Assembly: GCA_040900375.1 (NCBI GenBank)
Contig: JBBDZC010000003.1
Coordinates: 64,586 to 128,585 of the forward strand
Source of the DNA: Candidatus Anderseniibacteriota bacterium
GTDB taxonomy: Bacteria; Patescibacteriota; Andersenbacteria; UBA10190
Length of the DNA stretch: 64,000 nucleotides
Direction of reading: 5' to 3'
The translations under genes were made by a program, and so were the position numbers. Positions 1-64,000 of this stretch are shown here, piece after piece. The notes beneath the pieces were generated by a model. The model was not told the origin of the DNA and ran no database searches. It saw nothing but the letters and a program-made list of their open reading frames with translations. The number at the start of each line of letters is the position of its first letter. Positions within the stretch are counted from its first letter, which is position 1.

Positions 1-1038
1 AGCCAATAACTGCTCTATATCATGCGCAAAACCAGCTGTGTCACTCGGGCTACGGAGTAGAGCAGCCCGACCCACCACCTCTGGGAGAGCCGTCGTGTTA
101 GCAGTCAGTACCGGTGTTCCCGCGGCGAGCGCCTCAAGTGGTGGCAGACCGAATCCTTCAAAACGCGAGGGATACAGTAACATGGCTGCCAAATTATATA
201 ATTCATTCAGTTTGGCACTCGTCACCTGACCCACAAAACGAACTTTTTCCTGAATCCCTAAACGATCTATCTCCTGAAGTAATGCGGCCCGGCCGCTCGC
301 TACCCCCGGCTCACCAACTTTTAAGAAAACCAGCTCTGGTCGGTGAGCTGCGACCTGCGCAAAAGCTCGCACTGCCGTAACGACATTCTTACGGGGGTGA
401 TCAGAACCAACATACAAGACAACAAGGTTACTGGCTCTAATCTTTAATTCCTGCTGGAGCGTCAAGTAACCGACGGTTTGCTTAAAATCAGGTATTACAT
501 GGAATTCCTCACCCACGCCATTGGGAATAACCGAGATTTTCGCCGCGGATATCCCATAGTACTGCTGCAGTGTCGAAGAAGTATACTTCGAGACGGTGAT
601 AATATGTCGCGCGCGGCGAATACCACTGTACAAGTAACGCGCGGCTAGACCACTTAGTGGCGTCTGGGGCTCTAAGAGTTCAATAATGTCATGCACTGTC
701 ACCACCGCCGGCACGGCCCGCTCGAGTACGAAACTCAATGTTTGATTAGTGGCGTGCCAGAGTTGATGATGCGAGACTGTTGTAAGAAAATACCGTACTT
801 TACGCCCGAGGCGAATCCAGGTAATAGTTTTTGCGCCTAATGGACCAGGCAAGTGATACAAGGGAAACATAGTAGTGTCACCGCGCCGCACTACGCCCTG
901 GTTGCCATCAATATTAAATTCAATCAGCGGCACCTCCAATTCCTGCAGGGCTTCTTTGACTTTCAGGGCCCGCTGACCCACGCCGGAATTGATACCGGCA
1001 TTGGTGATATAGGCGACACTGGGTAGTGTATGAGGCAT
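1..1038 (-). CDS. GT4 family glycosyltransferase, C-terminus truncated by window edge
   Basis: Minus-strand ORF starting at ATG 1038..1036 and running off the window. My translation starts MPHTLPSVAYITNAG and contains the GT4 C-terminal signature 'PSRFEGFGLPPLEALAAGTPVL'. Its start lies 3 nt downstream of the stop of the next GT4 gene on the same strand. Confidence 0.75.
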   Translation of the reverse strand, partial: MPHTLPSVAYITNAGINSGVGQRALKVKEALQELEVPLIEFNIDGNQGVVRRGDTTMFPLYHLPGPLGAKTITWIRLGRKVRYFLTTVSHHQLWHATNQTLSFVLERAVPAVVTVHDIIELLEPQTPLSGLAARYLYSGIRRARHIITVSKYTSSTLQQYYGISAAKISVIPNGVGEEFHVIPDFKQTVGYLTLQQELKIRASNLVVLYVGSDHPRKNVVTAVRAFAQVAAHRPELVFLKVGEPGVASGRAALLQEIDRLGIQEKVRFVGQVTSAKLNELYNLAAMLLYPSRFEGFGLPPLEALAAGTPVLTANTTALPEVVGRAALLRSPSDTAGFAHDIEQLLA

Positions 1039-1041
1039 AAC

Positions 1042-2223
1042 TCAAACTAAAGACGCATACACTGCTCGAGTAGTCTCTGCCACCTGTGCCCAGGAAAATC
1101 CTTGTACGTGCATCTGCCCCGCTTGCCGCAGCGCTATTTTTTTCTGCTCGTCCTGGGCAAGGGCTTTTATGGCCTGTGACAGCCGGGACTGAAAATCTCT
1201 GTCACCAGTCCGCTTGGCTATTACCCCTACCCCAAAAGGTACAACAATTCCCGCTCTCCCGACCACTTCAGGCAAAGCGCCGCCATCACTCACAATTATA
1301 GGAGTACCGCAGGCCATCGCCTCTAACGGCGGGAGTCCCCACCCCTCGTAAACTGACGGCCAAACAAAGAGATCAGCCCCAGAATAGAGCGTCGGCAAAT
1401 TCAGGGGCGATACCATCTCAAGAATCTTGATTCGGGCGGCTACCACCGACCTACTTTTTGCGCGCAGTACTGCCTCATATCCTCGGCCGCGCTTGCCCGC
1501 GATTACTAAATCATGAGGCACAGTGGCGGCAATTGCGGAAAAGGCCGCAATCAGCGCCGGAATATTTTTACGAGGTTCAAGCGTACCCACAAAGAGAATG
1601 TAGGGATTAAGTAACTGCGTCGCCTGCCGGAACTGCTGGATAGCTGCTTCTCCGGCGCGGGTAAATTGCTGCTGATTTACGGCCAGGGGCGTCACGGTGA
1701 TTTTCTCCAGTGGCACCTGTAAATGATTACTAATATCGCGCTTACTGCTGTCTGATATCGTAATAATGTGATCACTCGTGCGGGCGGCGTGAACAAGCGT
1801 AAGCGGCCAGTACCATCGTCGAGTTAGCCTCTGTGACTGCGGAAACAACAGGGGAATAACATCATAGATAGTTACCACCGTCGGCGCAATCTTCTTGAGC
1901 GGCACCGCTGCTTTAGTAAAGTGAACGACATCAGGACGTAGACGCCGCAGGGCCCAAGGCACCTGCCACCACAACCACAGCAGAAGCAACGCTTCATGGG
2001 ACAACGGTACCGTTAACTCACGCATATGGGTAAACGTGCCTTCGTGGCGGGCGTTATCATAGATCACGCTATAGGTAGCGGCCGAATCCCGTGAGAGTTC
2101 CCGCAATAATTCCCTGGTATACGTCTTAATCCCCATCGAGGCAGACAGCGAGCGCGCTTCAATTGCGATATGCATATCAGTGTTTCTGGCTAGTAAGTAA
2201 CACCTGTTCGAATTTCTGAGCAA
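1042..2223 (-). CDS. GT4 family glycosyltransferase
   Basis: 393 aa ORF with the 'EGWGLPPLEAMACGTPIIVSDGGALPEVV' GT4 E-x7-E motif region. Overlaps the upstream GT4 ORF by 47 nt, which fits translational coupling. Confidence 0.85.
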   Translation of the reverse strand: MLRNSNRCYLLARNTDMHIAIEARSLSASMGIKTYTRELLRELSRDSAATYSVIYDNARHEGTFTHMRELTVPLSHEALLLLWLWWQVPWALRRLRPDVVHFTKAAVPLKKIAPTVVTIYDVIPLLFPQSQRLTRRWYWPLTLVHAARTSDHIITISDSSKRDISNHLQVPLEKITVTPLAVNQQQFTRAGEAAIQQFRQATQLLNPYILFVGTLEPRKNIPALIAAFSAIAATVPHDLVIAGKRGRGYEAVLRAKSRSVVAARIKILEMVSPLNLPTLYSGADLFVWPSVYEGWGLPPLEAMACGTPIIVSDGGALPEVVGRAGIVVPFGVGVIAKRTGDRDFQSRLSQAIKALAQDEQKKIALRQAGQMHVQGFSWAQVAETTRAVYASLV

Positions 2224-3319
2224 TGGTATCCCAATAAAATTCTTTCACCTTTTGCCGGTTATTGTCAGCCAGCTGCCGGCAAAGAGTTTTATTCTCTAAA
2301 AGCGTGGTTACCGCGCCCTGCAACTGTCGTGGATCATTCGGCGGCACCAGTAGGGCGTTTTCATTATGGCGCAAAAAATCAGTTTGCCCGCCGCTATTTG
2401 TGGCCACAATAGGCAACCCAGCTGCCATTGCCTCGAGAAAGACAATCCCAAAGCCTTCATGAGTAGCGCCCGATACATACCCGTCAGCTACCCCCAGTAC
2501 CTGCATTTTTCGTTCTTCACTTAAAAAACCGGTAAGGTGCACGCGATTCTCAAGCTGTAATTCTTTAAGCAATGCTGACAATTGAGGCGCTAGCGGCCCG
2601 CTACCAATAATTACCAAGTGAGCGCGGGGAATATGTTGCCAAGCACGAATAAGGGCAACGTAGCCTTTACGAGGAATCAGCCGCCCGATAGAAACAAAAA
2701 GAGGTACGCCTTCCGGCAAAGCTAACTCTGCTCGTGAATACCTGGGTATAACTTGCGGCATAAGCCCTAGGGGAGTGACGGTAATCGGTAGAGTAACACC
2801 GTGCAGTTGCTGGGCCCGCCGCTTGGTGTCGTGAGAGATAGCCGTCCCCTGAACCGCTTGCCGAGAAATAAGGCGAATGATCTGCCGCAACAACCAAGAG
2901 CGATGAGGAGACAGATGCTTGGAAGGATCATACACATCACCACCGATAAAACTGACCACCAGGGGGATATGGTAGAGCCGCGATAAGAACGCTGCCGGTA
3001 TCCCCGAAGGAATGACAAATTGGGCGTTAATCACATCAAACTGCTGCTGGCGTAACAGTCGCCAGCCGCCGAAAATTGCCGCCGGCACAAAAGAGAGCAG
3101 GGAAAGTAGTGAAGCAGTTGGTAGCCTCCGACGACCGATGACACGCACCCGGGTAATACTCACTCCCCGACTGACCTCCTGGCGTGGCAATCCCGGATAC
3201 CAGGTGGTCAAAATAGATACTTGGTGGGATTGGGCTAAAATCTCGGCTAAGTGCCGCGTCGCTACCCCACCCCCGCCGCCCAATGGTGGGTACTCAAAAT
3301 TAATAATCAGAATCCTCAT
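2177..3319 (-). CDS. GT4 family glycosyltransferase (PimA-like)
   Basis: 380 aa. The N-terminus 'MRILIINFEYPPLGGGGGVATRHLAEIL' is typical of GT4 enzymes, and 'HEGFGIVFLEAMAAGLPIVATNSGG' is the C-terminal nucleotide-sugar binding motif. Confidence 0.85.
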   Translation of the reverse strand: MRILIINFEYPPLGGGGGVATRHLAEILAQSHQVSILTTWYPGLPRQEVSRGVSITRVRVIGRRRLPTASLLSLLSFVPAAIFGGWRLLRQQQFDVINAQFVIPSGIPAAFLSRLYHIPLVVSFIGGDVYDPSKHLSPHRSWLLRQIIRLISRQAVQGTAISHDTKRRAQQLHGVTLPITVTPLGLMPQVIPRYSRAELALPEGVPLFVSIGRLIPRKGYVALIRAWQHIPRAHLVIIGSGPLAPQLSALLKELQLENRVHLTGFLSEERKMQVLGVADGYVSGATHEGFGIVFLEAMAAGLPIVATNSGGQTDFLRHNENALLVPPNDPRQLQGAVTTLLENKTLCRQLADNNRQKVKEFYWDTIAQKFEQVLLTSQKH

Positions 3320-3325
3320 AGCCGT

Positions 3326-5425
3326 CTAGGGTGTACTCAAGGCCGGATTTTGTAAAATTAATTTCTCTGGTTTGAGATTAGCAAAGCCAAGCGTAGTCTT
3401 ACCGGGAGGAACAGTAAAATGGACCTCGACTGCCACGGGTGTACCACTTCCTTGAGCCTGCCACATCACTTCTCCTGCTTGGGTAATCTGTAATTGACGA
3501 TGAGATTGGGATCCAAAACTAAAGGCCAGCGTTATTGAACGAGCTTGCGAGTGAGTATTAGTAACAATCACTTCTGCTGGCTGGGTAATTTCCGCAAAGG
3601 TGGCCTGACGGGCAGCATCATAAGCATAGCCCCATCCCTCTCCGCGCTGCATAAAAATCCCGTCACTTGGTGGTAAAGATGATTCAGGGGTCGTATACAA
3701 GACCGCATCATCGAAGGACTGCGGAACAAGTCTTAACTGTTGCTCTAAAAATTCACGGAGAATAGTTGCCTGATGAGGAGTAACAGAATCAAGATGGAGA
3801 ATAATCGCGGCCACCTTCTGGGCACGCAGCCCATCGGCTGCGGTCTCTACCATATCCTGGCCAAAGAACTCGCTCCGGCCTAAGGCCAGGTGATTAGTGC
3901 GGAGGTAGAGTAATTGGCGCAGTGCCGGCAGGGAACGAGCCTCATCCAAAACAGCTGGTGTCTCTCCCCGCTCTAGGGCGATGTTGCCCATAACTGTCTT
4001 GCCGTGGAAAAGGCTGGCATACAGCGCCCGCGAGGCGGTGACATAATTGGTGGCAGCGGGAATTTCAATGATTACTTCTCCTGGTAGCGATCGTACTGAT
4101 GCATACACAGGACTGACGGTCACGGCCTGCAATGGAATGGGCACGGCTAAAAACTCAAGAAGAATAGCGGCGGCTACGACTGCGACTAAGCTTTGTCGTT
4201 TAAATTGGGTCGCCACGACCAAGGCTACGAGCACGCTTAAAGATAAGCCCACCATTACACTAGCCCGGGCGACTGTTCTCACCGCGCTCACTACCGGCAA
4301 GCGATCAATCAAGGCAAATGGCAGTGGTAAAGGGGTAATAATGCCCATAAGGTGCAACCGGGGACCAAGACTTATAATGCCAAATACAAGGGCAGTAGTT
4401 ACCCAAAAATATTTTTGATTCCTTGGTAACTGCTGATGAAAAAACAAGAACAAGAGCAGCGGAACAATCCCCAGGAAATGGGTCGCTTCGGCAACGTTCC
4501 CCGTAAAATATTGCGCAAAGTAGGTGGCTACGAGTCCTCCCCAGAGAGGGTGAAATACCGCGGGAATAATATAGGCAAAAGGATCGGCAGAAAAACGTAT
4601 TGTCTGCTCTTGGCCTAATACCAGCGCTTCATCAGTAGAGGCCGCCAGTCGAATGGTTGGCCAGTTTGATACAAGCACCACAGTTACCGCCACTAACAAA
4701 ATAACCACTCCTCCCCAAAAACGAGCAGGAGATTGAGTGAGGTGGCGTGTAAAAGTTCTGCGGTACCACATTACAAAGATAACGGTAAATAGTCCTACCC
4801 ACAGCGCGTAGTGATGTTCAGTCCACACTTGAATCACCAGTAACAACGCTAACCAAAAACAATCGCGCCAGCGCCACCGATCGCGCAGACGATGGAGTAC
4901 CAGGAGGAAAAGCGGCAGCCACTGCAGTTGCAGCGCGCCAAAATGTCCAAGCGCATGAGCAAAATGGTAAGGCAAGAACATGTACACCATCCCCCCTAGG
5001 AGTGCGGCACTCTCTCCAAGCAAGGCTGGCGGCCGCGAGGGAAGTTGGTGAATTAAATATCGGCAGAGCGCGTACATGCCCCAGCCTGAAATGATAAACG
5101 ATAGCAGCCAGACAAGATTATAAGTTAGCGGCTGGCCAAATAATGGTTGTAGCCACAGCCATGGCCAAACGGAAAGATTAACCAGTCGCGGCGACCCCCC
5201 TCCCAAGAATTCCTGAATCACATATTCTCCCCACTCTCCAGCCGCCGCTCTATCTAGATGCTCGGCGGTCGCCATAAACCGCCACATCGTTTGCCAAGGG
5301 TCCCCACCGATACCTGCAACATGGGTAGTAAAACTAGCCGCAACAGGCCAAGTCATTATAAGACTTATGGCTGTATACAGCGCTAATGTTAGCGCATGGG
5401 TAAGAGCGTTTTTCATTGACACCAA
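3326..5425 (-). CDS. large polytopic membrane protein, putative GT-C fold glycosyltransferase ('GGDPW' loop subfamily) with C-terminal soluble domain
   Basis: 699 aa with more than 10 predicted hydrophobic helices in the N-terminal two-thirds. The first-loop motif 'GIGGDPWQTMWRF' is shared with ORF 46319..48715 ('SGGDPYNYLF'). The C-terminal region is hydrophilic. Family-level call only. Confidence 0.55.
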   Translation of the reverse strand: MVSMKNALTHALTLALYTAISLIMTWPVAASFTTHVAGIGGDPWQTMWRFMATAEHLDRAAAGEWGEYVIQEFLGGGSPRLVNLSVWPWLWLQPLFGQPLTYNLVWLLSFIISGWGMYALCRYLIHQLPSRPPALLGESAALLGGMVYMFLPYHFAHALGHFGALQLQWLPLFLLVLHRLRDRWRWRDCFWLALLLVIQVWTEHHYALWVGLFTVIFVMWYRRTFTRHLTQSPARFWGGVVILLVAVTVVLVSNWPTIRLAASTDEALVLGQEQTIRFSADPFAYIIPAVFHPLWGGLVATYFAQYFTGNVAEATHFLGIVPLLLFLFFHQQLPRNQKYFWVTTALVFGIISLGPRLHLMGIITPLPLPFALIDRLPVVSAVRTVARASVMVGLSLSVLVALVVATQFKRQSLVAVVAAAILLEFLAVPIPLQAVTVSPVYASVRSLPGEVIIEIPAATNYVTASRALYASLFHGKTVMGNIALERGETPAVLDEARSLPALRQLLYLRTNHLALGRSEFFGQDMVETAADGLRAQKVAAIILHLDSVTPHQATILREFLEQQLRLVPQSFDDAVLYTTPESSLPPSDGIFMQRGEGWGYAYDAARQATFAEITQPAEVIVTNTHSQARSITLAFSFGSQSHRQLQITQAGEVMWQAQGSGTPVAVEVHFTVPPGKTTLGFANLKPEKLILQNPALSTP

Positions 5426-5434
5426 TTCTACTCT

Positions 5435-6421
5435 TTAAGCTCGTGCACGAACAACTTTTAGAGATTGCCGTTCAGCTGCCACCATGATGTAAATAATTTC
5501 CTCTAGCGTATGCTTTGATTGAAAACCAATTGCCCGATAGACCTTATCGATATTAGGTTGGCGGCGTGCGGCATCATCAAATCCAGACTTATATGCTTCA
5601 GTGTAGGGAATATACTCTTTAACACTAGTACTTTCTGTGGCAGCAATTACGCGATCGGCCAGCTCGTTTATCGTCACCTGCTCTGGGTTGCCAACGTTAT
5701 ACACTTGTCCGACTGTCTTACTGCTCTCCATTAGGCGTTCAAGCGCCCACACGACATCTCGTACATATCCAAAACACCGTGACTGCTCACCATTACCATG
5801 GATAGTTAGCGGCTCATTGCGGAGTGCCTGACGAATAAACGTCGGTAGCACCATGCCGTATTTACTTGTTTGCCGCTCTCCAACCGTATTAAAAAGCCTC
5901 ACAATAGTTACAGGCAGTTGGTACTCGTGGTAATACGCGAATGCTAGATATTCATCAAGAGCCTTTGAGCAGGCATACGACCAACGGCTTTTAATAGTCT
6001 CGCCCATGCGTAAGTCATCATCCTCGCGTGAAGGCGTGTCGCTGCTTTTGCCGTACACCTCTGAGGTAGATGTAAGTAAAACTTTTTTTCCCGCTCGGCT
6101 CGCCACTTTGAGTACCGCTTCCGTCCCAGCAATGTTGTTATGGATAGAGGCCACTAAGTTGTCCATAATATGTTTGACACCAACAGAAGCTGCCAGATGA
6201 TAAACTTGCTCAACATTGTTCATCACCGGTTCGAGCATAGCCTCATCGCGCACATCACCTTCAATTATATGAAGGTGCTCCACGTGTAGATGGGCAAGAT
6301 TCTCTCTTGAGCCAGTCGAGAAGTTATCAACTACCCACACCTCGTGTCCTTTTTGAAGCAGCTGTTCCGTTACATGTGAGCCAATAAACCCAGCTCCGCC
6401 AGTGATAAGTATGCGTTTCAT
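5435..6421 (-). CDS. NAD-dependent sugar epimerase/dehydratase (extended SDR)
   Basis: 328 aa. It has the Rossmann motif 'ILITGGAGFIGSHV' and the catalytic YxxxK 'YACSKALDEY'. The start overlaps the stop of the downstream DUF2304-like gene as TAATG. Confidence 0.85.
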   Translation of the reverse strand: MKRILITGGAGFIGSHVTEQLLQKGHEVWVVDNFSTGSRENLAHLHVEHLHIIEGDVRDEAMLEPVMNNVEQVYHLAASVGVKHIMDNLVASIHNNIAGTEAVLKVASRAGKKVLLTSTSEVYGKSSDTPSREDDDLRMGETIKSRWSYACSKALDEYLAFAYYHEYQLPVTIVRLFNTVGERQTSKYGMVLPTFIRQALRNEPLTIHGNGEQSRCFGYVRDVVWALERLMESSKTVGQVYNVGNPEQVTINELADRVIAATESTSVKEYIPYTEAYKSGFDDAARRQPNIDKVYRAIGFQSKHTLEEIIYIMVAAERQSLKVVRARA

Positions 6422-6795
6422 TACTTCTTTTGCCGCTTTAATTCTTCCTTGAGTATAGCATGCTCTTGGGCAAGGTCGCGGATACGCTTATCATACCCGG
6501 TAAGCAGTATCGAAAAATGGATAGCTAGAAGGAAAAGGCCACCAATCAGTATCAGAAAGAGGGCGGTCGGCGAATAATCAATACCCGCCAAGTCGGCTAG
6601 TATCTCAAGCAGGCGAGCAAATATTGATAGAACAACAAGCGACAGCCCAAGCAAGATCCAAATAATAGAGTATCCCTCTTTTAAGTAACCACGGCGGATG
6701 AGATGCACGATAATGAGCAGTAATAATCCACTAAAGAGTATCGACAGTACTTGTACTCGTAATGGAATAACATCAAAAATGAGATAATTAATCAT
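6421..6795 (-). CDS. small membrane protein, DUF2304-like (GT2-associated)
   Basis: 124 aa with three hydrophobic helices and a charged C-terminal tail. It sits 2 nt downstream of a DPM1-like GT2. This pairing is recurrent in established annotations. Confidence 0.6.
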   Translation of the reverse strand: MINYLIFDVIPLRVQVLSILFSGLLLLIIVHLIRRGYLKEGYSIIWILLGLSLVVLSIFARLLEILADLAGIDYSPTALFLILIGGLFLLAIHFSILLTGYDKRIRDLAQEHAILKEELKRQKK

Positions 6796-6797
6796 AA

Positions 6798-7520
6798 TTA
6801 CCGTGAAGGTGCTTTAAAGCCGCTCATCACAATCGCAATGGCGTTTGAAATGAGAAAATATGCAGCTCGGAATCCGAGATCTTTCCCTAAAGAGGATTGA
6901 CCAGATAAACGATTAACCATTACGACCATTACTTCTTTTAATCGAAAACCATTGCGCAACATAGTTACAATTGATTCCGGTTCAGGGAAATCAGAAGGAT
7001 AGTGCCGAGCCACAAATTCTAAGGCTAATCGGTTATACGCCCGATAGCCAGAGGTGGAATCATACACTCGCTTATTTGTTACAATTCCAATTAGCCAAGC
7101 AAAAAGGCGTATGCCAAACAGGCGCAAAAAAGAAGCTTTATATCCAATGGGTTTCAAAAATCGGCTACCGATTACCATGTCCACCTCCCCATCCTCCAGC
7201 ACCCTCAGAAGGTCTGGAATGAATTGGGGGTCATGCTGGCCATCGGCATCCACCTGCATAGCAATTTCGTATCCATAGCGATACGCATATTTAAACCCAG
7301 TTTGCATAGCGCCTCCAATCCCTAAATTAATAGGCAAATCAAGTACCGGCACCCCTTTGAGCTCCGCCACCTTTCGCGTACCATCAGAAGAGGCATCGTT
7401 TACGACGACTAGTTGGGCAGCTGGAACAAAATAACGGATGTTATCAATAACTGTGCCTATTGAGCCCTCTTCGTTATAGGCAGGGATAATAACACAGACT
7501 TTTTTGTATTGTGTATTCAT
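6798..7520 (-). CDS. GT2 family polyprenyl-phosphate sugar synthase (DPM1/Ppm1-like, soluble catalytic domain)
   Basis: 240 aa. Motifs 'VIIPAYNEEGSIGTVI', 'VVNDASSDGT' and 'VDADGQHDP' match the dolichyl/polyprenyl-phosphate mannose synthase family. There is no C-terminal TM segment. Confidence 0.75.
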   Translation of the reverse strand: MNTQYKKVCVIIPAYNEEGSIGTVIDNIRYFVPAAQLVVVNDASSDGTRKVAELKGVPVLDLPINLGIGGAMQTGFKYAYRYGYEIAMQVDADGQHDPQFIPDLLRVLEDGEVDMVIGSRFLKPIGYKASFLRLFGIRLFAWLIGIVTNKRVYDSTSGYRAYNRLALEFVARHYPSDFPEPESIVTMLRNGFRLKEVMVVMVNRLSGQSSLGKDLGFRAAYFLISNAIAIVMSGFKAPSR

Positions 7521-7550
7521 GGCATCATACTAGGTTAAACAGCTAATTAT

Positions 7551-8714
7551 ATGCAGAAAAGCCCGCAAAAGGAAATCGCAAGCAGGCAGCAGATACTTGT
7601 TTTTTGCCCTCTCTACCCGCCGCACATTGGCGGTCTCGAAAGCCATGCCGAGCAGTGGAACGAAGAAATGGCTCGGACCGGCTACTCAATTACTGTCTGG
7701 ACGCCGCATATCGCAGGCGGAGCAACGCAGGAAGAAAAGAATGGGGTAAACATATTCCGTTTTCCTGCGTGGGAACTCATCGCCAATTATCCCGTCCCTA
7801 AATTCTGGCACCCGCTGTTTTGGCGCCAGTGGCGCGAAATAGCCACTACCCTAAAAGCTAGGCCAATAATCGTTTCCCGCACGCGTTTTTTCCTAACCTC
7901 GCTGATGGCGCTTACATTTGCAAAAGTGTCAAAAAAGCATTGGCTGCACATTGAACACGGTTCGGATTTTGTGCAGCTTACCAATCGGCTGCCGCGCACA
8001 TTAGCACGGCTGTACGACTACACCTTTGGCCGGCTTGTCCTGCGACAGGCAGATGCTGTCGTAGCAAACTCTAAGGCATCCGCCGCATTTGTTCAGCAGC
8101 TCTCCGGCCGCAGCGTCGATGCTGTTGTATATCGTGGCATTAATGGCAAAGAGATAGCAAAAATACCAGCAGCAGCAAAACTACCCGTGCCCACAATCAC
8201 GTACGTTGGTCGGCTTATTAGCAGTAAGGGAGTGCAAGACCTTATAACTGCTCTGCCCATGATCAAAGAAAGCAAGTGGCATTGCTGGATAATTGGCGAT
8301 GGCCCGCAGCGCCCAGTGCTCGAACGGCAAGCTTGGGAGCTTGGCATTGCAGACCGGGTATCATTCCTCGGTGAAAAGCCTTGGGAGGAAACGATTGCTC
8401 ACATGAAAGCTTCACATATTATCGTTAACCCAAGCTACACCGAGGGGCTCCCCACGAGTGTGATTGAGGCCGTTATAGCTGGCATCCCCGTTATCGCCAC
8501 CGATGTTGGCGGAACTACCGAGGTTATTTCAAGCAAGCAAGATGGTATATTAGTACCTCCCCATAATATTTCTGCACTTTTAGAGGCGCTAAACCGGTTA
8601 CTTTCACACTCAATACGACAGGCGATCAAAGCGCCAGGTGCTAGAAATCTCGCTTCTGAGAGATTTTCCTGGCAATTTAATGCAGAGGCATACCAAAAAA
8701 TCATAAAAAACTAA
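7551..8714 (+). CDS. GT4 family glycosyltransferase
   Basis: 387 aa with the N-terminus 'ILVFCPLYPPHIGGLESH' and the GT4 C-terminal motif 'SYTEGLPTSVIEAVIAGIPVIATDVGG'. Confidence 0.85.
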   Translation: MQKSPQKEIASRQQILVFCPLYPPHIGGLESHAEQWNEEMARTGYSITVWTPHIAGGATQEEKNGVNIFRFPAWELIANYPVPKFWHPLFWRQWREIATTLKARPIIVSRTRFFLTSLMALTFAKVSKKHWLHIEHGSDFVQLTNRLPRTLARLYDYTFGRLVLRQADAVVANSKASAAFVQQLSGRSVDAVVYRGINGKEIAKIPAAAKLPVPTITYVGRLISSKGVQDLITALPMIKESKWHCWIIGDGPQRPVLERQAWELGIADRVSFLGEKPWEETIAHMKASHIIVNPSYTEGLPTSVIEAVIAGIPVIATDVGGTTEVISSKQDGILVPPHNISALLEALNRLLSHSIRQAIKAPGARNLASERFSWQFNAEAYQKIIKN

Positions 8715-8743
8715 TTACTAAACAAAGACCTTCCTAGATAGAT

Positions 8744-10831
8744 ATGTCACGGCTTCGTACGTTTCACCTCATGCGCACTGTATCCCACCGAAATTTTTTT
8801 CATAATGCAGCTTTCTTATTGCTCCTAAGCTTTGTATTTGGCTTTATTGACCAGTATGCCATTGCTCGCATCCTGCGCTCCTTTGCGGAACTTACTCTTA
8901 TATTTGTGCTGCCGTCTGCCGCTTTGGCACGCATCATTAACAAACACGGCAAGCTTAAATTAGATGCATGGGAAGAGTTAACTATCGCTTCAGCGATTGC
9001 ATTCCTTGTAATTCCCGCTGTCCTTTCGATTGCTATTGCAGTAGCGGGTGTCACGTACACTTTTTTACCGCATGCCATTGCCCTAACAGGGCTAGCGCTG
9101 TATTCATTTTTTGGCACAAAAGGAGGCTCGACACAGGACAAGTTACTGCCACCCCAAACATCTGTTTTTTGGCCCGTAGCTGGCATTCATGTGCTCACCG
9201 CGCTTGTTATGATAAGCGCTTACCCCACGCTTCCTGATCTTGACCCGTACTATTGGCTAGCTCGTACCCAAGAATTTAACTCCGATAATCGTATTGCCAT
9301 ATTGCCTGAACGACCTTTCTTTTTCTCATTTACCTATCTGTTTACTAAAGCCAGCCACGTTGACCCTTTCGCGTTCTTAAAGATAATCGTACCGTTTATC
9401 TCGCTAATGAATCTATTACCTGCTTGGTTGCTGGCTCGCACATATCATTCAAAAATTGCCCAGGCCGTAATCCTTACTCTTCCGCTCTTCGTTCCATCGA
9501 CAATTCAATACCAGCAACTGCCTATGCCGCAGGCTTTGCTTATATTAGCTTTTTATTTCTTCCTTTTTTGGCTTTTATACACAATACGGCGCAATCTATC
9601 CTGGCCATACTTTGCTGCCGGAGTAGCGATTGGATTAGCTTTTTTTTACCACGAAATTGCCGCACTGCCTTTCTTAATTTGGATCCTTATTACGCTCATC
9701 CACACGCGTCAGCAGTGGATATTATTCCTCAAAAAAAATAAGATTGTTGCCATTTTAGTATTACTGCTTGTAGGCACTAACCTAGCAGCTGTAGTGCCGC
9801 TTATAAATTTTGGTAAACGCTGGCTGCACACCCTTAATCCTTATCTCTCAACGCTCAACTTTAACTGGTATTTTCCTGCTCATTTCGTTAACTTCGATGG
9901 CAACAGTGTAGGCTGGTCCGGAGCTGACGGAGTCATTAAATACTATCTTTTTTATGTGGGACCTGTTGTGCTAGTTTTGCTGTTCACAGCGCTATATTGG
10001 ACTCTAAGTTACCCTACAACTGTAAAACATCAGTTCAAGAAAAAAGAAATACAAGTTATTGTAGTTTCTTTTTTAACTTTTTTTGCCATAAGTGAAATAT
10101 TGCCCCGCACTTTCAGTCTTGCATTACTCCCCGAAAGATCCTGGATATTTGCCGGTATTTTGGCGTCTGCTTCTGTTATACTCTTCTTTCATAGGTCTAA
10201 AGCGTTCGTGCCCCAATGCGTCTTACTCCTCTGCACAGTTAGTATTGGAGGCGCCCTCTACATTAATTCCCAGAAAAGATATATTGTCCCCCACTATCAA
10301 GTTGAGTCTGCTCTTTTGATTAACGAACATTTGCCGCCAGGACGCATACTTGTTTCTCGGGGCAATAGTAACCTCCTAACGTTTCACGCTCGTGCTACCA
10401 CTATTCTTACTCCTGCAAATTTCTACTGCGTACCATCAGCGCAGCGAGATCAAATATTGAACGATCGATTAACATTCCAATTAACCCGCGAAACCCAGCT
10501 GTATCCAACAGCCACTACAAATTTTATGAGTGATGTTACTGCGTATTTACAAAATTCAGCACAAATATCGATCGAAGAAATTAGCTCAATTGCCGAAAAA
10601 CATATACGGCCCTTGCTCAGCTACCAGCAAACTCTCGAGTTAGACCAGCTTAAGAAAAATATTTATATTTACTACTACCAAGATGATCCGCTTAACCCTC
10701 TTCGGAATCGTCCATATTATGTTAAAGCCGGTCAGTCACCATGTACCTACCATAATTTTGATTCAGACCCAGGCCTCGAAAAAATATATGATAACAACGG
10801 ACAGGTTCAGATTTGGCGATATAAGTCCTGA
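8744..10831 (+). CDS. large polytopic membrane protein with C-terminal soluble domain, possible GT-C glycosyltransferase or polymerase
   Basis: 695 aa. The N-terminal ~470 aa are highly hydrophobic with many helices. The C-terminal ~200 aa are hydrophilic. No family assigned. Confidence 0.5.
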   Translation: MSRLRTFHLMRTVSHRNFFHNAAFLLLLSFVFGFIDQYAIARILRSFAELTLIFVLPSAALARIINKHGKLKLDAWEELTIASAIAFLVIPAVLSIAIAVAGVTYTFLPHAIALTGLALYSFFGTKGGSTQDKLLPPQTSVFWPVAGIHVLTALVMISAYPTLPDLDPYYWLARTQEFNSDNRIAILPERPFFFSFTYLFTKASHVDPFAFLKIIVPFISLMNLLPAWLLARTYHSKIAQAVILTLPLFVPSTIQYQQLPMPQALLILAFYFFLFWLLYTIRRNLSWPYFAAGVAIGLAFFYHEIAALPFLIWILITLIHTRQQWILFLKKNKIVAILVLLLVGTNLAAVVPLINFGKRWLHTLNPYLSTLNFNWYFPAHFVNFDGNSVGWSGADGVIKYYLFYVGPVVLVLLFTALYWTLSYPTTVKHQFKKKEIQVIVVSFLTFFAISEILPRTFSLALLPERSWIFAGILASASVILFFHRSKAFVPQCVLLLCTVSIGGALYINSQKRYIVPHYQVESALLINEHLPPGRILVSRGNSNLLTFHARATTILTPANFYCVPSAQRDQILNDRLTFQLTRETQLYPTATTNFMSDVTAYLQNSAQISIEEISSIAEKHIRPLLSYQQTLELDQLKKNIYIYYYQDDPLNPLRNRPYYVKAGQSPCTYHNFDSDPGLEKIYDNNGQVQIWRYKS

Positions 10832-10833
10832 GT

Positions 10834-12732
10834 ATGTGCGGCATTACAGGTAAAGTTTCATTTGGTAGTTCAGACATAACTACTGCCGATATAGATCGTA
10901 TGAATAAGGCCGTAGCTCACCGTGGTCCGGACGATGCTGGCATGTATATCTCGCCGGACCACCGGGTTGGCCTGGGCCATCGGCGCCTTGCCATCCTAGA
11001 CCTTACCTCAGCAGGGCGCCAACCTATGCGGTATCGCGACCGGTATGTAATTGTATTTAATGGGGAAATATACAATTTCCAGCAAAAACGTGAGGAACTT
11101 GAAAAAGAAGGGTACCGTTTCAAGTCGCATACCGATACCGAAGTTATTCTCGCATTATATGACAAGTACAAGGAGGGATGCCTTCGGCACTTGCGCGGCA
11201 TGTTCGCCTTTGCTATTTACGACGAACAGAAGCAAACTTTATTCTGCGCCCGTGACCGCGTTGGTAAAAAACCTTTTAAGTACTATTGGGGTAACGACGT
11301 TTTTGTGTTTGCCTCTGAACTCAAAGCTATCCTCACGCAGAGCGAGTATCAGCGAGAGCCCGATTATCTGGCCATCCACCACTACTTAAGCCTGCAGTAT
11401 GTCCCCGCGCCTTTGACGGGGTTTAAAGACATTAGGAAACTCAAACCCGGCCATTTTTTACAGCTCGATATCAAAAAACAAAAGCTGACTGTGAACCGAT
11501 ACTGGCAGCTTGATTTCCGCCACAAACAAACAAAAGCAGCGGCTGATTGGAAAAAAGAAATTATCGACAAGCTGGATGAAGCTACACAGCTGCGCCTTAT
11601 TGCGGATGTGCCGTTGGGAGCCTTCCTCTCGGGCGGCATTGATTCGTCAGCGGTTGTGGCGCTGATGAGTCGGCACAGTGCGAAGCCAGTCAAAACGTTT
11701 TCCATTGGGTTTGAGGAGGCAGGATATAACGAGCTACCGTTTGCCCGGATGGTCGCGAAAAAATTCAAAACCGATCATACGGAGTTTATTGTACGACCCG
11801 AAACAATCGATATTTTGCCAGAGCTGGTGGGGCTGTATGAAGAGCCGTACGCCGACAGCAGCGCTTTACCAACCTACTACTTGAGCAAGCTTACTCGTCA
11901 ACACGTGACAGTTGCCCTTAATGGAGATGGTGGCGATGAGAACTTCGCTGGCTATCCATGGTACGGCGTCCAGAAGTTCACTGACTGGTACCAGAAGCTG
12001 CTGCCGCTCCATAAGCTCACCGCTGCGCCAGCTACCCGTGTGATCAGTCGTCTCTATCCCAACACCTTTACTGATCGAATGCTGCGGTTTGCCCACACAC
12101 TCGACCAACCTACGGCCGCACGCTACTTGAATTACATCTGTTACTTCACCGATGTGCAGAAATCTGACCTGTATGGTCCCCAGCTGCGTCACTTTTTGAA
12201 GGAAGTCAGCTCTGCTGAAATATTAGCCGAGCACTTCGCAGCGGTACCCGATGCTCATCCGGTTGATGAAGCCCAATATGTTGATATCAACACTTATTTG
12301 CCTGACGATCTGCTAGTAAAAGTAGATATCGCGACTATGGCGGTAGCATTGGAAGGCCGGTCACCGTTCCTCGACCATGAATTTCTTGAACTTAGCGCGA
12401 GCATTCCCGCCAACCTTAAACTGCGAGGACTGAACACAAAAAAGTACATTCTCAAGCAAGCTCTCCACGATATATTACCCGACGAGGTATTATATCGACC
12501 CAAAAAAGGGTTTGGCGTGCCCATCGGTACATGGTTTCGCAGTGACTTAAAGAATTACTTGCGGAGCGTTGTTCTCTCTCCACGATCCCTCAGCCGTGGT
12601 CTTTTTGAGGAGGAAGCTATTCAACGCCTCATCGCCACACACAATACTACTACGATTAACCACGCTCCACGCTTATGGGCCTTGTTAACACTCGAATTGT
12701 GGTGGCGGCGGTATTTTGATAGTCAGAAGTAG
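10834..12732 (+). CDS. asparagine synthase (glutamine-hydrolysing) family amidotransferase
   Basis: 632 aa. The N-terminus 'MCGITG' carries the Ntn Cys2 nucleophile. 'RGPDDAG', 'LAILDL' and the PP-loop 'SGGIDSS' are present. The start is 3 nt after the upstream gene's stop. Confidence 0.9.
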   Translation: MCGITGKVSFGSSDITTADIDRMNKAVAHRGPDDAGMYISPDHRVGLGHRRLAILDLTSAGRQPMRYRDRYVIVFNGEIYNFQQKREELEKEGYRFKSHTDTEVILALYDKYKEGCLRHLRGMFAFAIYDEQKQTLFCARDRVGKKPFKYYWGNDVFVFASELKAILTQSEYQREPDYLAIHHYLSLQYVPAPLTGFKDIRKLKPGHFLQLDIKKQKLTVNRYWQLDFRHKQTKAAADWKKEIIDKLDEATQLRLIADVPLGAFLSGGIDSSAVVALMSRHSAKPVKTFSIGFEEAGYNELPFARMVAKKFKTDHTEFIVRPETIDILPELVGLYEEPYADSSALPTYYLSKLTRQHVTVALNGDGGDENFAGYPWYGVQKFTDWYQKLLPLHKLTAAPATRVISRLYPNTFTDRMLRFAHTLDQPTAARYLNYICYFTDVQKSDLYGPQLRHFLKEVSSAEILAEHFAAVPDAHPVDEAQYVDINTYLPDDLLVKVDIATMAVALEGRSPFLDHEFLELSASIPANLKLRGLNTKKYILKQALHDILPDEVLYRPKKGFGVPIGTWFRSDLKNYLRSVVLSPRSLSRGLFEEEAIQRLIATHNTTTINHAPRLWALLTLELWWRRYFDSQK

Positions 12733-12737
12733 AAAGT

Positions 12738-13469
12738 ATGCAGGAGTTGATAAAAAAAATTCTGCCGGCCAATCTCATAAACGGAATATTGGCCATCACC
12801 ACACGGCTTGCCGTCCGATACTATTATTGGAGATATCCGCCGCTTATTATTCGCCCTGGGACGACTGACCTTGGTGTTTTCCAGAGCATTTTTGTTTTGC
12901 GGGAACTGAAGCTGCCCACACCTACGTCCCCTAAGCTCATCATTGATGCCGGCGCGTATACAGGCTTTTCTACCTTGTACTATGCAACTATCTTTCCCCA
13001 AGCCACTGTTATTGCTGTCGAGCCTGAGGCTTCCAACTATGCCGTGCTCGTGCAAAATACGCGGCTACTCCCGAACGTCAGGACAACCCAAGCGGGCTTG
13101 TGGCCAGTTGATGCTTATTTACAAATCATTGATAGAGAGACCGGAAAATGGGGCTTTTCGGTACGGGAGGTGGAGGAGGCGGATGAATACGATGTTAAGG
13201 CTGTTACTATGGATACTATTTTAAAATATTCAGAGTCTACGATCATAGACATCTTGAAGCTGGATATTGAAGGGGCAGAAAAGGAACTATTCAGCCGGAA
13301 CTACCAATTATGGATAAACAAGGTGAATACGATTGTTATCGAACTGCATGATCGGATTAATCCTGGGTGTACGCAAGCTCTTATGGCAGCAGTCGATCCC
13401 AAGCTGTGGAATCACTCCACGGCAGGTGAAAAAGTCATTCTTGTACGCAAGCATCCAATAACGCAGTAA
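12738..13469 (+). CDS. FkbM family SAM-dependent methyltransferase
   Basis: 243 aa. 'DAGAYTGFSTLYYATIFPQATVIAVEPEASNY' and 'DILKLDIEGAE' match the FkbM-domain methyltransferase signature. Confidence 0.75.
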   Translation: MQELIKKILPANLINGILAITTRLAVRYYYWRYPPLIIRPGTTDLGVFQSIFVLRELKLPTPTSPKLIIDAGAYTGFSTLYYATIFPQATVIAVEPEASNYAVLVQNTRLLPNVRTTQAGLWPVDAYLQIIDRETGKWGFSVREVEEADEYDVKAVTMDTILKYSESTIIDILKLDIEGAEKELFSRNYQLWINKVNTIVIELHDRINPGCTQALMAAVDPKLWNHSTAGEKVILVRKHPITQ

Positions 13470-13475
13470 TAGCAG

Positions 13476-14618
13476 ATGGCTTCAAGAAATCAACCAGCAC
13501 ACATACTCCATCTCATAACCGATCTCGATGTAGGCGGCACTGAAAAATCATTGCTCGCTACCCTCCCGCACATCCAGCGGCCGGATATGAGCCATAGCGT
13601 CTGTTGCATTATGGGTAAGGGAGTGATTGGCCAGCAACTCACAGAGCGCGGCATTCCGGTTGTATACCTCGACTACCAGCGATGGTACGACGTAATAAAA
13701 GTTACCTGGCGATTCTACAACCTCTTGCGCCGCATGAAGCCGCATATCCTTGTTACCTACCTCATCCATGCCGACCTATTCGGCCGAATTATTGGTACTA
13801 TTTCTGGTGTACGAACTATCATCTCCTATAAGCGCGGCAGTCTGTTGCAATGGGAGTTCCTGCAAGCTGCTGAATGGCTTACCAAGCATCTCGTCTCTCA
13901 CTACATTACCGTGTCGCGTGAGCTCAAAGATGTGCTAATTACCAAGCTGTATATCTCGCCTGAGAAGATTACCGTCGTACGGAACGGAATAGACACCACT
14001 ACGTATGAACAAACACTGGAAACGCGCAAGCAGGTGCGCACGGCACTGCGTACCCTGCCAGATGAACTCGTCATCGGTATGGTGGCAAAGCTTCGCCGCG
14101 GTAAAGGCCACCGCGAACTCATGCTGGCGCTTAGAAGAGTCAGCGACGCTTTTACAGCGCCGCCTCTCAAGCTGTTTATTGTCGGCGACGGCGATGAAGA
14201 GGAAGCCCTGCGGGCATACGCCGATGAACTCGGTATTGCTGACCAGACTGTATTTACGGGATACCGAAGTGATACCCCCGCCATGCTGGCAGCCGTAGAT
14301 ATTTTTGTCCTGCCGTCCCATTATGAAGGCATGTCGGTTGCACTGTTAGAAGCTATGGCCGCCCAAAAAACTATCATTACGAGCGATATTACTGCCAATA
14401 GGGAAGTTGTTGATGCATCCTGCGCCCTGCTTGTGCCGCCTGGCGACGCCGCCGCCCTCGCAGAGGCCATTACACGCCTCATTGCAGATGAGCCGCTGCG
14501 CGCAGAGCTCGCCCGCAACGCCCGCGAAAAGTGTCGCAAGAATTTTTCCATTGGAATAACGAGTGCCGAACTTCTGAAAATTTTTCAAACCTATGCTGAC
14601 CCAGAAGCCGCTGGTTAG
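13476..14618 (+). CDS. GT4 family glycosyltransferase
   Basis: 380 aa. 'HILHLITDLDVGGTEK' and 'SHYEGMSVALLEAMAAQKTIITSDITANREVV' are GT4 motifs. Confidence 0.85.
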   Translation: MASRNQPAHILHLITDLDVGGTEKSLLATLPHIQRPDMSHSVCCIMGKGVIGQQLTERGIPVVYLDYQRWYDVIKVTWRFYNLLRRMKPHILVTYLIHADLFGRIIGTISGVRTIISYKRGSLLQWEFLQAAEWLTKHLVSHYITVSRELKDVLITKLYISPEKITVVRNGIDTTTYEQTLETRKQVRTALRTLPDELVIGMVAKLRRGKGHRELMLALRRVSDAFTAPPLKLFIVGDGDEEEALRAYADELGIADQTVFTGYRSDTPAMLAAVDIFVLPSHYEGMSVALLEAMAAQKTIITSDITANREVVDASCALLVPPGDAAALAEAITRLIADEPLRAELARNAREKCRKNFSIGITSAELLKIFQTYADPEAAG

Positions 14619-15399
14619 TGTCCTGTTGTCTGTCCACCAGGATGCGCACAGCGAACTAGTAAAAACGCTAGACAGCGTAGTCCGCCAAACGTATCCGCGC
14701 TGGGAGCTTATTACCGTGGACGACGGTTCCATTGACGCTACGCATGACATTTTGACAGATTTTCAAGAACGCTACTCTATACAGGTATTACTTCTAAAGA
14801 ATTCCACTACACTTGGACTTACAAAATCACTGGTGTGCGCAGCCAACATGGCGAAGGGTATATACCTAGCGCGTCTTGACTCGGGCGATGAGTTTGAAGC
14901 TGACAAGCTTTCACAGCAAGTAGCATTCCTTGAGGCACACCCCAATTATGGAATTGTCGGTTGTAATTACATAAACACCCTTTTTCCTGAAGGCGCGTCA
15001 AGAAAGTACCGCCTTCCAGAAACCGATTCCGCCATCCGCAAGACAATCGTGAAAAAAAATCCATTCGCGCACAGCTGCGTACTCCTACGCACCAGCGCAT
15101 ATGAAAAAGTGGGCGGCTACGACCCTGCCATCCGTTATGGACAGGACTATGACCTGTGGTTCCGGATGCTTACCCTTGCAAAAGCAGCTAATTTGCCTGA
15201 TTTCCTATGCCGCCGGACGATACACAAAGGATCCATTTCGTACCAAAAGCAGAGAGCGCAAATGTTTCAGTGTGTGAAGACCCAATGGAAATACATGGAT
15301 AAGACGAACCCGCTCCACTATGCGTACCTACTCGAGCCGTTGCTCTTAGCGGCCATGCCACAGCAAGCGACGCGCGGGCTGCGATCACTTTTGCGCTAG
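14593..15399 (+). CDS. GT2 family glycosyltransferase
   Basis: 268 aa. 'VSVLLSVHQDAHSELVKTLDSVVRQTYPRWELITVDDGSIDAT' and 'ARLDSGDEF' match the GT2 DXD-type fold. Overlaps the upstream gene by 26 nt. Confidence 0.8.
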   Translation: MLTQKPLVSVLLSVHQDAHSELVKTLDSVVRQTYPRWELITVDDGSIDATHDILTDFQERYSIQVLLLKNSTTLGLTKSLVCAANMAKGIYLARLDSGDEFEADKLSQQVAFLEAHPNYGIVGCNYINTLFPEGASRKYRLPETDSAIRKTIVKKNPFAHSCVLLRTSAYEKVGGYDPAIRYGQDYDLWFRMLTLAKAANLPDFLCRRTIHKGSISYQKQRAQMFQCVKTQWKYMDKTNPLHYAYLLEPLLLAAMPQQATRGLRSLLR

Positions 15400-16515
15400 C
15401 ACAGTTTTGAATATTTCAATACTGCGCCGAATTGCCGTCTGCGCCTCGCAGTGGGCCATGACAAATTCGCGGGCGCGTACTCCAAAGCGTTCCTGCAGCT
15501 CTTTTGCTTCTAGCACGTCCGTTATTGCTTGGCGCAGGTCCGCCGGCCTCGGTGTACTTAAGTACCCGCTCACCTTATGATCGATTATTTCGTTGATGCC
15601 GCGGACGTTGTATCCAACCACCGCCAAGCCGCAGCTCATGGCTTCGAGCAGCGCCTTAGGGCTATTTTCATACTGTGATGGCGCGGCAAACACAGCGTAC
15701 TGAGATAGCTCCTGAGCCAGTTGGCGGGCAGGAACATTCCCGCGGAAATGCGCTAGTATCTTATGCTCTTCTGCAAACCGCTGTAGCTGTCCTTGCATGC
15801 TGCCAGAACCATAGATGGTCACTGCTACAGGCAGCCCAATCACAGCCTCAAGCAAGTCCCGCGGATTTTTTTCTGGTTCCAGCCTCCCGACGTACACGAT
15901 GCTGTTTGGTATTTTTTTTACCGGCATCGGGCGGAACAGCGACGTATCCACAGGATTGCGTATCAGCTCAATGCGGCCAGGATCAATAGCATAGCGTTCC
16001 GTAACATAGTCCTTCGCAAATTGGGATGTAACAACGATATAATCAGCCGCGCGGTACGTAATCCATTCCAAAAAAAGAGCCAATCGCTTGGTGAGAGCCC
16101 CCTTAAGTCCTGGCGCGAAGTCCGACAATGCCCACTGATATCCGCAGTGAAGGACAAACTTTTTCCGGTACAAAACCTTCGCTAGGGCGGCAGCCCATGC
16201 GCCCTCCATTTGCGCAGAGTAGTACAGGTCAGTTCCTTTTAACTCACGGCGGTAGGCAAACGGAATCAACAGGCTGTAGACCCAGGCGGGAAGCGGCCAT
16301 TTTTTTGGCAGCACAACAATATTTTTTTTAAGAAAGTCAGTATAGGCGAGATCCTCCCGCCCGCCGTAGGATAACAAGTAGAAGGTGTTGAAATGGTCGG
16401 CCCAGGCATTGTAGGTCACGGTACCAGTTCCACCGTCAAGCCAGCCGCGTTCTTTCCACAGCCGGACGGATGTGCCGCTCGTTAAGAACAATGCCGCATT
16501 CATGGACATATACAT
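15385..16515 (-). CDS. GT4 family glycosyltransferase
   Basis: 376 aa. 'YVGRLEPEKNPRDLLEAV' and 'SQYENSPKALLEAMSCGLAVVGYNVRGINEII' are GT4 motifs. It converges with the plus-strand GT2 with a 15 nt overlap. Confidence 0.85.
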   Translation of the reverse strand: MYMSMNAALFLTSGTSVRLWKERGWLDGGTGTVTYNAWADHFNTFYLLSYGGREDLAYTDFLKKNIVVLPKKWPLPAWVYSLLIPFAYRRELKGTDLYYSAQMEGAWAAALAKVLYRKKFVLHCGYQWALSDFAPGLKGALTKRLALFLEWITYRAADYIVVTSQFAKDYVTERYAIDPGRIELIRNPVDTSLFRPMPVKKIPNSIVYVGRLEPEKNPRDLLEAVIGLPVAVTIYGSGSMQGQLQRFAEEHKILAHFRGNVPARQLAQELSQYAVFAAPSQYENSPKALLEAMSCGLAVVGYNVRGINEIIDHKVSGYLSTPRPADLRQAITDVLEAKELQERFGVRAREFVMAHCEAQTAIRRSIEIFKTVLAQK

Positions 16516-17790
16516 CTAGTGCTGAATGAACGAGCAATTCAATTTAACGCGGCCCCGACGAAATGATTCAAGCAACCCTTCTAAGTCTTGCCAAAACACT
16601 TCTGCCACGCGGGCCGGTGTAAAGCGGGACATTACTAGTTCATAACCGCTGGTTGCTATCCGTTCCAGTTCCTGCGGCCGATTCTGATAGTATGTAATTT
16701 TGGCGACGAGGTCTTTCAAATTTGCGTCTTTGTATGCGATGTAGTTTACGCCGTCCTGAAAGCCAATCAGCGTGTACATAGGGTCATCAATCCCTACAAG
16801 TATGGACCCGCATAAAATTCCCTCGAACAACTTCATGGAGGGTATTCCCGTGCGCTCTTCGGGGGTACAAAACATCATGTGCTGGTTGTACTTTTCGACA
16901 ATATTAAAACTGTAGTAAGGCAGCTTATACCCCAATACACTGGTCAGTACCCACGCAGGGAACGCGCGTTTGACCACGCGGGTAAATGCACTGTCTCCTG
17001 GTTGAATTTTCCTCATCTTCTCGACCGCAACCGCGTGGGGGTAAATGTAGGTCGCCAGGGTGTCCTGGGTTTTATCCTGGTTATCGAACAGCGCCTGTCG
17101 CATGGGGTTAAGGGCTGTTCCTCTCCCGTAGTATTGCACGTATGCTGCAGAAGAAGGCACGCTCATGGGTCCGCACGCGAAGCAGGTGTTCTTGCGCTGC
17201 TGAAATGGCTGCTTGCGCTTAAACCGCTTCCCTTCAAAAGTAAAAGGAAGTAAGTACGTTTTGCTGGACGCTCCAGGAAAGTAGTGGGTAAAGTAGTCGT
17301 TACGGGCTACGTCTCCTTCCGCCACAACAAACCCATATGATAAGCGCGAAAAGAAATTAGCGATCTTCTCCGTGCGCAAATGGTAGTGGCTCAAATGCAC
17401 CAGCACAATCCCCTTGTAGTCACACACTGTACTGTTAAAATCTGTAAACCCAAACACTAGAACAATGTCTTCATCTGGGTTCAACTGCATGTGGCTTATG
17501 TATGACGCGTGTTGCTGGCTATTTACCGCATTGAGGCGTTTCCAGAGCCAAAACTCAAGTGAGGTGCATAGCTTCAAGAGTATAGGCACACGTGCAATTG
17601 TTTTTTCAAACAGTGTGGTCTGATAGAAAGACGATTGCGTGCCGTCTGCCAGAAACGCAACCTCCCGCCCCTGTGCCGGCGCCTCTCGCCATAAATAAGT
17701 GTACTTCTGGTGCTGGGGAAACCGGAACAGCCAATTAAACACCATGTTGCCGCATTGATTGGCGTGTGGATTTAGGATAACAAGCCGCAT
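16516..17790 (-). CDS. CgeB-like glycosyltransferase (Glyco_trans_1_2-type C-terminal domain), paralog of 21889..23202
   Basis: 424 aa. The C-terminal 'EGILCGSILVGIDDPMYTLIGFQDGVNYIAYK' resembles the GT4-like nucleotide-sugar site. The protein is similar end to end to ORF 21889..23202, for example in the shared ending '...FWQDLEGLLESFRRGRV' versus '...FWKDLEYFSNVFSRGKRV'. Confidence 0.6.
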   Translation of the reverse strand: MRLVILNPHANQCGNMVFNWLFRFPQHQKYTYLWREAPAQGREVAFLADGTQSSFYQTTLFEKTIARVPILLKLCTSLEFWLWKRLNAVNSQQHASYISHMQLNPDEDIVLVFGFTDFNSTVCDYKGIVLVHLSHYHLRTEKIANFFSRLSYGFVVAEGDVARNDYFTHYFPGASSKTYLLPFTFEGKRFKRKQPFQQRKNTCFACGPMSVPSSAAYVQYYGRGTALNPMRQALFDNQDKTQDTLATYIYPHAVAVEKMRKIQPGDSAFTRVVKRAFPAWVLTSVLGYKLPYYSFNIVEKYNQHMMFCTPEERTGIPSMKLFEGILCGSILVGIDDPMYTLIGFQDGVNYIAYKDANLKDLVAKITYYQNRPQELERIATSGYELVMSRFTPARVAEVFWQDLEGLLESFRRGRVKLNCSFIQH

Positions 17791-17849
17791 AGCTACTTAA
17801 GCAAGGCGGATAAATGGACTGCTCTGAAAATTGATATTCTTTTGATACG

Positions 17850-18986
17850 TCATGGTTTGGCGGCTATCAGGCTCTGCAATAGCGCCTGGTACTTTTTGAT
17901 TACGGCTGGCAGGTTGTGGTGCTCCCGTGCATACTGGTATGCACGTTCCGACATTGTACTGCGCAGTTCCCCACGGCTCAATATTTCGCCAATGTCTGCG
18001 GTCAGCCGCAAAAAATCACCTCCGGCCGCCTTTCCAAATGCATACGTGTGCAAGATGTTATCGGGATTCACCTGCAGCGCTGCGATCGGCACTCCCCATT
18101 TAGCTGCCTGCACGTACGTGTTCGGGAAGCCTTCCTGGAGGGATGTGTTCACGAACAGCAGTGCCTTCTGAAAGTACCCATCGATTTCCGCAAATGGGAC
18201 CTGTGAGCGGACGGTAATATTACTGTGTTCTGCCAAAGAATCCTGCAGTGCAAGAGGGTCGGAGTTAGTAACGAGCATAAATTTTTGATGCGGGAAATGT
18301 TCCGCGAGGCGGATAAGAATCTCCGGTTGTTTCGAGGGCACGAGCCGTCCCACCCACAGGAGGTATTCCCTGCCCGGCGCAGTGCCGGCATGCGGCGGCT
18401 CAACGGGATACATAGTGTTTATAGGCATGGCCTTGATACCCATATTCTTCTGAAACGCCAATCGCTGTCCTTTGTGTTGGCATACAACGGCATCAGCTGT
18501 GCGTAGGGCATAGGAAAATAACCAATTGATGTACCACGGGTGGCTGGCAAAGAAGCTACCGTCACTGTCCCGGTCATGGGCTGATGAGTATATAAATGCT
18601 CGGCCCAGAAGCCCCTTAGCCACCAGCGCGACTTTACCGGCAAACGAACCGCCGCCACGGACAATATACACGTCCGCGGATGTTTTTTTCATCGCCCGCC
18701 ACAGCTTCCAAAAATCTGCTAACCCATCGATGAAAATATTGCGCCGGCCGCATTTCACCGTCTTATAAATAAGGACCCTGCATTCCCCGATTAGGATTTC
18801 CTCCTGCGAAGGCTGCTCGTTGTAAAAATCACCTACCAAGAAACTCACCGCCATGCTGGTATGCTGCGCTAGACCAGTTCCTAAATAGTACTGTTGGATT
18901 TCCGAGCCGCTAAACGACTGCGCATGTATATCATCAGGGTGAAACAGCCGGTACGCGTATAAAGAAACAATGCACACGTTGGTCAT
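17850..18986 (-). CDS. GT4 family glycosyltransferase (start re-assigned to internal Met)
   Basis: 'LLWVGRLVPSKQPEILIRLAE' and 'NTSLQEGFPNTYVQAAKWGVPIAALQV' are GT4 motifs. The longest ORF begins at 19136, but that would overlap the upstream methyltransferase by 153 nt. The Met at 18986 ('MTNVCIVSLYAY') instead forms a canonical ATGA stop/start overlap with that gene. Confidence 0.8.
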   Translation of the reverse strand: MTNVCIVSLYAYRLFHPDDIHAQSFSGSEIQQYYLGTGLAQHTSMAVSFLVGDFYNEQPSQEEILIGECRVLIYKTVKCGRRNIFIDGLADFWKLWRAMKKTSADVYIVRGGGSFAGKVALVAKGLLGRAFIYSSAHDRDSDGSFFASHPWYINWLFSYALRTADAVVCQHKGQRLAFQKNMGIKAMPINTMYPVEPPHAGTAPGREYLLWVGRLVPSKQPEILIRLAEHFPHQKFMLVTNSDPLALQDSLAEHSNITVRSQVPFAEIDGYFQKALLFVNTSLQEGFPNTYVQAAKWGVPIAALQVNPDNILHTYAFGKAAGGDFLRLTADIGEILSRGELRSTMSERAYQYAREHHNLPAVIKKYQALLQSLIAAKP

Positions 18987-19759
18987 TTTTTTATCCTTAC
19001 AATAACGTCGAGCCCGCCCGGCATAGTACCAAAGTATATGTCCATGATGTTCGTAGCCCAGGCTCGTTTTCTTCGGAAGATGAACGCTGTGGCGACCCGC
19101 ATCAGCTTGACTGCCGCCTCTCCGGCGAGAGCGCATACGTTATTAAGCACATAAATCAGCTCAGGAATTAAAGGGAGCGTTTTGAGGGCAGCAATGTTTT
19201 CCACAACTATATTCGCGATAAAGAAAGGGGCCGCAAAGCTGGTGTTGGTCCCTTGCAGCAGCAAGATTTCGTCATGCTTAAACATTTCTAAGTACCAGTA
19301 GCGCGTCAGCCGTTGGAAATCATACGGCACACCATGCTCCCCCAGCAGAAAGGGCGTGGAGATATAAACCAATGCCCCGTTGCGCGCTACTCGACGGATT
19401 TCGCGTATGGCATCCTCAATGTGCATCGTATGCTCAAGCACTTCGGTCGCAATAACCCCATCAAATGAATTATCGGGAAATGGAAGCCTATCAGCGGATG
19501 CAACCACATCAGCGGCTGAACGCTTGGTATCAAAATCAACACCGATATATTTGTCGATCGCAAGGTCCCGTAGCAGTTTCAGAAAAGGCTTGTAGCCGCA
19601 ACCGACATCAATAATCCGCATGGGTTTTGACTCTTTTGCTAACAAAACCAGAAACTGCCGGAATGCCTGGAGATGCGCCCTGGTTGTGACGTACGAAAAA
19701 TCGAACAGGTTCGGCGCTGTCCGTTGACGTATAATCTTCCTTGCATCGCGCGGATTCAT
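18983..19759 (-). CDS. class I SAM-dependent methyltransferase
   Basis: 258 aa. Motif I 'RIIDVGCGYKPF', 'DGVIATEVLEH' and 'NGALVYISTP' fit the Methyltransf_11/25 fold. Confidence 0.8.
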   Translation of the reverse strand: MNPRDARKIIRQRTAPNLFDFSYVTTRAHLQAFRQFLVLLAKESKPMRIIDVGCGYKPFLKLLRDLAIDKYIGVDFDTKRSAADVVASADRLPFPDNSFDGVIATEVLEHTMHIEDAIREIRRVARNGALVYISTPFLLGEHGVPYDFQRLTRYWYLEMFKHDEILLLQGTNTSFAAPFFIANIVVENIAALKTLPLIPELIYVLNNVCALAGEAAVKLMRVATAFIFRRKRAWATNIMDIYFGTMPGGLDVIVRIKK

Positions 19760-20628
19760 TCCTCCACCTTTGCGGCGGCTCCCTTAATGCCGATAAAAAG
19801 TAAGTATGGCGAGGTCAAGCTGTTCTCAAAAACATGGCAGCGCCGCCAGAGGGGGTTGGTAAGCGCCTGCGCCAGTTGCAGCCCTTTGACTATCATCATG
19901 CGGGCCGGGCCGCGGCCTTGCAGAATACCCATATTCAACACGCCATAGTAACCGCAGTACTCCTGCGCAACGTTGTGCTTTTGAAACAAGCGGCAGAACG
20001 TATTCTTTTGCATAATCGTCAGGTTGTGCTTTGCAATAAGGTCAGGCGCCAACGACTTTACCAGCGGGTAGTAAACACCGCGCAGCCGTGGGATCATTAT
20101 GAGCAGCTTGCCCTGGGGCTTGAGCACGTTGAGATGCGCCGCGATGGCCTCGTCTACATTGCTAAAGTGTTCGACCACGCCAAACGAAATCACCCGATCA
20201 AATGCATCTTTGTAAGCTTGCTGGAACGCAGGGTCAAACACATCGGAAAAAATACAGTTGTTTTCGGCGATGCCATCGCGTTTGAACTTGCCGCGCACTA
20301 CCTCAACGCCCACTCTCGTGTACTCCACGCCGAAGGGAACATACTGGTAGCGGCGCGCAAAATCGAGCAATCGCTCTCCAGGAGCGCACCCTACCTCCAG
20401 AACAGTTTTTGTCTTGTCGGGCTCAAAAAACCGGTCAGAAATCCTATAAAATATTTCCCGGGCCGACGGCTTAGTGAGCCAGGTCCGGAACTTGCCTGTT
20501 GACTGCCGGGTGTGGGCGTCGGCCCTTTGCGCATTGATAGACTCCCAATACGAACGCGACGCAATGTCCGTACGCCGCTCGTTATTCCGGCTGTAAGAGG
20601 CGTTTAGCATAGCCAGATAAACCCACAA
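19756..20628 (-). CDS. class I SAM-dependent methyltransferase
   Basis: 290 aa. Motif I 'VLEVGCAPGERLLDFA', 'DRVISFGVVEHF' and 'QGKLLIMIP'. Its stop overlaps the upstream methyltransferase start as ATGA. The N-terminus may be shorter than the ORF. Confidence 0.75.
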   Translation of the reverse strand: MWVYLAMLNASYSRNNERRTDIASRSYWESINAQRADAHTRQSTGKFRTWLTKPSAREIFYRISDRFFEPDKTKTVLEVGCAPGERLLDFARRYQYVPFGVEYTRVGVEVVRGKFKRDGIAENNCIFSDVFDPAFQQAYKDAFDRVISFGVVEHFSNVDEAIAAHLNVLKPQGKLLIMIPRLRGVYYPLVKSLAPDLIAKHNLTIMQKNTFCRLFQKHNVAQEYCGYYGVLNMGILQGRGPARMMIVKGLQLAQALTNPLWRRCHVFENSLTSPYLLFIGIKGAAAKVEE

Positions 20629-21892
20629 AAAATACGAATGAAACCAGCATGACTGCCATAATTGCCCCCGTTACCTCAAGTAGGGGAATCATAATCAGAT
20701 ACAGCAGAAAAGCCAAGGCGGCCATACAGACAGCCCAGTACGAGTAAAACGTATGCCCACGCACCCCCTGGGCTACCACCAAAGCTCCCCGTACGTTAAC
20801 AAATGTATAGAGGATTGCGTTCACCGAGAACAACAGGATCCACAGAAATTTCATCGGATACTCGTCGCCGTACAAAAGAACTGTGATGTACATGGCCAAG
20901 CCATTAAGAAGCAGCAATGGAATGAAGCCAGTAAACATGAGTCTGTTTAATCGGCGGTTTATCTCGAGCTTATCTGACCGACTGCTGGCAGTGGGCAGAA
21001 ACACCTTAATAAACACAGAGCTCACGCGTCCTAATACAATGAGCGAAGCACCATAGTAAACGGAGTAAATCCCGACGCTTTCAACGTCAAGGTATCTGTT
21101 TAGGAAAAATCGGTCGCTGCCCCACAGGATAAAAAGCGCCACAGATCCAAGTACACTAAATGCACCATACGAGAGCATCTGCTTAAGCGCTACCGTATCC
21201 CAAGAAGAGGGCTTAAAGTAGTGCCAATGAGTTAGCAGAACAGCCGCTGCATACGCAAGTAAACCGCCAGCGAGCGCCCCAATGTAGTCGGTGTACGTTG
21301 TGCCTGCGCCGGCGGCATACAGCGCTAAAAAAATCATGGCTCCAACAGTGGCATATACGATATCCAGCGCCGCCTGGAGTTTGAACTTAAGCAGCCCTCG
21401 CAATACGCACTCCATGCCGGTTTTAAACACAGTAACAATGCAGTAGAACAGGGCAATAGTATACACGGCGGAGCTTAAGCTGAGTATTTCTGTTACCTGG
21501 TTTCGAACAAAGTATGCAACGACCAATGTTAGTGCCGAAAAAAACAACGTTCCGCCAGCGAAGGTGGTAATCGTCCTGCGTCGCTCCGTTGTACTCCGTT
21601 TTTCCGGTAAATATTTTATCACGCTAGCTTGTAATCCAAAAAACATCGGGTACGGAAGAACATTCGCCACCGCAAACACAAGTGCTGCTCTCCCGTACTC
21701 GGCCGGCCCCAGCGCCCGCACGGCGAGGATTTGCACCACAGCAAACAACAACCCTGATACAATACTGCTCAGCCCCACGTACCCAAGATTACTCACAAAG
21801 CCCCTCATGTCGGCGGTAAGGTCATGCTTGTAGAGCCGGCGGTTTACCTTATCACCTACACGCCACACCCAGTCAGTGAATACTTGCTTCAT
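20582..21892 (-). CDS. wzx: oligosaccharide/polysaccharide flippase, MOP superfamily (Wzx-like)
   Basis: 436 aa with about 12 hydrophobic helices. The N-terminal region 'LGYVGLSSIVSGLLFAVVQILAVRALGPAEYGRAALVFA' is typical of Wzx / polysaccharide-biosynthesis-protein family members. Confidence 0.7.
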   Translation of the reverse strand: MKQVFTDWVWRVGDKVNRRLYKHDLTADMRGFVSNLGYVGLSSIVSGLLFAVVQILAVRALGPAEYGRAALVFAVANVLPYPMFFGLQASVIKYLPEKRSTTERRRTITTFAGGTLFFSALTLVVAYFVRNQVTEILSLSSAVYTIALFYCIVTVFKTGMECVLRGLLKFKLQAALDIVYATVGAMIFLALYAAGAGTTYTDYIGALAGGLLAYAAAVLLTHWHYFKPSSWDTVALKQMLSYGAFSVLGSVALFILWGSDRFFLNRYLDVESVGIYSVYYGASLIVLGRVSSVFIKVFLPTASSRSDKLEINRRLNRLMFTGFIPLLLLNGLAMYITVLLYGDEYPMKFLWILLFSVNAILYTFVNVRGALVVAQGVRGHTFYSYWAVCMAALAFLLYLIMIPLLEVTGAIMAVMLVSFVFFVGLSGYAKRLLQPE

Positions 21893-23202
21893 CGTACAAA
21901 TGAACAGCGAAAAACCCGCTTGCCTCGGGAAAATACATTAGAAAAATACTCCAAATCCTTCCAAAAAATTTGCGCGACTGCCTCCGGATTAAAATGCTCG
22001 CGCACGAAGGTGCAGCCCGCATCCGCAATACGTTGGAGCTCCTGAGGATGCGCTTGGTAGTATTCAACTATTTTCAGCAGGTCGTCCAAGTCATTCTGCT
22101 TATAAGTGATGTAGTGCACGCCTGGAACAAGCCCCAGCGCCGTATACATGAGATCATCAATAGCCACCAGCGCCGTCCCACAGGCCATGCCTTCAATGGC
22201 ATTCACAGACGGCAACCCGCATGCTTCCTCTGGACTGACAAACATGCGGTAGTCATTATACTTTTCAACGATGTCAAACTGGAAGTAGCGCGTTAGGTGG
22301 TTCGGAAACAGCTTAGTGAGAAGTATGTGCGGCAGATGCTTTTTTGCCCAACGCGCCAGAGCAGAGTCTTGCGACTGAATCTGGCTGATGCGGCGTACGT
22401 CGTCAAAATCAGATATATACGAATCAATCCACGGCGTAACTTCGTTCCTTTTTTGGTAAATCAGGTTCCGCATAGGGTGGATGGAAGGATCTTTTCCAAA
22501 AAATCTTTCATATTCCGGCCCCACTCGGCTTGTCGTTCCGACCGCGAAGCATTTGTTAACCCTTTTGGCAAACGGTTTTCGCTTCTTAAACCGCGAGGGA
22601 AAACTGAATGGCAAATGGTACACCTGCTTCTCCTCTGGAAAGAAATACCGGAAGTAACCATTGGAAACGAGATTATTCTCAGCCACGAGTATGTTGTGCT
22701 TGATGCGCCGCACATTCTCCGCAATTTTTTCCGTGCTCCTAAAGTAGTGAGTCAGGTGCGTAAATACTAAACCGCTGTATTGGTGGAAAGTGTTGACCTC
22801 TGTATTGCGCGGGAATTCATCCAGACTTGTATGGGCGAAATTCAATATAATATCGTGTTTTGGATCGAGCGCTCCGACACCGAAGTACACCTTGCATTGG
22901 AGCGGGTTTAGACCATTCAGGAGACACCACAACACATATTCCACGTACGTAAAAATTCGTCCGAGATAGGTGAAACGCACACCGAGTTCATTCAGTGATG
23001 AACGGGTCCCGTCAAGCAGGATGCCAACATCCTTGGTCTTATTTTTTAAGTAGTAATCCCGGACGAATGCATACTTTGTAATGTGGGGGTTGTGGATCAA
23101 CGCATTCCGCACGGTTTTTGCATAAAAGTGGACATGCGGGTTGGCCAGAATGAGGCGCATGTTGTATGTTCCGTTGCGATCAGCGCAAAGACAGCCCGCC
23201 AC
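21889..23202 (-). CDS. CgeB-like glycosyltransferase, paralog of 16516..17790
   Basis: 437 aa. 'VNAIEGMACGTALVAIDDLMYTALGLVPGVHYITYK' is present, and the protein is colinear with ORF 16516..17790. Confidence 0.6.
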   Translation of the reverse strand: MAGCLCADRNGTYNMRLILANPHVHFYAKTVRNALIHNPHITKYAFVRDYYLKNKTKDVGILLDGTRSSLNELGVRFTYLGRIFTYVEYVLWCLLNGLNPLQCKVYFGVGALDPKHDIILNFAHTSLDEFPRNTEVNTFHQYSGLVFTHLTHYFRSTEKIAENVRRIKHNILVAENNLVSNGYFRYFFPEEKQVYHLPFSFPSRFKKRKPFAKRVNKCFAVGTTSRVGPEYERFFGKDPSIHPMRNLIYQKRNEVTPWIDSYISDFDDVRRISQIQSQDSALARWAKKHLPHILLTKLFPNHLTRYFQFDIVEKYNDYRMFVSPEEACGLPSVNAIEGMACGTALVAIDDLMYTALGLVPGVHYITYKQNDLDDLLKIVEYYQAHPQELQRIADAGCTFVREHFNPEAVAQIFWKDLEYFSNVFSRGKRVFRCSFVR

Positions 23203-23204
23203 TA

Positions 23205-24266
23205 CTACGATGCGCCAGCCTGATTGCCCTCGCGGCCATAGGTGAAACTGATCGCCGAGACAAGCCGCGGCGCAAACAGGTTATTTATGTAGAGCGATAA
23301 GATTTGCTGGACAGCCTGACGGACAGCAAGGGAAAAATCCTCGTGCTGCATAATTCCCTCATATAATCTTTTGTATGCATCACTTCGGAAATTATAGTGC
23401 CCCGCGATGACGCTGCAGAGATATTTGTTGGATGCCTTATTATGCAGCAGCCATTTTTCCCATTTCCGGCTGCGGTACGCCACTTCCAAAAACTCACTTA
23501 TATCCAGTCCGTACTGGTTCGCACGCAGCAACGTAAGTTGTGTTTGGAGCACCCCAAACTGTGGCGCAACATTTACAGCATCAACAACCCCGCGCCTGCG
23601 CTGTATCTCGGCCGCAGACAGGTAGTCGGCATTGTGCTCCTTGATTGCAATATCGTACTTGTCGGCCAACAGGCGCAGCTTTTTTACATAGTCTTCGTGA
23701 AAGAGCCCTTCCTGGCGTACTTCCTTAATGATGGTGCCCGTCTGCAGCACAACAAAATGCGGCTTCATGAAGCTGGTGAAAAATTTCATCTGCTCTTCCG
23801 CTCGAAGTGCATCTTCAACATTCGTGCCGGTATTCTCGTCCGTACCGATTTCAATGAGCGTATGCGGCGATTTGCGTTGAATGTATTCAATTGCTTTCTT
23901 TGATTCTTCTAAAATGCGTTCGTACCCCCCGGGACAAAAACAGAAATCTACGTGAATGAGGTCGAAGCCATGTTCTAAGTCAGTATCAATTGTTACATAG
24001 GTGTCCGTGAGGTCAAAAATACTATTGTGCCCCGGTCCGCAGTGGTCGCGGCAAATGTATACATTGGCAGCGGGGTACTTTGCCTTCATTCTATCGAGGT
24101 ATTCACGATACTCACGTGTATGCAAAACGTAGCCTCTATCATAATCAACCTGATTCTTGGAAGCTATTAACATGAGTGGACAATTCTCCTGCGCAGAATA
24201 CTCATAGACTGCTGCAATTACATCCTCACTCATTGGCCCTATTCCCAGTGGACTGATTGCTGGCAT
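23205..24266 (-). CDS. GatZ/KbaZ-family TIM-barrel protein (tagatose-bisphosphate aldolase-related; putative sugar-phosphate aldolase or 4-epimerase)
   Basis: 353 aa. 'NCPLMLIASKNQVDYDRGY', 'YICRDHCGPGHN', 'IHVDFCFCPG' and 'IEIGTDENTGT' are colinear with E. coli GatZ segments 'SPILIEATCNQVNQDGGY', 'LGGDHLGPNAW', 'IHLDCSMSC' and 'YVIGTEVPVPGG'. It is about 70 aa shorter than GatZ. Confidence 0.55.
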   Translation of the reverse strand: MPAISPLGIGPMSEDVIAAVYEYSAQENCPLMLIASKNQVDYDRGYVLHTREYREYLDRMKAKYPAANVYICRDHCGPGHNSIFDLTDTYVTIDTDLEHGFDLIHVDFCFCPGGYERILEESKKAIEYIQRKSPHTLIEIGTDENTGTNVEDALRAEEQMKFFTSFMKPHFVVLQTGTIIKEVRQEGLFHEDYVKKLRLLADKYDIAIKEHNADYLSAAEIQRRRGVVDAVNVAPQFGVLQTQLTLLRANQYGLDISEFLEVAYRSRKWEKWLLHNKASNKYLCSVIAGHYNFRSDAYKRLYEGIMQHEDFSLAVRQAVQQILSLYINNLFAPRLVSAISFTYGREGNQAGAS

Positions 24267-24269
24267 AGA

Positions 24270-24785
24270 TTAACTGTTGACTTGTACAGTTGGCTCTTCT
24301 CGAAGCTCTCTAGCAAAGAAGAGGTCTTTAATATAAAAACACGCCTCCGCCACGGCTCCCTCGGCGCTTTGTGCTTGGGTAACGTAGTCGGCAGCCTGCA
24401 GCGCCAGTGGATGCGCATTGGCGGGCGCAATGCTGTAGGCTACTATCTCGAATACGCGTGCGTCGTATATACCATCACCCATGTACACCATTGAATCCAA
24501 GTCACCTAATTGTGAGAAATATGCGTGTCGCTCAAGCTCCGACACCAGCGTCACGGGCAGCTCCATATCATCCATACGCTTCTTAGTAATGTTCCAGCCT
24601 CGCTTATCGGCGGAAATCGCTTCTAGGGTAACGTAGCGACGAAGCATCTTTACGCCATCAGCATCGTGCGGACCAAAAATCTTGGCGAATTTCCCCTCAC
24701 TTGTATAGAGAAACTGGCCAGTTGTGAATACTCCATCGACATCAAACATAACTCGTGTGATTGGCGATGTGGGCAAGCGCTTCAT
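24270..24785 (-). CDS. KdsC-family HAD-IIIA sugar-acid phosphate phosphatase
   Basis: 171 aa. HAD motif I is 'MFDVDGVFT', with 'YMGDGIYD' and 'AHPLALQAADYVTQAQSAEGAVAE'. These match E. coli KdsC ('LDVDGVL', 'YVGDDLID', 'AHPLLIPRADYVTRIAGGRGAVRE'). The true start is probably the Met at 24749. Confidence 0.75.
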   Translation of the reverse strand: MKRLPTSPITRVMFDVDGVFTTGQFLYTSEGKFAKIFGPHDADGVKMLRRYVTLEAISADKRGWNITKKRMDDMELPVTLVSELERHAYFSQLGDLDSMVYMGDGIYDARVFEIVAYSIAPANAHPLALQAADYVTQAQSAEGAVAEACFYIKDLFFARELREEPTVQVNS

Positions 24786-24798
24786 CTCGTTATCCTAC

Positions 24799-25665
24799 TC
24801 AATTTTTGATTAACTTCACAAGTGCTCTTCGCATTACTGCTTCTGGGGGTGCCTCACCCGTATACAACTTAAACTGATGCAACGCCTGTATTAAGGCCAT
24901 ATCTGAACCGCGCAAGACCCGCTTGCCCAGCTTGGCACCGGTCGCTATGAGTCGGGTTTCATAAGGTGTGGCAACTACATCCATAATAAATTCAAAATTG
25001 CGGAGGGCTTTCTCGGTTATCGGCATCTCATGTACTTCTGGAACCATCCCCACGGGCGTAGCGTTAATGAGGATGTCAGCGGACGCGCGCTGTCGCTGAC
25101 TCCAGGGCAGTGTACCTTGAAGCTGCCATTGCTTCACCAGAGCCCGACTCTGTGTGTCGGAACGGCTCGTGACTATAGTGTGGCGAACATTTAGTCTCGC
25201 CAGAGCGCAACAGATTGCTTGAGCAACACCTCCTGCTCCAAGTATAAGAATGCTTTTATTCTTAATGCCTCTAATACCTTGAAGCATCTGACGAGCCGCC
25301 GTGGTGTCGGTATTGTAGCCATGTAGCCTTCCTTTTTTGTTAACAACCGTATTCACAGCCCCCACCTCTCGGGCTAGTGGATCGAGCCTGTCCAAATACT
25401 TTACGATTTCTTGCTTAAACGGCATAGACACGCCGCACCCACGGATATCCAGCGCCCGTATTCCTGCTATCGCATCAACTAAGGCGTGCCTATCAACCCG
25501 GCAGGCCTTGTAGATAGCATCAATACCTAATTGTTCAAAGGCAGCATTGAATACTGTAGTGCCGGTATTGCTGGGACGTTCAGCAATAGAAATGTAGACG
25601 GCGGTTCCCTTATTAAGCTTGGACTTTCTCATGCTGTAAGGCCTGTGCCAGCTGCAGGCGGCCAT
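24799..25665 (-). CDS. shikimate/quinate 5-dehydrogenase family (AroE-like) NAD(P)-dependent oxidoreductase
   Basis: 288 aa. The substrate-domain motifs are 'VYISIAERPSNTGTTVFNAAFEQLGIDAIY', 'GCGVSMPFKQEI' and 'GAVNTVV...GYNTD'. The Rossmann motif is 'ILILGAGGVAQAI'. Confidence 0.75.
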   Translation of the reverse strand: MAACSWHRPYSMRKSKLNKGTAVYISIAERPSNTGTTVFNAAFEQLGIDAIYKACRVDRHALVDAIAGIRALDIRGCGVSMPFKQEIVKYLDRLDPLAREVGAVNTVVNKKGRLHGYNTDTTAARQMLQGIRGIKNKSILILGAGGVAQAICCALARLNVRHTIVTSRSDTQSRALVKQWQLQGTLPWSQRQRASADILINATPVGMVPEVHEMPITEKALRNFEFIMDVVATPYETRLIATGAKLGKRVLRGSDMALIQALHQFKLYTGEAPPEAVMRRALVKLIKN

Positions 25666-27211
25666 AGTAGTACAACAGCCGATTGAATGGTTCGGTGTGC
25701 AGCGGCGACATATTAAGAAAAATTAAGGCGGTAAGAGTATCAATTTTTTTCTGGTCATAGCCGTATTCCAGCATAGCTTGTAAAAAAACCGTCCGTCTTT
25801 CTGTCAACGCACCGGAAATCGACAGCGACAAATCCACGTCCGTACCTTTCTGCCTGAAGCTAAACATGTTCTTCTTAATAGTGTGGTAAGGCACGAGCAT
25901 TCCTCCGTTCAGCTTCGCTAAGTCATAATATAGATCTCCGTATTCTAAGAGACCGGCAAAATCCTGCCGCCAATCAAGCAGAACGAATTGTTGGTCTGTG
26001 CTGTCGCTGACAAGTATATTGTCAAATTGCAGATCGCCGTGGAATGGCGAGGGGATGCCGTTGTACAACGTCTGCCAGTCAATTTGGGAAAGCAGCTCTT
26101 CAAGCGCCGGAAGGTGTTCGCCATTCACGGTGCATTCACTGTCACTGCTGCCTGTTTGCACGTCATACTGCAGCAGCCGCTGATGCGTTTTATCATAGTA
26201 AAACTGCTGGCAGCGGCGACGGAAATCTGCATACTGCTCATCGGATAGCGTAAGGGGACGCCAGAGGTTGCTACGCAGCCAAACGAGCAAATCCATCACG
26301 AGGTGAGGGTCTTCCGTTTGGTACATCGTCAGACCAGGCATCTTCTTATAGGCATAAAAGTGTGGTGCTTCATCAGTGATTTTAGGTACAACTGCTGACA
26401 TGTGCCTCGCCTTCGCCACGCGGTGGGCAGCCACCTGTGCGTCGCCAAAGTACTTTATTACTTTTTCTCCGACAAAATACAAAAACTCGCCTTTTTTTGA
26501 AAAATCAAAGCTTTCCTGTTGGTCCGCAAGTTCACGAATTGCCAGCCGGTAGCCCTCAACATTGCCCGTGTCGAACCACGTAAATTCACGTGCCTGCAAA
26601 CCTGGTTCAATAAGCGATCGAAATCCATTTGATACCTGTAGCTCTCCCGCAGCAAGCGTAGGTGTACCCGCCAGAGCCTCCCAGAATGTGTTGTAGTCCC
26701 TCACGCCAGCCAAGCCAATAAATCCATACGTATTGCTGGTGGTTACCTTATCAACCATATCTCGCACATATCCGTCCTCAATGGTAACGGTATTGTATTG
26801 CGTTGGATCAACTACTGGCGCTACACCAAACCAATTCGAATCCGGTGGTGGTATGTTCTCTTCTACTAACGTGTCGACCGTGGTAAATATGAACGGCACC
26901 TGCAAATATTCATGGCACTGTAATAATGAATAGCCGGGCCCAGAGCCTTTACCGGTAATTTTATCAACTTCAACGTAGTGAATAGTCCGCTCTGGATGGG
27001 CGATGGACAAGTAAGCCTGTAGTTTCTCTTTCTCATATCCTACTGCCATAACAATCACGATTTCCGCCGGAAACTTGTGCAAAATATGGGAAATTACAGC
27101 CTGCGAACCAAGCGGTAGCATAGCCTTATTCACACCACTCTTCAGTTCACCCAATCGCGTTCCCTGGCCAGCAGCAAGTATGGCGATTTTATATGTCCCT
27201 ATGCTAGACAT
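25613..27211 (-). CDS. bifunctional sugar-phosphate (or phospho-alcohol) nucleotidyltransferase (N-terminal) / APH-type small-molecule kinase (C-terminal)
   Basis: The N-terminal 'KIAILAAGQGTRLGE...KAMLPL' is the RmlA/LicC-type G-x-G-T-R-L signature. The C-terminal 'FHGDLQFDNILV' and 'LLDWRQDFAG' are the Brenner HxDxxxxN and D-W-x motifs of the aminoglycoside/choline/anomeric-sugar kinase fold. The start is set at Met 27211, which is ATG-adjacent to the cupin gene's stop. The longer ORF to 27274 would overlap that gene by 71 nt. Confidence 0.7.
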   Translation of the reverse strand: MSSIGTYKIAILAAGQGTRLGELKSGVNKAMLPLGSQAVISHILHKFPAEIVIVMAVGYEKEKLQAYLSIAHPERTIHYVEVDKITGKGSGPGYSLLQCHEYLQVPFIFTTVDTLVEENIPPPDSNWFGVAPVVDPTQYNTVTIEDGYVRDMVDKVTTSNTYGFIGLAGVRDYNTFWEALAGTPTLAAGELQVSNGFRSLIEPGLQAREFTWFDTGNVEGYRLAIRELADQQESFDFSKKGEFLYFVGEKVIKYFGDAQVAAHRVAKARHMSAVVPKITDEAPHFYAYKKMPGLTMYQTEDPHLVMDLLVWLRSNLWRPLTLSDEQYADFRRRCQQFYYDKTHQRLLQYDVQTGSSDSECTVNGEHLPALEELLSQIDWQTLYNGIPSPFHGDLQFDNILVSDSTDQQFVLLDWRQDFAGLLEYGDLYYDLAKLNGGMLVPYHTIKKNMFSFRQKGTDVDLSLSISGALTERRTVFLQAMLEYGYDQKKIDTLTALIFLNMSPLHTEPFNRLLYYYGRLQLAQALQHEKVQA

Positions 27212-27686
27212 GTTCTGAGGCAATTTTGCCATTGGGGCGGCTGTAGTCATCCGCGAGCCGCACAACATCATCAAGGTGGTCAGTTGATGCTTCCACCAGC
27301 AGCACGTCTGTCAGGGCTTCAACCCGATGCACTGCCGGCGGCATGACCTTAATAACCTTGCCGGCAGTCATGTCAATGCTCCGGATGTTTTTGCCTTTGG
27401 ATGACTGGTAGTAAAACCGCACTTTGCCGAACAAAATGCAATTATGCTCTGCCTTTTGATTATGGTACTGCAGGCTCGTCTTTGCCCCCTTTTTTAGATA
27501 AATGATTTTGAGCGCATAAGGCACTTCCTTACCTTTTGCCAGCCATAGCTCAAAACCCCAGGGCTTTTTCACTTGCTTTGCCTCGCTGAAATCAGTAATG
27601 CGGATTTTCTTCGGCAGACCTTGAGGAGCCTTTCCCATGCTTTTCTTACTTACTTTGCTTTTAATGTAACTGATAATATCAGGCAT
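27204..27686 (-). CDS. cupin-domain sugar(-phosphate) isomerase (mannose-6-phosphate isomerase type II-like cupin)
   Basis: 160 aa. 'KPWGFELWL...KTSLQYHNQKAEH' matches the cupin_2 / ManC C-terminal isomerase pattern. Confidence 0.55.
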   Translation of the reverse strand: MPDIISYIKSKVSKKSMGKAPQGLPKKIRITDFSEAKQVKKPWGFELWLAKGKEVPYALKIIYLKKGAKTSLQYHNQKAEHNCILFGKVRFYYQSSKGKNIRSIDMTAGKVIKVMPPAVHRVEALTDVLLVEASTDHLDDVVRLADDYSRPNGKIASEHV

Positions 27687-27794
27687 ACAAATACAATTAG
27701 CACAATTATGTGAAGATCATCATACAATCGACTTTTATGGTAAAGCAATCAAGAGAAAGAGCAACACAGCACGGCGTGCCCTTCATGGTATGCT

Positions 27795-29237
27795 ATGACC
27801 ATGCAAGCGAGGTTGCCGATCCAGTTTTACTTTGTAGTTGGTGGGACGCTTGCGCTGCTTTTTACCATGGCCTTGCAGTATCCGCTGGTTACGACGTTCC
27901 CGATCGGTGGAGATGCGACACGATACATTTTAAAACTATTGGAAGTTCCGGCAGCGGCACAGGAAGACAGAATCATAGAAGCCGGCACCAAACTTTTTAC
28001 AAATACGAGCTATCCGGGCGCGCAGATCATCCTAGCAACTAGTGCGCTGCTGCCCGTTCCCTGGCCGGAGCGATTTACATGGTGGATGAGCCTTGGACAT
28101 ATTGCGACTGGCCTCATGATAGGGTATCTCGCGTGGCGCGTAAGTGATTGGCGAGCAGCGGTCGCCAGTATAGCTATATGGTCGCTGACGTTTGTCTCCG
28201 TGTTGCCTGACATTGAGGACGGGACGCTCGCACAACTATGGAGCTTTCCATTTGTTATTTGGTTTTTAGAACGATGTATGCAGCGCTCATGGATGTGGGC
28301 AGCAATTGCCGCCGTTCTTTCCATGGCGACGCACCCAATTAGCGGCGCAATTATTCTCCTCGTTGGTGCAATAAGTTTGCCTATTATATTCAGGCCTTCA
28401 TTACCACATAAGGGGCGCTTAAAACTTCAATATCTTGCCTTTACGATCTTTATTACACTTGCTTTTGCTTCGACCAGCCGCTTTATTTTTCAAAGCGTCC
28501 GGAGTGTTCTTACTGCTCAACTTCCCTTTGAGAGCAGCGAACCTTTTACCAATATTCTCTACTCGCCCTTTGGACCATTTCTTATTATGGCACCTATTGG
28601 CGTTTTTTTGTTAATGCGGCAAAAACCTGTTTATCAACTCATTCCCCTTTTAACCTTTACGGTGCTTGGCCTGCTCCTTGCATTCAACGACCGCATCGGT
28701 GCGGGATTCTATCCGAGTAGATTTTTATCTTACCCAATCATTTCAGCCACAGTTTTCGCGGCTATAGCTCTGCCTACACTACTAAAATCCGCAGTTCCTT
28801 ACAAAGCACTCCGGTGGTCGTTTGCTGTGTTGCTTATCATGAGCTCTGCTTTATATACATGGAATGATAACAGCCGCATATTTGCGTTTTATGAATCCCC
28901 CTCCAAATACGCCCGACTGCATCCCCATGAACACGAAGCTATCGAGTGGTTAAAAGAGAACACTCCCGCAGATGTATTTGTTGTCTCAAGCAATGCCAAC
29001 CGGCACAGCGAATGGATTCCGATTTTAAGTACGCGGCAGTGGCGCCCTTTGGTAGCAGAAGATACTCTCTGGAATTTGAAAGGTGATGCCCTACATGTTT
29101 ACCTCAAAGACACTCCCTACACCCACCTGGCGCTGTTTAAACACCGCGAGAAACCATCTGATCTGTTTCCTCTGGACGACTCGGCGTACCCGATCGTATT
29201 CGAAAATAAAGGCGCGATGATTATTCAACTGAAGTAA
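27795..29237 (+). CDS. polytopic membrane protein, possible Wzy-like polymerase/ligase or small GT-C
   Basis: 480 aa with at least 10 hydrophobic helices and one larger loop near the C-terminus. It is transcribed divergently from the activated-donor module. No diagnostic motif was recognised. Confidence 0.45.
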   Translation: MTMQARLPIQFYFVVGGTLALLFTMALQYPLVTTFPIGGDATRYILKLLEVPAAAQEDRIIEAGTKLFTNTSYPGAQIILATSALLPVPWPERFTWWMSLGHIATGLMIGYLAWRVSDWRAAVASIAIWSLTFVSVLPDIEDGTLAQLWSFPFVIWFLERCMQRSWMWAAIAAVLSMATHPISGAIILLVGAISLPIIFRPSLPHKGRLKLQYLAFTIFITLAFASTSRFIFQSVRSVLTAQLPFESSEPFTNILYSPFGPFLIMAPIGVFLLMRQKPVYQLIPLLTFTVLGLLLAFNDRIGAGFYPSRFLSYPIISATVFAAIALPTLLKSAVPYKALRWSFAVLLIMSSALYTWNDNSRIFAFYESPSKYARLHPHEHEAIEWLKENTPADVFVVSSNANRHSEWIPILSTRQWRPLVAEDTLWNLKGDALHVYLKDTPYTHLALFKHREKPSDLFPLDDSAYPIVFENKGAMIIQLK

Positions 29238-29239
29238 CT

Positions 29240-29566
29240 ATGAAGCCCTCTCTCCGACTCCTTTCGCTCCTGATCCTTGGCACCGCTCTCTTGATACACT
29301 TCTCGGTGCCAGCAACGATCTTACTTCCCCTATGGGCATCCGTAACTACTGGCTATGCCGTAGTCTTTGGCTTGAAGAGACGCTTTATACTTCTCCTGCC
29401 ATTTATAATCGTGTTATTTGTTGCCTTCTTGGTTCCACTACCCCTTCCTGATACCTGGACACCGGTCCAAAAATTGGTCACATTAATTTCAGGATGGACC
29501 ATTATCCTGATTATTTTGTCTCTTACATGTCTCATATACTTATCACCGGAGGAGCGGGATTCATAG
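29240..29566 (+). CDS. small hypothetical membrane protein
   Basis: 108 aa with three hydrophobic segments. It starts 3 nt after the upstream membrane protein's stop and overlaps the downstream epimerase start. Confidence 0.4.
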   Translation: MKPSLRLLSLLILGTALLIHFSVPATILLPLWASVTTGYAVVFGLKRRFILLLPFIIVLFVAFLVPLPLPDTWTPVQKLVTLISGWTIILIILSLTCLIYLSPEERDS

Positions 29567-30522
29567 GATCACACACCGCGCGAGCACTGCTGCGGCGTGG
29601 CGACCAGGTTACGCTGCTCGATGATTTTAATGATCGGTATGATCCTCGTTTGAAAGAAGCACGCATCAAGCACATGTTTACTGGCGTGCCCGCTCCCGAT
29701 CTTGTACGGGGGGACATTCGCGACCGGAAATTACTGGAAAAGTATTTTTCACAGCAAAAATTTGATCAAGTCATTCACCTGGCCGCCTGGGCATCGGTGC
29801 AGCCGAGTATTGAAAATCCTTATATTTACACCGAGGTAAATGTTGACGGAACGGTAAATATTCTCGAAATGTGCCGACAGTATGGTGTTAAAAACCTTAT
29901 TTTTGCCTCTTCATCCTCTGTGTACGGCGGTCAGAAGGAAGTACCCTTTCGAGAAGATGCCAACGTTTCAAACCCGCTCTCTCCATACGCTGCTACAAAA
30001 GCAGCTGGCGAGATCCTCTGTGCAACCTGGCATAATCTTTACGGTTTGCCAGTCTCGTGTCTGCGTTTCTTTACGGTCTATGGCCCCTGGGGCCGACCAG
30101 AGATGGCCATCTTCAAATTCACCGAGGCGATTCTCACCGGCCGACCAATTGAGATGCGAGGGAAGACGACAATGCGCGATTTTACCTATATTGATGATAT
30201 CGTACAAGGTGTTATTGGCGCGCTCGACCACCCGCATGGCTTCTCTATCTATAATCTCGGAGAAAATGATAGCGTATCACTACCACGGCTTATTTCCGGT
30301 CTCGAGTCGGCTCTGGGCAAAAAAGCAAACGTACAAGAAGTATCACTACCTGTCGGGGATATCCCGCGTACACTCGCGGATATTACTAAAGCCAGAAATG
30401 AACTGGGGTACAATCCTACCACCTCTATTGAAGAGGGGGTTAAAAAGTTTGTTGACTGGTATCAGCAGCAGTATGAGCCGCTCTTCTTGTCAATGAATGC
30501 GGGAGTGCCGCAATCAACGTAA
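29527..30522 (+). CDS. NAD-dependent nucleotide-sugar epimerase (UDP-glucuronate/UDP-GlcNAcA 4-epimerase-like extended SDR)
   Basis: 'MSHILITGGAGFIGSHTARALLRRGDQVTLLD' and the catalytic 'YAATKAAGE'. The start is set to Met 29527. The longer ORF from 29494 adds 11 non-conserved residues. Confidence 0.8.
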   Translation: MSHILITGGAGFIGSHTARALLRRGDQVTLLDDFNDRYDPRLKEARIKHMFTGVPAPDLVRGDIRDRKLLEKYFSQQKFDQVIHLAAWASVQPSIENPYIYTEVNVDGTVNILEMCRQYGVKNLIFASSSSVYGGQKEVPFREDANVSNPLSPYAATKAAGEILCATWHNLYGLPVSCLRFFTVYGPWGRPEMAIFKFTEAILTGRPIEMRGKTTMRDFTYIDDIVQGVIGALDHPHGFSIYNLGENDSVSLPRLISGLESALGKKANVQEVSLPVGDIPRTLADITKARNELGYNPTTSIEEGVKKFVDWYQQQYEPLFLSMNAGVPQST

Positions 30523-31159
30523 GGACTGATAACCAGACACAGACTCGTGCCAGTTGCGGCAGAGGACTTTCTTGAAAATCGTCCACAAACAGCGCGGCTC
30601 GAGTTTTTTCTTCATATAAAATTAAACCTACGTCACCTTGCTTCTCGTTCTGTGCAATCCGATAGTTACCTTGGGCGTAGGCGGCATCAAATGATTCAGT
30701 AAAGAGACGTGGTGCGGTATCTTTTTGATTATGAGAGATCTCCCTACCGTCGAATTGTACTTCAATATTCCCATCCAAGAGTGCGGGGGGTGTAAGTAAG
30801 AATTCAGCTTCTACAATACCCATAGTATCAACAGGGCTCTGCCATTCCTGAACGAGATTTTCATTGCGCATGAGTCGCACGGTAATCGGCAAACTACCGC
30901 TCGAGATGTATATTGGAATACGTATTTTGTTCACTAAGGTAGGTTCTTCCATTTTTATCGTCTGCGTTACAATGAATTGCGCATAGACTGGCAAACCCAA
31001 TTCTGGTTCACGTGAAGCGTCAATCGCTACAGCGGGTTGTTCAACGAATTCTCGAAGTTGCCATATGCCGATACCGGCACTTACCACTACCAAGCAAGCG
31101 GAAATCATGGATAGGAAATACTGTTTCATTTCTTTGCCTGACGATACGTGTAAAACCAA
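30440..31159 (-). CDS. membrane-anchored hypothetical protein carrying a standalone copy of the recurring GT-C-associated soluble module
   Basis: 239 aa. A single N-terminal TM helix ('YFLSMISACLVVVSAGIGIW') is followed by a soluble domain whose pattern resembles the module found on seven GT-C proteins ('AQFIVTQTIKMEEPTLVNKIRIPIYISSGSLPITVRLM...EAEFLLTPP...DGNIEVQF'). The C-terminal 27 codons overlap the convergent epimerase gene, so the 3' end is uncertain. The true start is probably Met 31129. Confidence 0.45.
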   Translation of the reverse strand: MVLHVSSGKEMKQYFLSMISACLVVVSAGIGIWQLREFVEQPAVAIDASREPELGLPVYAQFIVTQTIKMEEPTLVNKIRIPIYISSGSLPITVRLMRNENLVQEWQSPVDTMGIVEAEFLLTPPALLDGNIEVQFDGREISHNQKDTAPRLFTESFDAAYAQGNYRIAQNEKQGDVGLILYEEKTRAALFVDDFQESPLPQLARVCVWLSVLTLIAALPHSLTRRAAHTAADTSQQTF

Positions 31160-31303
31160 AAGACACTAAGAAGAATACCTAAACACGTTACCATAAGGCT
31201 CCATGTAATAACTATTGGTCGATACCATATGAGCAGCGTGGCAGGTTTATCAACGGCCAAAGAGACGCGTAGAAATTATGCTCTCTAGGCGAGTAGGTAA
31301 GAT

Positions 31304-34213
31304 ATGCTAGTATGTTTGGTATCTAAATCTATGTCGTTTCTTACGGCCAAAATTTTTCCATATTTTCTGCAAAACCGGGCGGGCTTAGCACTACTTTTCC
31401 TGACCTGGCTGATTTTTTTTAGCCCGCTTATTATTGGCGGCAAAGTTTACTTCTTGGATGACTTAAAGATCATCTATTATCCCCTCGAACAGGCATATGC
31501 CGAGGCACAAGCGGCTGGCACGTTGCCTCTCTGGAATAATGAATTTGGTTTTGGTCACCCCTTACTGGCGTGGGGACAATTAGGCTTCTTCACCCCGCTT
31601 CATCTCCTCCTGCGTGCGCTCCAGGTTCCGCCCCTATGGCTCTTGCAGATCTCGGTTGTCACCTACTATGCCGCAGGCTTGCTAGGAATGTTTGTCTGGC
31701 TCCGCCGCCGGGTTTCCAGTATGGCCGCCGCTCTTGGCAGTATTGTCTATGTTTTTTCCGGTTTTCACATTGGCCACTTAAACCACGTTAACTTTTACAC
31801 CGCCACGATGGTCTTGCCGTGGCTGATCTTGAGCCTCGATACCTTTATTGTCAGACCGACAATACGCAAGGCTTTGCTCGTCAGTAGCCTCGGCGCCATT
31901 ATGGCCTTGAGTGGCCAACCCCAGATTGTTCTGTATGCTGCGATTCTCACCGCTGTGATCGCCTTATTTCTGCTCGGTGAACAATGCTTACTTCGCCCCG
32001 CCCGCTCAACCTGGGCCATGAAGATTATCGGCTGGGGTTTGTTGTCAGTCGTGATTGCTCTAGCCTTGAGCAGTTTCGCTCTTCTGCCTCTTTATGAACT
32101 ACTGCCGCAAACCGAGCGCAACGATGCATTGCCTGAATCAGTCCTCTATGAATTTAGTTATCCTCCCTATCACGCTGTCACGCTCCTCTTGCCATACTTC
32201 TTTGGGGACCACGCACACTATTGGGGGCCGAAAGGCTTCCAAGAGTTAGCCGCCTATGTGGGCATCATCCCGCTCTTGCTCACCGGCTTGAGCGTCGCCA
32301 CGTGGTCAGATAAAAAAGCCCTGCGCTTAGGCGCCCTTACCCTCCTGATTATCAGTATCAGCTTTGCGCTGGGCCGCTACTCACCGCTCTACGTTTGGCT
32401 CGTGCAACAAAAGTTCCTGACGTCACTAGCTGTGCCTGGCCGATTCGTATTCTTCTTTGATTTTGCCATCGTCCTCTTAAGCGCCATAGGCCTCGATGAC
32501 CTGCTGCGGTTGCCGCAGCGTTCCCGAAAACAACGACTCATCAGCATAGGCTTAAGCTTAATCGTTATTAGTATCTTGATGGCGCCTTTGTTGATCCAGA
32601 TCCAGACCGACACCCGGCTCTATGAGCGCTTGCTAGAGTTAGTCGCCAGTGGTGATAGCCACGGCATCCTCGCCCTCCTCGGCCTTGTTCTCTTCTTCGC
32701 TGCCCTAGCTATCATTACACTTAAGCCACGCTACCAACAACACGCGCAGTTTGCTCTGTTGTCCATCGCGGCTCTAACCTTAATCGTCTTAGGTTGGCAC
32801 TACAATCCCCGTGTTGACCGCACCGTCGCCACTACGCCGTCGCCTTTTACTCGCCACCTGGAACAATATCGTGCGGAGACTGGCCTTCCCGCCCGTCTTT
32901 ACAGTGCCGAAAGTATTCTGGCCAAGCTGCCAACTAATGTTAGCATCCGGGCGACCGAGCGCATCTCTCCCAGCTTTACCGTTCACCAGTTAATCAAAGT
33001 ACGTAAAGAAAACCTTTCCTGTCTGCAAATCCCGGTACAGGTGAACCATCGCTTTGCCGGCACGGTTCACATTACGCTACGTGAAGATTTTACTACCCCC
33101 ATCCTCCAAGCCTATGATTTCCCGCCGGATAAGCTCTCCGGGGAACAACCTCTTGAACTCTGCTTCCCCATTTTAGCCGCGAGTGTAGGCAAAACATTTG
33201 TGCTTTCCTTCGCCAGCGAACTGCCAAGCCCGCTGGAACTCTCCTACACTTCATATAACCAAGAAGAGGAACCCGCTTACTTTGTACGTGTGGCTAACCC
33301 TACCCCAGAACAACTGCGCAACTCAAAAAAGCAAGCGCAAATTATATTTACTTCCTTTTATCCGCACACAGGTGACCTCGAAGCAACACTCCTTGCCCGC
33401 CACCTCAATGTCACGGCCGGTGCCTCAAGCGCGCGGTGGATTGGCGCCCTGTCGCTGGGCAACTACCGCGCTTTTATTGAGCACTTCTTTGCCAATGACC
33501 GTGAGCCATTCGATGGTGACGGTATTCATGCTCTCGTTAGCTTCCGCCACATTTTAAACATGGCCGGCGTCACCCACCTGATTCAGTCGCTGCCGCTCGG
33601 CGCCGACGACAGCCTCCTAGAAACTGGTTACACGCTCCTCGCCAAGTATGATTACGGACCAAAAGAGGTGCGGCTCTACCGCAATCCCAGTGCCTTTCCT
33701 AAAGCTTTTCTAGTCAACCGAGCAATCTTTAAACCAGCCGCGGACGAGACGCGCTACGCCATGCAATATGAACCGTATGATCCCCAAGAGCTCGTGTATA
33801 TTGACGGGCCAACCCCGCCAACCGAACTTAGCCCTAGTACCTCTCTGCCCGCCGCCGGCACGGTTAAACTCCTCTCGTACACTCCCCGGCAAGTTGAGGT
33901 CGAGGTCAATACTAGCCAGCCCGCTTTCTTAGTCGTCAGCGACAGCACGACTCCCCAATGGCAAACATTTATTGATAACCAGCCGGCTCCTTATTTCCGC
34001 GCTAACTCAATTTTTAAAGCCGCCCAAGTCTCGAGCGGCAATCACATAGTGTCTTTTCGTTACTTTTCTCCTGCCGTGGCCGCCGCCCAGATCATCACGC
34101 TGGTAGCAATTGGGATCACCCTTTTGCTGGCGCTGCTTCCCAGTTTAGGTAGGTGGTACTGGCGCAGACAGGCAGCAGCAATCAAAGCAAAGCCTCGTGA
34201 TACTTCACTGTAG
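31304..34213 (+). CDS. YfhO-like GT-C membrane glycosyltransferase with internal soluble module
   Basis: 969 aa. The N-terminal region 'GGKVYFLDDLKIIYYPLEQAY...GTLPLWNNEFGFGHPLLAWGQLG' resembles the YfhO family 'lP.W....G.G' loop. It has many TM helices. There is a soluble module copy at about nt 32960..33260 ('ISPSFTVHQLIKVRKENLSCLQIPVQVNHRFAGTVHITL...'). Confidence 0.6.
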   Translation: MLVCLVSKSMSFLTAKIFPYFLQNRAGLALLFLTWLIFFSPLIIGGKVYFLDDLKIIYYPLEQAYAEAQAAGTLPLWNNEFGFGHPLLAWGQLGFFTPLHLLLRALQVPPLWLLQISVVTYYAAGLLGMFVWLRRRVSSMAAALGSIVYVFSGFHIGHLNHVNFYTATMVLPWLILSLDTFIVRPTIRKALLVSSLGAIMALSGQPQIVLYAAILTAVIALFLLGEQCLLRPARSTWAMKIIGWGLLSVVIALALSSFALLPLYELLPQTERNDALPESVLYEFSYPPYHAVTLLLPYFFGDHAHYWGPKGFQELAAYVGIIPLLLTGLSVATWSDKKALRLGALTLLIISISFALGRYSPLYVWLVQQKFLTSLAVPGRFVFFFDFAIVLLSAIGLDDLLRLPQRSRKQRLISIGLSLIVISILMAPLLIQIQTDTRLYERLLELVASGDSHGILALLGLVLFFAALAIITLKPRYQQHAQFALLSIAALTLIVLGWHYNPRVDRTVATTPSPFTRHLEQYRAETGLPARLYSAESILAKLPTNVSIRATERISPSFTVHQLIKVRKENLSCLQIPVQVNHRFAGTVHITLREDFTTPILQAYDFPPDKLSGEQPLELCFPILAASVGKTFVLSFASELPSPLELSYTSYNQEEEPAYFVRVANPTPEQLRNSKKQAQIIFTSFYPHTGDLEATLLARHLNVTAGASSARWIGALSLGNYRAFIEHFFANDREPFDGDGIHALVSFRHILNMAGVTHLIQSLPLGADDSLLETGYTLLAKYDYGPKEVRLYRNPSAFPKAFLVNRAIFKPAADETRYAMQYEPYDPQELVYIDGPTPPTELSPSTSLPAAGTVKLLSYTPRQVEVEVNTSQPAFLVVSDSTTPQWQTFIDNQPAPYFRANSIFKAAQVSSGNHIVSFRYFSPAVAAAQIITLVAIGITLLLALLPSLGRWYWRRQAAAIKAKPRDTSL

Positions 34214-36319
34214 TAGGCGGTCGTCCTCTTCGGTGGCCTCCTGACTGCCTCGTAAATACCGCAAACGGATCGCTAGGTCGCCTGGCTTCTGCGCGGCAGC
34301 GGGAAAAGATGCGTCCGCGCTAATAAGCATGTTTGTTGGCCGATAATTAAAATCTCTCGCGTAGCGCAAGGTAGGCGCTTGCCCTAGTGTAGTTCCTTCT
34401 GCCTGGATCTCCACAAATACTTCCTGTCCTTTGAGTGATAATGTTTGCGGCAAACGAAGAGTGAGCCAGCGATTATCTTCTAGATCTGACACGGGTAGCT
34501 GCCACTCATAAATAATAGGCGCGAGTGGTCCGGCTTTCAATTTGACGATCAGCATGCCGCTCGTGGCTTTACCGCTATATGTCGCGAGCAAAAGATCGAG
34601 GCCAAGTAGCTCATCATACTCGATCATTACTACCTGGCCCACATGAAGACCTGGCACTAATTCTCCCACAACTTGCTCATAGACACGCTTCTCATACACC
34701 CAGGCAAACTCCTTGCCGGCAACATGGGCGACAAACACTGGTACTTTCTTTTTGAAGTATTCATCAATAAAGTTATTCGCATAGTGATCAGGTTCCCGCC
34801 CAAACATATTGCGGTAGACAACGATAAAACGAACCCTCCCCTGTTCATGCGCATTGATGTGAGCCACGTGCGCCGTCGTATATGTTCCCAGCTCCTCGGG
34901 ATACCACGAGGCAACGACTGCCTCTGGAGCATGAGCATCCAGCCACGCTCCCACTTGTTCCAAACCTTCACCCCAGCCTAGTTCTTGGCTCAAGTTGTCA
35001 GCAAACAGTGGATTACTATAGGCAATGGCATAAGGATGATACACATAAACCTGGCTGGCTAAGTAACCCACAACAACAATCGGCAAGATGAGATAAGCAG
35101 TAAGCAGCCACGATCTGGTTGCCGCTGTCCACTTTTCGGCAACTATGCTGCCCACGATCTTGGCTGCCATCACAATACCGGCAGCGGCGATCAGGTTGAG
35201 TGCCGGCCAGATCGGCAGAATGTAGCGGTCGCCCTTTTTTGCTCCCAAGGTCATCATGATGACGAAAAAAACAATGTAGGCTAATAATAACCAGAGAGTA
35301 GCGGTGGAGATAGCTAACGCTGTTGGTTGCCCCCGGCGGGCCCTGTTTGTCTGCCAAAGTATCACCCCTATAAAGAAAATCACAAAAATGTGAAGGACGG
35401 GGTTGACACGTGTTACCAAAGTAAAGAGATAGTGAGTCGGATTTAAAGTGTAGTCTTCAACCATGTGGTGAGGGGTCAGTGCCGCTCGTCCCAGATCGCG
35501 TTTTAGAACCAAAACATTTCCTTGCGGATCAGGAACCCACAAAATCGCGGGCCAAATGGTGACAAACATAACCACGACAATCAGCAACCACAAACCAAAA
35601 TCACGTAGCCTTTTCTTAAATTTTAGCCATGAGCGCATAGTGACTCCATCCGTTATGACAGCCAGCCAAAAAAACGGCACCATAAAAACCGCGGGTGCTT
35701 TCGTGAGCACTGCCAGACCAGTCAATACTGCCGAGATCACCAGGAAGCGGCGCGCAAAGTGTGACTGTCGGTAAATAATAGTCGCCAGTACAGCCGCAAA
35801 TAAAAAGTGAGCCAGGAGCGCGTCAACATGGGCCACCCGAGAATAACCAATTAAGAACGGATCAAGGGCTATCATCAGCGTTCCCAATAAGGCTACGGAG
35901 CGGTTCCCCAACAGACGCCGCAGCAGGATATAGGTTACGGCAATAAGGAAAGTGATTACTAGAGCTACTGAAAATTGCGCCGCCGTTACAAAGTAAATAA
36001 GGCTAGCAAACGAAAAAGGCACGCCTACGAAAAACATTTTGATCATGACTGCCCCCCCAATGAGCCACAGTGCCGTGACACCCGGATGAGTGGTCTGGAG
36101 CATGTCATTGAACCGAAAATCTTTAAAAGCTTGAATAAACTCATACGAACGGCCAATCCAATTCTTTTCGTCAGCAGTTAAAAATAGGCCCAGATCAAGC
36201 AGCCGTGGCAGCCCGGCTACAACCAGAAGCACGCCGATAATAAATATGTCGACGCGGTACTGATGGAACCAAGCCCCTACAGTATTTTTATTTATTCGCA
36301 TAGGCGCCAAGGTACGCAT
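34205..36319 (-). CDS. GT-C glycosyltransferase, PMT/ArnT-like ('LTADEKNW' loop-1 motif) with C-terminal soluble module
   Basis: 704 aa. The first periplasmic loop is 'LDLGLFLTADEKNWIGRSYEF'. 'GDRYILP' is present and there are at least 11 helices. The C-terminus '...KEFAWVYEKRVYEQ...GQVVMIEYDELLGLDLLLATYSGK...' is the recurring module. Confidence 0.65.
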   Translation of the reverse strand: MRTLAPMRINKNTVGAWFHQYRVDIFIIGVLLVVAGLPRLLDLGLFLTADEKNWIGRSYEFIQAFKDFRFNDMLQTTHPGVTALWLIGGAVMIKMFFVGVPFSFASLIYFVTAAQFSVALVITFLIAVTYILLRRLLGNRSVALLGTLMIALDPFLIGYSRVAHVDALLAHFLFAAVLATIIYRQSHFARRFLVISAVLTGLAVLTKAPAVFMVPFFWLAVITDGVTMRSWLKFKKRLRDFGLWLLIVVVMFVTIWPAILWVPDPQGNVLVLKRDLGRAALTPHHMVEDYTLNPTHYLFTLVTRVNPVLHIFVIFFIGVILWQTNRARRGQPTALAISTATLWLLLAYIVFFVIMMTLGAKKGDRYILPIWPALNLIAAAGIVMAAKIVGSIVAEKWTAATRSWLLTAYLILPIVVVGYLASQVYVYHPYAIAYSNPLFADNLSQELGWGEGLEQVGAWLDAHAPEAVVASWYPEELGTYTTAHVAHINAHEQGRVRFIVVYRNMFGREPDHYANNFIDEYFKKKVPVFVAHVAGKEFAWVYEKRVYEQVVGELVPGLHVGQVVMIEYDELLGLDLLLATYSGKATSGMLIVKLKAGPLAPIIYEWQLPVSDLEDNRWLTLRLPQTLSLKGQEVFVEIQAEGTTLGQAPTLRYARDFNYRPTNMLISADASFPAAAQKPGDLAIRLRYLRGSQEATEEDDRLLQ

Positions 36320-36352
36320 GCAGACACGTTATTCTCTCTAAACTAGAAATGC

Positions 36353-36535
36353 AATGGAGCCGCCCCCGCTAGGTTACGCGGGGTATCCCAACTTTGCCCA
36401 AGCTTCGCTCTCGCGAGACAGGGTGGCTACATTGCCCAAGGAGTTGGCCCTGCCTGCCGGCAGACATGGTCCGCCAATTCTTCTTTCAGAACCCCTTCTA
36501 TCTCCGCTACAAGCGGCGGGATTTACGGGGTGCAA
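36353..36535. repeat. intergenic repeat element copy A (conserved ~80 nt 5' arm and ~30 nt 3' arm with variable core)
   Basis: Near-identical to 40044..40205 over 'aatgRagccgcccccgctaggttacgcggggtatccYaacttYgcccaagcttcgctctYgcgagacagggYggctRcRttgc' and '...ccgcYacaagYggcgggatttacggggKgcaWtaa'. It contains the hairpins ccccgc-N8-gcgggg and ccgcYac-aa-gYggcgg. Spurious ORFs 36354..36587(+), 36394..36702(+) and 36374..36583(-) overlap it. Confidence 0.7.
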
Positions 36536-36540
36536 TAAAT

Positions 36541-36972
36541 CTACTGCATTTCCCCTGGCTCTCGCTCGAGCTGCCCCGTGCAACTAAAAGTGCCGCCGCA
36601 GACATCGTAAAATGTCTGTTCCCTCTCCCGCACAACCCGGTAATAAAAATTGTGGCCTTCTTCATAATCAAAGTCTGCCCTCGGCTCTGCCTTATTTTCT
36701 AATGGGGCCCGCACATACCAACCAAGGGCGCCGCTAGTATCGGCCGTCATAATGACATACTGGTAGGGTGCGGGTGGAGTAAACGTCAGGGGATAGGTCT
36801 CGTGCTGGTTAAAATACATTTCTAATTCCCGTTTCAAGCCCGCTACGTCTTCTCGCCGCTGTCCATCACGTCGCTCTCGCCGCGCATGCTGCAGCGACGG
36901 TACCACCATACCTATCACTAGCATAACGAGCAGAGCGACTACCCCTATTTCTTTAAGCGCGCGAGTATTCAT
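36541..36972 (-). CDS. type IV pilin / pseudopilin-like small secreted protein (non-canonical N-terminus)
   Basis: 143 aa. An N-terminal hydrophobic helix 'IGVVALLVMLVIGMVV' is followed by 'RRERRDGQRREDVAGLKRELEMYFNQHETYP'. That matches the conserved pilin segment after the TM helix ('A.d.qR..D...i..ale.Y....g.YP'). The canonical G-F-T-L-I-E prepilin peptidase site is not evident. Confidence 0.45.
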   Translation of the reverse strand: MNTRALKEIGVVALLVMLVIGMVVPSLQHARRERRDGQRREDVAGLKRELEMYFNQHETYPLTFTPPAPYQYVIMTADTSGALGWYVRAPLENKAEPRADFDYEEGHNFYYRVVREREQTFYDVCGGTFSCTGQLEREPGEMQ

Positions 36973-37014
36973 AATCTCTTCAATAGTATACCCAGGTCAG
37001 AGTATAGTGCAGGC

Positions 37015-38598
37015 ATGCACCGGAACACAGAAAAGATAGCGATTATTATCGGACTGCTAGCCATGATTATCGCGCCGCGGATCTTTGACCTCGATGCCTT
37101 CCTCACCGCTGACGAAAAACGGTGGGTCGCCAACACTAATGGTTTTGTGATGAAGCTGGCTGCTCGGCAGTGGGACAATCTATTGCAACAACCCCATCCT
37201 GGTATCACGACCCAGTGGTTTGGTGCGCCCACTATTTTTTCGGACTCATGGACAATACGCAAGTTACCTCTAGTTTTGGCCCAAAGCATATTAGTCCTTC
37301 TCATCGGCTATATTTTTTGGCGACTATGGGGAACCCTCCCGGCCATCCTGCTGACTCTACTCCTTGGTCTTAATCCTCCCCTGGTTGCTCACACTCGCGT
37401 TTATGCCATGGATTCTCTCTTGGCTTTATTTTTGCTCTTGTCCCTTGGGTGCTTACTCACCTGGAAAAAATATCAGCAATGGCAGTACCTGGTTTTTGCG
37501 GCGGGGGCGGCAGCGGCAGCTATCCTCTCAAAACTGCCCGGAATTTTGATCCTGCCGTTTACTCTATTATTTCTTCTGTGGCACGCTCTCTCCACTAGAC
37601 GTTATCGCCACACATTGCGAGCGCTCGCTCTATGGAGCCTCATATTGCTCACCAGCCTCGTCTTAATTCTTCCTTCGTTGGCGACAAATACACAAAATGT
37701 CATCAACGAATTCCGCAGCTTCTTTGACTCGGATGACTATCAGGAACTACACCAAGAAGAACCCACCTACTACCTGCGCTCGTTGATCTTTTTCTCTACT
37801 CCCCTTCAATTGTTCTCCCTCGTTTTACTGCCGCTGACTGCTATCTGGCTTTACTACCGCCAGGTGGTACCAAAAACACAGATTTCACGGGCGGAAGCAA
37901 TCTGGCTCATACTGTTCGGTATCAGCTTCGTCGCTATGATGAGCCAGGGTCTAAAAAAAGGCGACCGCTACGTTTTGCCCGCTTTTCTTATATGGGATAC
38001 CGTCGTAGTTATAACAGTTTGGTGGTTATTGACCATTATTCGGCATGATGTTTTCCAGCTTACCAGTTTGCTTAGAATCAACAAACAAGCGGGTGACGCG
38101 CCGGGGGACCCGACCCCAAAGCATCATTCATCACATCTTGCAGCAAACTACCTACCCACTCTCTGGATCGGCGGGGTGGTGCTTATGCTCATCCTGCAGG
38201 CTGCTACCCTCTGGCAGCTCCATCCCTATGCTTTAGCCTATGTCAATCCTCTGACTAAACCCTTCTTCGGCGAACGCCGTTTAGGCTGGGGTGAGGGTTT
38301 AGATCTAGCCGCCTTATATCTTGGCGCTCAACCTGATAGCAAGCACTTAAAAGTGGCGGCTTACTATCCCATTGAATTCTCACTGCATTTTCCTGGCGAA
38401 GTCGTACCGGCCCATCAACATGAGCATGAGAGTGTTGACTACATAGTCCTCTACCGGGCGATGTATGAACGAGGCCCCCAAGCTTGGGAAACCGATGTTT
38501 TGCAGTATTATAAAGACAAGACCCCAGAAAAAGTGATCAGTTTAAACGGCATTGAGTACGTGTGGATTTATTCGCAGTCACCAAGTAGTCATGATTAG
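37015..38598 (+). CDS. GT-C glycosyltransferase, PMT/ArnT-like ('LTADEKRW' motif)
   Basis: 527 aa. 'DLDAFLTADEKRWVANTNGF', 'KKGDRYVLP' and a C-terminal 'NGIEYVWIYSQ' parallel 34205..36319 and 52898..54979. Confidence 0.65.
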   Translation: MHRNTEKIAIIIGLLAMIIAPRIFDLDAFLTADEKRWVANTNGFVMKLAARQWDNLLQQPHPGITTQWFGAPTIFSDSWTIRKLPLVLAQSILVLLIGYIFWRLWGTLPAILLTLLLGLNPPLVAHTRVYAMDSLLALFLLLSLGCLLTWKKYQQWQYLVFAAGAAAAAILSKLPGILILPFTLLFLLWHALSTRRYRHTLRALALWSLILLTSLVLILPSLATNTQNVINEFRSFFDSDDYQELHQEEPTYYLRSLIFFSTPLQLFSLVLLPLTAIWLYYRQVVPKTQISRAEAIWLILFGISFVAMMSQGLKKGDRYVLPAFLIWDTVVVITVWWLLTIIRHDVFQLTSLLRINKQAGDAPGDPTPKHHSSHLAANYLPTLWIGGVVLMLILQAATLWQLHPYALAYVNPLTKPFFGERRLGWGEGLDLAALYLGAQPDSKHLKVAAYYPIEFSLHFPGEVVPAHQHEHESVDYIVLYRAMYERGPQAWETDVLQYYKDKTPEKVISLNGIEYVWIYSQSPSSHD

Positions 38599-40048
38599 AT
38601 TCCTTAAAAAGCCGCGTCTCTCGCCTGATACAGTTGCGCTCTTGCTCCTCCTAGGCCTGTGCCTAGTCGCCAACAGTATGTATCTCCACCGCGTGCCTGG
38701 GCTTTTGGGTGATGAGGGTTCAGAAGGGGAAAATGTATTCAATATTTTGGACACCAAGAAGCTAACGGTTGTTGGTGAACGCTCGTACATTGGCCCGTTG
38801 ATTGACTATGTCCGCATCCCAGCTGTGCTCCTTGTCGGTTTTAACGCTCTGTCCCTGCGGCTCATCATGTTGCTGGCCACGCTTGTGATGTTCATCGTGG
38901 CCGCCTCTGTACTACGAAAGTTGTTTGGTACGAGTGCCTCTTTGTATATTCTTACCTTTCTCTTTTTCTCCCCCATCTATCTTCTCTACCAACGGCTGGG
39001 TTGGGCTATTACGCTCATTCCTCTGGGAATAATCCTCATGCTCTGGACCTGGCAACAGGCCTGGCACAAGCGCTCCCTTGTAGTGGGCTTACTAGGGGGC
39101 TTGTCTTTAAGTAACCATTTTATCTTCTTGCCCTCACTCGTGGCTGTCGCGGCTCCTTTTGCCCTAGGCACACTTCTCAAGCCGCACCAGGCTAAGCAGT
39201 GGCTCTTGGCCGGTGTTGGATTCTGGGCAATGTTTGGCACCCAGTTTGCGGTTTTAAGTCTAGCTCCTGAAGACCAAGGTGACCCTAGTGAGGTCGTCAG
39301 TAGTGTTGGTGAGCGGCTCGCGCAACTACCAACGGTGCTACCTGGTTTACTCTCTGGTTCAGCATACTCTGCGCTCTACACGGGCGAACCCTTTCCTGCC
39401 CTTTCCATCACCCTGATTACTGTCAGCCTTGCCCTTCTTGCAAGTCTTGCCCTTCTCTTGAGCGAGCGGCGGCGATATGTCCTTGTGTGGGTACTCTGTA
39501 CTATCCTCCAGCTGGTAGTTTTAAACCTAATAATTGATCGGTTCGCCGTGCGATATTTTGTAATTGCTGTTTTAAGCACCTGGGCGCTGGCTGGCTACGG
39601 ATTCTACGCCATTATTAAACGAGTGGCGCCCTCGTCAGTCCGTCTCCATGGCGTGCTGCCAGTGCTTATTGCCCTTGGTTTCATCACCGCCGCTGGTGTC
39701 ACTACCCTGCAGCCATATCTAAAAACTGGTGGCAGTACTGCTCCTGTTGTCCTGACCCCCCAGCGCTCGGAACAAGCCGCCGCTTTTGTCGCCCTCGATC
39801 CACTCCTGGCGTGCGTGCGAGGAGCGGGTCCAGTCTTCGCCGAAGACATTCATATCTACAACCGCCTCTATTATCTCCAACATAGTTTAAATGATTTAGT
39901 CGTGCCGCTTGAGAGCTCTACGGCCCGCTGGCTGGTAGCGTACCGAGAGCCCCAGGAGATGAGCCCCCGCGCCGATGAACGCTGTCCTGACCTAGCGCAT
40001 TTCCGAGTGACGCCGTATGTCACCACCCCAGACTCGATTGAGGAATGA
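38591..40048 (+). CDS. polytopic membrane protein, putative GT-C glycosyltransferase
   Basis: Start set at Met 38591 ('MIRFLKKPRL'), which overlaps the upstream stop as ATGATTAG. It has the loop motif 'GLLGDEGSEGENVF' and about 11 helices. Its stop codon lies inside repeat element copy B. Confidence 0.5.
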   Translation: MIRFLKKPRLSPDTVALLLLLGLCLVANSMYLHRVPGLLGDEGSEGENVFNILDTKKLTVVGERSYIGPLIDYVRIPAVLLVGFNALSLRLIMLLATLVMFIVAASVLRKLFGTSASLYILTFLFFSPIYLLYQRLGWAITLIPLGIILMLWTWQQAWHKRSLVVGLLGGLSLSNHFIFLPSLVAVAAPFALGTLLKPHQAKQWLLAGVGFWAMFGTQFAVLSLAPEDQGDPSEVVSSVGERLAQLPTVLPGLLSGSAYSALYTGEPFPALSITLITVSLALLASLALLLSERRRYVLVWVLCTILQLVVLNLIIDRFAVRYFVIAVLSTWALAGYGFYAIIKRVAPSSVRLHGVLPVLIALGFITAAGVTTLQPYLKTGGSTAPVVLTPQRSEQAAAFVALDPLLACVRGAGPVFAEDIHIYNRLYYLQHSLNDLVVPLESSTARWLVAYREPQEMSPRADERCPDLAHFRVTPYVTTPDSIEE

Positions 40049-40205
40049 AGCCGCCCCCGCTAGGTTACGCGGGGTATCCTAACTCCGCCCAAGCTTCGCT
40101 CTTGCGAGACAGGGCGGCTGCGTTGCTTAAGGAATCGGCGGAGCCGACTCCTTAAGGGAACCCCCCATCCCCGCCACAAGTGGCGGGATTTACGGGGGCA
40201 TTAAG
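40044..40205. repeat. intergenic repeat element copy B
   Basis: It shares both arms with 36353..36535. The core is replaced by a near-perfect 13 bp stem hairpin 'cttaaggaatcgg-cggag-ccgactccttaag' (40126..40156). It lies between convergent genes. Confidence 0.7.
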
Positions 40206-40217
40206 CAAAAAGATCGT

Positions 40218-42095
40218 TTACTGGTATGACCGCTGGGCAATCCATCGGTCATACCAGAGCTGCCATGTTAGTAATGTCCATAACTTTTTACGGTGATCGT
40301 GCCGACCGCGCTTATGCTCATAAAGCAAGCGTTGCACGGCTGCAGGCTGCAATACCCCGTCAGCAGCCAGCTTAGATGAATTGAGAACAGTTGTTGCCCA
40401 GTCATAGAGCGGCCCTTTGAGCCAGTAGCCTAAAGGAATGCCAAATCCTTTTTTGGGCCGATCAATAATTTCAGCCGGAATGCGACCGCGCATAATCTTT
40501 TTTAAAAGATATTTATTACGCTTCAAATGCGCGGGTAGGCGCATAACAAATTCCGCCAGATCAATATCTAAGAAAGGCGTACGCGCCTCTAATGACACCA
40601 TCATCGCCGCCCGATCAAGCTTAACCAAAATGTCGTTGTGTAAATAATGAACGACCGTTAGCAGCGACACTGCATCCAGGGTCTCCAGCTGACTCATCCG
40701 CGGCGCTAAAGCCTCGATGTCGGAAAATAAACTGCCCGGTGTGTGCCACTGCGGCTGGAGTAAATCTTGCATTTCTCGCTCTGTAAATGAACCAAGCCAT
40801 ATTTGATTACGGCTGCCCAGGGGATAGCCTAAACCTTTAAGAAATGATTTGAGTTTAAAATCAAAGGAAAAATTGCTGTATTTTGGCGGATACAAATTGA
40901 CTACTTGCTGCAGTAAGATAGTCGCCCACGCTGGCAACCACCGCAAGCGCTCGGCCCAGATAGCCGCTGAAAAAGTGCCGTAGCCAGCAAAGAGTTCATC
41001 GCTGCCATCGCCATCGAGTCCCACTGTAATGTATCGCCGAGCAATCTTACTGACCTGATACATAGGTAGGAGTGAAGCATCGGCCAGCGGTATATCAATA
41101 CTGGGTCCTACCGCAGCGAGCGTCTCGTGAAAAGACTTAAGATTAAATTTCACCGTGTGGTGAATAGTCTGGAGAGCGCGAGCTGCCCCATAGGCATACT
41201 GCGATTCGTCAAAAGAGCGCTCATTAAAAGACACGGAAAATGAATGAGTCTGCTTCCCGGCGTCAGCCAGATAGGCCGTAATCGCCGTGGAATCTAACCC
41301 CCCGCTCAAGAAAACACCTACGGGCACATCAGCCACCTGGCGCCGGGAAATAGCCACCCTAAGCTTTTGTTCTAGTTGCTCACCAGCCTCGTCTTCCGAG
41401 GTAAACTGTCGCTTTGGCAGATATGTTGGCCGCCACCACTCGCGAACACTAAATTCCTTGTCCGTAACGAACGCGTAATGACCAAGCGGGATTTGGTGAA
41501 TATCGCGGTAGATGGTAGTCGGAGCGGGCACATATTCATATAAGAAATATTTACTGACGGCTGACGGCTGGAGCTGGCGTGATACCCGAGGATGAAGGAG
41601 TAGTGATTTTGGTTCCGAAGCAAACAAAAAAACGTGCGGATCATTAAAATAATAGAGGGGTTTCTTGCCAAATGGATCACGCGCGAGAATTAGCGTCTGC
41701 TGCTGGCGATTCCACCATGCAAAAGAAAACATCCCCCGCAATAGAGACAAAGCAGCGACACCTTGTCTCGCCAACAAATGGAGGAGGACTTCAGTATCAG
41801 AGGTTGAAACTAAAGGAACATCCCTAAGATATCGCTGCTGTAGTTCTCTAAAATTATAAATTTCACCATTAAAAACTATCGTATGCTGCCTATCAGGCGT
41901 GGACATCGGTTGTCGGGCGAGCGATGAAAGATCAAGAATGGCCAGCCGGCGGTGGGCCAATCCGAGATTACCATCAACATACAACCCCTGGTCATCCGGA
42001 CCACGGTGAGCGATCGCTGTTGCCATTGTTGACAATAGTGAAGTGTCAACGCCGTTTGCGCTTTGACGGTCCCACATGCCCACAATGCCGCACAT
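40218..42095 (-). CDS. asparagine synthase (glutamine-hydrolysing) family amidotransferase, second copy
   Basis: 'MCGIVGMWDR' with Cys2 (start set at 42095; the ORF extends 9 codons upstream). 'RGPDDQG', 'LAILDL' and the PP-loop 'SGGLDST'. About 35% identity by eye to 10834..12732. Confidence 0.85.
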   Translation of the reverse strand: MCGIVGMWDRQSANGVDTSLLSTMATAIAHRGPDDQGLYVDGNLGLAHRRLAILDLSSLARQPMSTPDRQHTIVFNGEIYNFRELQQRYLRDVPLVSTSDTEVLLHLLARQGVAALSLLRGMFSFAWWNRQQQTLILARDPFGKKPLYYFNDPHVFLFASEPKSLLLHPRVSRQLQPSAVSKYFLYEYVPAPTTIYRDIHQIPLGHYAFVTDKEFSVREWWRPTYLPKRQFTSEDEAGEQLEQKLRVAISRRQVADVPVGVFLSGGLDSTAITAYLADAGKQTHSFSVSFNERSFDESQYAYGAARALQTIHHTVKFNLKSFHETLAAVGPSIDIPLADASLLPMYQVSKIARRYITVGLDGDGSDELFAGYGTFSAAIWAERLRWLPAWATILLQQVVNLYPPKYSNFSFDFKLKSFLKGLGYPLGSRNQIWLGSFTEREMQDLLQPQWHTPGSLFSDIEALAPRMSQLETLDAVSLLTVVHYLHNDILVKLDRAAMMVSLEARTPFLDIDLAEFVMRLPAHLKRNKYLLKKIMRGRIPAEIIDRPKKGFGIPLGYWLKGPLYDWATTVLNSSKLAADGVLQPAAVQRLLYEHKRGRHDHRKKLWTLLTWQLWYDRWIAQRSYQ

Positions 42096-42160
42096 GCTGC
42101 AAGGGTAAAGTTTACCCTGCATCTTTGCAAAATAGATCCCTTCGGTGCGAAGATCAGAGA

Positions 42161-44452
42161 ATGGTCAATGATACAAATCTCCCCGCCATCACTACTTACC
42201 ATTATATCTTGCCCCTACTTATTGTAGGTTTATTTAGTCTCCTAACTTATGCAGTCTTTACGAAAGCTCCTCTTGAACACGAGGAACGCCCTGTCACTGA
42301 ATTTGATGCCAGCAGCCCACCCCTTGTTCTATCCGTCACCGAAACTACCTCTCACCGCTTCATTGCCCCAGGCGAAAAAATCACCGGCGTTGCTATCTAC
42401 GCGCAAGCCGCTCCCCCAGGCACGCTAAAACTTACCTTAACCAACGAAGCGAATAGGGATTCAGTAAGTAGTACAATCGCCGCGACCACCGTGCAAGGCA
42501 ACACTACTAAAATAACTATGCCGGTGTCTGGTCTGCAGACCAAAATTAAAGATCCGATTCTTTTGGAAATCACTCGCTTGCAAGGTCGCCCGCTCCCGCT
42601 GGCCACTAACCAGGCTGGTATCCTCACCTTCTCTTTGCGTATCCCTCTGCCCACTAGTTTCGGCGCCCAGCAAGGCGCTCTAGCCGGGATTGTTGTTCTT
42701 CTAGCACTACTGGCTACCCAACTTTTCCCACAACTACGCCTAACTATAGTTGTTCTTTTACTATGCCTACTCCCCCTTGTGGCGGTAGGCGGATTTTGGT
42801 TCTCCGATGAAGCGTGGGGGGTAGCTGACTGGGACTACCGTTTTTCTCTGCATGAAATCTACCGCCGCACTATACTTGTCTTCCACGAATTTCCTTTTTG
42901 GAACCCTTATACCTGCGGCGGTGCTGCCGGTCTTGCCGATCCTGAATTTTCAGTTTTCAGTGGTACGTTTTTTCTGGAATTACTCTTTGGGATACCGCGT
43001 GGTACAAAAGCGGCCATCTATGCCGGAATTGTCGTGATGAGCGTTGGCACTTTCACCTTAGCCCGGCACCTGCGGCTTTCCTGGCAAGCAGCTACCCTGG
43101 CAGCTATTATCACGACGTACAGTAGCGCGTTTATTCTCAAGATAGTTGAAGGCCATGTCACAATCGTCTACGCGTACATGTGGGTGCCATTGATATTCTG
43201 GTCTTGGTTAAATGCTTACGCCACCGCTTCCGCTAAGCCCGCGCGCTATAATCCCTGGAACTTGCTCTGTGGCGTCTTACTTACTCTCACCTTTTTCCAA
43301 GGAGGTGTTTACATTCTGTCATACACCCTTGGCGCCCTCCTAATCCTGGTCCTGCTGGTTAAGCACCCACGTCGGGCCGCGCGCGTCACGATCACGTCCG
43401 GCCTCTGGTTTGCCGGTCTAAGCAGTATTAAATTACTGCCTGTCATTGCTTGGCTGTACCACTTTCCCGATGATTTTTTTGTTCCCTCCACTCACACCCT
43501 TACCTATTTATCAGATATTTTTCTGCGGCGGCACCAACACGGCAGCTTTATTCTGCCGGCGCAACAGAGCGGCTGGCACGAATACGGTGCCTACGTGGGA
43601 TACGGCGTCCTCGCTCTTGGCTTGATAAGCCTCTCGCAACTCCGTCGCAGCCACCTTGTGCGGCCCTTGTTCATTGCTGTCCTGGCAAGCATCGTCGTCG
43701 CTTCCACCGGACCGTGGCTGATAACAGTTTTTGATATCATACCGTTTATCCCTCGCTCAAACATTTCCCGCGTAGCTCTTTTTACCGTTCTGTCGGGCGC
43801 GTTGCTGGCCGGCATTGGGCTTGATGTTCTCCGTCGCCGCTTTCCCTCTCGCTCTATGATCCCGCTGATGATCATCAGCTTCATTGCGATTGATCTCTTG
43901 AGTCTAAGTTACTCTATTTCCGAACAGGCCTTTATTATCCCGCCCCGCGTGCCTGCAGTTTCCCCGGCTCCAAAGCCGCTTGCTTATACAGAAGCAACTG
44001 ATACTGTTCGCCGCGCGGGCCATGATCACAATCGTGCTTATGCTTCGACGCTGGCCGGCTATGGTACATTTACCTTTTGTTCGGTACTTGGCCCGCAAGC
44101 TAGTGTTGCTACAATACAAAACAATGACATTCCCCCCACGGTCTACCGTAAACATGACAACCAGGCTATGAATATTACCCAGTGGTCACCCAATCAGTTG
44201 ACTGTCGCGGGGCCCGTCTCCGCCGACAGTACCGTCATTGTTAACATGAACTACGCGCCTGGTTGGCTTGCCAATAAACAGCCTGCCCACAGTGAATCAG
44301 GGCGGCTCGCTACCACCGTCAAGCAGAACGAAGATTCGATAGTCTTTACGTACCATCCCCCCCTGCTAAAGACCGGCCTCATCATTTCTCTAGGTACTAG
44401 TCTTACCGCCCTGGCTATGCTGCACCACAGGCGCCGCCACAAAGCACTATGA
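42161..44452 (+). CDS. YfhO-like GT-C membrane protein with N-terminal soluble module
   Basis: Start reassigned to ATG 42161 ('MVNDTNLPAI'). The ORF-track start 41924 lies inside the convergent asnB gene. It has an N-terminal TM, then the module ('PLVLSVTETTSHRFIAPGEKITGVAIYAQAAPPGTLKLTLTN'), then the polytopic region with 'FPFWNPYTCGGAAGLADPEF'. Confidence 0.65.
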   Translation: MVNDTNLPAITTYHYILPLLIVGLFSLLTYAVFTKAPLEHEERPVTEFDASSPPLVLSVTETTSHRFIAPGEKITGVAIYAQAAPPGTLKLTLTNEANRDSVSSTIAATTVQGNTTKITMPVSGLQTKIKDPILLEITRLQGRPLPLATNQAGILTFSLRIPLPTSFGAQQGALAGIVVLLALLATQLFPQLRLTIVVLLLCLLPLVAVGGFWFSDEAWGVADWDYRFSLHEIYRRTILVFHEFPFWNPYTCGGAAGLADPEFSVFSGTFFLELLFGIPRGTKAAIYAGIVVMSVGTFTLARHLRLSWQAATLAAIITTYSSAFILKIVEGHVTIVYAYMWVPLIFWSWLNAYATASAKPARYNPWNLLCGVLLTLTFFQGGVYILSYTLGALLILVLLVKHPRRAARVTITSGLWFAGLSSIKLLPVIAWLYHFPDDFFVPSTHTLTYLSDIFLRRHQHGSFILPAQQSGWHEYGAYVGYGVLALGLISLSQLRRSHLVRPLFIAVLASIVVASTGPWLITVFDIIPFIPRSNISRVALFTVLSGALLAGIGLDVLRRRFPSRSMIPLMIISFIAIDLLSLSYSISEQAFIIPPRVPAVSPAPKPLAYTEATDTVRRAGHDHNRAYASTLAGYGTFTFCSVLGPQASVATIQNNDIPPTVYRKHDNQAMNITQWSPNQLTVAGPVSADSTVIVNMNYAPGWLANKQPAHSESGRLATTVKQNEDSIVFTYHPPLLKTGLIISLGTSLTALAMLHHRRRHKAL

Positions 44453-46344
44453 CCAAACCTTTCGTACTCTTGAGTGCCAGTGGGATAGCGCTCGCTCTAG
44501 GGATAATCAATATCCTGGTAGTAACCGGCCTCAAAGACTTCGCTCTCCAGCAAGGAATTCGTGCCGCCAGCGTGACCCTGCTAGGACTGTTAGTAGTCGG
44601 CCTGCTGCCGCGCTGGCGCTATCCGGCAGCCGCCGCGCTCCTAGCGCTTATTATTCCTCTAGCGACCGCCGGCTTCTGGTTTTCCTACGGCCAATGGGGA
44701 ATTTCGGACTGGGACTACTATTTTTCTCTGCATGAGAATATTCGGCGAAGCATCGTTCAGTATCACGTGTTTCCGCTCTGGAATCCCTATACCTGCGGCG
44801 GGACTGCTGGTCTAGCCGACCCAGAGTTTTCTCTTTTTACTCCCACCTTTCTTCTCGAGCTCATTTTTGGCATACCAACCGGCTTCCGCCTGGCAATTTA
44901 CCTCGCTACCATCACCGGCGGCCTGGGCACGCTGATCTTGGCTCGCGCCATGCGCCTGCCGGCAACAGCTGGGTTTCTCGCCGCCTGTATCTTCTCCTTA
45001 AGTAGTGTTAATCTGCTCGAAATTGTCGAGGGGCATCCGAACATTTTTGCCGCCGGTTGGCTCCCCTGGATCTTTTGGAGTTGGCTCAAAGCCTACCAGG
45101 CGCCGGCTAAAACTTTCCTCCGCCAAAGTATACTCTGCGGCCTCTTTCTCGCTCTAACCTTCTTCCAGGGCGGGATTTATCTTCTTATGTACACTAGCTT
45201 GTCCTTTATAATCTTGCCGTTCCTGGTTAAAAGACCAAGACGCGCTATCCTCACTACCTTATACGCCGGACTATGGGCGGTAGGTTTAGCGGCGATTAAA
45301 CTGATCCCGGTCATGCTGTGGCTGCGGGAGTTTCAGGATAGTGTCTATGCCAGTTCAACCTACACCCTGCCCAACCTCCACCACATTCTCCTCGGGCGGT
45401 ATTTACACGGTGCTGAAGTATTACTGAACCAGGGCAGCGGTTGGCACGAATATGGGGCTTACATCGGCTACGGTACGGTAGTTTTGGCCCTCCTGGCGGC
45501 TCTGACTGGCTGGAAGTCACGTCTCGTACGCGGGTTAATTGTGGCGACCGTCCTCGCTCTCGTTATTTCCTCAATCGGGCCGTTCCTCAAACCCGTCTTC
45601 GACCACGCCAGTTTTCTACCGCGTTCTAATATTTCCCGGATCATTATTCTCGGTGTGCTGGCGCTGGCCCTCCTAGCTGGACACGGATTACATTTTCTGA
45701 TTTTCCGCCGTCCCCAAAGAAACTTGCTGCTAGCCCCCGTGATCATTGGCCTGATAGCGGTGGAACTAATGACACTGTCATATCAACTCTCTACCCAGGC
45801 GTTTGTCCTCCCGCCCGCTGCTATTTCCCCTGACCCCGCTCCCTCCCCGATTGCTTTTACTGCTCACCGATACGAAGTTCGCCACAACGGTTCTGATTAC
45901 ACACGCGCCTACGCGGCTACGTTAGCCGGCTACGGGACGCTCTCATATTGTTCGGTCTTATCACCACCCATCGCTGTCCGGACTATCCACGATGAAGAAG
46001 ACAAGGAAATAGTCTCGTTGCAGAAAGCTGCCACCTACACACTGGATCATTGGTCGCCTAATGAAGTCCACGTGAGGGTGACTACCCCCGTGGCGAGTGA
46101 TGTCATCATTAACACTAACTATGCCCGTGGTTGGCAGGTGAATAATCAACCTGCTCAAGAAATCGTCGGTCGGCCGGCAACCAGGGTCGCGCCCGGTACC
46201 CACCGCCTCATTTTTCATTACTCGCCGCCGGGATTGCTCCTCGGTATATTGCTGTCGAGCCTGACGATCATAGCCGCTGCTTACTTCCTAGGGCGATCTC
46301 GGCTACCCTACCGTTTCTTTGCTTCTGCCCATGACAAAGTATAG
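44449..46344 (+). CDS. YfhO-like GT-C membrane protein, tandem paralog of 42161..44452
   Basis: 631 aa. 'FPLWNPYTCGGTAGLADPEF', 'SDWDYYFSLHENIRRSI' and 'GSGWHEYGAYIGYG' are colinear with the upstream paralog. There is a 4 nt ATGA overlap. Confidence 0.65.
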   Translation: MTKPFVLLSASGIALALGIINILVVTGLKDFALQQGIRAASVTLLGLLVVGLLPRWRYPAAAALLALIIPLATAGFWFSYGQWGISDWDYYFSLHENIRRSIVQYHVFPLWNPYTCGGTAGLADPEFSLFTPTFLLELIFGIPTGFRLAIYLATITGGLGTLILARAMRLPATAGFLAACIFSLSSVNLLEIVEGHPNIFAAGWLPWIFWSWLKAYQAPAKTFLRQSILCGLFLALTFFQGGIYLLMYTSLSFIILPFLVKRPRRAILTTLYAGLWAVGLAAIKLIPVMLWLREFQDSVYASSTYTLPNLHHILLGRYLHGAEVLLNQGSGWHEYGAYIGYGTVVLALLAALTGWKSRLVRGLIVATVLALVISSIGPFLKPVFDHASFLPRSNISRIIILGVLALALLAGHGLHFLIFRRPQRNLLLAPVIIGLIAVELMTLSYQLSTQAFVLPPAAISPDPAPSPIAFTAHRYEVRHNGSDYTRAYAATLAGYGTLSYCSVLSPPIAVRTIHDEEDKEIVSLQKAATYTLDHWSPNEVHVRVTTPVASDVIINTNYARGWQVNNQPAQEIVGRPATRVAPGTHRLIFHYSPPGLLLGILLSSLTIIAAAYFLGRSRLPYRFFASAHDKV

Positions 46345-48715
46345 CTTATTGGCAGGAAGCGTTGGCCTGGGATTGTTCGCGTTGCTCTGGCTGCTGTCCG
46401 TCAATCAACAAAACATCGTGACGCGCGGCATTGACGCTTACGAATACCACCGCCCTATCTTTGGCGGCCTCACCCAAGCGCAGGAAATAGTAATTACCCG
46501 TGAGCTGCGAGGGGTTGGTGCTATTCTCGTTAATCTGCGGCGCGCTGACAATATCCCTGATGTCCACGTGTCTATTACTGACATTCATACCCATCAGGAG
46601 TTAGCGACCGCTATAATCCCCAGCGCCAGTATTCAAGATGACCAGTTTACTACAGTCTCTCTGCCATCTCCCCTGGTTCTTGCCCAGCAAAATGTCCGTT
46701 TAACCTTTGCCGCCCGGGCCGCCACGAGCGCTAATCCCGTGGGCATTCGCTTCCATCCCGATGATCCCTATCCTGCGGGTTCTCGAATAGAGAAGGAGAT
46801 GTCCCAGCGTGGCGATCTGGCGCTTCTCCTTCTCGAACGTGTGCCGCTCTGGCGGTATATCGGCACAACAATTTCTAACCACCGCGAGCTTGCGACTATG
46901 CTGGCTGGCGCCACGTTGGTCGCTAGCCTTATTACAGCTCTAGCAAGCCGCTGGGGTTGGCGACGTCAACCCCAGCGGCAGCGCTTGATTGAGCTTGCCT
47001 GCCTCGGACTCTTAGCTCTCACTGGTACTATAGTTCGCTTCTTCCTCATTCCCCAATTCCATGGTGTCAGCGGTGGCGATCCTTATAATTACTTATTCAT
47101 CGCCCAAAAATTAGCTGATCTTGCCAATCCTTTTGAAGGCGTCAAACGACTGCCTGGTTACCCGCTGCTCTTGCTCCCTACGTTAGTCAGCAGCATTGAT
47201 ACCCAGTGGTGGATGCGTGCCTTAAGCGCGCTAGCTGCTGGCGGAAGTATTTTCTTGACCGGGCTACTTGCCCGCCGACTTCATTTCCCCTGGAGTGTCC
47301 AGGTTATAGCCGCTGTGCTACTAATATTCCAAAAAGATTTCCTGTGGACATCGTTGCGTCCTGAACCCTACACCCTGTACACATTTTTATTGTTACTAGC
47401 TCTTGTTTTATTTTTTAATTTACACCACCGCGCGGCCCAGCTAGCGTTTGGCATAACCTTGGGCTACGCGGCCATGACTCGCCAAGAGGGTTTTGTGGCC
47501 GCCGCAATTTTAGGTATCTTCGCCTTAATCTTCTGGCGGCAAATATTTCGTCAAGAGGCTCCGACGGGTACCACCCCCTGGTCGCGCCTGCTACCTCGTC
47601 GCCATGAATTTACATTGCTCCTGCGACAACTGTCCTGGTCATTCCTGCCCGCTCTCGTGGTTGTCTCACCGTTTTTCATTCATAACACTTTAGCCTTCGG
47701 TAATCCTTTCTACACCCCCTATTTCGAAGGTGAGCGGCTACAAATTGTTGACTCATGGCCAGCCTTCCAAGACAGCCTGGGCGCTACCTGGGGAATATTA
47801 AGCTCGCTGTGGCGTCCCTCTTGGGACCAGCTACACCGTATCCCCCTTAACGATCCCTTATTCATCACCGGTTTTATTCTTACCCTCCTATGGTGGGGCG
47901 TACAGCAGGTACCAATCCGCACCAAGCACAATTTTCTTACTCCGCTTGTCAGCGGCCTCTGGTTAGTACTATTGTTTGCCACTCTCTGGGTGGCCATCGT
48001 GCATCGGAGCATTTTTAATCACTTCATTACAACCATAACTGGCGGTATGTTACTTGCCAGTGTTATTCCCTTTATCTATGCTGGCCGATGGCGAGCAGTA
48101 ATAGTGCTAACTGTCGGCTTTGCACAACTACTCGTTGCGCTCTGGTTTCATCCTTTTGCTAAACATTACCAACAAATCTATCCCTTAACTGTTCTCCTCT
48201 TGGCTACTGCCATAGTAGCGCCGCGGCCAAAGCAAGTGTCACTAGCATCAAGTGCAGTTAGTTTAACCAGTAGAGACATAAGAGAAACACTGCTCGCCGC
48301 TACAAGCCGTATCAGCGCCTTAACGCCGCTCGTGCTCGTGATAGTCTTGCTCTTGGCTAGTCTCAAGCCAGAAATTGATGAATACAACCAGGCGACGGCG
48401 CTTGATTGGGTCGTATACCGGGCAGTGCGCCTCGCCGAGCAGCACCCTACTCCCACCGGTTTTGATCAAGCTTATTTACCAGCGCAGTTCACCTTTGGCA
48501 ATCACGCTTTCTACTTCTCCAGTGAAGATGAGCATACGATAGCGCAGGAGCAACAGTGGTTAGAGCAACACAGTATTCGCACGCTCGTAGTAACCAACCA
48601 CACTAAAGCCTTTAGAGAACTTGGCGCAAGTTGGCAACTTATCAAAAGCTTTCGGTCAGAAGGCAAAGATGAGTTTATGTTTGAGAGCCGAGTATACGTG
48701 CGCCCGGCGCCATGA
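46319..48715 (+). CDS. GT-C-like polytopic membrane protein ('GGDPY' subfamily) with N-terminal soluble module
   Basis: 798 aa. An N-terminal TM is followed by the module ('IFGGLTQAQEIVITRELRGVGAILVNLRRADNIPDVHVSITD...') and then the polytopic region with 'QFHGVSGGDPYNYLFIAQKLAD', which is similar to 3326..5425. Confidence 0.55.
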   Translation: MLLPMTKYSLLAGSVGLGLFALLWLLSVNQQNIVTRGIDAYEYHRPIFGGLTQAQEIVITRELRGVGAILVNLRRADNIPDVHVSITDIHTHQELATAIIPSASIQDDQFTTVSLPSPLVLAQQNVRLTFAARAATSANPVGIRFHPDDPYPAGSRIEKEMSQRGDLALLLLERVPLWRYIGTTISNHRELATMLAGATLVASLITALASRWGWRRQPQRQRLIELACLGLLALTGTIVRFFLIPQFHGVSGGDPYNYLFIAQKLADLANPFEGVKRLPGYPLLLLPTLVSSIDTQWWMRALSALAAGGSIFLTGLLARRLHFPWSVQVIAAVLLIFQKDFLWTSLRPEPYTLYTFLLLLALVLFFNLHHRAAQLAFGITLGYAAMTRQEGFVAAAILGIFALIFWRQIFRQEAPTGTTPWSRLLPRRHEFTLLLRQLSWSFLPALVVVSPFFIHNTLAFGNPFYTPYFEGERLQIVDSWPAFQDSLGATWGILSSLWRPSWDQLHRIPLNDPLFITGFILTLLWWGVQQVPIRTKHNFLTPLVSGLWLVLLFATLWVAIVHRSIFNHFITTITGGMLLASVIPFIYAGRWRAVIVLTVGFAQLLVALWFHPFAKHYQQIYPLTVLLLATAIVAPRPKQVSLASSAVSLTSRDIRETLLAATSRISALTPLVLVIVLLLASLKPEIDEYNQATALDWVVYRAVRLAEQHPTPTGFDQAYLPAQFTFGNHAFYFSSEDEHTIAQEQQWLEQHSIRTLVVTNHTKAFRELGASWQLIKSFRSEGKDEFMFESRVYVRPAP

Positions 48716-48753
48716 TAGGATAGGAGCAACATTTTTAACAGTCACTAAAACTT

Positions 48754-49293
48754 ATGGATTACTGGCACGATATTACTGCGGGCAGCAATGTCCCTGACAC
48801 TATCAATGTGGTGGTGGAAATCCCCAAGGGATCGCAAAATAAGTACGAATATGATAAAGACAACAAGATTTTTAAGCTTGACCGCGTCCTCTTCTCACCC
48901 ATTCACTACCCCGGCGATTATGGCCTAATCCCCCAAACGTTAGGGCTCGATAATGATCCGCTGGATGCTTTAGTCCTGGTAAATTACCCCACCTATCCGG
49001 GAACATTGATTGAGGCCCGCCCCATCGGTGTGCTCAAAATGCAAGATAACGGTGAAGAAGACGATAAAATTCTCTGCGTGCCTCTCCATGACATCCGCCT
49101 AACTGACCTGGATGATATGGATAGCATCCACAAAGCTGTTCGGGAAGAGATTGCTCATTTCTTTGAAGTTTATAAACAGCTGGAAGGGAAACGTATTATC
49201 CTGGGTGGCTGGCAACCGGCGGCTGAAGCCAAAAAGATTATCACCGCGGCGGCCGCGCGTTACCAGGAGAAATTCTTACAATCCTCAAACTAG
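48754..49293 (+). CDS. ppa: inorganic pyrophosphatase (family I)
   Basis: 179 aa. 'EIPKGSQNKYEYD', 'DPLDALVL' and 'DDKIL' are signature residues of soluble PPase. Confidence 0.9.
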   Translation: MDYWHDITAGSNVPDTINVVVEIPKGSQNKYEYDKDNKIFKLDRVLFSPIHYPGDYGLIPQTLGLDNDPLDALVLVNYPTYPGTLIEARPIGVLKMQDNGEEDDKILCVPLHDIRLTDLDDMDSIHKAVREEIAHFFEVYKQLEGKRIILGGWQPAAEAKKIITAAAARYQEKFLQSSN

Positions 49294-49326
49294 GGAGTAT
49301 CAGTCGCCGGGCTCTCTATCTTCTAT

Positions 49327-50064
49327 CTACAGCTTCATTTTTTTAAAAATCCGTTCGGGAATCGCCGTAATGACGAGCATGATCCCCCACCAAAACCATG
49401 GCACATAGACCACCTCTCGCCGACTCCCAATTGCCCGATGAATTGCTTTCCCGACCACGTGAGGCTTAACCCATAACAATCCCTTCTTAAATTCCGCCGT
49501 CATGGGGCTGTCGACAAAGCCTGGTTTAATAGTAAGCACATGGACATTGGCTTTCGCTAAACGATTGCGCAAGCCCTGAAGAAATATAGTGAGCGCTCCT
49601 TTAGCCGTGCCATACACATAGTTACTTTGTCGCCCACGATCACCGGCCACCGAAGAAATCACCGCGATTGTCCCTGTTCGGGCTGGCTCAAAATGATTAG
49701 CAACCAGCGTGAGCAAGGAGACAACACTTAAAAAATTAGTGGCCAGTTCCCTTTCTGTTACCTCCCAGCTAGCTTCTGCCATCTTTTGCTTGGGCAACGT
49801 CCCATGAGCAATAAGGACAGTATCTATTCCCCCTAGTTGCTGCTCTGCCTGGCGAATGAGTTCTTTGTGTTCCTCAAAATTATTAAGATCAGCGGTAGCC
49901 GTAGCAACATACTGGGCGCCCCGCACACGTAAATCATTAGCCACTGCCTGCAATCGGTCTGCCGTCCGGTCGACTAGAAAAAAGGCGGCCCCTTCCGCGG
50001 CAAAGAGGCGAGCGGCCGCTGAAGCGATTGCAGAGGCGGCTCCAGTAATCAATATTCTGCGCAT
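49327..50064 (-). CDS. dprE2: decaprenylphospho-2'-keto-ribose reductase-like SDR (DprE2 ortholog)
   Basis: 245 aa. 'IAVISSVAGDRGRQSNYVYGTAKGALTIFLQGL' parallels Mtb DprE2 '[32 protein letters not shown]'. The C-terminus 'VVYVPWFWWGIMLVITAIPERIFKKMKL' parallels '[28 protein letters not shown]'. Confidence 0.75.
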   Translation of the reverse strand: MRRILITGAASAIASAAARLFAAEGAAFFLVDRTADRLQAVANDLRVRGAQYVATATADLNNFEEHKELIRQAEQQLGGIDTVLIAHGTLPKQKMAEASWEVTERELATNFLSVVSLLTLVANHFEPARTGTIAVISSVAGDRGRQSNYVYGTAKGALTIFLQGLRNRLAKANVHVLTIKPGFVDSPMTAEFKKGLLWVKPHVVGKAIHRAIGSRREVVYVPWFWWGIMLVITAIPERIFKKMKL

Positions 50065-50093
50065 GTCTTTAAAACTACCGTAATCGTGACCGT

Positions 50094-51404
50094 CTACTCA
50101 AGCGGCCTTACCCGCCGCCACCAAGAGGAAGAAAAATTGGGGTCGACATGCCGACTAAATTCCTGCCACCGCGGATAGTACGTGCAAAAGCTTTTGGTTG
50201 ACATGCGCGCATCTTTAGCCGGGTAGACCGCCCCACTGGCATTCCCTACTAACTGATCAAATTTTTCCAGAAGCTTAAGAGTTCGTATCCCCCGGAAGGG
50301 AAAATCAAGCGCCAGCACAATCCCCGGTCGCGGAAAAGATAGTAACCCCGGAGAATTACTCTCGCCAAACGTCTTGAGCGAGGCTAAATATGAACTTAAG
50401 CCCTTGGCAGCCATTACTTGCAGCATAGTTTGCATAACCGCGGTGGCCGCCTCATGGGGCACCACACACTGGTACTGCAAAAAGCCGCGTTTGCCATATA
50501 ACCGATTCCAATGCTGCAAGCTATCGAGAGGGAAAAAATAGGGCTGGTAGTGCGCTAAGTATTTCTTTTTGCGTCCTTGACGCTGTTGATAGAGCCAGTT
50601 AAACACCTTGAGGCTGTAGTCGTTGAGGAGCCAGTTTGGCATGATGAGGGGAATACTTATTGCCCTCCCCCGCGCCGCGTGCTTAGCCACTTTGTGCTGG
50701 CTGTGGTTTCCTAGCATTAGGACTCCCCGGCTCCGTACATGTCTGCGCCAAACCACTCCATCAAACTGCCCGATTAGATATTCATGACTATCCTGATACT
50801 CACCTATTAAAGAGAAAAATTCCTCTAGGTTACTAAAAGGAATAGTAGTGACTTCGAGGTAGGGAGTTGGCAAGGGCTTAAGTTGTATCGCCGCCCACGT
50901 GATCAAGCCGGTCAGGCCTAGACCCCCAATTGTCGCCGCAAAGAGAGGCGCATTACTGGTAGGGGCGCAGAGATAGCGTTGGCCATCAGAGCGTAGCAAT
51001 TCAAAGCGGAGAACATGGCCCCCAAAACTACCAGCCCGCCGATGGTTTTTACCATGGATATCATTAGCAATCGCGCCCCCGAGCGTCACAAATTGCGTGC
51101 CCGGTACGACGGGCAAAAACCAGCCGCGGGGCACGAAAGTATCAAGGATATCTTTCAATGTCACTCCCGCTTCCCCACACAACACGCCAGTGGCCTCGTC
51201 AAAAGATATAAAGCGGTCAAGCGATGAAGTATCAAGAAGGTAACCGTTTTCATTTAAGCAACTGTCTCCCTGACTCCTTCCGAGACCATAAGGCAGGAGG
51301 CTTCCCTGCAGCAGGGGGCGCAAATCATTCGGTCGCCAATGTAAGACCCGAGCTTTCTGGTGAGTAGCCACCGGGTATCGGCCCCAGGATTCATGCCGCG
51401 CCAT
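50094..51404 (-). CDS. dprE1: FAD-dependent decaprenylphosphoryl-beta-D-ribose 2'-oxidase-like (DprE1 ortholog)
   Basis: 436 aa. 'GLGRSQGD' is the FAD-binding PCMH motif. 'LPVVPGTQFVTLGGAIANDIHGKNHRRAGSFGGHV' parallels Mtb DprE1 '[35 protein letters not shown]'. 'GFLQYQCVVP' parallels 'GFLQYQFVIP'. Confidence 0.8.
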   Translation of the reverse strand: MARHESWGRYPVATHQKARVLHWRPNDLRPLLQGSLLPYGLGRSQGDSCLNENGYLLDTSSLDRFISFDEATGVLCGEAGVTLKDILDTFVPRGWFLPVVPGTQFVTLGGAIANDIHGKNHRRAGSFGGHVLRFELLRSDGQRYLCAPTSNAPLFAATIGGLGLTGLITWAAIQLKPLPTPYLEVTTIPFSNLEEFFSLIGEYQDSHEYLIGQFDGVVWRRHVRSRGVLMLGNHSQHKVAKHAARGRAISIPLIMPNWLLNDYSLKVFNWLYQQRQGRKKKYLAHYQPYFFPLDSLQHWNRLYGKRGFLQYQCVVPHEAATAVMQTMLQVMAAKGLSSYLASLKTFGESNSPGLLSFPRPGIVLALDFPFRGIRTLKLLEKFDQLVGNASGAVYPAKDARMSTKSFCTYYPRWQEFSRHVDPNFSSSWWRRVRPLE

Positions 51405-52845
51405 AGTAATAACTTGCTCCTAAAACAACCAGCATGGCACAAGCCGCCACGAGGTAACTGACAGTATCGCGCATAGCAAAGATCAAGGGATCATCTTCCA
51501 GTACTCCGCGGTGGGCTAAAAACCATATACGACTAATCCAATAAAGCTGTAGCGGCACTAAAAGCCATAACAAAATCGGCGTTTGGTAGAGAGAATAGAT
51601 TTCCTCGCTGCTGATATAGAGGGCTAAAATAACAGCCGCCAAGTAGCCGCTGGCGATGCCGATTTGTGCCAGAGGGATACTGTCGCTTACAGTATATCCC
51701 CGGCCATGAGCATTGCTGGCTGTCGCCTCGAGGTGCTTGAGTTCGCTAAATCGCTTCACAACTGCCAGGCTCAAAAACAAGAACATACCAAAAGCTGTCA
51801 GCCATGATGAAACCAGCACGAGGGTGGCCGCCGCACCCGCGTACAAGCGGATCGTGTAGAGCACAGCGAGCAGAAAGACATCGACTAAAATAATCTGTTT
51901 CAGTAAAAAAGAATACAATAACGTCAACCCGAGATAGAGTGTCAGCAACCAGACAAACGATGCGGGCAACAAGGTGCTCACACCAAAACTGGCAAGTAGC
52001 AAGAGAGGCACAGCGAAAAATCCTATACTTAAAGACAAGGTCCCCGCGGCAAAGGGGCGGTATCGCTTGCGGTGGTGCCGGCGATCCGCCTCTAAATCCA
52101 GGAGATCATTGAGAATGTAGACACTCGACGAAGCCAGACAAAAAGCGAGAAAGGCCAAGAGTGCATTATAGACTAGCGTAAGCTCTGTTACTTTGTGCGC
52201 CGCCATCAGCGGTACAAAAATAAGGATATTCTTTGGCCACTGGTGCCATCGCAGTGCCTGCAGCCATCTAGTCACACGCTTGCTTCTGTTCCCAAAGATT
52301 GAGGTCACATAGGTGGCCTGCCGGGCTCTGGTAATAAGCCAGGGATTACTGCTCACCACAATTCCCTCACCTGCCTTCGCCCAAACTGCTAAATCAGATG
52401 GGGCATTACCTGCGTAGGCAAATTTCCGCTCGCCAAATTTTTTGACCAAGGCTTGAGCTTTATGGCTTCCTTTAAAATTCAGGGTGGCTGATGAGGCAAC
52501 CACCCCCGTAAAGATCCCGAGGTGTCGCGCCACTTGCTGGGCAACCACGACCGAAGACGCCGTGGTCAGAAAAAGTGGCCGCCGGGTGGCGTGTTGTTGC
52601 CGCAAGTATGTCAATAAATCTGTGTTATAGGGCAAATGCTTAACCGACAACGCTACCCGTGTCGCCACCTGGTGTTTACAGTAGGCCCGACCCTTACAAA
52701 GCCACCATCCAAGGGCACCGAGGTAAAGCGGATTGCGTTTAAGCAAGGCAACAACTAGCTCAATAAAAGTATCAGTCCGGACTAGTGTACCATCCATATC
52801 AACACACAATGGCAGGCCAGCAGCAAAAGAATACTTGGGCTTCAT
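51391..52845 (-). CDS. HAD-phosphatase domain fused to UbiA-family polyprenyl-phosphate phosphoribosyltransferase (Rv3806c-like)
   Basis: Start set at Met 52845 ('MKPKYSFAAGLPLCVDMDGTLV'). The N-terminal ~200 aa carry HAD motifs I 'DMDGT' and IV 'GNAPSD'. The C-terminal ~290 aa are polytopic with the UbiA 'NDLLDLEADRRH' Asp-rich motif. Confidence 0.7.
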   Translation of the reverse strand: MKPKYSFAAGLPLCVDMDGTLVRTDTFIELVVALLKRNPLYLGALGWWLCKGRAYCKHQVATRVALSVKHLPYNTDLLTYLRQQHATRRPLFLTTASSVVVAQQVARHLGIFTGVVASSATLNFKGSHKAQALVKKFGERKFAYAGNAPSDLAVWAKAGEGIVVSSNPWLITRARQATYVTSIFGNRSKRVTRWLQALRWHQWPKNILIFVPLMAAHKVTELTLVYNALLAFLAFCLASSSVYILNDLLDLEADRRHHRKRYRPFAAGTLSLSIGFFAVPLLLLASFGVSTLLPASFVWLLTLYLGLTLLYSFLLKQIILVDVFLLAVLYTIRLYAGAAATLVLVSSWLTAFGMFLFLSLAVVKRFSELKHLEATASNAHGRGYTVSDSIPLAQIGIASGYLAAVILALYISSEEIYSLYQTPILLWLLVPLQLYWISRIWFLAHRGVLEDDPLIFAMRDTVSYLVAACAMLVVLGASYYYGAA

Positions 52846-52897
52846 GTAGGATATAGTTACTCGACCGATCACTATACTCTTAGGGGCTATAGGACCG

Positions 52898-54979
52898 TCA
52901 ATCCTCGCTCGGTGGCAGACGATAAGCAATATCTCCGGACTGGCTAAATTGCTCCATTCGCTCGCCGGTTCTAAGCTCTCGCCGTCGCCAGAACATGTCG
53001 CCGGGTAATGTGTCAGTCGTCATAAATTTTACCGTTATTGCATCTCCCGCAATTGAGTCAGGGCTACTCAACGCCACATAGTAGGTTTTATTGTCGTTAT
53101 CAGTAAGCGGCGCAAAGGCAAAGCGGTGCCAGTTACTATCGGCAATCTCGCGCGCATTGACACGCACTGTCCGCAGATCCTCCGTCGCGTTAACGTCCTC
53201 ACGAATATGTAAAATAACATCATGGGTATTGCGTCGGCTACTAAAAGTAGCCAGCCCGATCTCAATGCTATTCCAGTTCTTCGGCACTTGCGGCAGGCTC
53301 TGACCTACCTCATGACCCTTCACTAGTTCTCCCGTGTGACGCGTAAAATAAGCCAAACCCACTTGATTGTAAATCCAGACGTATGGCTTGCCACCGATAT
53401 AGACGACATGTTCCGGTTCCCGGTCGCGCAGTTCTTCCAGGACCGAGGTGGCAATATCATCTTGTTCTCGCCCGCCCATGTTGCGGTACACCACCACAAA
53501 ACCGACGCGTTCATCATGACGAGAGCTTAAGCTTAACGTCGTGCCCTTAAAGAAGGTTCTCATTACTCCTGGATACCAGCTGGCAATATAAAGATTAGCA
53601 TCAATTAAAGGATGATTATTTAACCAGTGGGCCGCTTGATCTAAACCTTCTCCCCATCCCTCTTGGCTACGATGACGAACATTAAAGATCTGATTTTCGT
53701 ACGCAATCGCGTATGGTCGCCAGAGGAGGGGTTGTAACACTACGGCCATCACGACCACGCTGGCCACGACTGGTACCAGAAGTTTAGGCCCGTGCCGCTC
53801 CCCGCGGGGCGCGAGTCGAGACCACGCTATCGCCAGGACCGCCCCGGCTATCACCGGCAGTACCACTAAAGTTGGCAGGGCGTAGCGATCACCCTTTTTA
53901 GCCACAAAGGTGATCAGCGCTAAGAAACCAAGAGCGTAGAGCAGTAAAATAACAATGGGGCTTTTAGTAATCATTTGGAGATTAACAAGCCTCTGCCGTG
54001 GCGATACCACCGCTAGTAGCAGCGCGATTGGTAAGCCTAGGCTTACCAAGAGACTAAGGGGCATTGCTCGGGCAGCCACTGTTCTTAAGTAAAATGTCTG
54101 GGGGTTAATAGGATCAGTTGAGGCAGCCAGCGCAATGTGTTCATCAGTTGCAATCGCGATCGCATCGTCTTTATAAGATGTCGTCAACCCTTCGGTATAA
54201 TTTTCATTCTGGAGCTTTGTCGGCGACCAGAAGGCCGGGCAGAGCACTAAAAATGTAACCACTGCCACCAGCAGCCAAACTACAAGCGCCGTGGCGATCT
54301 GGGGCAATCTTTTTCGGGAATTAAAACCTTGCCAGAGCACTAGTAAGCTGCCAAATGCTACCAACCAGAGCGCGGGCAAAAGCTTGGTAGCTAGAGCAAA
54401 ACCTAGCATTATTCCTGATAACAGTAATCCCCAGTGTCGGCCGCCCGCATCTTTAAGGTAGGCCAGCAACGCCACCGTCGCCCCAAGCAGCGAGAGAGCC
54501 AGCAGCGCATCAAGATGGATAATTTGGCTTAAGCCTACAGTATAGGGATCAGCAGCCAAAAAAAGGCCTCCGAGCCAACCGGGCTTCAGTCCCAAGAGCC
54601 ACGTCAACCAATATGTGATGAAGCCAACCAGCAAGGCCGTCATCAAGGTCACTGGCAGCTTTGCTACTTCATAAAAATCTTTTACCCGGCTGTCGTCGAG
54701 ATGAACATCTACTCCCTGCCACTTTGCCTGGGCCGTAATCCCGCCACCAGCCAACCACATGAGTGTGGTCCCAGGATGAGTCGTCATAAAGGTATTACTG
54801 AAATCGCCCTGCAGCACCTCGTGCCAATACCATGAGCTGCGTAAGACCCACCGGTCTTCATCAGCTGTCATTATATCCCCAAGCCCCCACAAACGCACCA
54901 CCGCAGCGACTAGTAAAACACTTATAACTATGAACACACGAGGGAAACGAGCGCCAATACGCCACGATAAATTAGACAT
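52898..54979 (-). CDS. GT-C glycosyltransferase, PMT/ArnT-like ('MTADEDRW' motif) with C-terminal soluble module
   Basis: 693 aa. 'LGDIMTADEDRWVLRSSWYW', 'KKGDRYALP' and 'GGKPYVWIYNQ', then the module 'WNSIEIGLATFSSRRNTHDVILHIREDV...HRFAFAPLTDNDNKTYYVAL'. Confidence 0.65.
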   Translation of the reverse strand: MSNLSWRIGARFPRVFIVISVLLVAAVVRLWGLGDIMTADEDRWVLRSSWYWHEVLQGDFSNTFMTTHPGTTLMWLAGGGITAQAKWQGVDVHLDDSRVKDFYEVAKLPVTLMTALLVGFITYWLTWLLGLKPGWLGGLFLAADPYTVGLSQIIHLDALLALSLLGATVALLAYLKDAGGRHWGLLLSGIMLGFALATKLLPALWLVAFGSLLVLWQGFNSRKRLPQIATALVVWLLVAVVTFLVLCPAFWSPTKLQNENYTEGLTTSYKDDAIAIATDEHIALAASTDPINPQTFYLRTVAARAMPLSLLVSLGLPIALLLAVVSPRQRLVNLQMITKSPIVILLLYALGFLALITFVAKKGDRYALPTLVVLPVIAGAVLAIAWSRLAPRGERHGPKLLVPVVASVVVMAVVLQPLLWRPYAIAYENQIFNVRHRSQEGWGEGLDQAAHWLNNHPLIDANLYIASWYPGVMRTFFKGTTLSLSSRHDERVGFVVVYRNMGGREQDDIATSVLEELRDREPEHVVYIGGKPYVWIYNQVGLAYFTRHTGELVKGHEVGQSLPQVPKNWNSIEIGLATFSSRRNTHDVILHIREDVNATEDLRTVRVNAREIADSNWHRFAFAPLTDNDNKTYYVALSSPDSIAGDAITVKFMTTDTLPGDMFWRRRELRTGERMEQFSQSGDIAYRLPPSED

Positions 54980-54984
54980 GAGGA

Positions 54985-57678
54985 CTAGGGACTATTCTTC
55001 CGTCGGTAAAAGGTCAAGGTATTTGAACCATTTTCAATTCCCTTGACTGACTCAAAATCACGCTCCAAACCGGCCTCAATTTCCGAGTACTCCATCAGGA
55101 ATGAGAAGCTGGTCTGACTATCAAGCAAGAACCACTGCGTGTGGCGATACGCCTCAAGCATGGTTTCCACTGGTGGTAGAAAAGTATTAAGGCGCTCCGG
55201 ATCTTTTCGGGTAAATTCGTAGGCGTACCAACGCGGGTGAGAAATATCAAGCGCCGTGTGGTGACCAGAAAGATAGGCAACCAGTGACGAGCCCGTGAAA
55301 ATTGGTTGATCAAGAGGAATATTATCACGTGCCCACACGCCCGCTTCATAGGCTGCTCGTTGTGTAAAAGTACCCGTGTGCTCATAGAGAAAAGTAATGT
55401 AATTCGATAAAAACATGCTCCACAGCAAGACCAGGGCCGTGACACTCGATATGATCTTAGTAACAAATACTGTCCAGGGATAGCCGTTTTCCAACTGCGA
55501 GAGAGTACTCATGATCCGCTGCCACATCAGAAGAGCTCCGGCACCCGCAACGATTGCCAGTGGGGGCAAAAACTCATTCAAATAGTTAGCGTGAAATTTA
55601 ATCCAGTTACTGTAGAAAAATATCAAACCGCCGAGCCATACCGGCAGCAACAGGATAACGCTCACCGACACCGGGCTGTTCGCAGACACACTCAAAAACG
55701 GCGGTGTGGTCACCTTCTTCAAGCTACCAATAATATTAGGCAAGGCGTGGTGCAAAGGTTGCGTGCTGCGTTTAATAGTACTTTTCTCCTCGAAAACAAA
55801 CTGTTCTGACTGCGGCCGGGGCCAGCAAGCAACCAGCACCAACATTCCCCCCATCAAGTACCACAGAAGTGTCATACCATAGAACATAAAGGCACTGCCT
55901 TCATATTCAAAAAAGAATTGCCAACACCACCAAAAGGCAGCCAAGGGGAAAATCCAGACTATTTTCGGGACAACATGCTCAAGCAATGCCCGGGTAAAAG
56001 GCGAGGGCCGTTCTCGCAGTGCCCGGCGCACCAAGTTTCGGGAAAACGTTTCGAGCAACAAACCCCAGCCCAATAAGGAGAGAAAAATAAGCGGTAAGGA
56101 TTCACGGAAGAAAGGTGTCATTCCCCGGAGCGAGTAACTACGAGTTTTCTCGGCTTCACTCGGATCGAGGCTAATAGTTCCGTCAGTCGCTGAATTTACT
56201 CCCAACGCCTCCCACAAACCTTCTAGACCATAGACTTGGTAAGCCGACCACAAGAAGGCTCCCACGACTAACATGAAGCCAATGCCAACCAAGAAACAGT
56301 AGTGCAGCCGCTGGCGCCAAGAAACACCATGGACCGCAATAAAAAGCAAGGGCAAAACGCCCAGCGCCAGAATACTCTTACGGGATATCACGCCTAAACC
56401 AAGCAGCATGCCGGCACCAATAAGCTTGAGGTTAGAGGGCCCATGAGCAGACAAGGAGGGAGAAGCAGAGAATGCCGGCTGACGGACTGCCTGCCACAAT
56501 ACCGCTAACCCCATAATGCCAAAAAAGAGAGCCAGTGGTTGAGTGTGGGCATAGACATTGGCGAGCACGGCAGCGCCAAATAACGACCACACCGCCGCCG
56601 CCATAATGCCTGTCAAGCGATTTTTAAGTTGGCACCCCAGACTATAGATAGGAAAAATTGTTAAAGCCCCGATGACAATCGAAGACAGTCGGCCAGCGAT
56701 AATGGTGTCTCCCAGTAAAAATTGCCAGAGCGCCATCCAGGCAATTACCAAAGGCGCTTTAACATAGCCATCCCCTCCGGCCAGTATTCCTTGGCGTAAA
56801 CTGCGCGCGTCATAGAGGTAGTTGCCCTCATCTTCAGTCACTGGTAGTTCACGCGCATAGAGTATCCGCAAACCGACTGCGACAACAAACAAAAATATGA
56901 GCAGGAATATGACCGCTCGCCGTGAAAGGGCCGCCGGCGTGCCTTCAGATTCACTCCGCCGGCTCATGGCAATCAACAGGAGTAAAAACAATAACCCAGG
57001 CACCATAGTTTTGCCTACAATCTCGTAATGGCTGCGCTGATCATCCCAGTTCACAATAAAGGAGTAGACTGCCTGGCGGGCGGCGTTGATAACTGCTACC
57101 CGCAAGGGCACTGTGTGGTAGCTCGCAAAGCCCAGATCCTGGGTAGGTTTGCCAGAAGGAGCAAGATTTTGTGGCGCCGTAACATCCCTGCCCCGCCCGC
57201 GGACAATAAAGGCGGTCCCCAAATGATAGGGATTGCGACTATCTACATCAACTGTTACAGCATTCCCCGGTACACTACTAGGTGAAACAACAAAGAAGAA
57301 GAAATTCTTACCTTCACTATCCGCAATCGGTTCAAATTCAAAGCGATAAAATTGATTGTCACCTAAAAGATGAGGCGCAATCGCCACGCGTCGTAAATCT
57401 TCACGCGCTTCGAGAGACTCACGGAGATGAAAATGGATCGGTTGCGTATTGGCGCGATTGGAATAGGTCGCAAACATTACCGCCACACCTGACAGATAAT
57501 TGTGTTCGGATTTGAATGTCTGCCCGATTAAAACATCTCCGGTAAGTTCGCCTGCATTCGTAGTATAGCTCGCTTGCTGAACCGTCCGCTCGCGAACGAC
57601 TATGAACTGTGCTGCCAAGGTAAAGATCGCTAGAAGGCAGACGGCAGCCAGCGCCATGATTTTTGTTGCCGGTGTCAT
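54985..57678 (-). CDS. large GT-C glycosyltransferase with N-terminal soluble module
   Basis: 897 aa. An N-terminal TM is followed by the module 'IGQTFKSEHNYLSGVAVMFATYSNRANTQPIHFHLRE...YRFEFEPIADSEGKNFFFFVV'. Then comes the loop motif 'ELPVTEDEGNYLYDA' and more than 12 helices. Confidence 0.6.
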   Translation of the reverse strand: MTPATKIMALAAVCLLAIFTLAAQFIVVRERTVQQASYTTNAGELTGDVLIGQTFKSEHNYLSGVAVMFATYSNRANTQPIHFHLRESLEAREDLRRVAIAPHLLGDNQFYRFEFEPIADSEGKNFFFFVVSPSSVPGNAVTVDVDSRNPYHLGTAFIVRGRGRDVTAPQNLAPSGKPTQDLGFASYHTVPLRVAVINAARQAVYSFIVNWDDQRSHYEIVGKTMVPGLLFLLLLIAMSRRSESEGTPAALSRRAVIFLLIFLFVVAVGLRILYARELPVTEDEGNYLYDARSLRQGILAGGDGYVKAPLVIAWMALWQFLLGDTIIAGRLSSIVIGALTIFPIYSLGCQLKNRLTGIMAAAVWSLFGAAVLANVYAHTQPLALFFGIMGLAVLWQAVRQPAFSASPSLSAHGPSNLKLIGAGMLLGLGVISRKSILALGVLPLLFIAVHGVSWRQRLHYCFLVGIGFMLVVGAFLWSAYQVYGLEGLWEALGVNSATDGTISLDPSEAEKTRSYSLRGMTPFFRESLPLIFLSLLGWGLLLETFSRNLVRRALRERPSPFTRALLEHVVPKIVWIFPLAAFWWCWQFFFEYEGSAFMFYGMTLLWYLMGGMLVLVACWPRPQSEQFVFEEKSTIKRSTQPLHHALPNIIGSLKKVTTPPFLSVSANSPVSVSVILLLPVWLGGLIFFYSNWIKFHANYLNEFLPPLAIVAGAGALLMWQRIMSTLSQLENGYPWTVFVTKIISSVTALVLLWSMFLSNYITFLYEHTGTFTQRAAYEAGVWARDNIPLDQPIFTGSSLVAYLSGHHTALDISHPRWYAYEFTRKDPERLNTFLPPVETMLEAYRHTQWFLLDSQTSFSFLMEYSEIEAGLERDFESVKGIENGSNTLTFYRRKNSP

Positions 57679-57773
57679 ACAGTCAAATTAAGAGAGTCGT
57701 ACTTTAATCATACACGAAAGAAAAGTTACCGGCGTAGATATACCCTTATATCGAGCACAGCAGCCGTCGGTAC

Positions 57774-58790
57774 CTACCAATAATGCTGGTGGTGCTGCCG
57801 GTAGTACGCCACCATTTCCTTAATTCCTGCCTGGAGCGAAACTCTTGGTTGCCAGCCCGTCAACTCAAAAATCTTTGTGGTGTCAGCAATATAGTTACCG
57901 GTCTCATTTTTTTCATAATGCTCGGGCCAAGGCACATGTTTCGCCTGCCCACTCCCCACGGCCCGTAAGACTGCCTCCACCATATCCACAAACCGTACGC
58001 GCTCGTGTGTGCCGATGTTATACACCTCCCCCGCCCCGCCCCGCACCGTCAAGCGCAAAAAAGCTTCCACAATATCATCAATATACAAATAGTCCCGTTC
58101 CTGCTCGCCCTCACCAAAGATGGTAATACTATTACCGGTCATTGCCTCTCGCACAAACCAGCCAACGATGGAGTACTTACTATGCTTCATTTGTTGTCGT
58201 GGTCCATACGGATTAGGAATACGCACCGCAGTGGTATGAATGCCAAAAGTATCAGCAAAATAGCGGCCATACTTCTCACCGAGCAGTTTGTGAATACCGT
58301 ACAACGACAGCGGCTCCGTTGGATGGTCTTCCCGGACAGGAATATGCAAAATCTTGCCATAGACCATGCGTGAGGAAGAAAATAAAACTCGGGCCTGGGG
58401 CGCTTCGGTGCGGACTGCCTCTAAAACATTGAGGTGCCCCCTTCCGTTAATATCTAGATCGAGAAAAGGCTGGTCTTTAGAATCAATATAACTAACTTGC
58501 GCCGCTAAATGGTAGATAACGTCTTGTCCCTTGGCAGTCTTCTTGACAAGCGCCTCGTCGCGAATATCTCCCTCGATAATCGTGACTCGATGAGCGATCT
58601 CCTCCACATTAAACTGATTACCACCATAGAGTGGCAAGAGCGCATCAAGTAACGTAACTTGGGCGCCCAAGTCTACAAGCGCGTGAGCTAAATTACTGCC
58701 GATAAAACCAAGACCACCGGTAATAAGAACCTTTTTACCAACAAACACTGCCCGGATATCCTCCGGTAATTGAGTCACCTTAAAACTCAT
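57774..58790 (-). CDS. NAD-dependent nucleotide-sugar epimerase/dehydratase (extended SDR)
   Basis: 338 aa. 'VLITGGLGFIGSNLAHALVDLGAQVTLLD' and the catalytic 'YGIHKLLGEKY'. Confidence 0.85.
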   Translation of the reverse strand: MSFKVTQLPEDIRAVFVGKKVLITGGLGFIGSNLAHALVDLGAQVTLLDALLPLYGGNQFNVEEIAHRVTIIEGDIRDEALVKKTAKGQDVIYHLAAQVSYIDSKDQPFLDLDINGRGHLNVLEAVRTEAPQARVLFSSSRMVYGKILHIPVREDHPTEPLSLYGIHKLLGEKYGRYFADTFGIHTTAVRIPNPYGPRQQMKHSKYSIVGWFVREAMTGNSITIFGEGEQERDYLYIDDIVEAFLRLTVRGGAGEVYNIGTHERVRFVDMVEAVLRAVGSGQAKHVPWPEHYEKNETGNYIADTTKIFELTGWQPRVSLQAGIKEMVAYYRQHHQHYW

Positions 58791-59929
58791 ACTGGTACCT
58801 GCGTTGCATATAATGATAAATATTTATCCATAATGTGCCGCCAATCATAGGCCAAAGCTAAGGCACGGCTCCGCTGCCCCATTCGCTCGCGCAACTGCCG
58901 ATCATTAATCAATATCGCCAGTCGTTGCGCAATTAATTCGATATCATCGCCCGTTATGAGATAGCCATTATCTCCCTCACGCACAATTTCATTATTACCT
59001 CCCACATCCGAAGCAATGATCGGCAAGCCACAACCCATCGCTTCTAAGATTACTGAAGGCATCCCTTCAGAGAGTGAGGTCAAAACAAAAATATCGGCAT
59101 ACTGGTACGACTTTTCCAGTTTATCGTACGGTACAGTGCCAACATAATGAATCAAATCGCTTACATGGAGCTCTTCCGCTAATGCGTCTAAATCAGGCCG
59201 CGCGGCCCCACTGCCAACTACTTCTACTTCAAACGGCTCTTGCGTCAACGCGCGGACACGGGGGAGAGCCCTGATGATCCGCTGGAATCCCTTGCGGGGA
59301 ATCAGACGGCCAATAAACAAAATTTTAACTTTAGAGTTAGTCGGTCGCACTGTAGGCTTGAAGCGCTCGGTCTCTACGCCGTTGGGAATAACAATAAATT
59401 CAGACGAGAGATCAGCGGCTTTTCCTAGTTTGGCGAGTTCGTGGGAACAGACTGTTCGAAAACTTGCGCCCCGCCAAATCGCCCGCAAGAGCGGTGTTAG
59501 GAGGGGGTAAATGTTTTTATAGCGCGACGGGTTAGCCCCCGGAATGTCAGAACCACCAAAGTATACGCTGTAGGGAATACGCCACAGACGGTGAATAATC
59601 CACGCCACCCAGCCGGCCGGGACTGCAAAGTAGGCTTGGATAAAATCAACCTGCTCCCGCCGTGTATACCAGGCGGTATACCATAGAGCAGAAATACCAA
59701 AGATCACTAACTCCCATTGCGAACAAAAATCCTTGTAGCGACGAATCGCGGGGATGCGCAGGACAAGGGCACCATCAATGACTTCCCGATGCGGTAAATC
59801 GCGCCAGCGGGAAGTAATGAGAGTTACCTTATGTCCGGCCGCAGTGAGGTGGCCAATGGCATACTTTGTCACCGTTGAGCCCCCTCCTCCGATGGGGGGA
59901 AACTCATTATTAATCAGGAGAAGGTTCAT
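58787..59929 (-). CDS. GT4 family glycosyltransferase
   Basis: 380 aa. 'LLLINNEFPPIGGGGSTVTKYAI' and 'SLSEGMPSVILEAMGCGLPIIASDVGGNNEIV'. There is an ATGA overlap with the downstream epimerase. Confidence 0.85.
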   Translation of the reverse strand: MNLLLINNEFPPIGGGGSTVTKYAIGHLTAAGHKVTLITSRWRDLPHREVIDGALVLRIPAIRRYKDFCSQWELVIFGISALWYTAWYTRREQVDFIQAYFAVPAGWVAWIIHRLWRIPYSVYFGGSDIPGANPSRYKNIYPLLTPLLRAIWRGASFRTVCSHELAKLGKAADLSSEFIVIPNGVETERFKPTVRPTNSKVKILFIGRLIPRKGFQRIIRALPRVRALTQEPFEVEVVGSGAARPDLDALAEELHVSDLIHYVGTVPYDKLEKSYQYADIFVLTSLSEGMPSVILEAMGCGLPIIASDVGGNNEIVREGDNGYLITGDDIELIAQRLAILINDRQLRERMGQRSRALALAYDWRHIMDKYLSLYATQVPV

Positions 59930-59947
59930 CCCTTTGTTTTTATTTAA

Positions 59948-60922
59948 CTACACCCTCCTAGGTTCACCCGGGATGGCAAAGCCATGAGTTGACTTAATGG
60001 AGTAGGCTTTTTTCTGGGTGTAGTACGTTTTGGCAACGACATCAGCCAATACGCCTGTTAGAAGAAATTGAAAACCCAAAAGCACGAGTAGCACCGCCAG
60101 CAAGGGAGTCGAGCGACCGGCTAAACCAATAATTCTGAATAACCAGAGGGTCCCTAATGTCCCCCCTAGAATAAAGCCGGTAGCAATAAAGGTAGCGCCA
60201 ATCGCCCCAAAGAAATGCATGGGACGAGCCGAATACTGGATCCAGAATTTTACCACGAATAAATCCAGAAAGCCTTTAATCTTTTTTCGAATATTGTAAT
60301 TGGTATGGCCGAACTTACGGGAATGGTGCTGCACGACGATTTCCCCCACCCGAAAACCCTTCCAGGAAAGCAGGGCCGTTATGTAACGGTGCATTTCACC
60401 GTAGAGCTCTAAATCCTGCAGGGCTTCTTTCTTATAAATTTTGAGGCTGCAGCCATGGTCATGAATTTTTTCTCCAGTAACCCAACGATGGATCAAGTTA
60501 CCAACAATACTCAAGGTGGTCAGTAAACCACTGTCTTCGCGGTTTTTTCGCCAGCCTGATATGACATCTAAATCCTGGTCTCGCAAACTCTGTAGCATTT
60601 TGGGAATATCGCGCGGGTCATTCTGTAAATCTGCATCGAGCACAATCACGTAATCGCCTTGCGCGTAATCAAAACCAGCTGACCAACCTGCGGTCTGACC
60701 AAAACTGCGTCTGAATTCAATAAGTTTCACCCGCTCATCACGGCTATGTAATTCCTTAATTACCCGATTGGTAGCATCGGTACTGCCGTCATCAATAAAG
60801 ATAAGTTCCCACGGCTCGCCGAGTATCTCAAGCACTGGTTTAAGCGCGTTGTAAAGGGGCTTAATTGATTTCTCTTCATTATGGGCTGGCACCACCACAG
60901 AATATTTCATATTAAGACTCAT
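59948..60922 (-). CDS. GT2 polyprenyl-phosphate glycosyltransferase with C-terminal TM anchor (GtrB/ArnC/DPM synthase-like)
   Basis: 324 aa. 'YSVVVPAHNEEKSI', 'FIDDGSTDAT' and 'VLDADLQNDP', plus two C-terminal hydrophobic helices ('FFGAIGATFIATGFILGGTLGTLWLF' and 'LLAVLLVLLGFQFLLTGVL'). Confidence 0.8.
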   Translation of the reverse strand: MSLNMKYSVVVPAHNEEKSIKPLYNALKPVLEILGEPWELIFIDDGSTDATNRVIKELHSRDERVKLIEFRRSFGQTAGWSAGFDYAQGDYVIVLDADLQNDPRDIPKMLQSLRDQDLDVISGWRKNREDSGLLTTLSIVGNLIHRWVTGEKIHDHGCSLKIYKKEALQDLELYGEMHRYITALLSWKGFRVGEIVVQHHSRKFGHTNYNIRKKIKGFLDLFVVKFWIQYSARPMHFFGAIGATFIATGFILGGTLGTLWLFRIIGLAGRSTPLLAVLLVLLGFQFLLTGVLADVVAKTYYTQKKAYSIKSTHGFAIPGEPRRV

Positions 60923-60970
60923 TATGGATGAGGCGACGCTATTTAGGAAGGATTAGCTGTACCACACAAT

Positions 60971-61011
60971 TATAAATAATGCAAAGGTAGCAGTATCACT
61001 AAACTGCTACC
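60971..61011 (-). terminator. putative rho-independent terminator for the minus-strand operon ending at 61080
   Basis: An 8 bp stem 'ggtagcag'/'ctgctacc' (60986..61011) with a 10 nt loop. On the minus strand it is followed by the T-rich 'tttgcattatttata'. It lies between the end of ORF 61080..61484 and the promoter region of the GT2 gene. Confidence 0.45.
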
Positions 61012-61079
61012 GCCCGCGGTCATAAAAAAGCCTATGCAAGCTAGGCTCACACAGGCAGTCCTTCAGGAAACTCAAGCAG

Positions 61080-61484
61080 TCACTCCCTTTCCCCTTGTGG
61101 TGGCATACGCCTGCTCCGTGCTTGGAGAATCTCCTGGATTGATAAAGTGGTCGGAGTATAATCGAGTAGTGTTGATGTTTTTTCTCTCGACCGAATGGTA
61201 TCCGACTCCTCGCGAAAACCAAAGATCCTACTCAGCCAACGTGTCAGCAGCCAAAAAATCCAGAAGGAGGCTAACCATGCAACCACCGGCTGTCGGGGTG
61301 TTCCGTTAAGATGTAGCCCAATGTTCAGAAACCCAATTGCGCCCAACAGGAAATGCCACCACCGTAGCGGCGACGGTAACTCTGGCTCTTGCACTCCTCG
61401 CCACTGACTTCTGCCTGATAAGCCCGGTACATGCTTGATCTCGCCATGGTAGTGGAAATGACCATTATTAAAGCTGACCATCAC
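61080..61484 (-). CDS. small hypothetical membrane protein
   Basis: 134 aa with two hydrophobic segments ('WWHFLLGAIGFLNIGLHL' and 'VVAWLASFWIFWLL'). It lies between the nucleotidyltransferase gene and the terminator. No family recognised. Confidence 0.35.
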   Translation of the reverse strand: MMVSFNNGHFHYHGEIKHVPGLSGRSQWRGVQEPELPSPLRWWHFLLGAIGFLNIGLHLNGTPRQPVVAWLASFWIFWLLTRWLSRIFGFREESDTIRSREKTSTLLDYTPTTLSIQEILQARSRRMPPQGERE

Positions 61485-61561
61485 GTAGCCTCCTTAAGAA
61501 AGGGATAGAGCAAAATTGCCAAAGAACATCAATCTTCGACTCACCCTGGCCTGAGGGCTCG

Positions 61562-62299
61562 TTAGTTTTTCCCAGGTTGAGCTTTACTCGCCGCCAAATT
61601 TTGCGCCTTAAGGTACATAGTAAAGCTTTCTCCGGCATCTGCCCACCAGCCCTCTAAAATTGCGTGTTGTAGCTTGCCGGCCTGCAAATAGGCATTATTG
61701 ACATCAGTTACTTCAAGCTCACCGCGAGCCGAGGGTTGTAAATTTTTGATAATGTCAAAAACGTCGTGGTCATAAAGGTACAAGCCAATCACCGCTAAGC
61801 GAGAGGGTTCTTGCCCAGGCTGTGGCTTCTCGATAATGCGCCCGACTTTGTCACCCTGCATTTCGGCAATACCATACCATTCAGGGTGATCTACTTCCGT
61901 TAAAAATATTTTGGCGCCTACCGGATTATCAGCAAAAGCTTGGACCGGCTCCTTTACCGTCCGCTCTAAAATATTATCCCCAAGGAGGACTGCTACCGGC
62001 CCTTCATCAACAAAGTCTTCGGCTAATCCCATGGCCTGGGCAATACCACCCGCTTCTTCTTGAACTTCATACGTGAGCTTAACCTCATGTTTTTTGCCCG
62101 AGCCAAGCAGATTGAGAAAATGACCAGCATGATTCGGTCCCGAAATGATCAAAATATCAGTTATGCCCGCTTCACGCATAGTCTCAATCGACCAGAAAAT
62201 CATCGGCCGATCATAAACTGGCAATAAATGCTTATTGGTGACGTCTGTCAGTGGACGAAGCCGGGAGCCTGTTCCTCCGGCTAAAATAACTCCCTTCAT
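61562..62299 (-). CDS. sugar-1-phosphate nucleotidyltransferase (RmlA / glucose-1-phosphate thymidylyltransferase-like, short form)
   Basis: 245 aa. 'MKGVILAGGTGSRLRPLTDVTNKHLLPVYDRPMI' is the canonical G-G-x-G-T-R-L NTP_transferase N-terminus. Confidence 0.8.
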   Translation of the reverse strand: MKGVILAGGTGSRLRPLTDVTNKHLLPVYDRPMIFWSIETMREAGITDILIISGPNHAGHFLNLLGSGKKHEVKLTYEVQEEAGGIAQAMGLAEDFVDEGPVAVLLGDNILERTVKEPVQAFADNPVGAKIFLTEVDHPEWYGIAEMQGDKVGRIIEKPQPGQEPSRLAVIGLYLYDHDVFDIIKNLQPSARGELEVTDVNNAYLQAGKLQHAILEGWWADAGESFTMYLKAQNLAASKAQPGKN

Positions 62300-62370
62300 A
62301 AGATAATATTGCGGTTAAATCCCTCCTCATGCATATCGCTTTTTTAATGTAAATGCAACTTAGAGTACTA

Positions 62371-63348
62371 CTATTCCCCCAAGTGTTTATCCCTCTCAAG
62401 ATAGTTACCGACATAGTCCGCAACTGCCTCCTCGAGTGGCATAAAAGGAGTCGTAAAACCCGCCGCCTTAAGGGCCGTAATATCCGCCTGGGTAAAATAC
62501 TGGTAACCCGCCTTAAGATCCTCCGGCATCTCAACGTAAGTAATCGCCGGCGGTTTATGGAGAGTGGCAAAGAGTGCGCCGGCTACCTCATTCCAGGAAC
62601 GCGCGTTGCCCGTACCGACATTATACATCCCAGTGACGGCCACGTTGTCAAGAAAAAAGAGGGTCGCGGCGACAGCGTCTTTAATGTATAAAAAGTCGCG
62701 CTGCTGGCCGCCATCTGGGTAATCTGACCGATACGACCTAAACAATTCCATTACTCCTTTTTCCTTCACCAGATCATATTGCTTAGCAATCACGCTGCGC
62801 ATATGTTTTTTATGCTGTTCATTGGGCCCAAAGACATTAAAATACCGCAAACCCACTATCTGTTCGAGGTAGCCGGCATCACGGGCCCAGATATCAACAA
62901 GCAATTTTGACTGGCCATAGAGCGTCGTGGTCTTAAGCTTATCAAAAAGACTAGTCGCGTCGCTAAAACCCTGCTCGCCGCGACCATACGTTTGGCCGCT
63001 TGAGGCATAAATACATCGCACCGCGTGCTCGACACACCAGCGGATCACATCTTGCGTATATTCTACATTGAAAGTTTGCAATTTCTGCCAATCTGTTTCC
63101 GTCGTCGAGCTAATGGCTCCCATATGCAGAATCGCCTGAATCTGGCGCGCAGTAAATGCTCCTTTGCGTAAACGCTGATGAAAATCCTCAATGCTCAAGA
63201 GTTCCTTATACGTGCCCGAGCTGATATTACGCTCTTTGCGATTATCATCAATATTGTCGACCAGGAGAATGTTTTTTTCTCCTCGTTGGTTAAGCGCCCA
63301 TAGTAATGCACTACCAATAAATCCAGCCGCGCCGGTAATGATGATCAT
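62371..63348 (-). CDS. hldD: ADP-L-glycero-D-manno-heptose 6-epimerase
   Basis: 325 aa. 'MIIITGAAGFIGSALLWALNQRGEKNILLVDNIDDN...' and 'CIYASSGQTYG' parallel E. coli HldD/RfaD '[36 protein letters not shown]...' and 'FLYASSAATYG'. Confidence 0.8.
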   Translation of the reverse strand: MIIITGAAGFIGSALLWALNQRGEKNILLVDNIDDNRKERNISSGTYKELLSIEDFHQRLRKGAFTARQIQAILHMGAISSTTETDWQKLQTFNVEYTQDVIRWCVEHAVRCIYASSGQTYGRGEQGFSDATSLFDKLKTTTLYGQSKLLVDIWARDAGYLEQIVGLRYFNVFGPNEQHKKHMRSVIAKQYDLVKEKGVMELFRSYRSDYPDGGQQRDFLYIKDAVAATLFFLDNVAVTGMYNVGTGNARSWNEVAGALFATLHKPPAITYVEMPEDLKAGYQYFTQADITALKAAGFTTPFMPLEEAVADYVGNYLERDKHLGE

Positions 63349-63863
63349 GACGCCTTAATTTTATTAACTAAAGCCGAGGTTGAAAGAGCTGGCCGCCGGG
63401 ATACAACGTAACCTGCCGTGCCCACTGCCTGCATCGTGGGCCACTCCACCCACTGCTGGGGTTGCCCATATTCTTCCCCATTCACGTGGAGTGTTGGCTT
63501 AATTGTCTGTAGTAACGTACGGGGCACCTCGTCATAGGCAGCATCAATAATCACCACGTAGTCAACACACGCCAGCGCTGCCACGAGAGCAGCTCGTTCT
63601 TGCTCCGCAATGAAGGGCCGGCTTTGGCCTTTTTTTTCCCGGACAGAGCGATCAGAGTTCAAACCCACAAAGAGAATATCGCCTTGACTCTTGGCTTCAC
63701 CTAAAAAACTTAAGTGGCCGGCGTGGAGGATATCAAAAGAGCCATTGACTGTCACTAAACGCTGCCGCGCGCGCTTTAATTGCTCCGCTGTATCCCGAGC
63801 CTGTTCGCGGGTCAATATTTTATTAACGGGCCAGAAACTTGTGTCGGGAGGAAGGTCACTCAT
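63345..63863 (-). CDS. D-beta-D-heptose 1-phosphate adenylyltransferase (HldE domain II / RfaE-II-like cytidylyltransferase fold)
   Basis: 172 aa. '[47 protein letters not shown]' parallels HldE '[47 protein letters not shown]'. There is an ATGA overlap with hldD downstream and with the next upstream ORF. Confidence 0.75.
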   Translation of the reverse strand: [172 protein letters not shown]

Positions 63864-64000
63864 AACGTAACTATGTTATGAGCCGCTTCATATAAAGAGT
63901 CAACTACCAGTTCTGGCGCACTAGTCAGTCGCTCCTCCTGCCAATACGAGCTCCGAATGAGCGCCGTATGTGTTCCCAGGGCTTGACCAAAACCAAGATC
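63859..64000 (-). CDS. partial CDS (C-terminus only) translationally coupled to the adenylyltransferase; possibly the cognate heptose kinase or another heptose-pathway enzyme
   Basis: An open minus-strand frame with no stops from the window edge to TGA at 63861..63859 ('...DLGFGQALGTHTALIRSSYWQEERLTSAPELVVDSLYEAAHNIVTL*'). Its stop overlaps the downstream ATG. No family call is possible from 47 residues. Confidence 0.4.

What the first reader, a model, noticed from the sequence alone, without database searches (positions are those of the whole stretch)
3326..57678. Expansion of 12 GT-C-type polytopic glycosyltransferase genes in 64 kb, alongside a Wzx flippase and two polyprenyl-P sugar synthases
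Seen in sequence: there are twelve ORFs of 480-969 aa with 10 or more hydrophobic helices. They are 3326..5425, 8744..10831, 27795..29237, 31304..34213, 34205..36319, 37015..38598, 38591..40048, 42161..44452, 44449..46344, 46319..48715, 52898..54979 and 54985..57678. At least three sequence subfamilies are present. Four to five proteins share a PMT/ArnT-like loop 'L/MTADE(K/D)xW' or 'EDEG', together with 'KKGDRY(V/A/I)LP' and a C-terminal 'YVWIY'. Three share the YfhO-like 'WNPYTCGG(A/T)AGLADPEF' or 'LPLWNNEFGFGHP' motifs. Two share 'GGDP(W/Y)'. Established knowledge: GT-C enzymes use polyprenyl-phosphate-linked sugars on the outer face of the membrane. PMT homologs O-mannosylate proteins using Ppm1-made polyprenyl-P-mannose. 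YfhO enzymes glycosylate teichoic acids with C55-P-sugar from a CsbB-type GT2. Both kinds of GT2 donor synthase are present here (6798..7520 and 59948..60922), plus the DPA-like module and a Wzx flippase (20582..21892). Inference: the locus probably encodes a multi-step extracytoplasmic glycan elaboration or a protein O-glycosylation system of unusual complexity. The paralog expansion suggests distinct linkage or acceptor specificities.
Basis: partly seen in the sequence, partly recalled or inferred. Interest (0 to 1): 0.7.

Follow-up and report, generated by a model that had tools for sequence, protein, structure and literature searches.

The report
Twelve membrane glycosyltransferases in one CPR locus
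A 64-kb stretch from a tiny-genome groundwater-type bacterium (Candidatus Andersenbacteria) encodes twelve different membrane-embedded sugar-transferring enzymes plus three pathways that make their lipid-linked sugar donors, which points to an unusually elaborate sugar coat built on the outside of the cell.

Summary
All twelve ORFs are open, polytopic, and carry the quoted motifs.

**Evidence that each is a GT-C-fold glycosyltransferase**
- Three pass Pfam thresholds: YfhO for 31304, PMT_2 for 34205 and 37015.
- Four reach YfhO or PMT_2 below threshold, backed by BLAST or profile links: 38552, 41924, 44449, 52898.
- 3326 links to the YfhO-like group by profile only (98%).
- 54985 and 46319 are PMT_2-like through their homologues.
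- 8744 and 27795 have no family hit. Their confident AlphaFold models match only GT-C structures.

**Context**
- The source is a Candidatus Andersenbacteria (CPR) MAG.
- Most of the array is syntenic in at least 12 related MAGs, so it is an old lineage trait. Only one pair is a recent tandem duplicate.
- There are three lipid-sugar donor modules, not two:
  - a PpgS/GacI-like GT2 with a DUF2304 partner and an epimerase;
  - a GtrB/ArnC-like GT2;
  - a HAD-UbiA, DprE1 and DprE2 module for a pentofuranose, probably Araf.
- The island extends beyond the window and includes a 13th GT-C.

**New points**
- Five enzymes from three subfamilies share an accessory domain of about 130 aa.
- A conserved pilin-like gene sits inside the cluster.

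**Reading**
The most likely function is extracytoplasmic assembly or decoration of an envelope glycopolymer. Protein O-glycosylation is the main rival. No literature on this was found.

The parts
3326..5425 (-). C1: GT-C, distant YfhO-like, EL1 motif GGD42PW. It is co-directional and contiguous with the PpgS-like, DUF2304 and epimerase genes.
   Evidence: There is no Pfam or NCBIfam hit. hhalign gives 98.4% to the 44449 family, 97.6% to 41924 and 92% to 31304. GGDPW aligns to the conserved 'SDWD' of 44449. There are six orthologues at 41-43% identity.
8744..10831 (+). C2: GT-C of a CPR-restricted family with no Pfam model. It has four extra N-terminal helices, a conserved LPDLD167PYYW loop, and a C-terminal domain resembling the AglB C-terminal domain.
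27795..29237 (+). C3: a small (480 aa) GT-C with no Pfam model and the EL1 motif PIGGD40A.
   Evidence: All 41 homologues lack Pfam domains. AF2 gives pLDDT 91.7 and pTM 0.91. Foldseek top 25 hits are all GT-C, TMq 0.47-0.63. hhalign gives 93% to the 31304 (YfhO) family.
31304..34213 (+). C4: YfhO-family GT-C (969 aa) with the shared accessory domain at aa 550-688.
   Evidence: Pfam YfhO scores 51.1 bits against a cutoff of 28.5. The domain HMM gives E 1.5e-32.
34205..36319 (-). C5: PMT_2-type GT-C with TAD50E51, KKGDRY, and the C-terminal shared domain at aa 549-691.
   Evidence: Pfam PMT_2 32.2 bits, PMT 26 bits and DUF6212 28 bits are all above their cutoffs. The domain HMM gives 3.3e-42.
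36541..36972 (-). A pilin-like small protein and a candidate acceptor or accessory. It has an N-terminal TM helix, an ARRE-RD helix and a C-terminal CGG..C.
   Evidence: A weak GspG pseudopilin N-terminal match, E 0.0019. Homologues at 29-49% identity lie inside the GT-C cluster in L027, L011, L006, L004 and L018.
37015..38598 (+). C6: PMT_2-type GT-C with TAD33E34, KKGDRY and YVWIY.
   Evidence: Pfam PMT_2 35.2 bits and PMT 25.8 bits, both above cutoff. It is 28% identical to C5, E 2e-42.
38552..40048 (+). C7: a divergent PMT_2-like GT-C (the start may be the ATG at 38591) with a conserved LLGDEG loop.
   Evidence: PMT_2 scores 20.6 bits, below the 26.1 cutoff. hhalign gives 91.8% to the 52898 family and 89% to 44449. 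There are 16 orthologues. Motif conservation is shown.
42161..44452 (+). C8: YfhO-like GT-C and tandem paralogue of C9, with an N-terminal extension of about 150 aa.
   Evidence: It is 48% identical to C9, E 4e-159. hhalign gives 99% to the 31304 family. The YfhO C-terminal hit is 20.3 bits, below cutoff. A gene call uses the 42161 start.
44449..46344 (+). C9: YfhO-like GT-C with conserved WG-SD87WD and WNPY motifs.
   Evidence: hhalign gives 99.6% to the 31304 family. 78 related loci were found; the closest 37 are in CPR MAGs, with more distant ones in Omnitrophota, Zixibacteria and DPANN archaea. The Asp is conserved across 66 sequences.
46319..48715 (+). C10: GT-C of a small family, with the shared domain at the N-terminus (aa 55-184) and GGD254PY in EL1.
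   Evidence: It has no Pfam hit itself. Only 150 representatives exist in 1.84 billion proteins. Of its 41 distant homologues, 16 hit PMT_2 (best 1.6e-8), 11 hit PMT and 2 hit GT87. hhalign gives 92.7% to the 54985 family over 376 columns, with D254 aligned to D283.
48754..49293 (+). An inorganic pyrophosphatase immediately downstream of, and co-directional with, C8-C9-C10, next to the PRPP-consuming module.
   Evidence: Pfam Pyrophosphatase 8e-57. A role in pulling the PRPP transfer forward is inference only.
49327..50064 (-). A DprE2-like SDR reductase.
   Evidence: NCBIfam DprE2 scores 158 bits, below the 250 cutoff. PRK07102 SDR scores 323 bits, above its cutoff.
50094..51404 (-). A DprE1-like FAD oxidase.
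   Evidence: The NCBIfam DprE1 model scores 330.9 bits with E 1.5e-98, full length but below the 500-bit equivalog cutoff. Pfam FAD_binding_4 also hits.
51391..52929 (-). A HAD phosphatase fused to a UbiA-type polyprenyl-phosphate phosphoribosyltransferase.
   Evidence: NF006088 scores 585 bits against a cutoff of 351. DPPRS models give 1e-35 to 1e-41. Pfam HAD and UbiA both hit. The domain order (N-terminal PRP, C-terminal PPPRS) matches C. youngae ORF15 (PMC11127046).
52898..54979 (-). C11: PMT_2-type GT-C with TAD40E41, KKGDRY, YVWIY, and the C-terminal shared domain at aa 548-693.
   Evidence: It is 28% identical to C5 over 698 aa, E 1e-57. PMT_2 scores 22.5 bits, below cutoff. The domain HMM gives 2e-48.
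54985..57678 (-). C12: a large PMT_2-like GT-C with the N-terminal shared domain (aa 40-171), an invariant T-x-D283-E-G-N-Y, and GGDG.
   Evidence: It has no Pfam hit itself. Most orthologues (41-58% identity) carry PF13231, and NCBI names several of them 'glycosyltransferase family 39 protein'. Invariant columns are listed.
59948..60922 (-). A GtrB/ArnC/CsbB-type GT2 with two C-terminal TM helices, acting as a polyprenyl-P-sugar synthase.
   Evidence: NCBIfam ArnC-type 3.3e-45 and PgfS 4.6e-43, both full length but below equivalog cutoffs. The hydrophobic stretch is at aa 235-298. C12-epimerase-GT4-GtrB is syntenic in 3 of the fetched loci (L001, L018, L002, the last cut at its end), and the epimerase-GT4-GtrB tail in several more.
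5435..7520 (-). Donor module 1: a PpgS/GacI-like soluble GT2 (6798..7520), a DUF2304 small membrane partner (6421..6795) and an NAD-dependent sugar epimerase (5435..6421).
   Evidence: The PpgS model scores 93 bits (best family, below the equivalog cutoff). DUF2304 scores 80 bits. Epimerase 1e-57. The gene set matches Mtb PpgS/Rv3632/Rv3634c (PMC9671496) and S. pyogenes GacI/GacJ (PMC8035078).
20582..21892 (-). A Wzx/MOP-family flippase.
   Evidence: Pfam Polysacc_synt 1e-17 and Polysacc_synt_3 1.4e-16. It has 11 or more hydrophobic segments.

Best explanation
The window is most of a glycan-assembly island of at least 82 kb from a Candidatus Andersenbacteria (CPR/Patescibacteria) genome.

**Shown.** All twelve large polytopic proteins are GT-C-fold glycosyltransferases. 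They belong to two broad clans: PMT_2/ArnT-like (C5, C6, C7, C10, C11, C12) and YfhO-like (C1, C3, C4, C8, C9). One orphan (C2) has an STT3/ALG-like architecture. Each keeps a conserved Asp, or Asp-Glu, in the loop just after a transmembrane helix. That is where GT-C enzymes hold their catalytic acid.

**Shown at family level.** Three cytoplasmic modules charge polyprenyl phosphate with single sugars:
1. a PpgS/GacI-like GT2 with its DUF2304 partner and a 4-epimerase-type enzyme;
2. a GtrB/ArnC-like GT2;
3. a HAD-UbiA phosphoribosyltransferase with DprE1- and DprE2-like enzymes, which would give polyprenyl-P-ribofuranose and then polyprenyl-P-arabinofuranose.

**Inferred.**
- About a dozen Leloir GT4/GT2 enzymes in and around the window build a lipid-linked backbone from nucleotide sugars. 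Rhamnose, heptose and other sugar-nucleotide pathways lie in or just beyond the window.
- A Wzx-type flippase carries lipid-linked intermediates across the membrane.
- The GT-C enzymes then extend, branch and decorate a cell-envelope glycopolymer on the outer face. Each contributes a different linkage or acceptor specificity.
- Five of them hold on to a common acceptor through a shared accessory domain of about 130 aa.

The logic is that of Gram-positive multi-component transmembrane glycosylation, scaled up toward the complexity of the mycobacterial arabinogalactan/LAM machinery.
For: **GT-C identity**
- Pfam YfhO or PMT_2 passes above threshold for C4, C5 and C6. C7, C8, C9 and C11 hit below threshold.
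- BLAST and hhalign networks tie C1, C3, C7 and C10 to these clans.
- C12 orthologues carry PF13231.
- 16 of 41 distant C10 homologues hit PMT_2.

**Catalytic loop**
- The motifs are conserved in orthologues and aligned to each other by hhalign.

**Donor modules**
-. The gene sets match published systems: PMC11127046, PMC9671496 and PMC8035078.

**Contiguous co-directional gene runs consistent with operons**
- 3326-7520 on the minus strand holds a GT-C with donor module 1.
- 49327-60922 on the minus strand holds the DprE2, DprE1 and UbiA genes, C11, C12, an epimerase, a GT4 and the GtrB-like gene.

**Polysaccharide context**
- Nine GT4-type transferases (seven with both GT4 domains, two with only the C-terminal GT-B domain), one further GT2, Wzx, methyltransferases and two AsnB amidotransferases lie in the window.
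- Upstream lie more GT4, GT9 and GT2 genes, a deacetylase, a weak TagF-like hit and a 13th (YfhO) GT-C.
- Downstream lie heptose and dTDP-rhamnose pathways.

**Shared accessory domain**
- It occurs in five enzymes of three subfamilies. This parallels the carbohydrate-binding modules of EmbC, AftD and GT136 ORF12 (PMC11127046).

**Conservation**
- Most of the array is syntenic in at least 12 Andersenbacteria MAGs.
Against: - No activity, donor or acceptor has been tested. The donor sugars are inferred from sub-equivalog family matches: DprE1 331 bits against a 500 cutoff, DprE2 158 against 250, PpgS 93 against 370.
- No priming phosphoglycosyltransferase, Wzy polymerase or LCP ligase was found in the window, so the backbone pathway is incomplete as seen.
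- No GtrA or MATE flippase was found. The Wzx role for monophosphate-linked sugars rests on analogy with GacK.
- The DprE1/DprE2 genes are absent from the 10-kb flanks of related loci. Araf may therefore be specific to this genome and is not part of the conserved core.
- The fold of the shared domain is unknown: no PDB sequence match, and only faint DUF6212, DUF4082 and lectin hits.
- Ten of the twelve were classified by sequence or profile, not by structure.
- A conserved pilin-like gene inside the cluster fits a protein acceptor equally well.
Confidence: 0.6

Rival explanations
1. The GT-C enzymes, or a large share of them, O-glycosylate surface proteins rather than a polysaccharide. Candidate targets are pilins, pilin-like proteins or an S-layer protein. 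Examples from known systems:
- eukaryotic and actinobacterial PMTs;
- P. aeruginosa TfpW, which puts D-Araf oligomers on pilin using a DprE1/DprE2/UbiA-derived donor;
- the S. mutans Pgf system, which combines a GtrB-like PgfS, an epimerase and YfhO-like PgfM1/M2.
For: - A pilin-like 143-aa gene (36541..36972) lies between two PMT_2-type genes and is conserved inside the cluster in five other genomes.
- The GtrB-like enzyme scores 4.6e-43 on the PgfS model, and C9 has a faint PgfM2 hit.
- PMT_2 is the protein mannosyltransferase family.
- TfpW is a GT-C that uses the D-Araf pathway on pilin (bioRxiv 10.1101/2020.04.19.049825; PMC11127046).
Against: - The island carries about a dozen Leloir transferases, Wzx, rhamnose and heptose pathways and a weak TagF-like hit. 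That is typical of polymer synthesis.
- The small protein lacks a canonical prepilin G-FxxxE motif, and its GspG match is below threshold.
- PMT_2 and YfhO families also include many polysaccharide- or lipid-modifying enzymes, such as ArnT, GacL, GtlB and CsdD (PMC8035078).
- The two readings are not mutually exclusive.
Confidence: 0.27
2. Several of the twelve are GT-C-fold proteins that no longer act as monosaccharide transferases. They could serve as en-bloc oligosaccharyltransferases or ligases, as polymerases, or as non-catalytic scaffold or acceptor-binding subunits. The true number of distinct glycosyl transfers would then be much smaller than twelve.
For: - No Wzy or ligase was found in the window, so some protein must fill these roles.
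- The review PMC8035078 speculates that small GT-Cs may need separate acceptor-binding partners.
Against: - None of the twelve has a WWD(Y)G motif.
- Every family keeps its loop Asp conserved across orthologues at 40-58% identity, which argues for retained catalysis.
- Three donor modules for lipid-monophosphate sugars are present.
Confidence: 0.1
3. Most of the twelve are not glycosyltransferases at all but transporters or other polytopic membrane proteins. On this view the shared motifs are coincidental.
For: Five of the twelve have no Pfam or NCBIfam hit on their own. Profile searches against PDB sequences found nothing.
Against: - Both orphans that were modelled match only GT-C structures, with transporters at E above 0.1.
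- Homologues of the others pass PMT_2 thresholds.
- hhalign probabilities are 92-99.6%.
- The motifs are conserved in orthologues.
Confidence: 0.03

Closest known systems
Multi-component (three-component) transmembrane glycosylation systems of Gram-positive bacteria: CsbB/GtcA/YfhO, GtlA/GtlB, GacI/GacJ/GacK/GacL, CsdAB/CD/EF (PMC8035078)
   Same: - A GT-A/GT2 enzyme makes a C55-P-sugar.
- A flippase carries it across the membrane; it is Wzx-type in the Gac system.
- A PMT_2- or YfhO-type GT-C transfers the sugar outside the membrane.
- The pairing of a soluble GT2 with a DUF2304-type small membrane protein matches GacI/GacJ.
   Different: - Known organisms have about 1-3 GT-A/GT-C pairs scattered in the genome, for example three in B. 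subtilis and three in L. lactis.
- Here 12 GT-Cs, 13 counting the flank, sit in one island with only three donor modules.
- Several of the GT-Cs belong to families that have no Pfam model.
Three-component pentofuranose glycosylation: C. youngae ORF15/ORF14/ORF12 (GT136), with DprE1/E2 variants for Araf (Kelly et al. 2024, PMC11127046)
   Same: - The HAD(PRP)-UbiA(PPPRS) fusion has the same domain order.
- DprE1- and DprE2-like genes lie adjacent, and GT-C genes lie next to them.
- Some of the GT-Cs carry an accessory extracytoplasmic domain, like the ORF12 CBM.
   Different: - No MATE flippase is present; only a Wzx lies about 28 kb away.
- The neighbouring GT-Cs are PMT_2-like and YfhO-like. 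GT136 membership was not tested.
- The organism is a CPR bacterium and the system is not an O-antigen side-chain system.
- DprE1/E2 are not part of the conserved Andersenbacteria core.
Mycobacterial/corynebacterial arabinogalactan-LAM machinery: DPPRS-DprE1/E2, Emb/Aft/Mpt/PimE GT-Cs, and PpgS-Rv3632-Rv3779 for GalN modification
   Same: - Many different GT-Cs use polyprenyl-P-Araf, -Man or -HexNAc donors to build a wall polysaccharide outside the membrane.
- The gene sets are equivalent: PpgS with a DUF2304 partner and an epimerase, and UbiA with DprE1 and DprE2.
- CBM-like accessory domains sit on some of the transferases.
   Different: - None of the twelve hit Emb/Aft Pfam families; they derive from PMT_2/YfhO-like scaffolds.
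- The phosphatase is a fused HAD, not Rv3807c-type.
- The host has a small CPR genome, with no evidence of a mycomembrane.
P. aeruginosa group IV pilin arabinosylation by TfpW, and the S. mutans Pgf protein glycosylation system
   Same: - A GT-C enzyme works with a D-Araf lipid-donor pathway (TfpW), or with a GtrB-like PgfS plus an epimerase and YfhO-like PgfM enzymes.
- A pilin-like gene is embedded among the transferases here.
   Different: - There is no canonical prepilin motif.
- There are far more transferases, plus a large set of Leloir GTs.
- No similarity to TfpW was tested.
Oligosaccharyltransferases STT3/PglB/AglB (GT66)
   Different: - The defining WWDYG motif is absent.
- TM-scores are only about 0.4-0.6.

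Membership tests
GT-C fold glycosyltransferase superfamily | Polytopic membrane domain of about 7-13 or more TM helices | tested here: met
   Hydropathy gives about 9-19 helix equivalents in each of the twelve. The AF2 models of C2 and C3 are helical bundles.
GT-C fold glycosyltransferase superfamily | Conserved acidic residue(s) in the first extracytoplasmic loop after a TM helix | tested here: met
   **Motifs by protein**
- C1: GGD42P
- C2: D165-x-D167
- C3: GGD40
- C4: LDD
- C5: AD50E51
- C6: AD33E34
- C7: GDEG
- C8 and C9: SDWD
- C10: GGD254P
- C11: AD40E41
- C12: D283E284

The motifs are conserved in orthologues and mutually aligned by hhalign, except C4, whose LDD is supported only by the hhalign alignment to C9 and is not conserved at the 80% level among its 10 orthologues. 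The extracytoplasmic side is inferred from topology, not tested.
GT-C fold glycosyltransferase superfamily | Structural similarity to solved GT-C enzymes | tested here: met
   [not shown]
GT-C fold glycosyltransferase superfamily | Use of polyprenyl-phosphate-linked sugar donors | not testable with these tools
   Only context is available: three donor-synthase modules lie in the same island.
PMT_2 / GT39-GT83-like (PF13231) | Score at or above the Pfam gathering threshold (26.1 bits) | tested here: inconclusive
   - Met by C5 (32.2 bits) and C6 (35.2 bits).
- Below threshold for C7 (20.6) and C11 (22.5).
- No hit for C10 or C12.
- C11 is 28% identical to C5.
- Most C12 orthologues and 16 of 41 C10 homologues pass.
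YfhO (PF09586) | Score at or above the Pfam gathering threshold (28.5 bits) | tested here: inconclusive
   - Met by C4 (51.1 bits).
- C8 (20.3) and C9 (15.7) hit only the C-terminal end, below threshold.
- C1 and C3 have no hit.
- All four are linked to C4 by hhalign at 92-99.6%.
Oligosaccharyltransferase STT3/PglB/AglB (GT66) | WWDYG motif in the C-terminal extracytoplasmic domain | tested here: not met
   No WW[DE] or W[WY]D[YFW]G motif occurs in any of the twelve. The only NCBIfam archaeo_STT3 hit is for C12, at 17 bits against a cutoff of 450.
Three-component pentofuranose system (PMC11127046) | Polyprenyl-phosphate phosphoribosyltransferase with a PRP phosphatase | tested here: met
   51391..52929 has an N-terminal HAD and a C-terminal UbiA. 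NF006088 scores 585 bits against a 351 cutoff, and DPPRS models give 1e-35 to 1e-41.
Three-component pentofuranose system (PMC11127046) | DprE1/DprE2 epimerase pair for the Araf variant | tested here: inconclusive
   The DprE1 model scores 331 bits (cutoff 500) and the DprE2 model 158 bits (cutoff 250). Both are full-length, adjacent and best-family matches, but below equivalog level.
Three-component pentofuranose system (PMC11127046) | Dedicated MATE (or SMR/GtrA) flippase and a GT136 GT-C | tested here: not met
   No MATE, SMR or GtrA family was detected among the window ORFs. Only a Wzx/Polysacc_synt protein is present. No GT136 model was available, so that part was not tested.
PpgS/Rv3632 (GacI/GacJ-type) polyprenyl-P-HexNAc synthase pair | Soluble GT2 adjacent to a DUF2304 small membrane protein | tested here: met
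   6798..7520 is a GT2 whose best NCBIfam match is PpgS (93 bits, below the 370 equivalog cutoff). 6421..6795 is DUF2304 at 80.4 bits against a cutoff of 25.5. The sugar identity is unknown.
Emb/Aft arabinosyltransferases | Sequence membership in the Emb/Aft Pfam families | tested here: not met
   No such family appears in any Pfam scan of the twelve at E up to 0.01. Only fold-level similarity of C2 and C3 to AftA, AftB and AftD was seen.

The most novel reading that the evidence does not exclude
Andersenbacteria are CPR bacteria with small genomes. On this reading they build a complex, D-arabinofuranose-containing envelope heteropolysaccharide entirely outside the membrane. The enzyme set rivals the mycobacterial arabinogalactan/LAM machinery in complexity but evolved independently from PMT_2/YfhO-type scaffolds. 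It includes at least four GT-C families with no existing Pfam or CAZy model (C1, C2, C3, C10) and a previously undescribed acceptor-binding module shared across subfamilies.
Probability: 0.3. Interest if true: 0.75.

Novelty: new variant of a known kind. Interest (0 to 1): 0.55.

Why it matters
CPR/Patescibacteria make up a large share of bacterial diversity, yet almost nothing is known about the chemistry of their envelope. That surface mediates their episymbiotic attachment and their interactions with phages.

This locus puts at least 82 kb into envelope glycosylation, and CPR genomes are typically around 1 Mb (general knowledge, not measured here). That suggests the surface glycan is central to the lifestyle of the lineage.

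It would offer:
- several uncharacterised GT-C families, two already with confident models;
- a candidate new acceptor-binding domain;
- a candidate D-Araf pathway outside Actinobacteria and Proteobacteria, which would make DprE1-type chemistry and anti-arabinan probes testable on CPR enrichments.

If the enzymes turn out to be ordinary side-chain glycosylases, the finding remains a useful catalogue but not a conceptual advance.

Tried and rejected
- NCBIfam scan of ten of the twelve gave only one faint archaeo_STT3 hit.
- Profile searches of the C12, C10 and shared-domain alignments against PDB sequences gave nothing meaningful.
- An exact-protein look-up of AsnB 10834 found it not on record. 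Other window proteins did locate the source contigs.
- I tested whether 'GGDP' defines a subfamily and rejected it. C1 and C10 show no similarity to each other (hhalign probability 1.1%) and fall in different clans. The motif is the common first-loop Asp.
- I tested whether the 239-aa membrane protein 30440..31159 carries the shared domain. It does not.
- I tested the OST reading of C2 and C3. There is no WWDYG motif.
- I looked for a priming transferase, Wzy, LCP or GtrA/MATE flippase among the window ORFs and found none.
- I looked for DprE1/E2 in related loci and found none within the 10-kb flanks.
- Rfam and tRNA scans of the window found nothing.
- Literature searches linking CPR, Patescibacteria or Andersenbacteria with GT-C, YfhO, DprE1 or arabinan returned no relevant paper.
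- As a control for clustering, loci around YfhO-like genes in other phyla also hold about 2.7 large polytopic ORFs per 20 kb, against 4.4-4.5 here. GT-C clustering is therefore not unique to this lineage, only stronger.

Full report

All twelve ORFs are present as open frames at the stated coordinates. Two have possible longer upstream starts (38552 TTG, 41924 ATG). The longer 41924 form would overlap the divergent AsnB gene by about 200 bp.

Every quoted motif is present. A crude hydropathy scan gives 9-19 helix equivalents per protein. Only 14 ORFs of at least 440 aa in the window are this hydrophobic: the twelve, plus Wzx and the UbiA enzyme.

**2. Where is it from?**

Window proteins are 100% identical to 'hypothetical proteins' WEA04_00380 and WEA04_00550 of a Candidatus Andersenbacteria MAG, on a contig of 191,595 bp. 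The lineage is Patescibacteria group, Parcubacteria group, Candidatus Anderseniibacteriota.

A scan of one genome per species with C9 (44449..46344) returned 78 loci. The 37 closest, at 37-56% identity, all come from Andersenbacteria-type CPR MAGs, often with several paralogues per genome. More distant relatives (24-30%) occur in Omnitrophota, Zixibacteria, Ignavibacteria and DPANN archaea.

**3. Are they GT-C enzymes?**

| Protein | Coordinates | Evidence |
|---|---|---|
| C4 | 31304 | Pfam YfhO, 51 bits, above threshold |
| C5 | 34205 | Pfam PMT_2 and PMT, above threshold |
| C6 | 37015 | Pfam PMT_2 and PMT, above threshold |
| C7 | 38552 | PMT_2 below threshold; hhalign 91.8% to C11 |
| C11 | 52898 | PMT_2 below threshold; 28% identical to C5, E 1e-57 |
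| C8, C9 | 41924, 44449 | YfhO C-terminus below threshold; 48% identical to each other; hhalign 99.0% and 99.6% to C4 |
| C1 | 3326 | No Pfam hit; hhalign 98.4% to C9, 97.6% to C8, 92% to C4 |
| C3 | 27795 | No Pfam hit; hhalign 93% to C4; AF2 model matches GT-C only |
| C10 | 46319 | No Pfam hit; hhalign 92.7% to C12 over 376 columns; 16 of 41 distant homologues hit PMT_2 |
| C12 | 54985 | No Pfam hit itself; most of its roughly 120 orthologues carry PF13231 |
| C2 | 8744 | No Pfam hit; AF2 model matches GT-C only |

Further detail on the harder cases:
- NCBI names several C12 orthologues 'glycosyltransferase family 39 protein', and JGI names some 'L-Ara4N transferase-like'.
- C10 belongs to a small family, with 150 representatives among 1.84 billion proteins. 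Of its 41 distant homologues, 16 hit PMT_2 (best 1.6e-8), 11 hit PMT and 2 hit GT87.
- C2 and C3 belong to families in which no member has a Pfam domain.
- The C2 model has pLDDT 86 and pTM 0.87. The C3 model has pLDDT 91.7 and pTM 0.91.
- Foldseek against the PDB returns only GT-C enzymes in the top 24 (C2) and top 25 (C3). These are STT3, PglB, AglB, DPY19, ArnT, AftA, AftD, ALG9, Emb and PimE. Transporters appear only at E above 0.1.

All twelve are GT-C-fold proteins, with evidence of graded strength.

**4. A unifying catalytic loop**

- hhalign aligns GGD254PY of C10 onto T-E-D283-E-G-N-Y of C12.
- It aligns GGD42PW of C1 onto WG-SD87WD of C9 and LDD of C4.
- C3 has PIGGD40A, C2 has LPD165LD167PYYW, and C7 has LLGDEG.
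- C5, C6 and C11 have TADE.

These residues are invariant or at least 80% conserved among orthologues at 40-58% identity. The exception is C4, whose LDD rests only on the hhalign alignment and is not conserved at that level. Each lies a few residues after a hydrophobic helix. That is the position of the catalytic acid in the first extracytoplasmic loop of GT-C enzymes (established knowledge; PMC11127046).

The 'WNPY...' motif of the YfhO-like group is a second element about 25 residues further on. 'GGDP' is therefore not a subfamily marker. C1 and C10 have no detectable similarity to each other (hhalign probability 1.1%).

**5. Donor modules**

There are three, not two.

1. 6798..7520 is a soluble GT2 whose best NCBIfam model is PpgS, the polyprenyl-P-GalNAc synthase (93 bits, below equivalog).
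   - Next to it lie a DUF2304 small membrane protein (6421..6795, 80 bits) and an NAD-dependent epimerase (5435..6421). GT-C C1 continues the same run on that strand.
   - This is the gene set of M. tuberculosis PpgS/Rv3632/Rv3634c, which feeds the GT-C Rv3779 (PMC9671496). It is also the set of S. pyogenes GacI/GacJ, which feeds GacL (PMC8035078).
2. 59948..60922 is a GtrB/ArnC/PgfS-type GT2 with two C-terminal TM helices.
   - It sits in a contiguous minus-strand block: GtrB-like, GT4, epimerase, C12, C11.
3. 51391..52929 is a HAD-UbiA fusion. NF006088 scores 585 bits, above its cutoff, and there are DPPRS hits.
   - It is followed by DprE1-like (331 bits) and DprE2-like (158 bits) genes.
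   - The domain order is that of C. youngae ORF15 (PRP at the N-terminus, PPPRS at the C-terminus). Kelly et al. associate DprE1/E2 homologues with Araf-containing glycans (PMC11127046).
   - An inorganic pyrophosphatase ends the convergent C8-C9-C10 operon right beside this module.

**6. Wider context**

The window also holds:
- nine GT4-type transferases (seven with both GT4 domains, two with only the C-terminal GT-B domain) and one further GT2;
- a Wzx flippase;
- three methyltransferases (two SAM-type and one FkbM-type);
- two AsnB-type amidotransferases;
- several epimerases or dehydratases, and RmlA;
- an unusual sugar-activation block at 23205-27686.

Walking out on the source contigs shows the island continues:
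- Upstream lie further GT4 genes (one cut by the window start), a GT9 and a GT2, a polysaccharide deacetylase, a weak TagF-like hit, and a 13th GT-C, a 756-aa YfhO.
- Downstream lie a heptose pathway and RmlB/C/D. The housekeeping genes LepA and G6PD follow about 8.8 kb past the window end.

No priming phosphoglycosyltransferase, Wzy, LCP, or GtrA/MATE flippase was seen in the window.

**7. Conservation**

- Orthologues of ten of the twelve lie in syntenic order, C4-C5-(C6)-C7-(AsnB)-C10-C9-C11-C12-epimerase-GT4-GtrB-RmlA, in at least 12 related MAGs.
- A second block, GT4-GT4-GT4-C1, is conserved in six; in two of these (L028, L033) a PpgS-like gene, a GT4 and C2 follow.
- The array is thus an old, lineage-wide trait. 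Only C8 and C9 look like a recent tandem duplication.
- The DprE1/E2 genes were not found in the flanks of the related loci. The UbiA homologue there sits near another C9-like paralogue. The arabinose branch may be specific to this genome.
- As a control, loci around YfhO-like genes in other phyla also carry about 2.7 large polytopic ORFs per 20 kb, against 4.4-4.5 here. Clustering of GT-Cs is not unique, but this is at the top of the range.
- Characterised Gram-positives have about three GT-A/GT-C pairs per genome (PMC8035078).

**8.

(a) A shared accessory domain.
- A domain of about 130-145 aa is shared by five enzymes of three subfamilies. It is C-terminal in C5 and C11, internal in C4, and N-terminal, between the first and second TM helices, in C10 and C12.
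- hhalign probabilities are 88-99.8%. An HMM built from the domain hits exactly these five window ORFs, at E 1e-30 to 1e-48.
- Pfam calls it DUF6212 in C5. DUF4082 and galectin hits are faint, and no solved structure matches by sequence.
- By analogy with the CBMs of EmbC, AftD and GT136 ORF12, I infer it is a common acceptor-binding module. This is untested.

(b) A pilin-like gene.
- A 143-aa protein (36541..36972) has an N-terminal TM helix, a pilin-like alpha-1 segment and a C-terminal Cys pair.
- It sits between C5 and C6 and recurs inside the cluster in five other genomes.

**9. Mechanism and rivals**

Best reading (0.6): nucleotide-sugar pathways and Leloir GTs make a lipid-linked backbone. 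Wzx exports lipid-linked intermediates. Three modules supply polyprenyl-P-monosaccharides. The 12-13 GT-Cs then extend, branch and decorate an envelope glycopolymer outside the membrane.

The main rival (0.27, not exclusive) is O-glycosylation of pilin-like or S-layer proteins, as with TfpW (bioRxiv 10.1101/2020.04.19.049825), Pgf or PMT.

**10. Novelty and verdict**

The kind of system is known. New here are:
- its scale and density in a CPR genome;
- several GT-C families without models;
- the cross-subfamily accessory domain;
- a DPA-like pathway in this lineage.

I found no paper describing any of this. I rate it a new variant of a known kind, with interest 0.55.

Noticed in passing
window 34205-36319 (aa 549-691), 52898-54979 (aa 548-693), 31304-34213 (aa 550-688), 54985-57678 (aa 40-171), 46319-48715 (aa 55-184): A domain of about 130-145 aa is shared by five GT-Cs of three different subfamilies, at the N-terminal, internal or C-terminal position. 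Pfam calls it DUF6212 in one protein. DUF4082 and galectin hits are faint, and there is no PDB sequence match. It is possibly a common acceptor-binding module.
   Followed up: partly
window 36541-36972 (-): A 143-aa pilin-like protein (TM helix, ARRE-RD helix, C-terminal CGG..C) lies between two PMT_2-type genes. Homologues lie inside the GT-C cluster in L027, L011, L006, L004 and L018. The GspG N-terminal match is weak (E 0.0019) and there is no canonical prepilin motif.
   Followed up: partly
L079 (upstream of window start) 12282-21143: The island continues beyond the window start. It holds more GT4 genes, a GT9, a GT2, a polysaccharide deacetylase, a weak Glyphos_transf (TagF-like) hit, and a 13th GT-C, a 756-aa protein with Pfam YfhO. 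Window bases 1-1038 are the 3' part of a GT4 gene cut by the window edge.
   Followed up: partly
L080 (downstream of window end) 51-8829: A heptose-nucleotide pathway (SIS isomerase, PfkB kinase, GmhB-like phosphatase, cytidylyl/adenylyl-transferase-like) and RmlB/C/D follow the window. LepA and G6PD then mark the end of the island, about 8.8 kb past base 64000.
   Followed up: no
window 10834-12732 (+) and 40218-42122 (-): Two asparagine-synthase-type glutamine amidotransferases are embedded among the transferases. In glycan loci these usually amidate uronic acids. One of them is syntenic in related MAGs.
   Followed up: no
window 23205-27686 (-): An unusual sugar-activation block. It holds a 353-aa protein with only a faint tagatose-bisphosphate-aldolase-like hit, a HAD phosphatase, a shikimate-dehydrogenase-like enzyme, a nucleotidyltransferase fused to an APH-type kinase domain, and a cupin. 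The product is unknown.
   Followed up: no
window 48754-49293 (+): An inorganic pyrophosphatase ends the C8-C9-C10 operon and abuts the PRPP-using HAD-UbiA/DprE module. It might pull the phosphoribosyl transfer forward, or it may simply be the housekeeping enzyme.
   Followed up: no
[not shown]
   Followed up: partly
window 30440-31159 (-) and 61080-61484 (-): Two small membrane proteins have no family hit. One is 239 aa, with TM helices at both ends, and is conserved next to C3 and C4 in L034. The other is 134 aa, lies between RmlA and the GtrB-like gene, and is also called as a gene on the source contig.
   Followed up: no
L014, L020, L023, L025: In related Andersenbacteria genomes the HAD-UbiA homologue (39-41% identity) sits near another C9-like GT-C and ORFs of about 1,100-1,200 aa of unknown function. 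No DprE1/DprE2 lies within 10 kb. Those genomes may use ribofuranose rather than arabinofuranose.
   Followed up: partly

Follow-up and report, generated by a model that had tools for sequence, protein, structure and literature searches.

A conserved five-gene module in an envelope-glycan locus, predicted to supply a nucleotide-activated rare sugar

Organization of the operon

The window analysed here, a stretch of 64 kb (64,000 nucleotides) from a candidate-phyla-radiation (CPR) bacterium, is an envelope-glycan locus. Five genes occupy its minus strand from 27686 to 23205, contiguous, just as the preliminary description had reported, and tightly packed with overlaps or gaps of at most 13 nt. 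The operon begins with a stand-alone, type-II-PMI-like cupin of 160 amino acids (27204..27686), followed by a nucleotidyltransferase (NT)-kinase fusion protein. Its N-terminal NT domain is RmlA/GalU/LicC-like (residues ~1-232; 26516..27211), and its C-terminal domain is a small-molecule kinase of the APH/choline-kinase fold (residues ~233-532; 25613..26515). An AroE-like, NAD(P)-dependent reductase of the SdhL class (24799..25632, 277 aa), a KdsC-like HAD-IIIA sugar-phosphate phosphatase (24270..24785, 171 aa) and a GatZ-like protein (23205..24266, 353 aa), predicted to be a short TIM barrel of the GatZ/KbaZ fold within the class-II-aldolase superfamily, complete the set. On the same strand lie a Glyco_trans_1_2/GT90-like glycosyltransferase (21889..23202; PF13524 6e-11, PF05686 2e-8) and a Wzx-type MOP flippase (20582..21892; PF01943 1e-17).

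At 27204-27211 the cupin gene, with its stop, and the NT-kinase gene, with its ATG, share 8 nt (ATGTCTAG). The 3′ end of the NT-kinase gene runs 20 nt into the AroE-like gene as read from M12 (25632), or 53 nt when the first ATG (25665) is used. Although all five open reading frames are present at the coordinates first assigned to them, the one for the AroE-like protein had been taken from 25665; the protein on record has 277 aa, corresponding to the M12 start, and the true start is probably 25632. For the NT-kinase, the public record gives a start at 27232 (539 aa), whereas the family alignment favours 27211. Gaps of 13 nt and 3 nt separate the phosphatase gene from its AroE-like and GatZ-like neighbours, respectively; the glycosyltransferase gene follows after 2 nt and overlaps the flippase gene by 4 nt. 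A terminator or promoter splitting the module had been named as evidence against a single pathway. Scanning positions 15000-28200 yielded 9 promoter-like motifs compared with 16 expected from shuffles, and 11 terminator-like motifs compared with 13.7; neither is in excess, and the scan found no operon-break signal inside the module.

Folds and active-site motifs of the five proteins

The domain identities initially proposed were borne out, with PF01050 and NF001319 passing their cut-offs, NTP_transf_3 matched, APH, KdsC and PF08013 remaining below theirs, and the GatZ fold emerging from AlphaFold2 and Foldseek. The cupin matches PF01050 (MannoseP_isomer) with 27.9 bits (cut-off 23.6); of TIGR01479 it covers just positions 351-466, the C-terminal PMI domain. 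The motifs PWG, SLQYH..K.EH, HR and DD..R..D.Y.R of type II PMI are kept across 39 homologues, and we regard the cupin as a putative ketose/aldose isomerase. The HAD protein scores 63 bits with the KdsC model TIGR01670, under the cut-off of 107, and matches the KDN-9-P phosphatase model NF058599 at 2e-11; its DVDGV (DxDGV) and GDGxxD motifs are kept across 51 homologues.

In the fusion protein, NTP_transf_3 is matched with 31.8 bits (1.9e-7) and APH with 22.6 bits, slightly short of the 23.2 cut-off. The family profile of the NT domain aligns with RmlA (3hl3) at 3e-10 over residues 5-223, further matches being GalU (3juj) and LicC (1jyk). Whereas the LicC match is confined to residues 5-111, residues 129-231 align with RmlA 139-246, the sugar-binding half. 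The LAAGxG..R loop, D154-K155 and W212-x-D214-T-G216 are invariant in the family alignment, and by these sequence features the NT half resembles sugar-1-phosphate transferases. The kinase domain retains its HGDxxxxN and DWRQD motifs; choline/ethanolamine kinases and LicA are as near to it as any sugar kinase, and with choline kinases it shares 10-15 % identity. HddC (8.5e-4) and MurU (3.4e-4) are matched only weakly. Compared with LicA/LicC (CDP-choline), AmgK/MurU (UDP-MurNAc salvage) and NahK-type anomeric kinases, identity likewise amounts to only 10-15 %; moreover, these are salvage systems that start from a preformed substrate, whereas the module adds three upstream biosynthetic enzymes.

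The AroE-like protein, which the public record names shikimate dehydrogenase, barely exceeds the cut-offs of NF001319 (252.8 versus 252) and TIGR00507 (200.5 versus 200.2). Its nearest solved structure is SdhL of Haemophilus influenzae (HI0607, 1npy; 3.7e-45), with which it has the RPSNxGTT and DVVAxPxET motifs in common, and the Lys/Asp catalytic context is kept (MPFK, NTD). Ala occupies the position equivalent to the Tyr that binds the shikimate carboxylate in AroE. Other shikimate-pathway genes were not found in the 64-kb window. SdhL is an orphan class, and the tie to it is therefore a resemblance and not a functional assignment. Reduction of a free keto-sugar occurs within the shikimate-dehydrogenase family in 5-ketofructose reductase (PDB 7cok; PMC7954740), which the AroE-like protein matches at 2.7e-30, no nearer than ordinary AroE proteins.

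With 17.6 bits the GatZ-like protein falls short of the PF08013 cut-off of 26.7. Despite this score, its AlphaFold2 model (pLDDT 87.9) confirms a GatZ fold at the level of predicted structure, the top Foldseek matches being 2fiq and 3txv (E. coli GatZ-type; TM 0.76), with class II FBP aldolases next in rank. For E. coli GatZ, an F6P/T6P 4-epimerase, the proposed site comprises Asp87, His88, Glu171 and His257 (PMC11907403). D74-H75 of the GatZ-like protein align with D87-H88 (hhalign, 85.7 %), while in the second half IGTD143E is paired with IGTE171, and KEH211NADY with EAH257STDY, by motif inspection and the global fold match rather than by a significant sequence alignment. Across 62 homologues these residues do not vary, apart from position 143, where one subtype has Asp and the other mostly Glu. 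The GatZ-like protein, which the preliminary description had wished to see modelled and searched for metal ligands, thus appears to retain counterparts of the proposed catalytic and metal residues (Asp-His, acidic, His), and is a putative Zn-dependent retro-aldol/aldol epimerase or aldolase. It differs from E. coli GatZ in length (~330-350 versus ~420 aa), shares 14-16 % identity with it, lacks the equivalents of Lys279 and Glu44, and is encoded in a biosynthetic glycan locus instead of a galactitol/GalNAc catabolic operon. In E. coli, C4 epimerization of F6P/tagatose-6-P by GatZ/KbaZ is followed by the HAD phosphatase HxpA (PMC11907403); similarly, the GatZ-like protein is paired, and at times fused, with a HAD sugar phosphatase.

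Co-conservation and natural fusions

NT-kinase is encoded in 175 genome loci. In the best 80 of these, taken as species representatives with ~10-kb flanks each, the GatZ-like protein accompanies it in 72, the cupin in 70, the HAD protein in 65 and the AroE-like protein in 43. Restricting the survey to 48 species-level loci whose flanks reach 6 kb or more on either side, and which span more than 10 phyla, gives 47/48 for the GatZ-like protein, 46/48 for the cupin, 43/48 for a reductase and 42/48 for the HAD protein. The complete five-function set is present in 37 of the 48, and at least one component is absent within 6 kb in the other 11. Hosts are mostly CPR and DPANN, but the module also occurs in Omnitrophota, Proteobacteria (including Gammaproteobacteria), Bdellovibrionota, Planctomycetota, Verrucomicrobiota, Elusimicrobiota, Gemmatimonadota and Thaumarchaeota. 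Since the homologues reach E-values of 1e-80 to 1e-180 per protein and co-occur across phyla, the module lies far beyond chance. The set remains together although its genes come in at least two different orders.

The redox step is subject to replacement. Among 81 loci, 46 contain the AroE-like gene and 21 a FabG-like SDR inside the module, while none has both. The SDR takes the place of the AroE-like reductase in about one quarter of the loci, and this mutual exclusivity indicates that the redox step is integral to the module. The initial remark that a shikimate-dehydrogenase homologue is unusual in such a setting can accordingly be refined: the protein belongs to the orphan SdhL class and is exchangeable for an SDR. 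Natural fusions tie together all five functions, with at least seven instances of NT-kinase joined to GatZ, at least six of cupin to NT-kinase, two of AroE to cupin, two of HAD to GatZ and one of AroE to HAD.

Matches to the glycosyltransferase (tblastn, 24-43 % identity) lie near the module in nine other loci, immediately after it in three and one to two genes farther in two. This enzyme is the candidate for transferring the product. Genes resembling Wzx are likewise found repeatedly around the module, but the flippase is operon context only and stands outside the conserved core. Elsewhere the module resides in variable glycan loci alongside methyltransferase and B12-radical-SAM genes, and some DPANN loci add a gene of the IMPase/FBPase family.

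Proposed pathway and alternatives

Co-conservation across phyla, fusions linking all five functions and the unsplit operon strongly support the earlier view that the five genes form one pathway. We infer its substrates, order of steps, nucleotide and product as follows. With a probability of roughly 55 %, the module's product is a rare sugar in nucleotide-diphospho-activated form, destined for the envelope glycan that the adjacent transferases and flippase build. Three enzymes would remodel a central ketose phosphate: the GatZ-like protein, as a Zn enzyme, may accomplish C4 epimerization or C-C bond formation by retro-aldol/aldol chemistry, the PMI-like cupin would interconvert ketose and aldose, and the SdhL-type reductase, or the SDR instead, would reduce a keto group with NAD(P)H. 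Between them, the KdsC-like phosphatase and APH-fold kinase would shift the phosphate from the distal to the anomeric carbon in place of a mutase, and the kinase-fused RmlA-like domain would convert sugar-1-phosphate and NTP to the activated sugar.

This phosphate relocation is modelled on GmhB and HldE/HddA in NDP-heptose synthesis, which employs the isomerase GmhA, the kinase HldE or HddA, the HAD phosphatase GmhB and the nucleotidyltransferase HldE/HldC or HddC. Both routes combine a ketose-phosphate isomerase, an anomeric kinase and a distal-phosphate HAD phosphatase, then a nucleotidyltransferase, and HldE likewise unites kinase and NT in one polypeptide. The families differ, however: the module uses a cupin instead of a SIS isomerase, an APH/ChoK instead of a PfkB or GHMP kinase, a KdsC-type instead of a GmhB-type HAD phosphatase, and an RmlA-like instead of the HldE cytidylyltransferase-like NT. 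Furthermore, the NT precedes the kinase, HddC is but a weak match, and the obligatory GatZ-like protein and reductase have no heptose counterpart. NDP-heptose biosynthesis is the subject of PMC10948575.

The simplest version of our model leaves the reductase unexplained, because an ordinary aldose can be formed from a ketose phosphate without net reduction, and an alditol end product therefore stays plausible. According to this tentative alternative, a ketose phosphate would be epimerized or isomerized, dephosphorylated and reduced at its carbonyl, and the resulting alditol or other polyol phosphorylated and NDP- or CDP-activated. An integral reductase drawn from either of two unrelated folds gives a net two-electron reduction, for which an alditol is the simplest explanation; the kinase is as close to choline/ethanolamine kinases and LicA as to sugar kinases, and the NT has a LicC match in its N-terminal part. 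The same logic of reduction, phosphorylation and nucleotide activation in series operates in Streptococcus pneumoniae, where Gtp1 reductase produces a free hydroxyl compound that Gtp3 kinase and Gtp2 cytidylyltransferase convert to CDP-2-glycerol for the capsule. That pathway lacks an aldolase/epimerase, an isomerase and a phosphatase; its gtp1-3 genes appear in PMC1391919. Reduction of free keto-sugars is indeed carried out by classical SDRs and by members of the shikimate-dehydrogenase family (PDB 7cok; PMC7954740). Once the carbonyl is reduced, however, a PMI-like isomerase has no obvious downstream role, yet the cupin is recurrently fused to NT-kinase, and the C-terminal NT half matches the half of RmlA that binds the hexose, not LicC or alcohol-phosphate transferases of the IspD/TarI type.

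We consider it unlikely that isomerase, kinase, phosphatase and NT form a mutase-independent route to NDP-mannose, NDP-heptose or another common donor. In that case, the GatZ-like protein and reductase would only supply a precursor in hosts with incomplete central metabolism, for instance through an aldol condensation that gives sedoheptulose or fructose phosphates. The type-II-PMI-like cupin, the parallel to NDP-heptose synthesis, the reduced metabolism of the mostly CPR and DPANN hosts and the IMPase/FBPase-family gene are consistent with it. Nevertheless, Gammaproteobacteria, Planctomycetota, Verrucomicrobiota and Bdellovibrionota carry the module along with complete sugar metabolism, the route needs no reductase, and variable loci with methyltransferase and B12-radical-SAM genes suggest a specialized sugar. 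A LicC-LicA-type fusion that activates choline, ethanolamine or a similar small amino alcohol as a CDP head group, with the other three enzymes making the alcohol, is very improbable. Spirochaete LicCA fusions do have the order NT then kinase, and LicA, choline/ethanolamine kinases and LicC rank among the nearest kinase folds or top NT matches; against this, the conserved core is devoid of an aminotransferase, decarboxylase or methylase, the partners all stem from sugar-phosphate families (PMI, GatZ, KdsC), and choline-kinase identity is low. Among the three products originally envisaged, an unusual NDP-sugar, a CDP-alditol and a CDP-choline-type head group, the last is the least favoured, the retained RmlA-type sugar-binding NT half speaking against it. 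That an ordinary shikimate dehydrogenase lies by chance beside unrelated sugar-metabolism genes is the least probable reading of all, even though the NCBIfam cut-offs are just reached and the public annotation agrees; co-location with NT-kinase over more than 10 phyla, AroE fusions to cupin and HAD, SDR substitution within the module, the absence of other shikimate-pathway genes from the 64 kb, the SdhL type and the Ala substitution all oppose it.

The literature searched contained no description of the module and no earlier report of these enzyme types together, in agreement with the preliminary description, which had not recognized the gene combination. The pathway formed by the five genes recurs in many phyla of uncultured bacteria and archaea.

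Arrangement and co-occurrence of the module genes

The five ORFs of the module lie head to tail on the minus strand from 27686 down to 23205 and encode a cupin (27204-27686), a nucleotidyltransferase-kinase fusion (NT-kinase, 25613-27211), an AroE-like protein (24799-25665), a HAD protein (24270-24785) and a GatZ-like protein (23205-24266). ATGTCTAG is common to the cupin stop and the NT-kinase start, the AroE-like gene most likely begins at Met12 (25632), overlapping the kinase gene by 20 nt, and the other gaps measure 13, 3 and 2 nt, the last separating the GatZ-like gene from a downstream glycosyltransferase (GT) gene. Candidate starts of the NT-kinase are 27232 and 27211; we favour 27211, because homologues begin two to four residues ahead of the YKV motif. 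The same contig appears in the public record (Candidatus Andersenbacteria), where the database proteins P0001 and P0241 show 100 % identity and lengths of 160 (cupin), 539 (NT-kinase), 277 (AroE-like), 171 (HAD) and 342 aa (GatZ-like) are given. This 342-aa GatZ-like call starts 11 codons later than the 353-aa ORF; the family-conserved N-terminus ISxLGIGPMS favours the long form, with its start at 24266. Next in the operon come genes for a GT, a Wzx flippase, two methyltransferases and more GTs; promoter-like and terminator-like motifs in the operon region showed no excess over shuffle expectation. Further along the minus strand, a GT4 ORF (17850-19136) and a methyltransferase ORF upstream of it (18983-19759) overlap by 154 nt; since the GT4 domain begins near residue 83, the true GT4 start probably lies past the first ATG.

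The NT-kinase family accounts for 1983 matches among the candidates scored and forms at least 656 clusters at 50 % identity (E up to 1e-30). One genome per species was scanned, yielding 175 NT-kinase loci, and the best 80 of the 175 were analysed. Their hosts are CPR, DPANN, Omnitrophota, Gamma-, Alpha- and Deltaproteobacteria, Bdellovibrionota, Planctomycetota, Verrucomicrobiota, Elusimicrobiota, Gemmatimonadota and Thaumarchaeota; the family also occurs in SAR86, Pelagibacteraceae and a Legionella MAG, and its carriers are almost all uncultured. With the window proteins as tblastn queries, 72 of these best 80 of 175 loci contained the GatZ-like gene, 70 the cupin, 65 the HAD and 43 the AroE-like gene. 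Nearly all of this evidence is drawn from metagenome-assembled genomes, and some loci are truncated. In the 48 loci that have 6 kb or more on each side, the corresponding counts are 47, 46, 42 and 31. Of these 48, 43 carry one reductase type or the other, and 11 lack at least one component within 6 kb. The single five-gene pathway envisaged in the preliminary description, which called for a survey of gene neighbourhoods, is borne out in that the five-function set is kept together across phyla, complete in 37 of the 48 loci. It stays together despite rearrangement into at least two gene orders, [AroE/HAD]-NTK-GatZ-(SDR)-cupin and HAD-GatZ-x-cupin-NTK-AroE, where NTK is the NT-kinase and SDR a FabG-like alternative reductase.

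Neighbouring ORFs were grouped by single-linkage clustering and then relabelled by domain-wise BLAST, as fusions had merged the HAD, cupin, GatZ-like and NT-kinase groups. In this unbiased clustering the AroE-like protein (46 loci) and a module-embedded FabG-like classical SDR (21 loci) never occur together. Their mutual exclusivity is a case of non-orthologous displacement, which makes a redox step integral to the pathway. Natural fusions link every module component: NT-kinase with GatZ (P0008, P0037, P0041, P0047, P0063, P0085 and P0362), cupin with NT-kinase (P0366, P0371, P0390, P0398, P0455 and the genome locus L079), AroE with cupin (P0289 and P0333), AroE with HAD (P0337) and HAD with GatZ (P0149 and P0197). 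The usual neighbours of the module are glycosyltransferases, Wzx flippases and methyltransferases, and the GT downstream of it in the window has tblastn matches near the module in nine other loci, directly adjoining it in several. A protein search of the plasmid collection revealed no full-length NT-kinase homologue, only NT-domain matches in haloarchaea. The phage collection held one unannotated contig from seawater single-cell amplification (MH319741.1, 'Marine virus AG-345-E15') with a full-length homologue at 16025-17551 (30 % identity, E 6e-74), which is either a virus-carried copy or part of a mislabelled cellular contig.

Predicted activities of the module proteins

The AroE-like protein scores essentially at the threshold of the curated shikimate dehydrogenase models (NF001319, 252.8 against a cut-off of 252; TIGR00507, 200.5 against 200.2). 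Its best PDB match is HI0607/SdhL (1npy; 157 bits, 3.7e-45, residues 17-281), with which it has the motifs RPSNxGTT and DVVAxPxET in common. In AroE, the SxS loop and the Tyr of the D-x-x-Y-x-P motif bind the shikimate carboxylate. These ligands are absent here: the loop reads RPSNTGT and Ala takes the Tyr position (DVVATPYET), as in HI0607. By closest similarity and class motifs, rather than phylogeny, the protein is predicted to belong with the HI0607-like SdhL class, an orphan group of the shikimate dehydrogenase family. The 64-kb window holds no other aro or shikimate-pathway gene, and across loci the AroE-like gene travels with the NT-kinase module. A sugar substrate for an SdhL-type enzyme is credible, because 5-ketofructose reductase, a member of the shikimate dehydrogenase family, reduces a free keto-sugar (PMC7954740; PDB 7cok).

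The GatZ-like protein reaches 17.6 bits against PF08013, below the cut-off of 26.7, and only its residues 14-108 are matched; many of its homologues carry a precomputed PF08013 match. Searching the PDB by sequence gave nothing significant (3txv, E 0.32), so structure prediction was needed. The AlphaFold2 model (pLDDT 87.9) retrieved 2fiq and 3txv as top Foldseek hits (E 1.5e-12, TM 0.76), followed by class II FBP aldolases with TM about 0.5-0.6, and thus predicts a GatZ-type TIM-barrel fold. A 2025 study found E. coli GatZ and KbaZ to be epimerases that convert fructose-6-P to tagatose-6-P, which is then dephosphorylated by a HAD phosphatase, and proposed an active site with Zn held by His88, His257 and Glu171 and with Asp87 as the base (PMC11907403). 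We used E. coli gatZ from NC_000913.3 as the reference for the GatZ-like family. Hhalign pairs CRD74H75CGP with GGD87H88LGP and IHVDF with IHLDAS (probability 85.7 %); for the second half, where the pairing rests on motifs and the fold match rather than on a significant alignment, IGTD143E would correspond to IGTE171 and KEH211NADY to EAH257STDY. Across 62 GatZ-like ORFs covering both subtypes, D74, H75, H105, D107, E139, H211 and N232 do not vary, while at position 143 one subtype has Asp and the other mostly Glu. The preliminary description named a lack of all catalytic and metal-binding residues, combined with a terminator or promoter splitting the module, as speaking against a single pathway; such a lack is not seen, since counterparts are kept in the 62 homologues. 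The family is shorter than GatZ (331-353 versus about 420 aa), and Lys279 and Glu44 of GatZ are replaced by N232 and I34. An hhalign comparison of the family with an approximate E. coli GatY sequence gave a probability of 1.4 % and is not evidence. On its conserved residues, the protein looks like an active metal-dependent enzyme of the retro-aldol/aldol type.

The cupin passes the cut-off of PF01050, the C-terminal domain of type II mannose-6-phosphate isomerase (27.9 against 23.6 bits), and aligns with the last 116 positions of TIGR01479, the bifunctional GMP/PMI model. Its motifs PWG, SLQxH..K.EH, HR and DDxxRxxDxYxR, which we take to be like those of type II PMI, are kept among 39 cupins neighbouring NT-kinase genes. 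The N-terminal 230 residues of the fusion form an NT domain of RmlA/GalU/LicC type. A single-sequence PDB search with the NT-kinase gave no match; matches came only with the family profile, among them RmlA 3hl3 over residues 5-223 (3e-10). Residues 129-231, the sugar-binding half, match several RmlA proteins, whereas the LicC match covers residues 5-111 only. The motifs LAAGxGxR, D154-K155 and W212-x-D214-T-G216 are invariant or nearly so, the latter two presumably being equivalents of the RmlA motifs EEKP and WLDTG. The kinase domain displays the APH/choline-kinase (PF01636) fold, the HxDxxxxN catalytic loop and the downstream Asp motif; anomeric kinases of this fold include MTR kinase, maltokinase and NahK. 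The HAD protein is predicted to be KdsC-like, though it falls short of the KdsC cut-off (TIGR01670, 63.1 against 106.95 bits) and of NF007019 (59.6 against 208); motifs I and IV are intact, with FDVDGV and GDGxxD at 95 % conservation or more in 51 homologues.

Candidate routes to an activated donor

We propose, at a probability of roughly 0.55, that the module is a nucleotide-sugar route with a heptose-like relocation of phosphate, for which we infer the substrates, the order of steps and the nucleotide. The GatZ-like enzyme and the reductase would act upstream to make an unusual configuration or carbon skeleton, and the cupin would isomerise a ketose phosphate to the aldose phosphate. Kinase and phosphatase would then shift the phosphate to the anomeric carbon in place of a mutase, and the NT would nucleotidylate the resulting sugar-1-phosphate. 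This model fits the RmlA-like sugar-binding half of the NT, the recurrent fusion of the would-be aldose maker to the NT-kinase and the existence of anomeric kinases in the APH/choline-kinase fold. Its weak point is the reductase, as an ordinary aldose needs no net reduction; either the starting compound is more oxidised, being a diketo-sugar as in the bottom-up hexose pathway below, or the pathway ends in a polyol. This polyol alternative, the main rival, would account for the net reduction, and we consider it considerably less likely than the sugar model.

Distinctly less probable in our estimation is a bottom-up hexose pathway, which would bypass the canonical NDP-hexose 4,6-dehydratase/epimerase routes and build an NDP-6-deoxyhexose or L-hexose from trioses. 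Here the GatZ-like protein would be an aldolase that condenses dihydroxyacetone phosphate with a 2-oxoaldehyde (such as methylglyoxal or hydroxypyruvaldehyde) to give a 5-keto-ketose-1-phosphate, the HAD would take off the 1-phosphate, and the SdhL-type enzyme or the SDR would reduce the 5-keto group, much as 5-ketofructose reductase acts on a free sugar. The cupin would convert the ketose to the aldose and the fused kinase/NT would yield the NDP-sugar. The fusion ring GatZ~HAD, HAD~AroE, AroE~cupin and cupin~NT-kinase is compatible with this order of steps and is no proof of it. Three further candidates were rejected: a CMP-ulosonic-acid pathway, as the core is devoid of KdsA/NeuB and KdsB homologues; a cyclitol pathway, as there is no sugar-phosphate cyclase, so that it could be entertained only if the GatZ-like enzyme catalysed a cyclisation; and a catabolic tagatose/galactitol operon, as PTS and transport genes are lacking and the genes around the module encode glycosyltransferases and a flippase.

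NDP-heptose synthesis proceeds through GmhA, HldE/HddA, GmhB and HldC/HddC, that is, an isomerase, a kinase, a HAD phosphatase and an NT. The favoured nucleotide-sugar model follows the same logic. However, the heptose pathway needs a SIS-fold isomerase, a PfkB/GHMP kinase and a GmhB-type phosphatase, whereas the module has a cupin, an APH-fold kinase and a KdsC-like HAD; it works like the NDP-heptose pathway without belonging to it, as it differs in each of these folds. The module has one step type in common with the GatZ/HxpA tagatose route, and the kinase-plus-NT principle in common with LicA/LicC, AmgK/MurU and NahK, at an identity of only 10-15 %. The view that this gene combination is undescribed agrees with the literature searched, in which no description of it was found; most subscription-journal papers lay outside that scope, and absence there is not proof. 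In the sources searched, the NT-kinase and short GatZ-like families contain no protein that bears a functional name, the public labels of the NT-kinase, GatZ-like and AroE-like proteins being 'NTP transferase domain-containing', 'hypothetical' or 'shikimate dehydrogenase'. We rate the module as a form of nucleotide-sugar biosynthesis, not as categorically new.

Surrounding genes and biological meaning

The 64-kb window is an envelope-glycan locus, containing many GT4 and GT2 genes, GT-C/PMT-like and YfhO membrane proteins, epimerases/dehydratases, two AsnB-like amidotransferases, a pyrophosphatase and further NT genes. The AsnB-like glutamine amidotransferase/asparagine synthase paralogues (10834-12732, plus strand; 40218-42122, minus strand) and an FkbM methyltransferase (12738-13469) suggest amidated uronic acids or similar modifications. 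Between large unannotated ORFs of 630-900 aa that have no Pfam match lie three adjacent minus-strand genes, for an SDR (49327-50064), for a FAD_binding_4 protein (50094-51404) and for a UbiA prenyltransferase that carries a HAD domain at its N-terminus (51391-52929). This trio resembles the mycobacterial decaprenyl-phospho-arabinose route (UbiA/DPPR synthase, phosphatase, DprE1, DprE2) and suggests a lipid-linked pentose donor in this CPR bacterium.

Other loci carry additional genes beside the module. In the order HAD-GatZ-x-cupin-NTK-AroE, x is a protein of roughly 275 aa between GatZ-like and cupin genes, with no Pfam or NCBIfam match and no equivalent in the window. It occurs in 14 loci (including L059, L064, L068, L069, L071, L075, L078 and L082), which carry a divergent GatZ subtype with about 30 % identity to the window protein, and may be a sixth pathway component. 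Further loci, mostly from DPANN with one bacterial MAG (L015), contain an extra small NTP_transf_3 protein of about 240 aa, an NT-domain paralogue that is sometimes HAD-fused (L006, on the contig of L003; L015, on the contig of L005; L024, L031, L033-L035, L051 and L072). An IMPase/FBPase-family protein (Inositol_P, 257-310 aa) adjoins the module in two such contigs, where it was confirmed, and a roughly 216-aa protein with no family match recurs nearby in several such loci; together the three may provide a second activated-donor branch or precursor supply. A C-methyltransferase of about 382 aa (Methyltransf_13/14, TylC3-like) directly adjoins the module in 14 loci, for example L025, L046, L048, L068, L069 and L078, and genes for B12-binding radical-SAM enzymes and class I methyltransferases often lie close by as well; in many lineages the product probably undergoes further methylation. 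A roughly 372-aa family with no Pfam or NCBIfam match, found near the module in 20 loci (representative L074:6210-7328), could be a dedicated transferase; clustering tied it to the window methyltransferase ORF at 18983-19759, probably via a common domain.

Knowing the product would uncover a surface sugar or polyol that episymbiotic ultrasmall microbes and marine bacteria have in common in their envelopes. It would also mend a systematic mis-annotation, in that a CPR 'shikimate dehydrogenase' would no longer be evidence of aromatic amino acid synthesis. The structure of HI0607 was solved two decades ago, and the SdhL class would gain its first physiological context, as it would in the bottom-up hexose pathway, if true. 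Finally, the product would add a second, non-homologous case of the heptose-type solution of isomerase, kinase, phosphatase and NT.

What the first reader, a model, noticed from the sequence alone, without database searches (positions are those of the whole stretch)
30649..57560. A recurring soluble module of about 110 aa, shuffled to N-terminal, internal or C-terminal positions on at least seven GT-C proteins, with one standalone membrane-anchored copy
Seen in sequence: the same pattern recurs across eight proteins. It runs GQxF-(6-8)-L-x-G-V-h-h, then an alternating hydrophobic stretch ending in h-x-L-R/K, then a '(F/Y)xFxFxP(I/L)xxSxGKxh(F/Y)hxh' strand. N-terminal copies sit directly after the first TM helix in 54985..57678 (about nt 57198..57560), 42161..44452 (about 42296..42641) and 46319..48715 (about 46454..46844). 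C-terminal copies are in 52898..54979 (about 52939..53314) and 34205..36319 (about 34249..34609). There is an internal copy in 31304..34213 (about 32960..33260), a degenerate C-terminal copy in 3326..5425, and a standalone copy on the single-pass protein 30440..31159 (about 30649..30994). Inference: the alternating hydrophobic pattern suggests a beta-sandwich. Its position, always predicted outside the membrane on the same side as the GT-C active loops, suggests it binds carbohydrate, binds an acceptor, or acts as a ruler, analogous to the C-terminal CBM-like domains of EmbC and AftD. Its mobility among three different GT-C subfamilies is notable, and I cannot assign it to a named domain family.
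Basis: seen in the sequence. Interest (0 to 1): 0.65.

Follow-up and report, generated by a model that had tools for sequence, protein, structure and literature searches.

The report
Unnamed beta-sandwich module on membrane glycosyltransferases
A real, widespread but so far unnamed 130-residue beta-sandwich domain is attached in different positions to membrane sugar-transferring enzymes of this uncultured bacterium, and most likely holds the cell-surface sugar chain that those enzymes extend.

Summary
A family HMM built only from outside sequences hits five window proteins at the stated places: A 1e-47, D 1e-44, E 3e-24, F 7e-13 and C 1.5e-11. The best of 7,056 decoys scored 7.4 bits. Copy B and the standalone protein H are diverged members, shown by profile-profile comparison (97% and 96% probability). 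The 'degenerate' copy in 3326..5425 is not supported.

The family is large: 1,972 clusters at 50% identity, mostly in Chloroflexota and Patescibacteria, and also in Firmicutes, Actinomycetota and an archaeon. It has no dedicated Pfam or NCBIfam model, only marginal overlap with DUF6212 and DUF4082.

AlphaFold gives a confident all-beta sandwich (pLDDT 95). Its nearest structural neighbours are weak: CBM36/6/32, lectins and phage tail receptor-binding domains.

N-terminal copies are TM-module-TM hairpins, and H is the same hairpin on its own. It is two-pass, not single-pass.

The module most likely binds the acceptor glycan, as the carbohydrate-binding modules of EmbC, AftD and GT136 ORF12 do. 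This is inferred, not shown. Copies A and D lie in an operon with DprE1, DprE2 and DPPR-synthase homologues.

Verdict: a new, unnamed family of a known kind of accessory module.

The parts
57118..57558 (-). Module copy A (aa 41-187 of ORF 54985..57678), the N-terminal and most canonical copy.
   Evidence: External-only family HMM gives 152 bits, E 1e-47. AF2 model has pLDDT 95.1. It lies between TM aa 10-28 (57595..57651) and TM aa 220-238 (56965..57021).
52916..53332 (-). Module copy D (aa 550-688 of ORF 52898..54979), C-terminal on a PMT_2-type GT-C.
   Evidence: Family HMM gives 142 bits, E 1e-44. Pairwise match to A is E 1e-18. The core matches PMT_2 weakly (22.5 bits, below the 26.1 cut-off) and matches E at 1e-70.
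34253..34666 (-). Module copy E (aa 552-689 of ORF 34205..36319), C-terminal on a PMT_2/PMT GT-C.
   Evidence: Family HMM gives 79 bits, E 3e-24. It is the only copy above the Pfam DUF6212 threshold (30.2 bits against 26.4, profile positions 113-194 of 395).
32960..33292 (+). Module copy F (aa 553-663 of ORF 31304..34213), internal in the large extracytoplasmic region of a YfhO-family protein.
   Evidence: Family HMM gives 42 bits, E 7e-13. The core matches YfhO at 51 bits. The orthologue in L003 has the module at the same place.
46454..46843 (+). Module copy C (aa 46-175 of ORF 46319..48715), N-terminal, on an unclassified polytopic membrane protein.
   Evidence: Family HMM gives 38 bits, E 1.5e-11. 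It is flanked by TM aa 10-28 and 191-209, followed by a 16-aa loop with 5 K/R. The core has no Pfam, NCBIfam or PDB match.
42296..42658 (+). Module copy B (aa 46-166 of ORF 42161..44452), a diverged N-terminal copy on a YfhO-like protein. It lacks the family's invariant Gln and the 'D.Y..G' loop.
   Evidence: Orthologues P0177, P0187 and P0176 hit the family HMM at the same position. The orthologue profile matches the family at 97.2% probability, E 3.6e-11. Shorter paralogues, including 44449..46344, lack the segment.
30599..30994 (-). Module copy H (aa 56-187 of ORF 30440..31159), a standalone TM-module-TM hairpin protein. The database annotates it as 222 aa starting at Met18.
   Evidence: hhalign against the family gives P 2.5e-4 over 126 columns. 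Against the B-type N-terminal cassette it gives 96.3%, E 1.7e-9 over 186 columns. TM helices lie at aa 15-33 and 203-221. All 14 homologues are 202-257 aa.
49327..52929 (-). Context for copies A and D, in the same strand run. Three genes for a polyprenyl-phospho-pentofuranose donor: a HAD phosphatase + UbiA phosphoribosyltransferase fusion (51391..52929), a DprE1 homologue (50094..51404) and a DprE2 homologue (49327..50064).
   Evidence: PDB sequence matches: DprE1 4aut at 2e-67, DPPR synthase 8j8j at 6e-25, DprE2 21gq_C at 2e-22. Pfam gives HAD + UbiA, FAD_binding_4 and adh_short.

Best explanation
The recurring segment is a genuine, autonomous domain of about 125-140 residues. It folds as an all-beta, jelly-roll-like sandwich and belongs to a large family that no database names.

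In this Candidatus Andersenbacteria genome island for cell-surface glycan synthesis, it sits on the outer face of the membrane in four arrangements:
- as a TM-module-TM hairpin fused in front of a lipid-linked-sugar glycosyltransferase core (A, B, C);
- inserted in the large outer region of a YfhO-type enzyme (F);
- at the C-terminus of PMT_2/ArnT-like enzymes (D, E);
- as the same hairpin on its own (H), encoded next to a YfhO-type enzyme.

Most likely it is a non-catalytic module that binds the acceptor glycan. It would hold the growing or finished surface polymer near the GT-C active site, raising local acceptor concentration and perhaps setting acceptor specificity or processivity. The CBMs of EmbC, AftD and the GT136 enzyme ORF12 work this way. 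H would supply that function in trans.

What is shown: homology of the copies, the fold, the membrane arrangement and the distribution. What is inferred: the binding function.
For: Domain reality:
- The external-only HMM hits A, D, E, F and C at 1e-47 to 1.5e-11, and decoys reach at most 7.4 bits.
- B and H join through profile-profile comparison.
- The family has 1,972 clusters at E<=1e-3 and 542 at E<=1e-10.

Fold:
- The AF2 model has pLDDT 95.1 and nine to ten strands.
- Foldseek neighbours are CBM36, CBM6, CBM32, CBM61, lectins and the CE2 esterase beta-sandwich.
- BFVD neighbours are phage minor-tail and tail-fibre proteins at TM 0.6-0.71.

Company it keeps:
- Carriers include PMT_2/PMT, DUF2142, YfhO, DUF1616, DUF6541 and DUF7657. 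Single cases carry Acyl_transf_3, GDSL, PA14 and GT4/WsaF domains.
- Tandem arrays of two or three copies and shuffled positions occur, as is typical of CBMs.

Topology:
- A, C and H are TM-module-TM with a short K/R-rich return loop.
- 24 of 27 external N-terminal carriers have the same arrangement.

Other points:
- One Gln is invariant, and Arg, Asn, Thr, His and Asp are conserved in a set of closer family members, which suggests a defined polar site.
- D has the same architecture and gene context as C. youngae ORF12. ORF12 is an ArnT-like GT-C with a C-terminal beta-rich CBM of about 150 aa, encoded next to a HAD-UbiA synthase. That CBM was shown to bind the acceptor O-polysaccharide (PMC11127046).
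- The H gene is always divergent from a YfhO-type gene, and the E-F-H-x-O block is conserved in L001 and L003.
Against: - No binding data exist for any member.
- Structural matches to CBMs are weak (best PDB E 4e-4, TM 0.4-0.64) and generic for beta-sandwiches.
- No sequence relation to any solved CBM was found, and Emb and AftD are absent from the top 50 fold hits.
- The ORF12 CBM was dispensable in vivo (PMC11127046), so such modules may matter little.
- Copy B has lost the invariant Gln.
- PMT_2-type enzymes may glycosylate proteins rather than glycans.
Confidence: 0.55

Rival explanations
1. The module recognises acceptor proteins such as pilins, S-layer or surface proteins rather than glycans. 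It would act as the substrate-selection domain of protein O-glycosyltransferases.
For: Many carriers are of the PMT_2/PMT type, a family that includes protein O-mannosyltransferases. In Pseudomonas, Araf donor pathways serve pilin glycosylation (PMC11127046). Beta-sandwiches often bind peptides.
Against: The module is also fused to YfhO, DUF2142, acyltransferase-3, GDSL and GT4/WsaF enzymes, which act on polymers. Tandem arrays are more typical of CBMs. The surrounding island carries Wzx-like and EpsG-like polysaccharide genes.
Confidence: 0.15
2. The module is a structural or regulatory element. It would mediate oligomerisation or docking between GT-C enzymes, with H as an accessory subunit, or act as a lid or ruler over the active site without binding free glycan.
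For: H is conserved beside a YfhO-type gene. The B (with module) and B2 (without) tandem pair recurs elsewhere, reminiscent of heteromeric GT-Cs. The ORF12 CBM was dispensable for catalysis.
Against: The same domain sits on at least six unrelated cores, at three positions and in tandem arrays. That is hard to reconcile with one co-evolved protein interface. The conserved residues are polar, not a hydrophobic patch.
Confidence: 0.15
3. The module binds the lipid-linked donor head group or a metal ion and so takes part in catalysis.
For: An invariant Gln and conserved Asp, Asn and His could coordinate phosphate or a cation. Some neighbours (CBM36, CBM6) are Ca-dependent.
Against: GT-C donor sites lie in the membrane-proximal core, and paralogues without the module exist (44449..46344, 37015..38598). 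The module also occurs on non-GT-C enzymes and standalone.
Confidence: 0.05
4. The similarity is compositional or chance, and there is no shared domain.
For: Pairwise comparisons other than A-D are not individually significant. The G copy is not supported.
Against: The external HMM gives E-values of 1e-11 to 1e-47 against decoys at 7.4 bits or less. The family has 1,972 clusters. The AF2 fold is confident.
Confidence: 0.01

Closest known systems
C-terminal CBM of the GT136 pentofuranosyltransferase ORF12 (Citrobacter youngae O1; Kelly et al. 2024, PMC11127046)
   Same: It is a beta-rich domain of about 150 aa at the periplasmic C-terminus of an ArnT-like GT-C, encoded beside a HAD(PRP)-UbiA(PPPRS) fusion, and Araf variants of the system have DprE1/E2. 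Copy D (693 aa, module at 550-688, immediately upstream of the HAD-UbiA, DprE1 and DprE2 homologues) has the same layout.
   Different: ORF12's CBM is described as Ig-like. The present family also occurs N-terminally, internally, in tandem and standalone, and mostly in Chloroflexota and Patescibacteria.
EmbC C-terminal lectin-like CBM and the Emb/AftD periplasmic jelly-roll domains (PMC3044687; PMC7305291)
   Same: These are non-catalytic beta-sandwich domains on the outer face of arabinofuranosyl GT-C enzymes. From my own recollection, the Emb proteins have one domain between TM1 and TM2 and one at the C-terminus, which would parallel the N-terminal hairpin and C-terminal copies here. The same kind of donor pathway (DprE1/DprE2/DPPR synthase) is encoded next to A and D.
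   Different: No sequence match to any PDB chain at E<=10. Emb and AftD are not among the top 50 Foldseek hits. This is a different family in different phyla.
Pfam DUF6212 (PF19717) and DUF4082 (PF13313)
   Same: Copy E and 5 of 66 family members match DUF6212 at profile positions of about 111-194. Four of 66 match DUF4082 at E of 2e-4 or weaker. The relation is probably remote.
   Different: Both are uncharacterised DUFs. DUF6212 is a 395-position model of which only about 80 positions are shared. Six of the seven window copies and 61 of 66 sampled members match neither. No literature describes a function for either.
Phage tail receptor-binding jelly-roll domains and CBM36/CBM6/CBM32 modules
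   Same: These are the nearest folds by Foldseek: BFVD TM 0.6-0.71, and PDB 9euf_0 at TM 0.64 and 8zdp_v at 0.62. All are surface-glycan-recognising beta-sandwiches.
   Different: Sequence identity is 6-19% and E-values are only 1e-5 to 1e-2. This is generic fold similarity, not membership.

Membership tests
The module family itself (defined here by an HMM of 162 external domains) | Significant match over most of the 129-position profile. | tested here: met
   A, D, E, F and C match at E 1e-47 to 1.5e-11. B and H match only through profile-profile comparison. G does not match.
Pfam DUF6212 (PF19717) | Score above the gathering cut-off of 26.4 bits. | tested here: inconclusive
   Met only by copy E (28.0 bits in the protein, 30.2 bits as an isolated module, profile positions 113-194 of 395). 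The other six copies give no hit, and 5 of 66 external members match at E<=0.01.
Pfam DUF4082 (PF13313) | Match to the profile at or above its threshold. | tested here: not met
   No window copy matches at E<=10. Four of 66 external members match weakly, best E 2e-4.
EmbC/AftD-type CBMs and any CBM with a solved structure | Detectable sequence homology to a solved CBM chain. | tested here: not met
   A profile of 66 modules against all PDB sequences found nothing better than E 0.28, and those hits were unrelated lectin fragments.
EmbC/AftD-type CBMs and any CBM with a solved structure | Close fold match (high TM-score, low E-value). | tested here: inconclusive
Carbohydrate-binding module (CAZy sense) | Demonstrated carbohydrate binding by the isolated, non-catalytic domain. 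| not testable with these tools
   No experimental data exist for any member. Literature searches found none.
GT136 ORF12 C-terminal CBM | Sequence homology to ORF12 residues 503-652. | not testable with these tools
   The sequence is in neither the paper nor its supplement. The cited phage record is absent from the collection.
GT-C glycosyltransferases (the carriers) | Match to a GT-C family profile (PMT_2/PMT, YfhO). | tested here: met
   E matches PMT_2 at 32.2 bits and PMT at 26.0. F matches YfhO at 51.1. D scores 22.5, below the cut-off, but matches E at 1e-70. A qualifies through full-length orthologues that hit PMT_2 at 32-44 bits. B qualifies through orthologues carrying PF09586.
GT-C glycosyltransferases (the carriers) | The same test applied to carrier C (46319..48715). 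| tested here: not met
   No Pfam, NCBIfam or PDB match. It is polytopic with an acidic loop after the first core helix, so GT-C is inference only.

The most novel reading that the evidence does not exclude
The TM-module-TM hairpin is a self-contained, portable 'acceptor-recognition cassette'. It can be fused in front of a polytopic glycosyltransferase without disturbing its topology, duplicated in tandem, or encoded separately (H) as a specificity subunit acting in trans. On this reading, Patescibacteria and Chloroflexota programme which surface polymer each GT-C extends by swapping cassettes. A and D would then build an arabinofuranose-containing surface glycan in a CPR bacterium.
Probability: 0.2. 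Interest if true: 0.7.

Novelty: new member of a known kind. Interest (0 to 1): 0.5.

Why it matters
GT-C enzymes build essential envelope polymers, yet how they choose and hold their acceptors is known for only a few cases (EmbC, AftD, GT136). This work defines a large accessory-domain family of about 2,000 clusters at 50% identity, currently annotated only as 'hypothetical'. The family marks extracytoplasmic glycan-building enzymes in poorly understood phyla: Patescibacteria, Chloroflexota and some archaea.

The small standalone form gives a soluble ectodomain that could be expressed for binding and structure work. A confident model and an HMM now exist, so a new Pfam or CBM family could be seeded.

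The adjacent DprE1/DprE2/DPPR-synthase operon suggests that arabinofuranose glycans are made in a CPR bacterium.

Tried and rejected
- A single-sequence AF2 run on H gave a poor model (pLDDT 45.7). It was used only for strand order and the two terminal helices.
- The word-indexed homologue search with the 5-module profile found only 7 proteins. The exhaustive representative search was needed.
- The G C-terminus gave nothing in four tests: the family HMM, hhalign against the family, hhalign against the YfhO C-terminal region, and a metagenome scan for homologues.
- ORF 8744..10831 gave weak phmmer hints but no HMM or hhalign support.
It was redone with 10 closer sequences, so the taxonomic sample is biased to one peptide pattern.
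- tblastn of D and of a family consensus against the plasmid collection, and of the consensus against the phage collection, found no match.
- I tried to obtain a GT136 ORF12 sequence to test homology and could not.
- Cluster names for 10 diverse members were all 'hypothetical protein' or absent.
- The weak HMM hit on 46349..46600(-) is the antisense frame of copy C and was dismissed as an artefact.
Full report
**Source and setting.** The window is identical to a 191,595-bp contig of a MAG named Candidatus Andersenbacteria bacterium (Patescibacteria/CPR). H and B are its hypothetical proteins WEA04_00475 and WEA04_00510. Almost the whole window is a cell-surface glycan island. It holds many GT4 and GT2 transferases, sugar epimerases/dehydratases, methyltransferases, a Wzx-like flippase, an EpsG-like protein, two AsnB-like amidotransferases, and about a dozen large polytopic membrane proteins.

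**Checking the observation.** I label the carriers as follows:
- A = 54985..57678(-)
- B = 42161..44452(+)
- C = 46319..48715(+)
- D = 52898..54979(-)
- E = 34205..36319(-)
- F = 31304..34213(+)
- G = 3326..5425(-)
- H = 30440..31159(-)

Pairwise, only A-D is strongly significant (E 1e-18). A-E (0.006) and C-E (0.1) are marginal. An HMM iterated inside the six-frame translation of the window grows from A+D to E, then to C and F, and stops there.

A profile of these five searched exhaustively against 1.84 billion representative proteins found 1,972 clusters at E<=1e-3 and 542 at E<=1e-10. I then built an HMM from 162 external domains only. It hits A (152 bits), D (142), E (79), F (42) and C (38) exactly at the stated positions, and hits nothing else in the window. 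The best of 7,056 shuffled or reversed decoys reached 7.4 bits. These five copies are certain.

**Copies B, H and G.** B is not hit directly. B's full-length homologues fall into a long class (about 740-840 aa) and a short class (about 560-660 aa). The short class lacks the N-terminal 130 residues and includes the neighbouring paralogue 44449..46344. Three long-class orthologues hit the family HMM at the equivalent position (5e-9, 1e-5, 1e-4). The profile of 57 long-class N-termini matches the family at 97.2% probability (E 3.6e-11, 129 columns). B is therefore a diverged copy. B itself has lost the family's invariant Gln and the 'D.Y..G' loop.

H has 14 homologues, all 202-257 aa. Their profile matches the family weakly but collinearly (P 2.5e-4, 126 columns). 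The shared motifs are VTQT against GQTF, and AYPxGNYRIAQNEKQGDIAL against D.Y..G...GDLAF. The H profile matches the whole N-terminal TM-module-TM region of the B family at 96.3% (E 1.7e-9, 186 columns). Controls gave E 0.11 and 0.16. H is a member, and specifically a free-standing version of the N-terminal cassette.

G's C-terminus found no support in any test.

**Anatomy.** Hydropathy and the positive-inside rule give the following layouts:
- A and C: TM, module, TM, a 16-residue loop with 4-5 Lys/Arg, then the polytopic core. B has the same TM-module-TM start, but the return loop was not resolved.
- H: helices at about 15-33 and 203-221 around the module. It is a two-pass hairpin, not single-pass. 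The low-confidence AF2 run agrees on the two terminal helices and on six strands in register with A's strands.
- D and E: the module follows the soluble C-terminal region of a PMT_2/ArnT-like core.
- F: the module lies in the long soluble region between the last core helix and a C-terminal anchor.

All seven copies are thus predicted to be extracytoplasmic. This is an inference from topology.

Among the 154 best external proteins there are 45 C-terminal, 28 N-terminal, 13 internal and 11 multi-copy carriers, plus 57 proteins under 300 aa. Of 27 single-copy N-terminal carriers, 24 are TM-module-TM. Of 40 proteins of 190-300 aa, 24 have helices on both sides. Tandem cassettes and TM-(module)x2-3-TM proteins also exist. 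A rough NJ tree of 166 modules needs at least 17 changes of position class.

**Carriers.** The cores in the window fall into groups with no mutual phmmer similarity: {D, E, 37015..38598}, {B, 44449..46344}, F, A, C and G.
- E and D are PMT_2-type.
- F is YfhO.
- B is YfhO-like through its orthologues.
- A is PMT_2-type through 45-50%-identical full-length orthologues that pass the Pfam threshold.
- C is unclassified.

Outside the window the module is fused to PMT_2/PMT (24 and 7 of 68 carriers), DUF2142 (6), YfhO (4), DUF1616 (4), DUF6541 (3), DUF7657 and DUF6798. Single cases carry acyltransferase-3, GDSL, PA14, and a helix-free protein with two GT4/WsaF domains.

A pattern-limited genome scan found 35 loci. 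Most are in Chloroflexota, with others in Andersenbacteria and Saccharibacteria. Single cases come from Clostridiaceae bacterium 35-E11 (a cultured isolate with four module genes in a row), Eubacteriales, Actinomycetota, Cytophagia, a gammaproteobacterium and a Methanotrichaceae archaeon, and two from Omnitrophota.

**Fold and known families.** AF2 on copy A with a 66-sequence alignment gave pLDDT 95.1 and pTM 0.90, an all-beta sandwich with one short helix.

Foldseek against the PDB gave only weak hits (best E 4e-4, TM 0.34-0.64). They include viral jelly rolls, phage baseplate and central-fibre proteins, the beta-sandwich of CE2 esterases, CBM36/6/32/61 and lectins. Emb and AftD were not in the top 50. 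BFVD gave phage minor-tail and tail-fibre proteins at TM 0.6-0.71. The profile finds no PDB sequence at E<0.28.

Pfam results:
- Only copy E passes DUF6212, on 80 of its 395 positions.
- Five of 66 sampled members touch DUF6212, and four touch DUF4082 sub-threshold.
- NCBIfam has nothing.
- Neither DUF has any functional literature.
- Sampled members are named 'hypothetical protein'.

**Context bearing on function.** A and D head a same-strand gene run that continues with three genes:
- a HAD + UbiA fusion (DPPR synthase 8j8j, 6e-25);
- a DprE1 homologue (4aut, 2e-67);
- a DprE2 homologue (21gq_C, 2e-22).

This is the donor pathway for polyprenyl-phospho-arabinofuranose. The HAD(N)-UbiA(C) order equals that of C. 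youngae ORF15 (PMC11127046). In that experimentally studied system, the ArnT-like GT-C ORF12 carries a C-terminal beta-rich domain of about 150 residues. That domain binds the unmodified O-polysaccharide in vitro, although it is dispensable when the enzyme is over-expressed. D has the same layout.

The H gene is divergent from a YfhO-type gene in all related loci read. The block E-F-H-x-(EpsG-like 27795..29237) is conserved in L001 and L003.

**Interpretation.** The module is best explained as a non-catalytic domain that binds the acceptor glycan. It is deployed as a portable unit on, or beside, extracytoplasmic glycan-building enzymes. Supporting this are the fold class, the variety of catalytic partners all acting on envelope glycans, tandem repetition, positional freedom, conserved polar residues including an invariant Gln, and the parallel with ORF12, EmbC and AftD. 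None of this is direct evidence of binding. I put the functional assignment at about 0.55 and the reality of the domain at above 0.95.

The rivals are recognition of acceptor proteins, a docking, ruler or regulatory role, and donor or metal binding.

**Novelty.** Accessory beta-sandwich or CBM domains on GT-C enzymes are an established concept. What is new is a large, unnamed family, its TM-hairpin cassette form with a free-standing version, and its concentration in Patescibacteria and Chloroflexota. I therefore rate it a new member of a known kind, of moderate interest.

Noticed in passing
49327..52929 (-), with A and D upstream at 52898..57678: This is a complete homologue set of the mycobacterial DPA donor pathway: a HAD phosphatase + UbiA phosphoribosyltransferase fusion, DprE1 and DprE2. 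It lies in one strand run with two GT-C genes in a CPR (Andersenbacteria) genome. This suggests an arabinofuranose-containing surface glycan or glycoprotein. No paper in the library links DprE1 with Patescibacteria.
   Followed up: partly
42161..44452 (+) and 44449..46344 (+): These are tandem paralogues (E 3e-168) that differ mainly by the presence or absence of the N-terminal TM-module-TM cassette. A long and a short homologue (P0170, P0191) appear to share a 26,892-bp contig elsewhere, judged from contig length only. A heteromeric pair is possible.
   Followed up: partly
27795..36319; loci L001 (629..10380) and L003 (2902..10314): The gene block is conserved: a PMT_2 enzyme with a C-terminal module (E), a YfhO enzyme with an internal module (F), the standalone hairpin H, a variable small gene or epimerase, and a 456-484-aa protein (EpsG hit in L001 only). 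The H gene is always divergent from a YfhO-type gene.
   Followed up: yes
L017 (Clostridiaceae bacterium 35-E11, CP121688.1, 578581..590931): Four consecutive genes carry the module: 563 aa, 1039 aa, a 201-aa standalone form and 856 aa. This is a cultured organism with a complete genome, so clusters of several module genes are not peculiar to the window.
   Followed up: partly
External protein P0121 (1174 aa): It has two GT4/WsaF-like domains plus two module copies and no predicted TM helix. Here the module is probably cytoplasmic, an exception to 'always outside'.
   Followed up: partly
30440..31159 (-) and 41924 vs 42161 (+): Start codons differ from the mechanical ORF list. The database annotates H as 222 aa from Met18 (the ORF list gives 239 aa from TTG). 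It annotates B as 763 aa from 42161 rather than from the upstream ATG at 41924.
   Followed up: yes
10834..12732 (+) and 40218..42122 (-): Two asparagine-synthase-like (AsnB) amidotransferases each sit next to a large polytopic membrane protein (8744..10831 and B). They may amidate sugars in the glycan.
   Followed up: no
46349..46600 (-): The antisense frame of copy C gives a weak hit to the module HMM (E 0.02-0.1). This is taken as an artefact of antisense translation.
   Followed up: no
48754..49293 (+): An inorganic pyrophosphatase gene lies beside the PRPP-dependent donor operon. It could pull the phosphoribosyl transfer forward.
   Followed up: no
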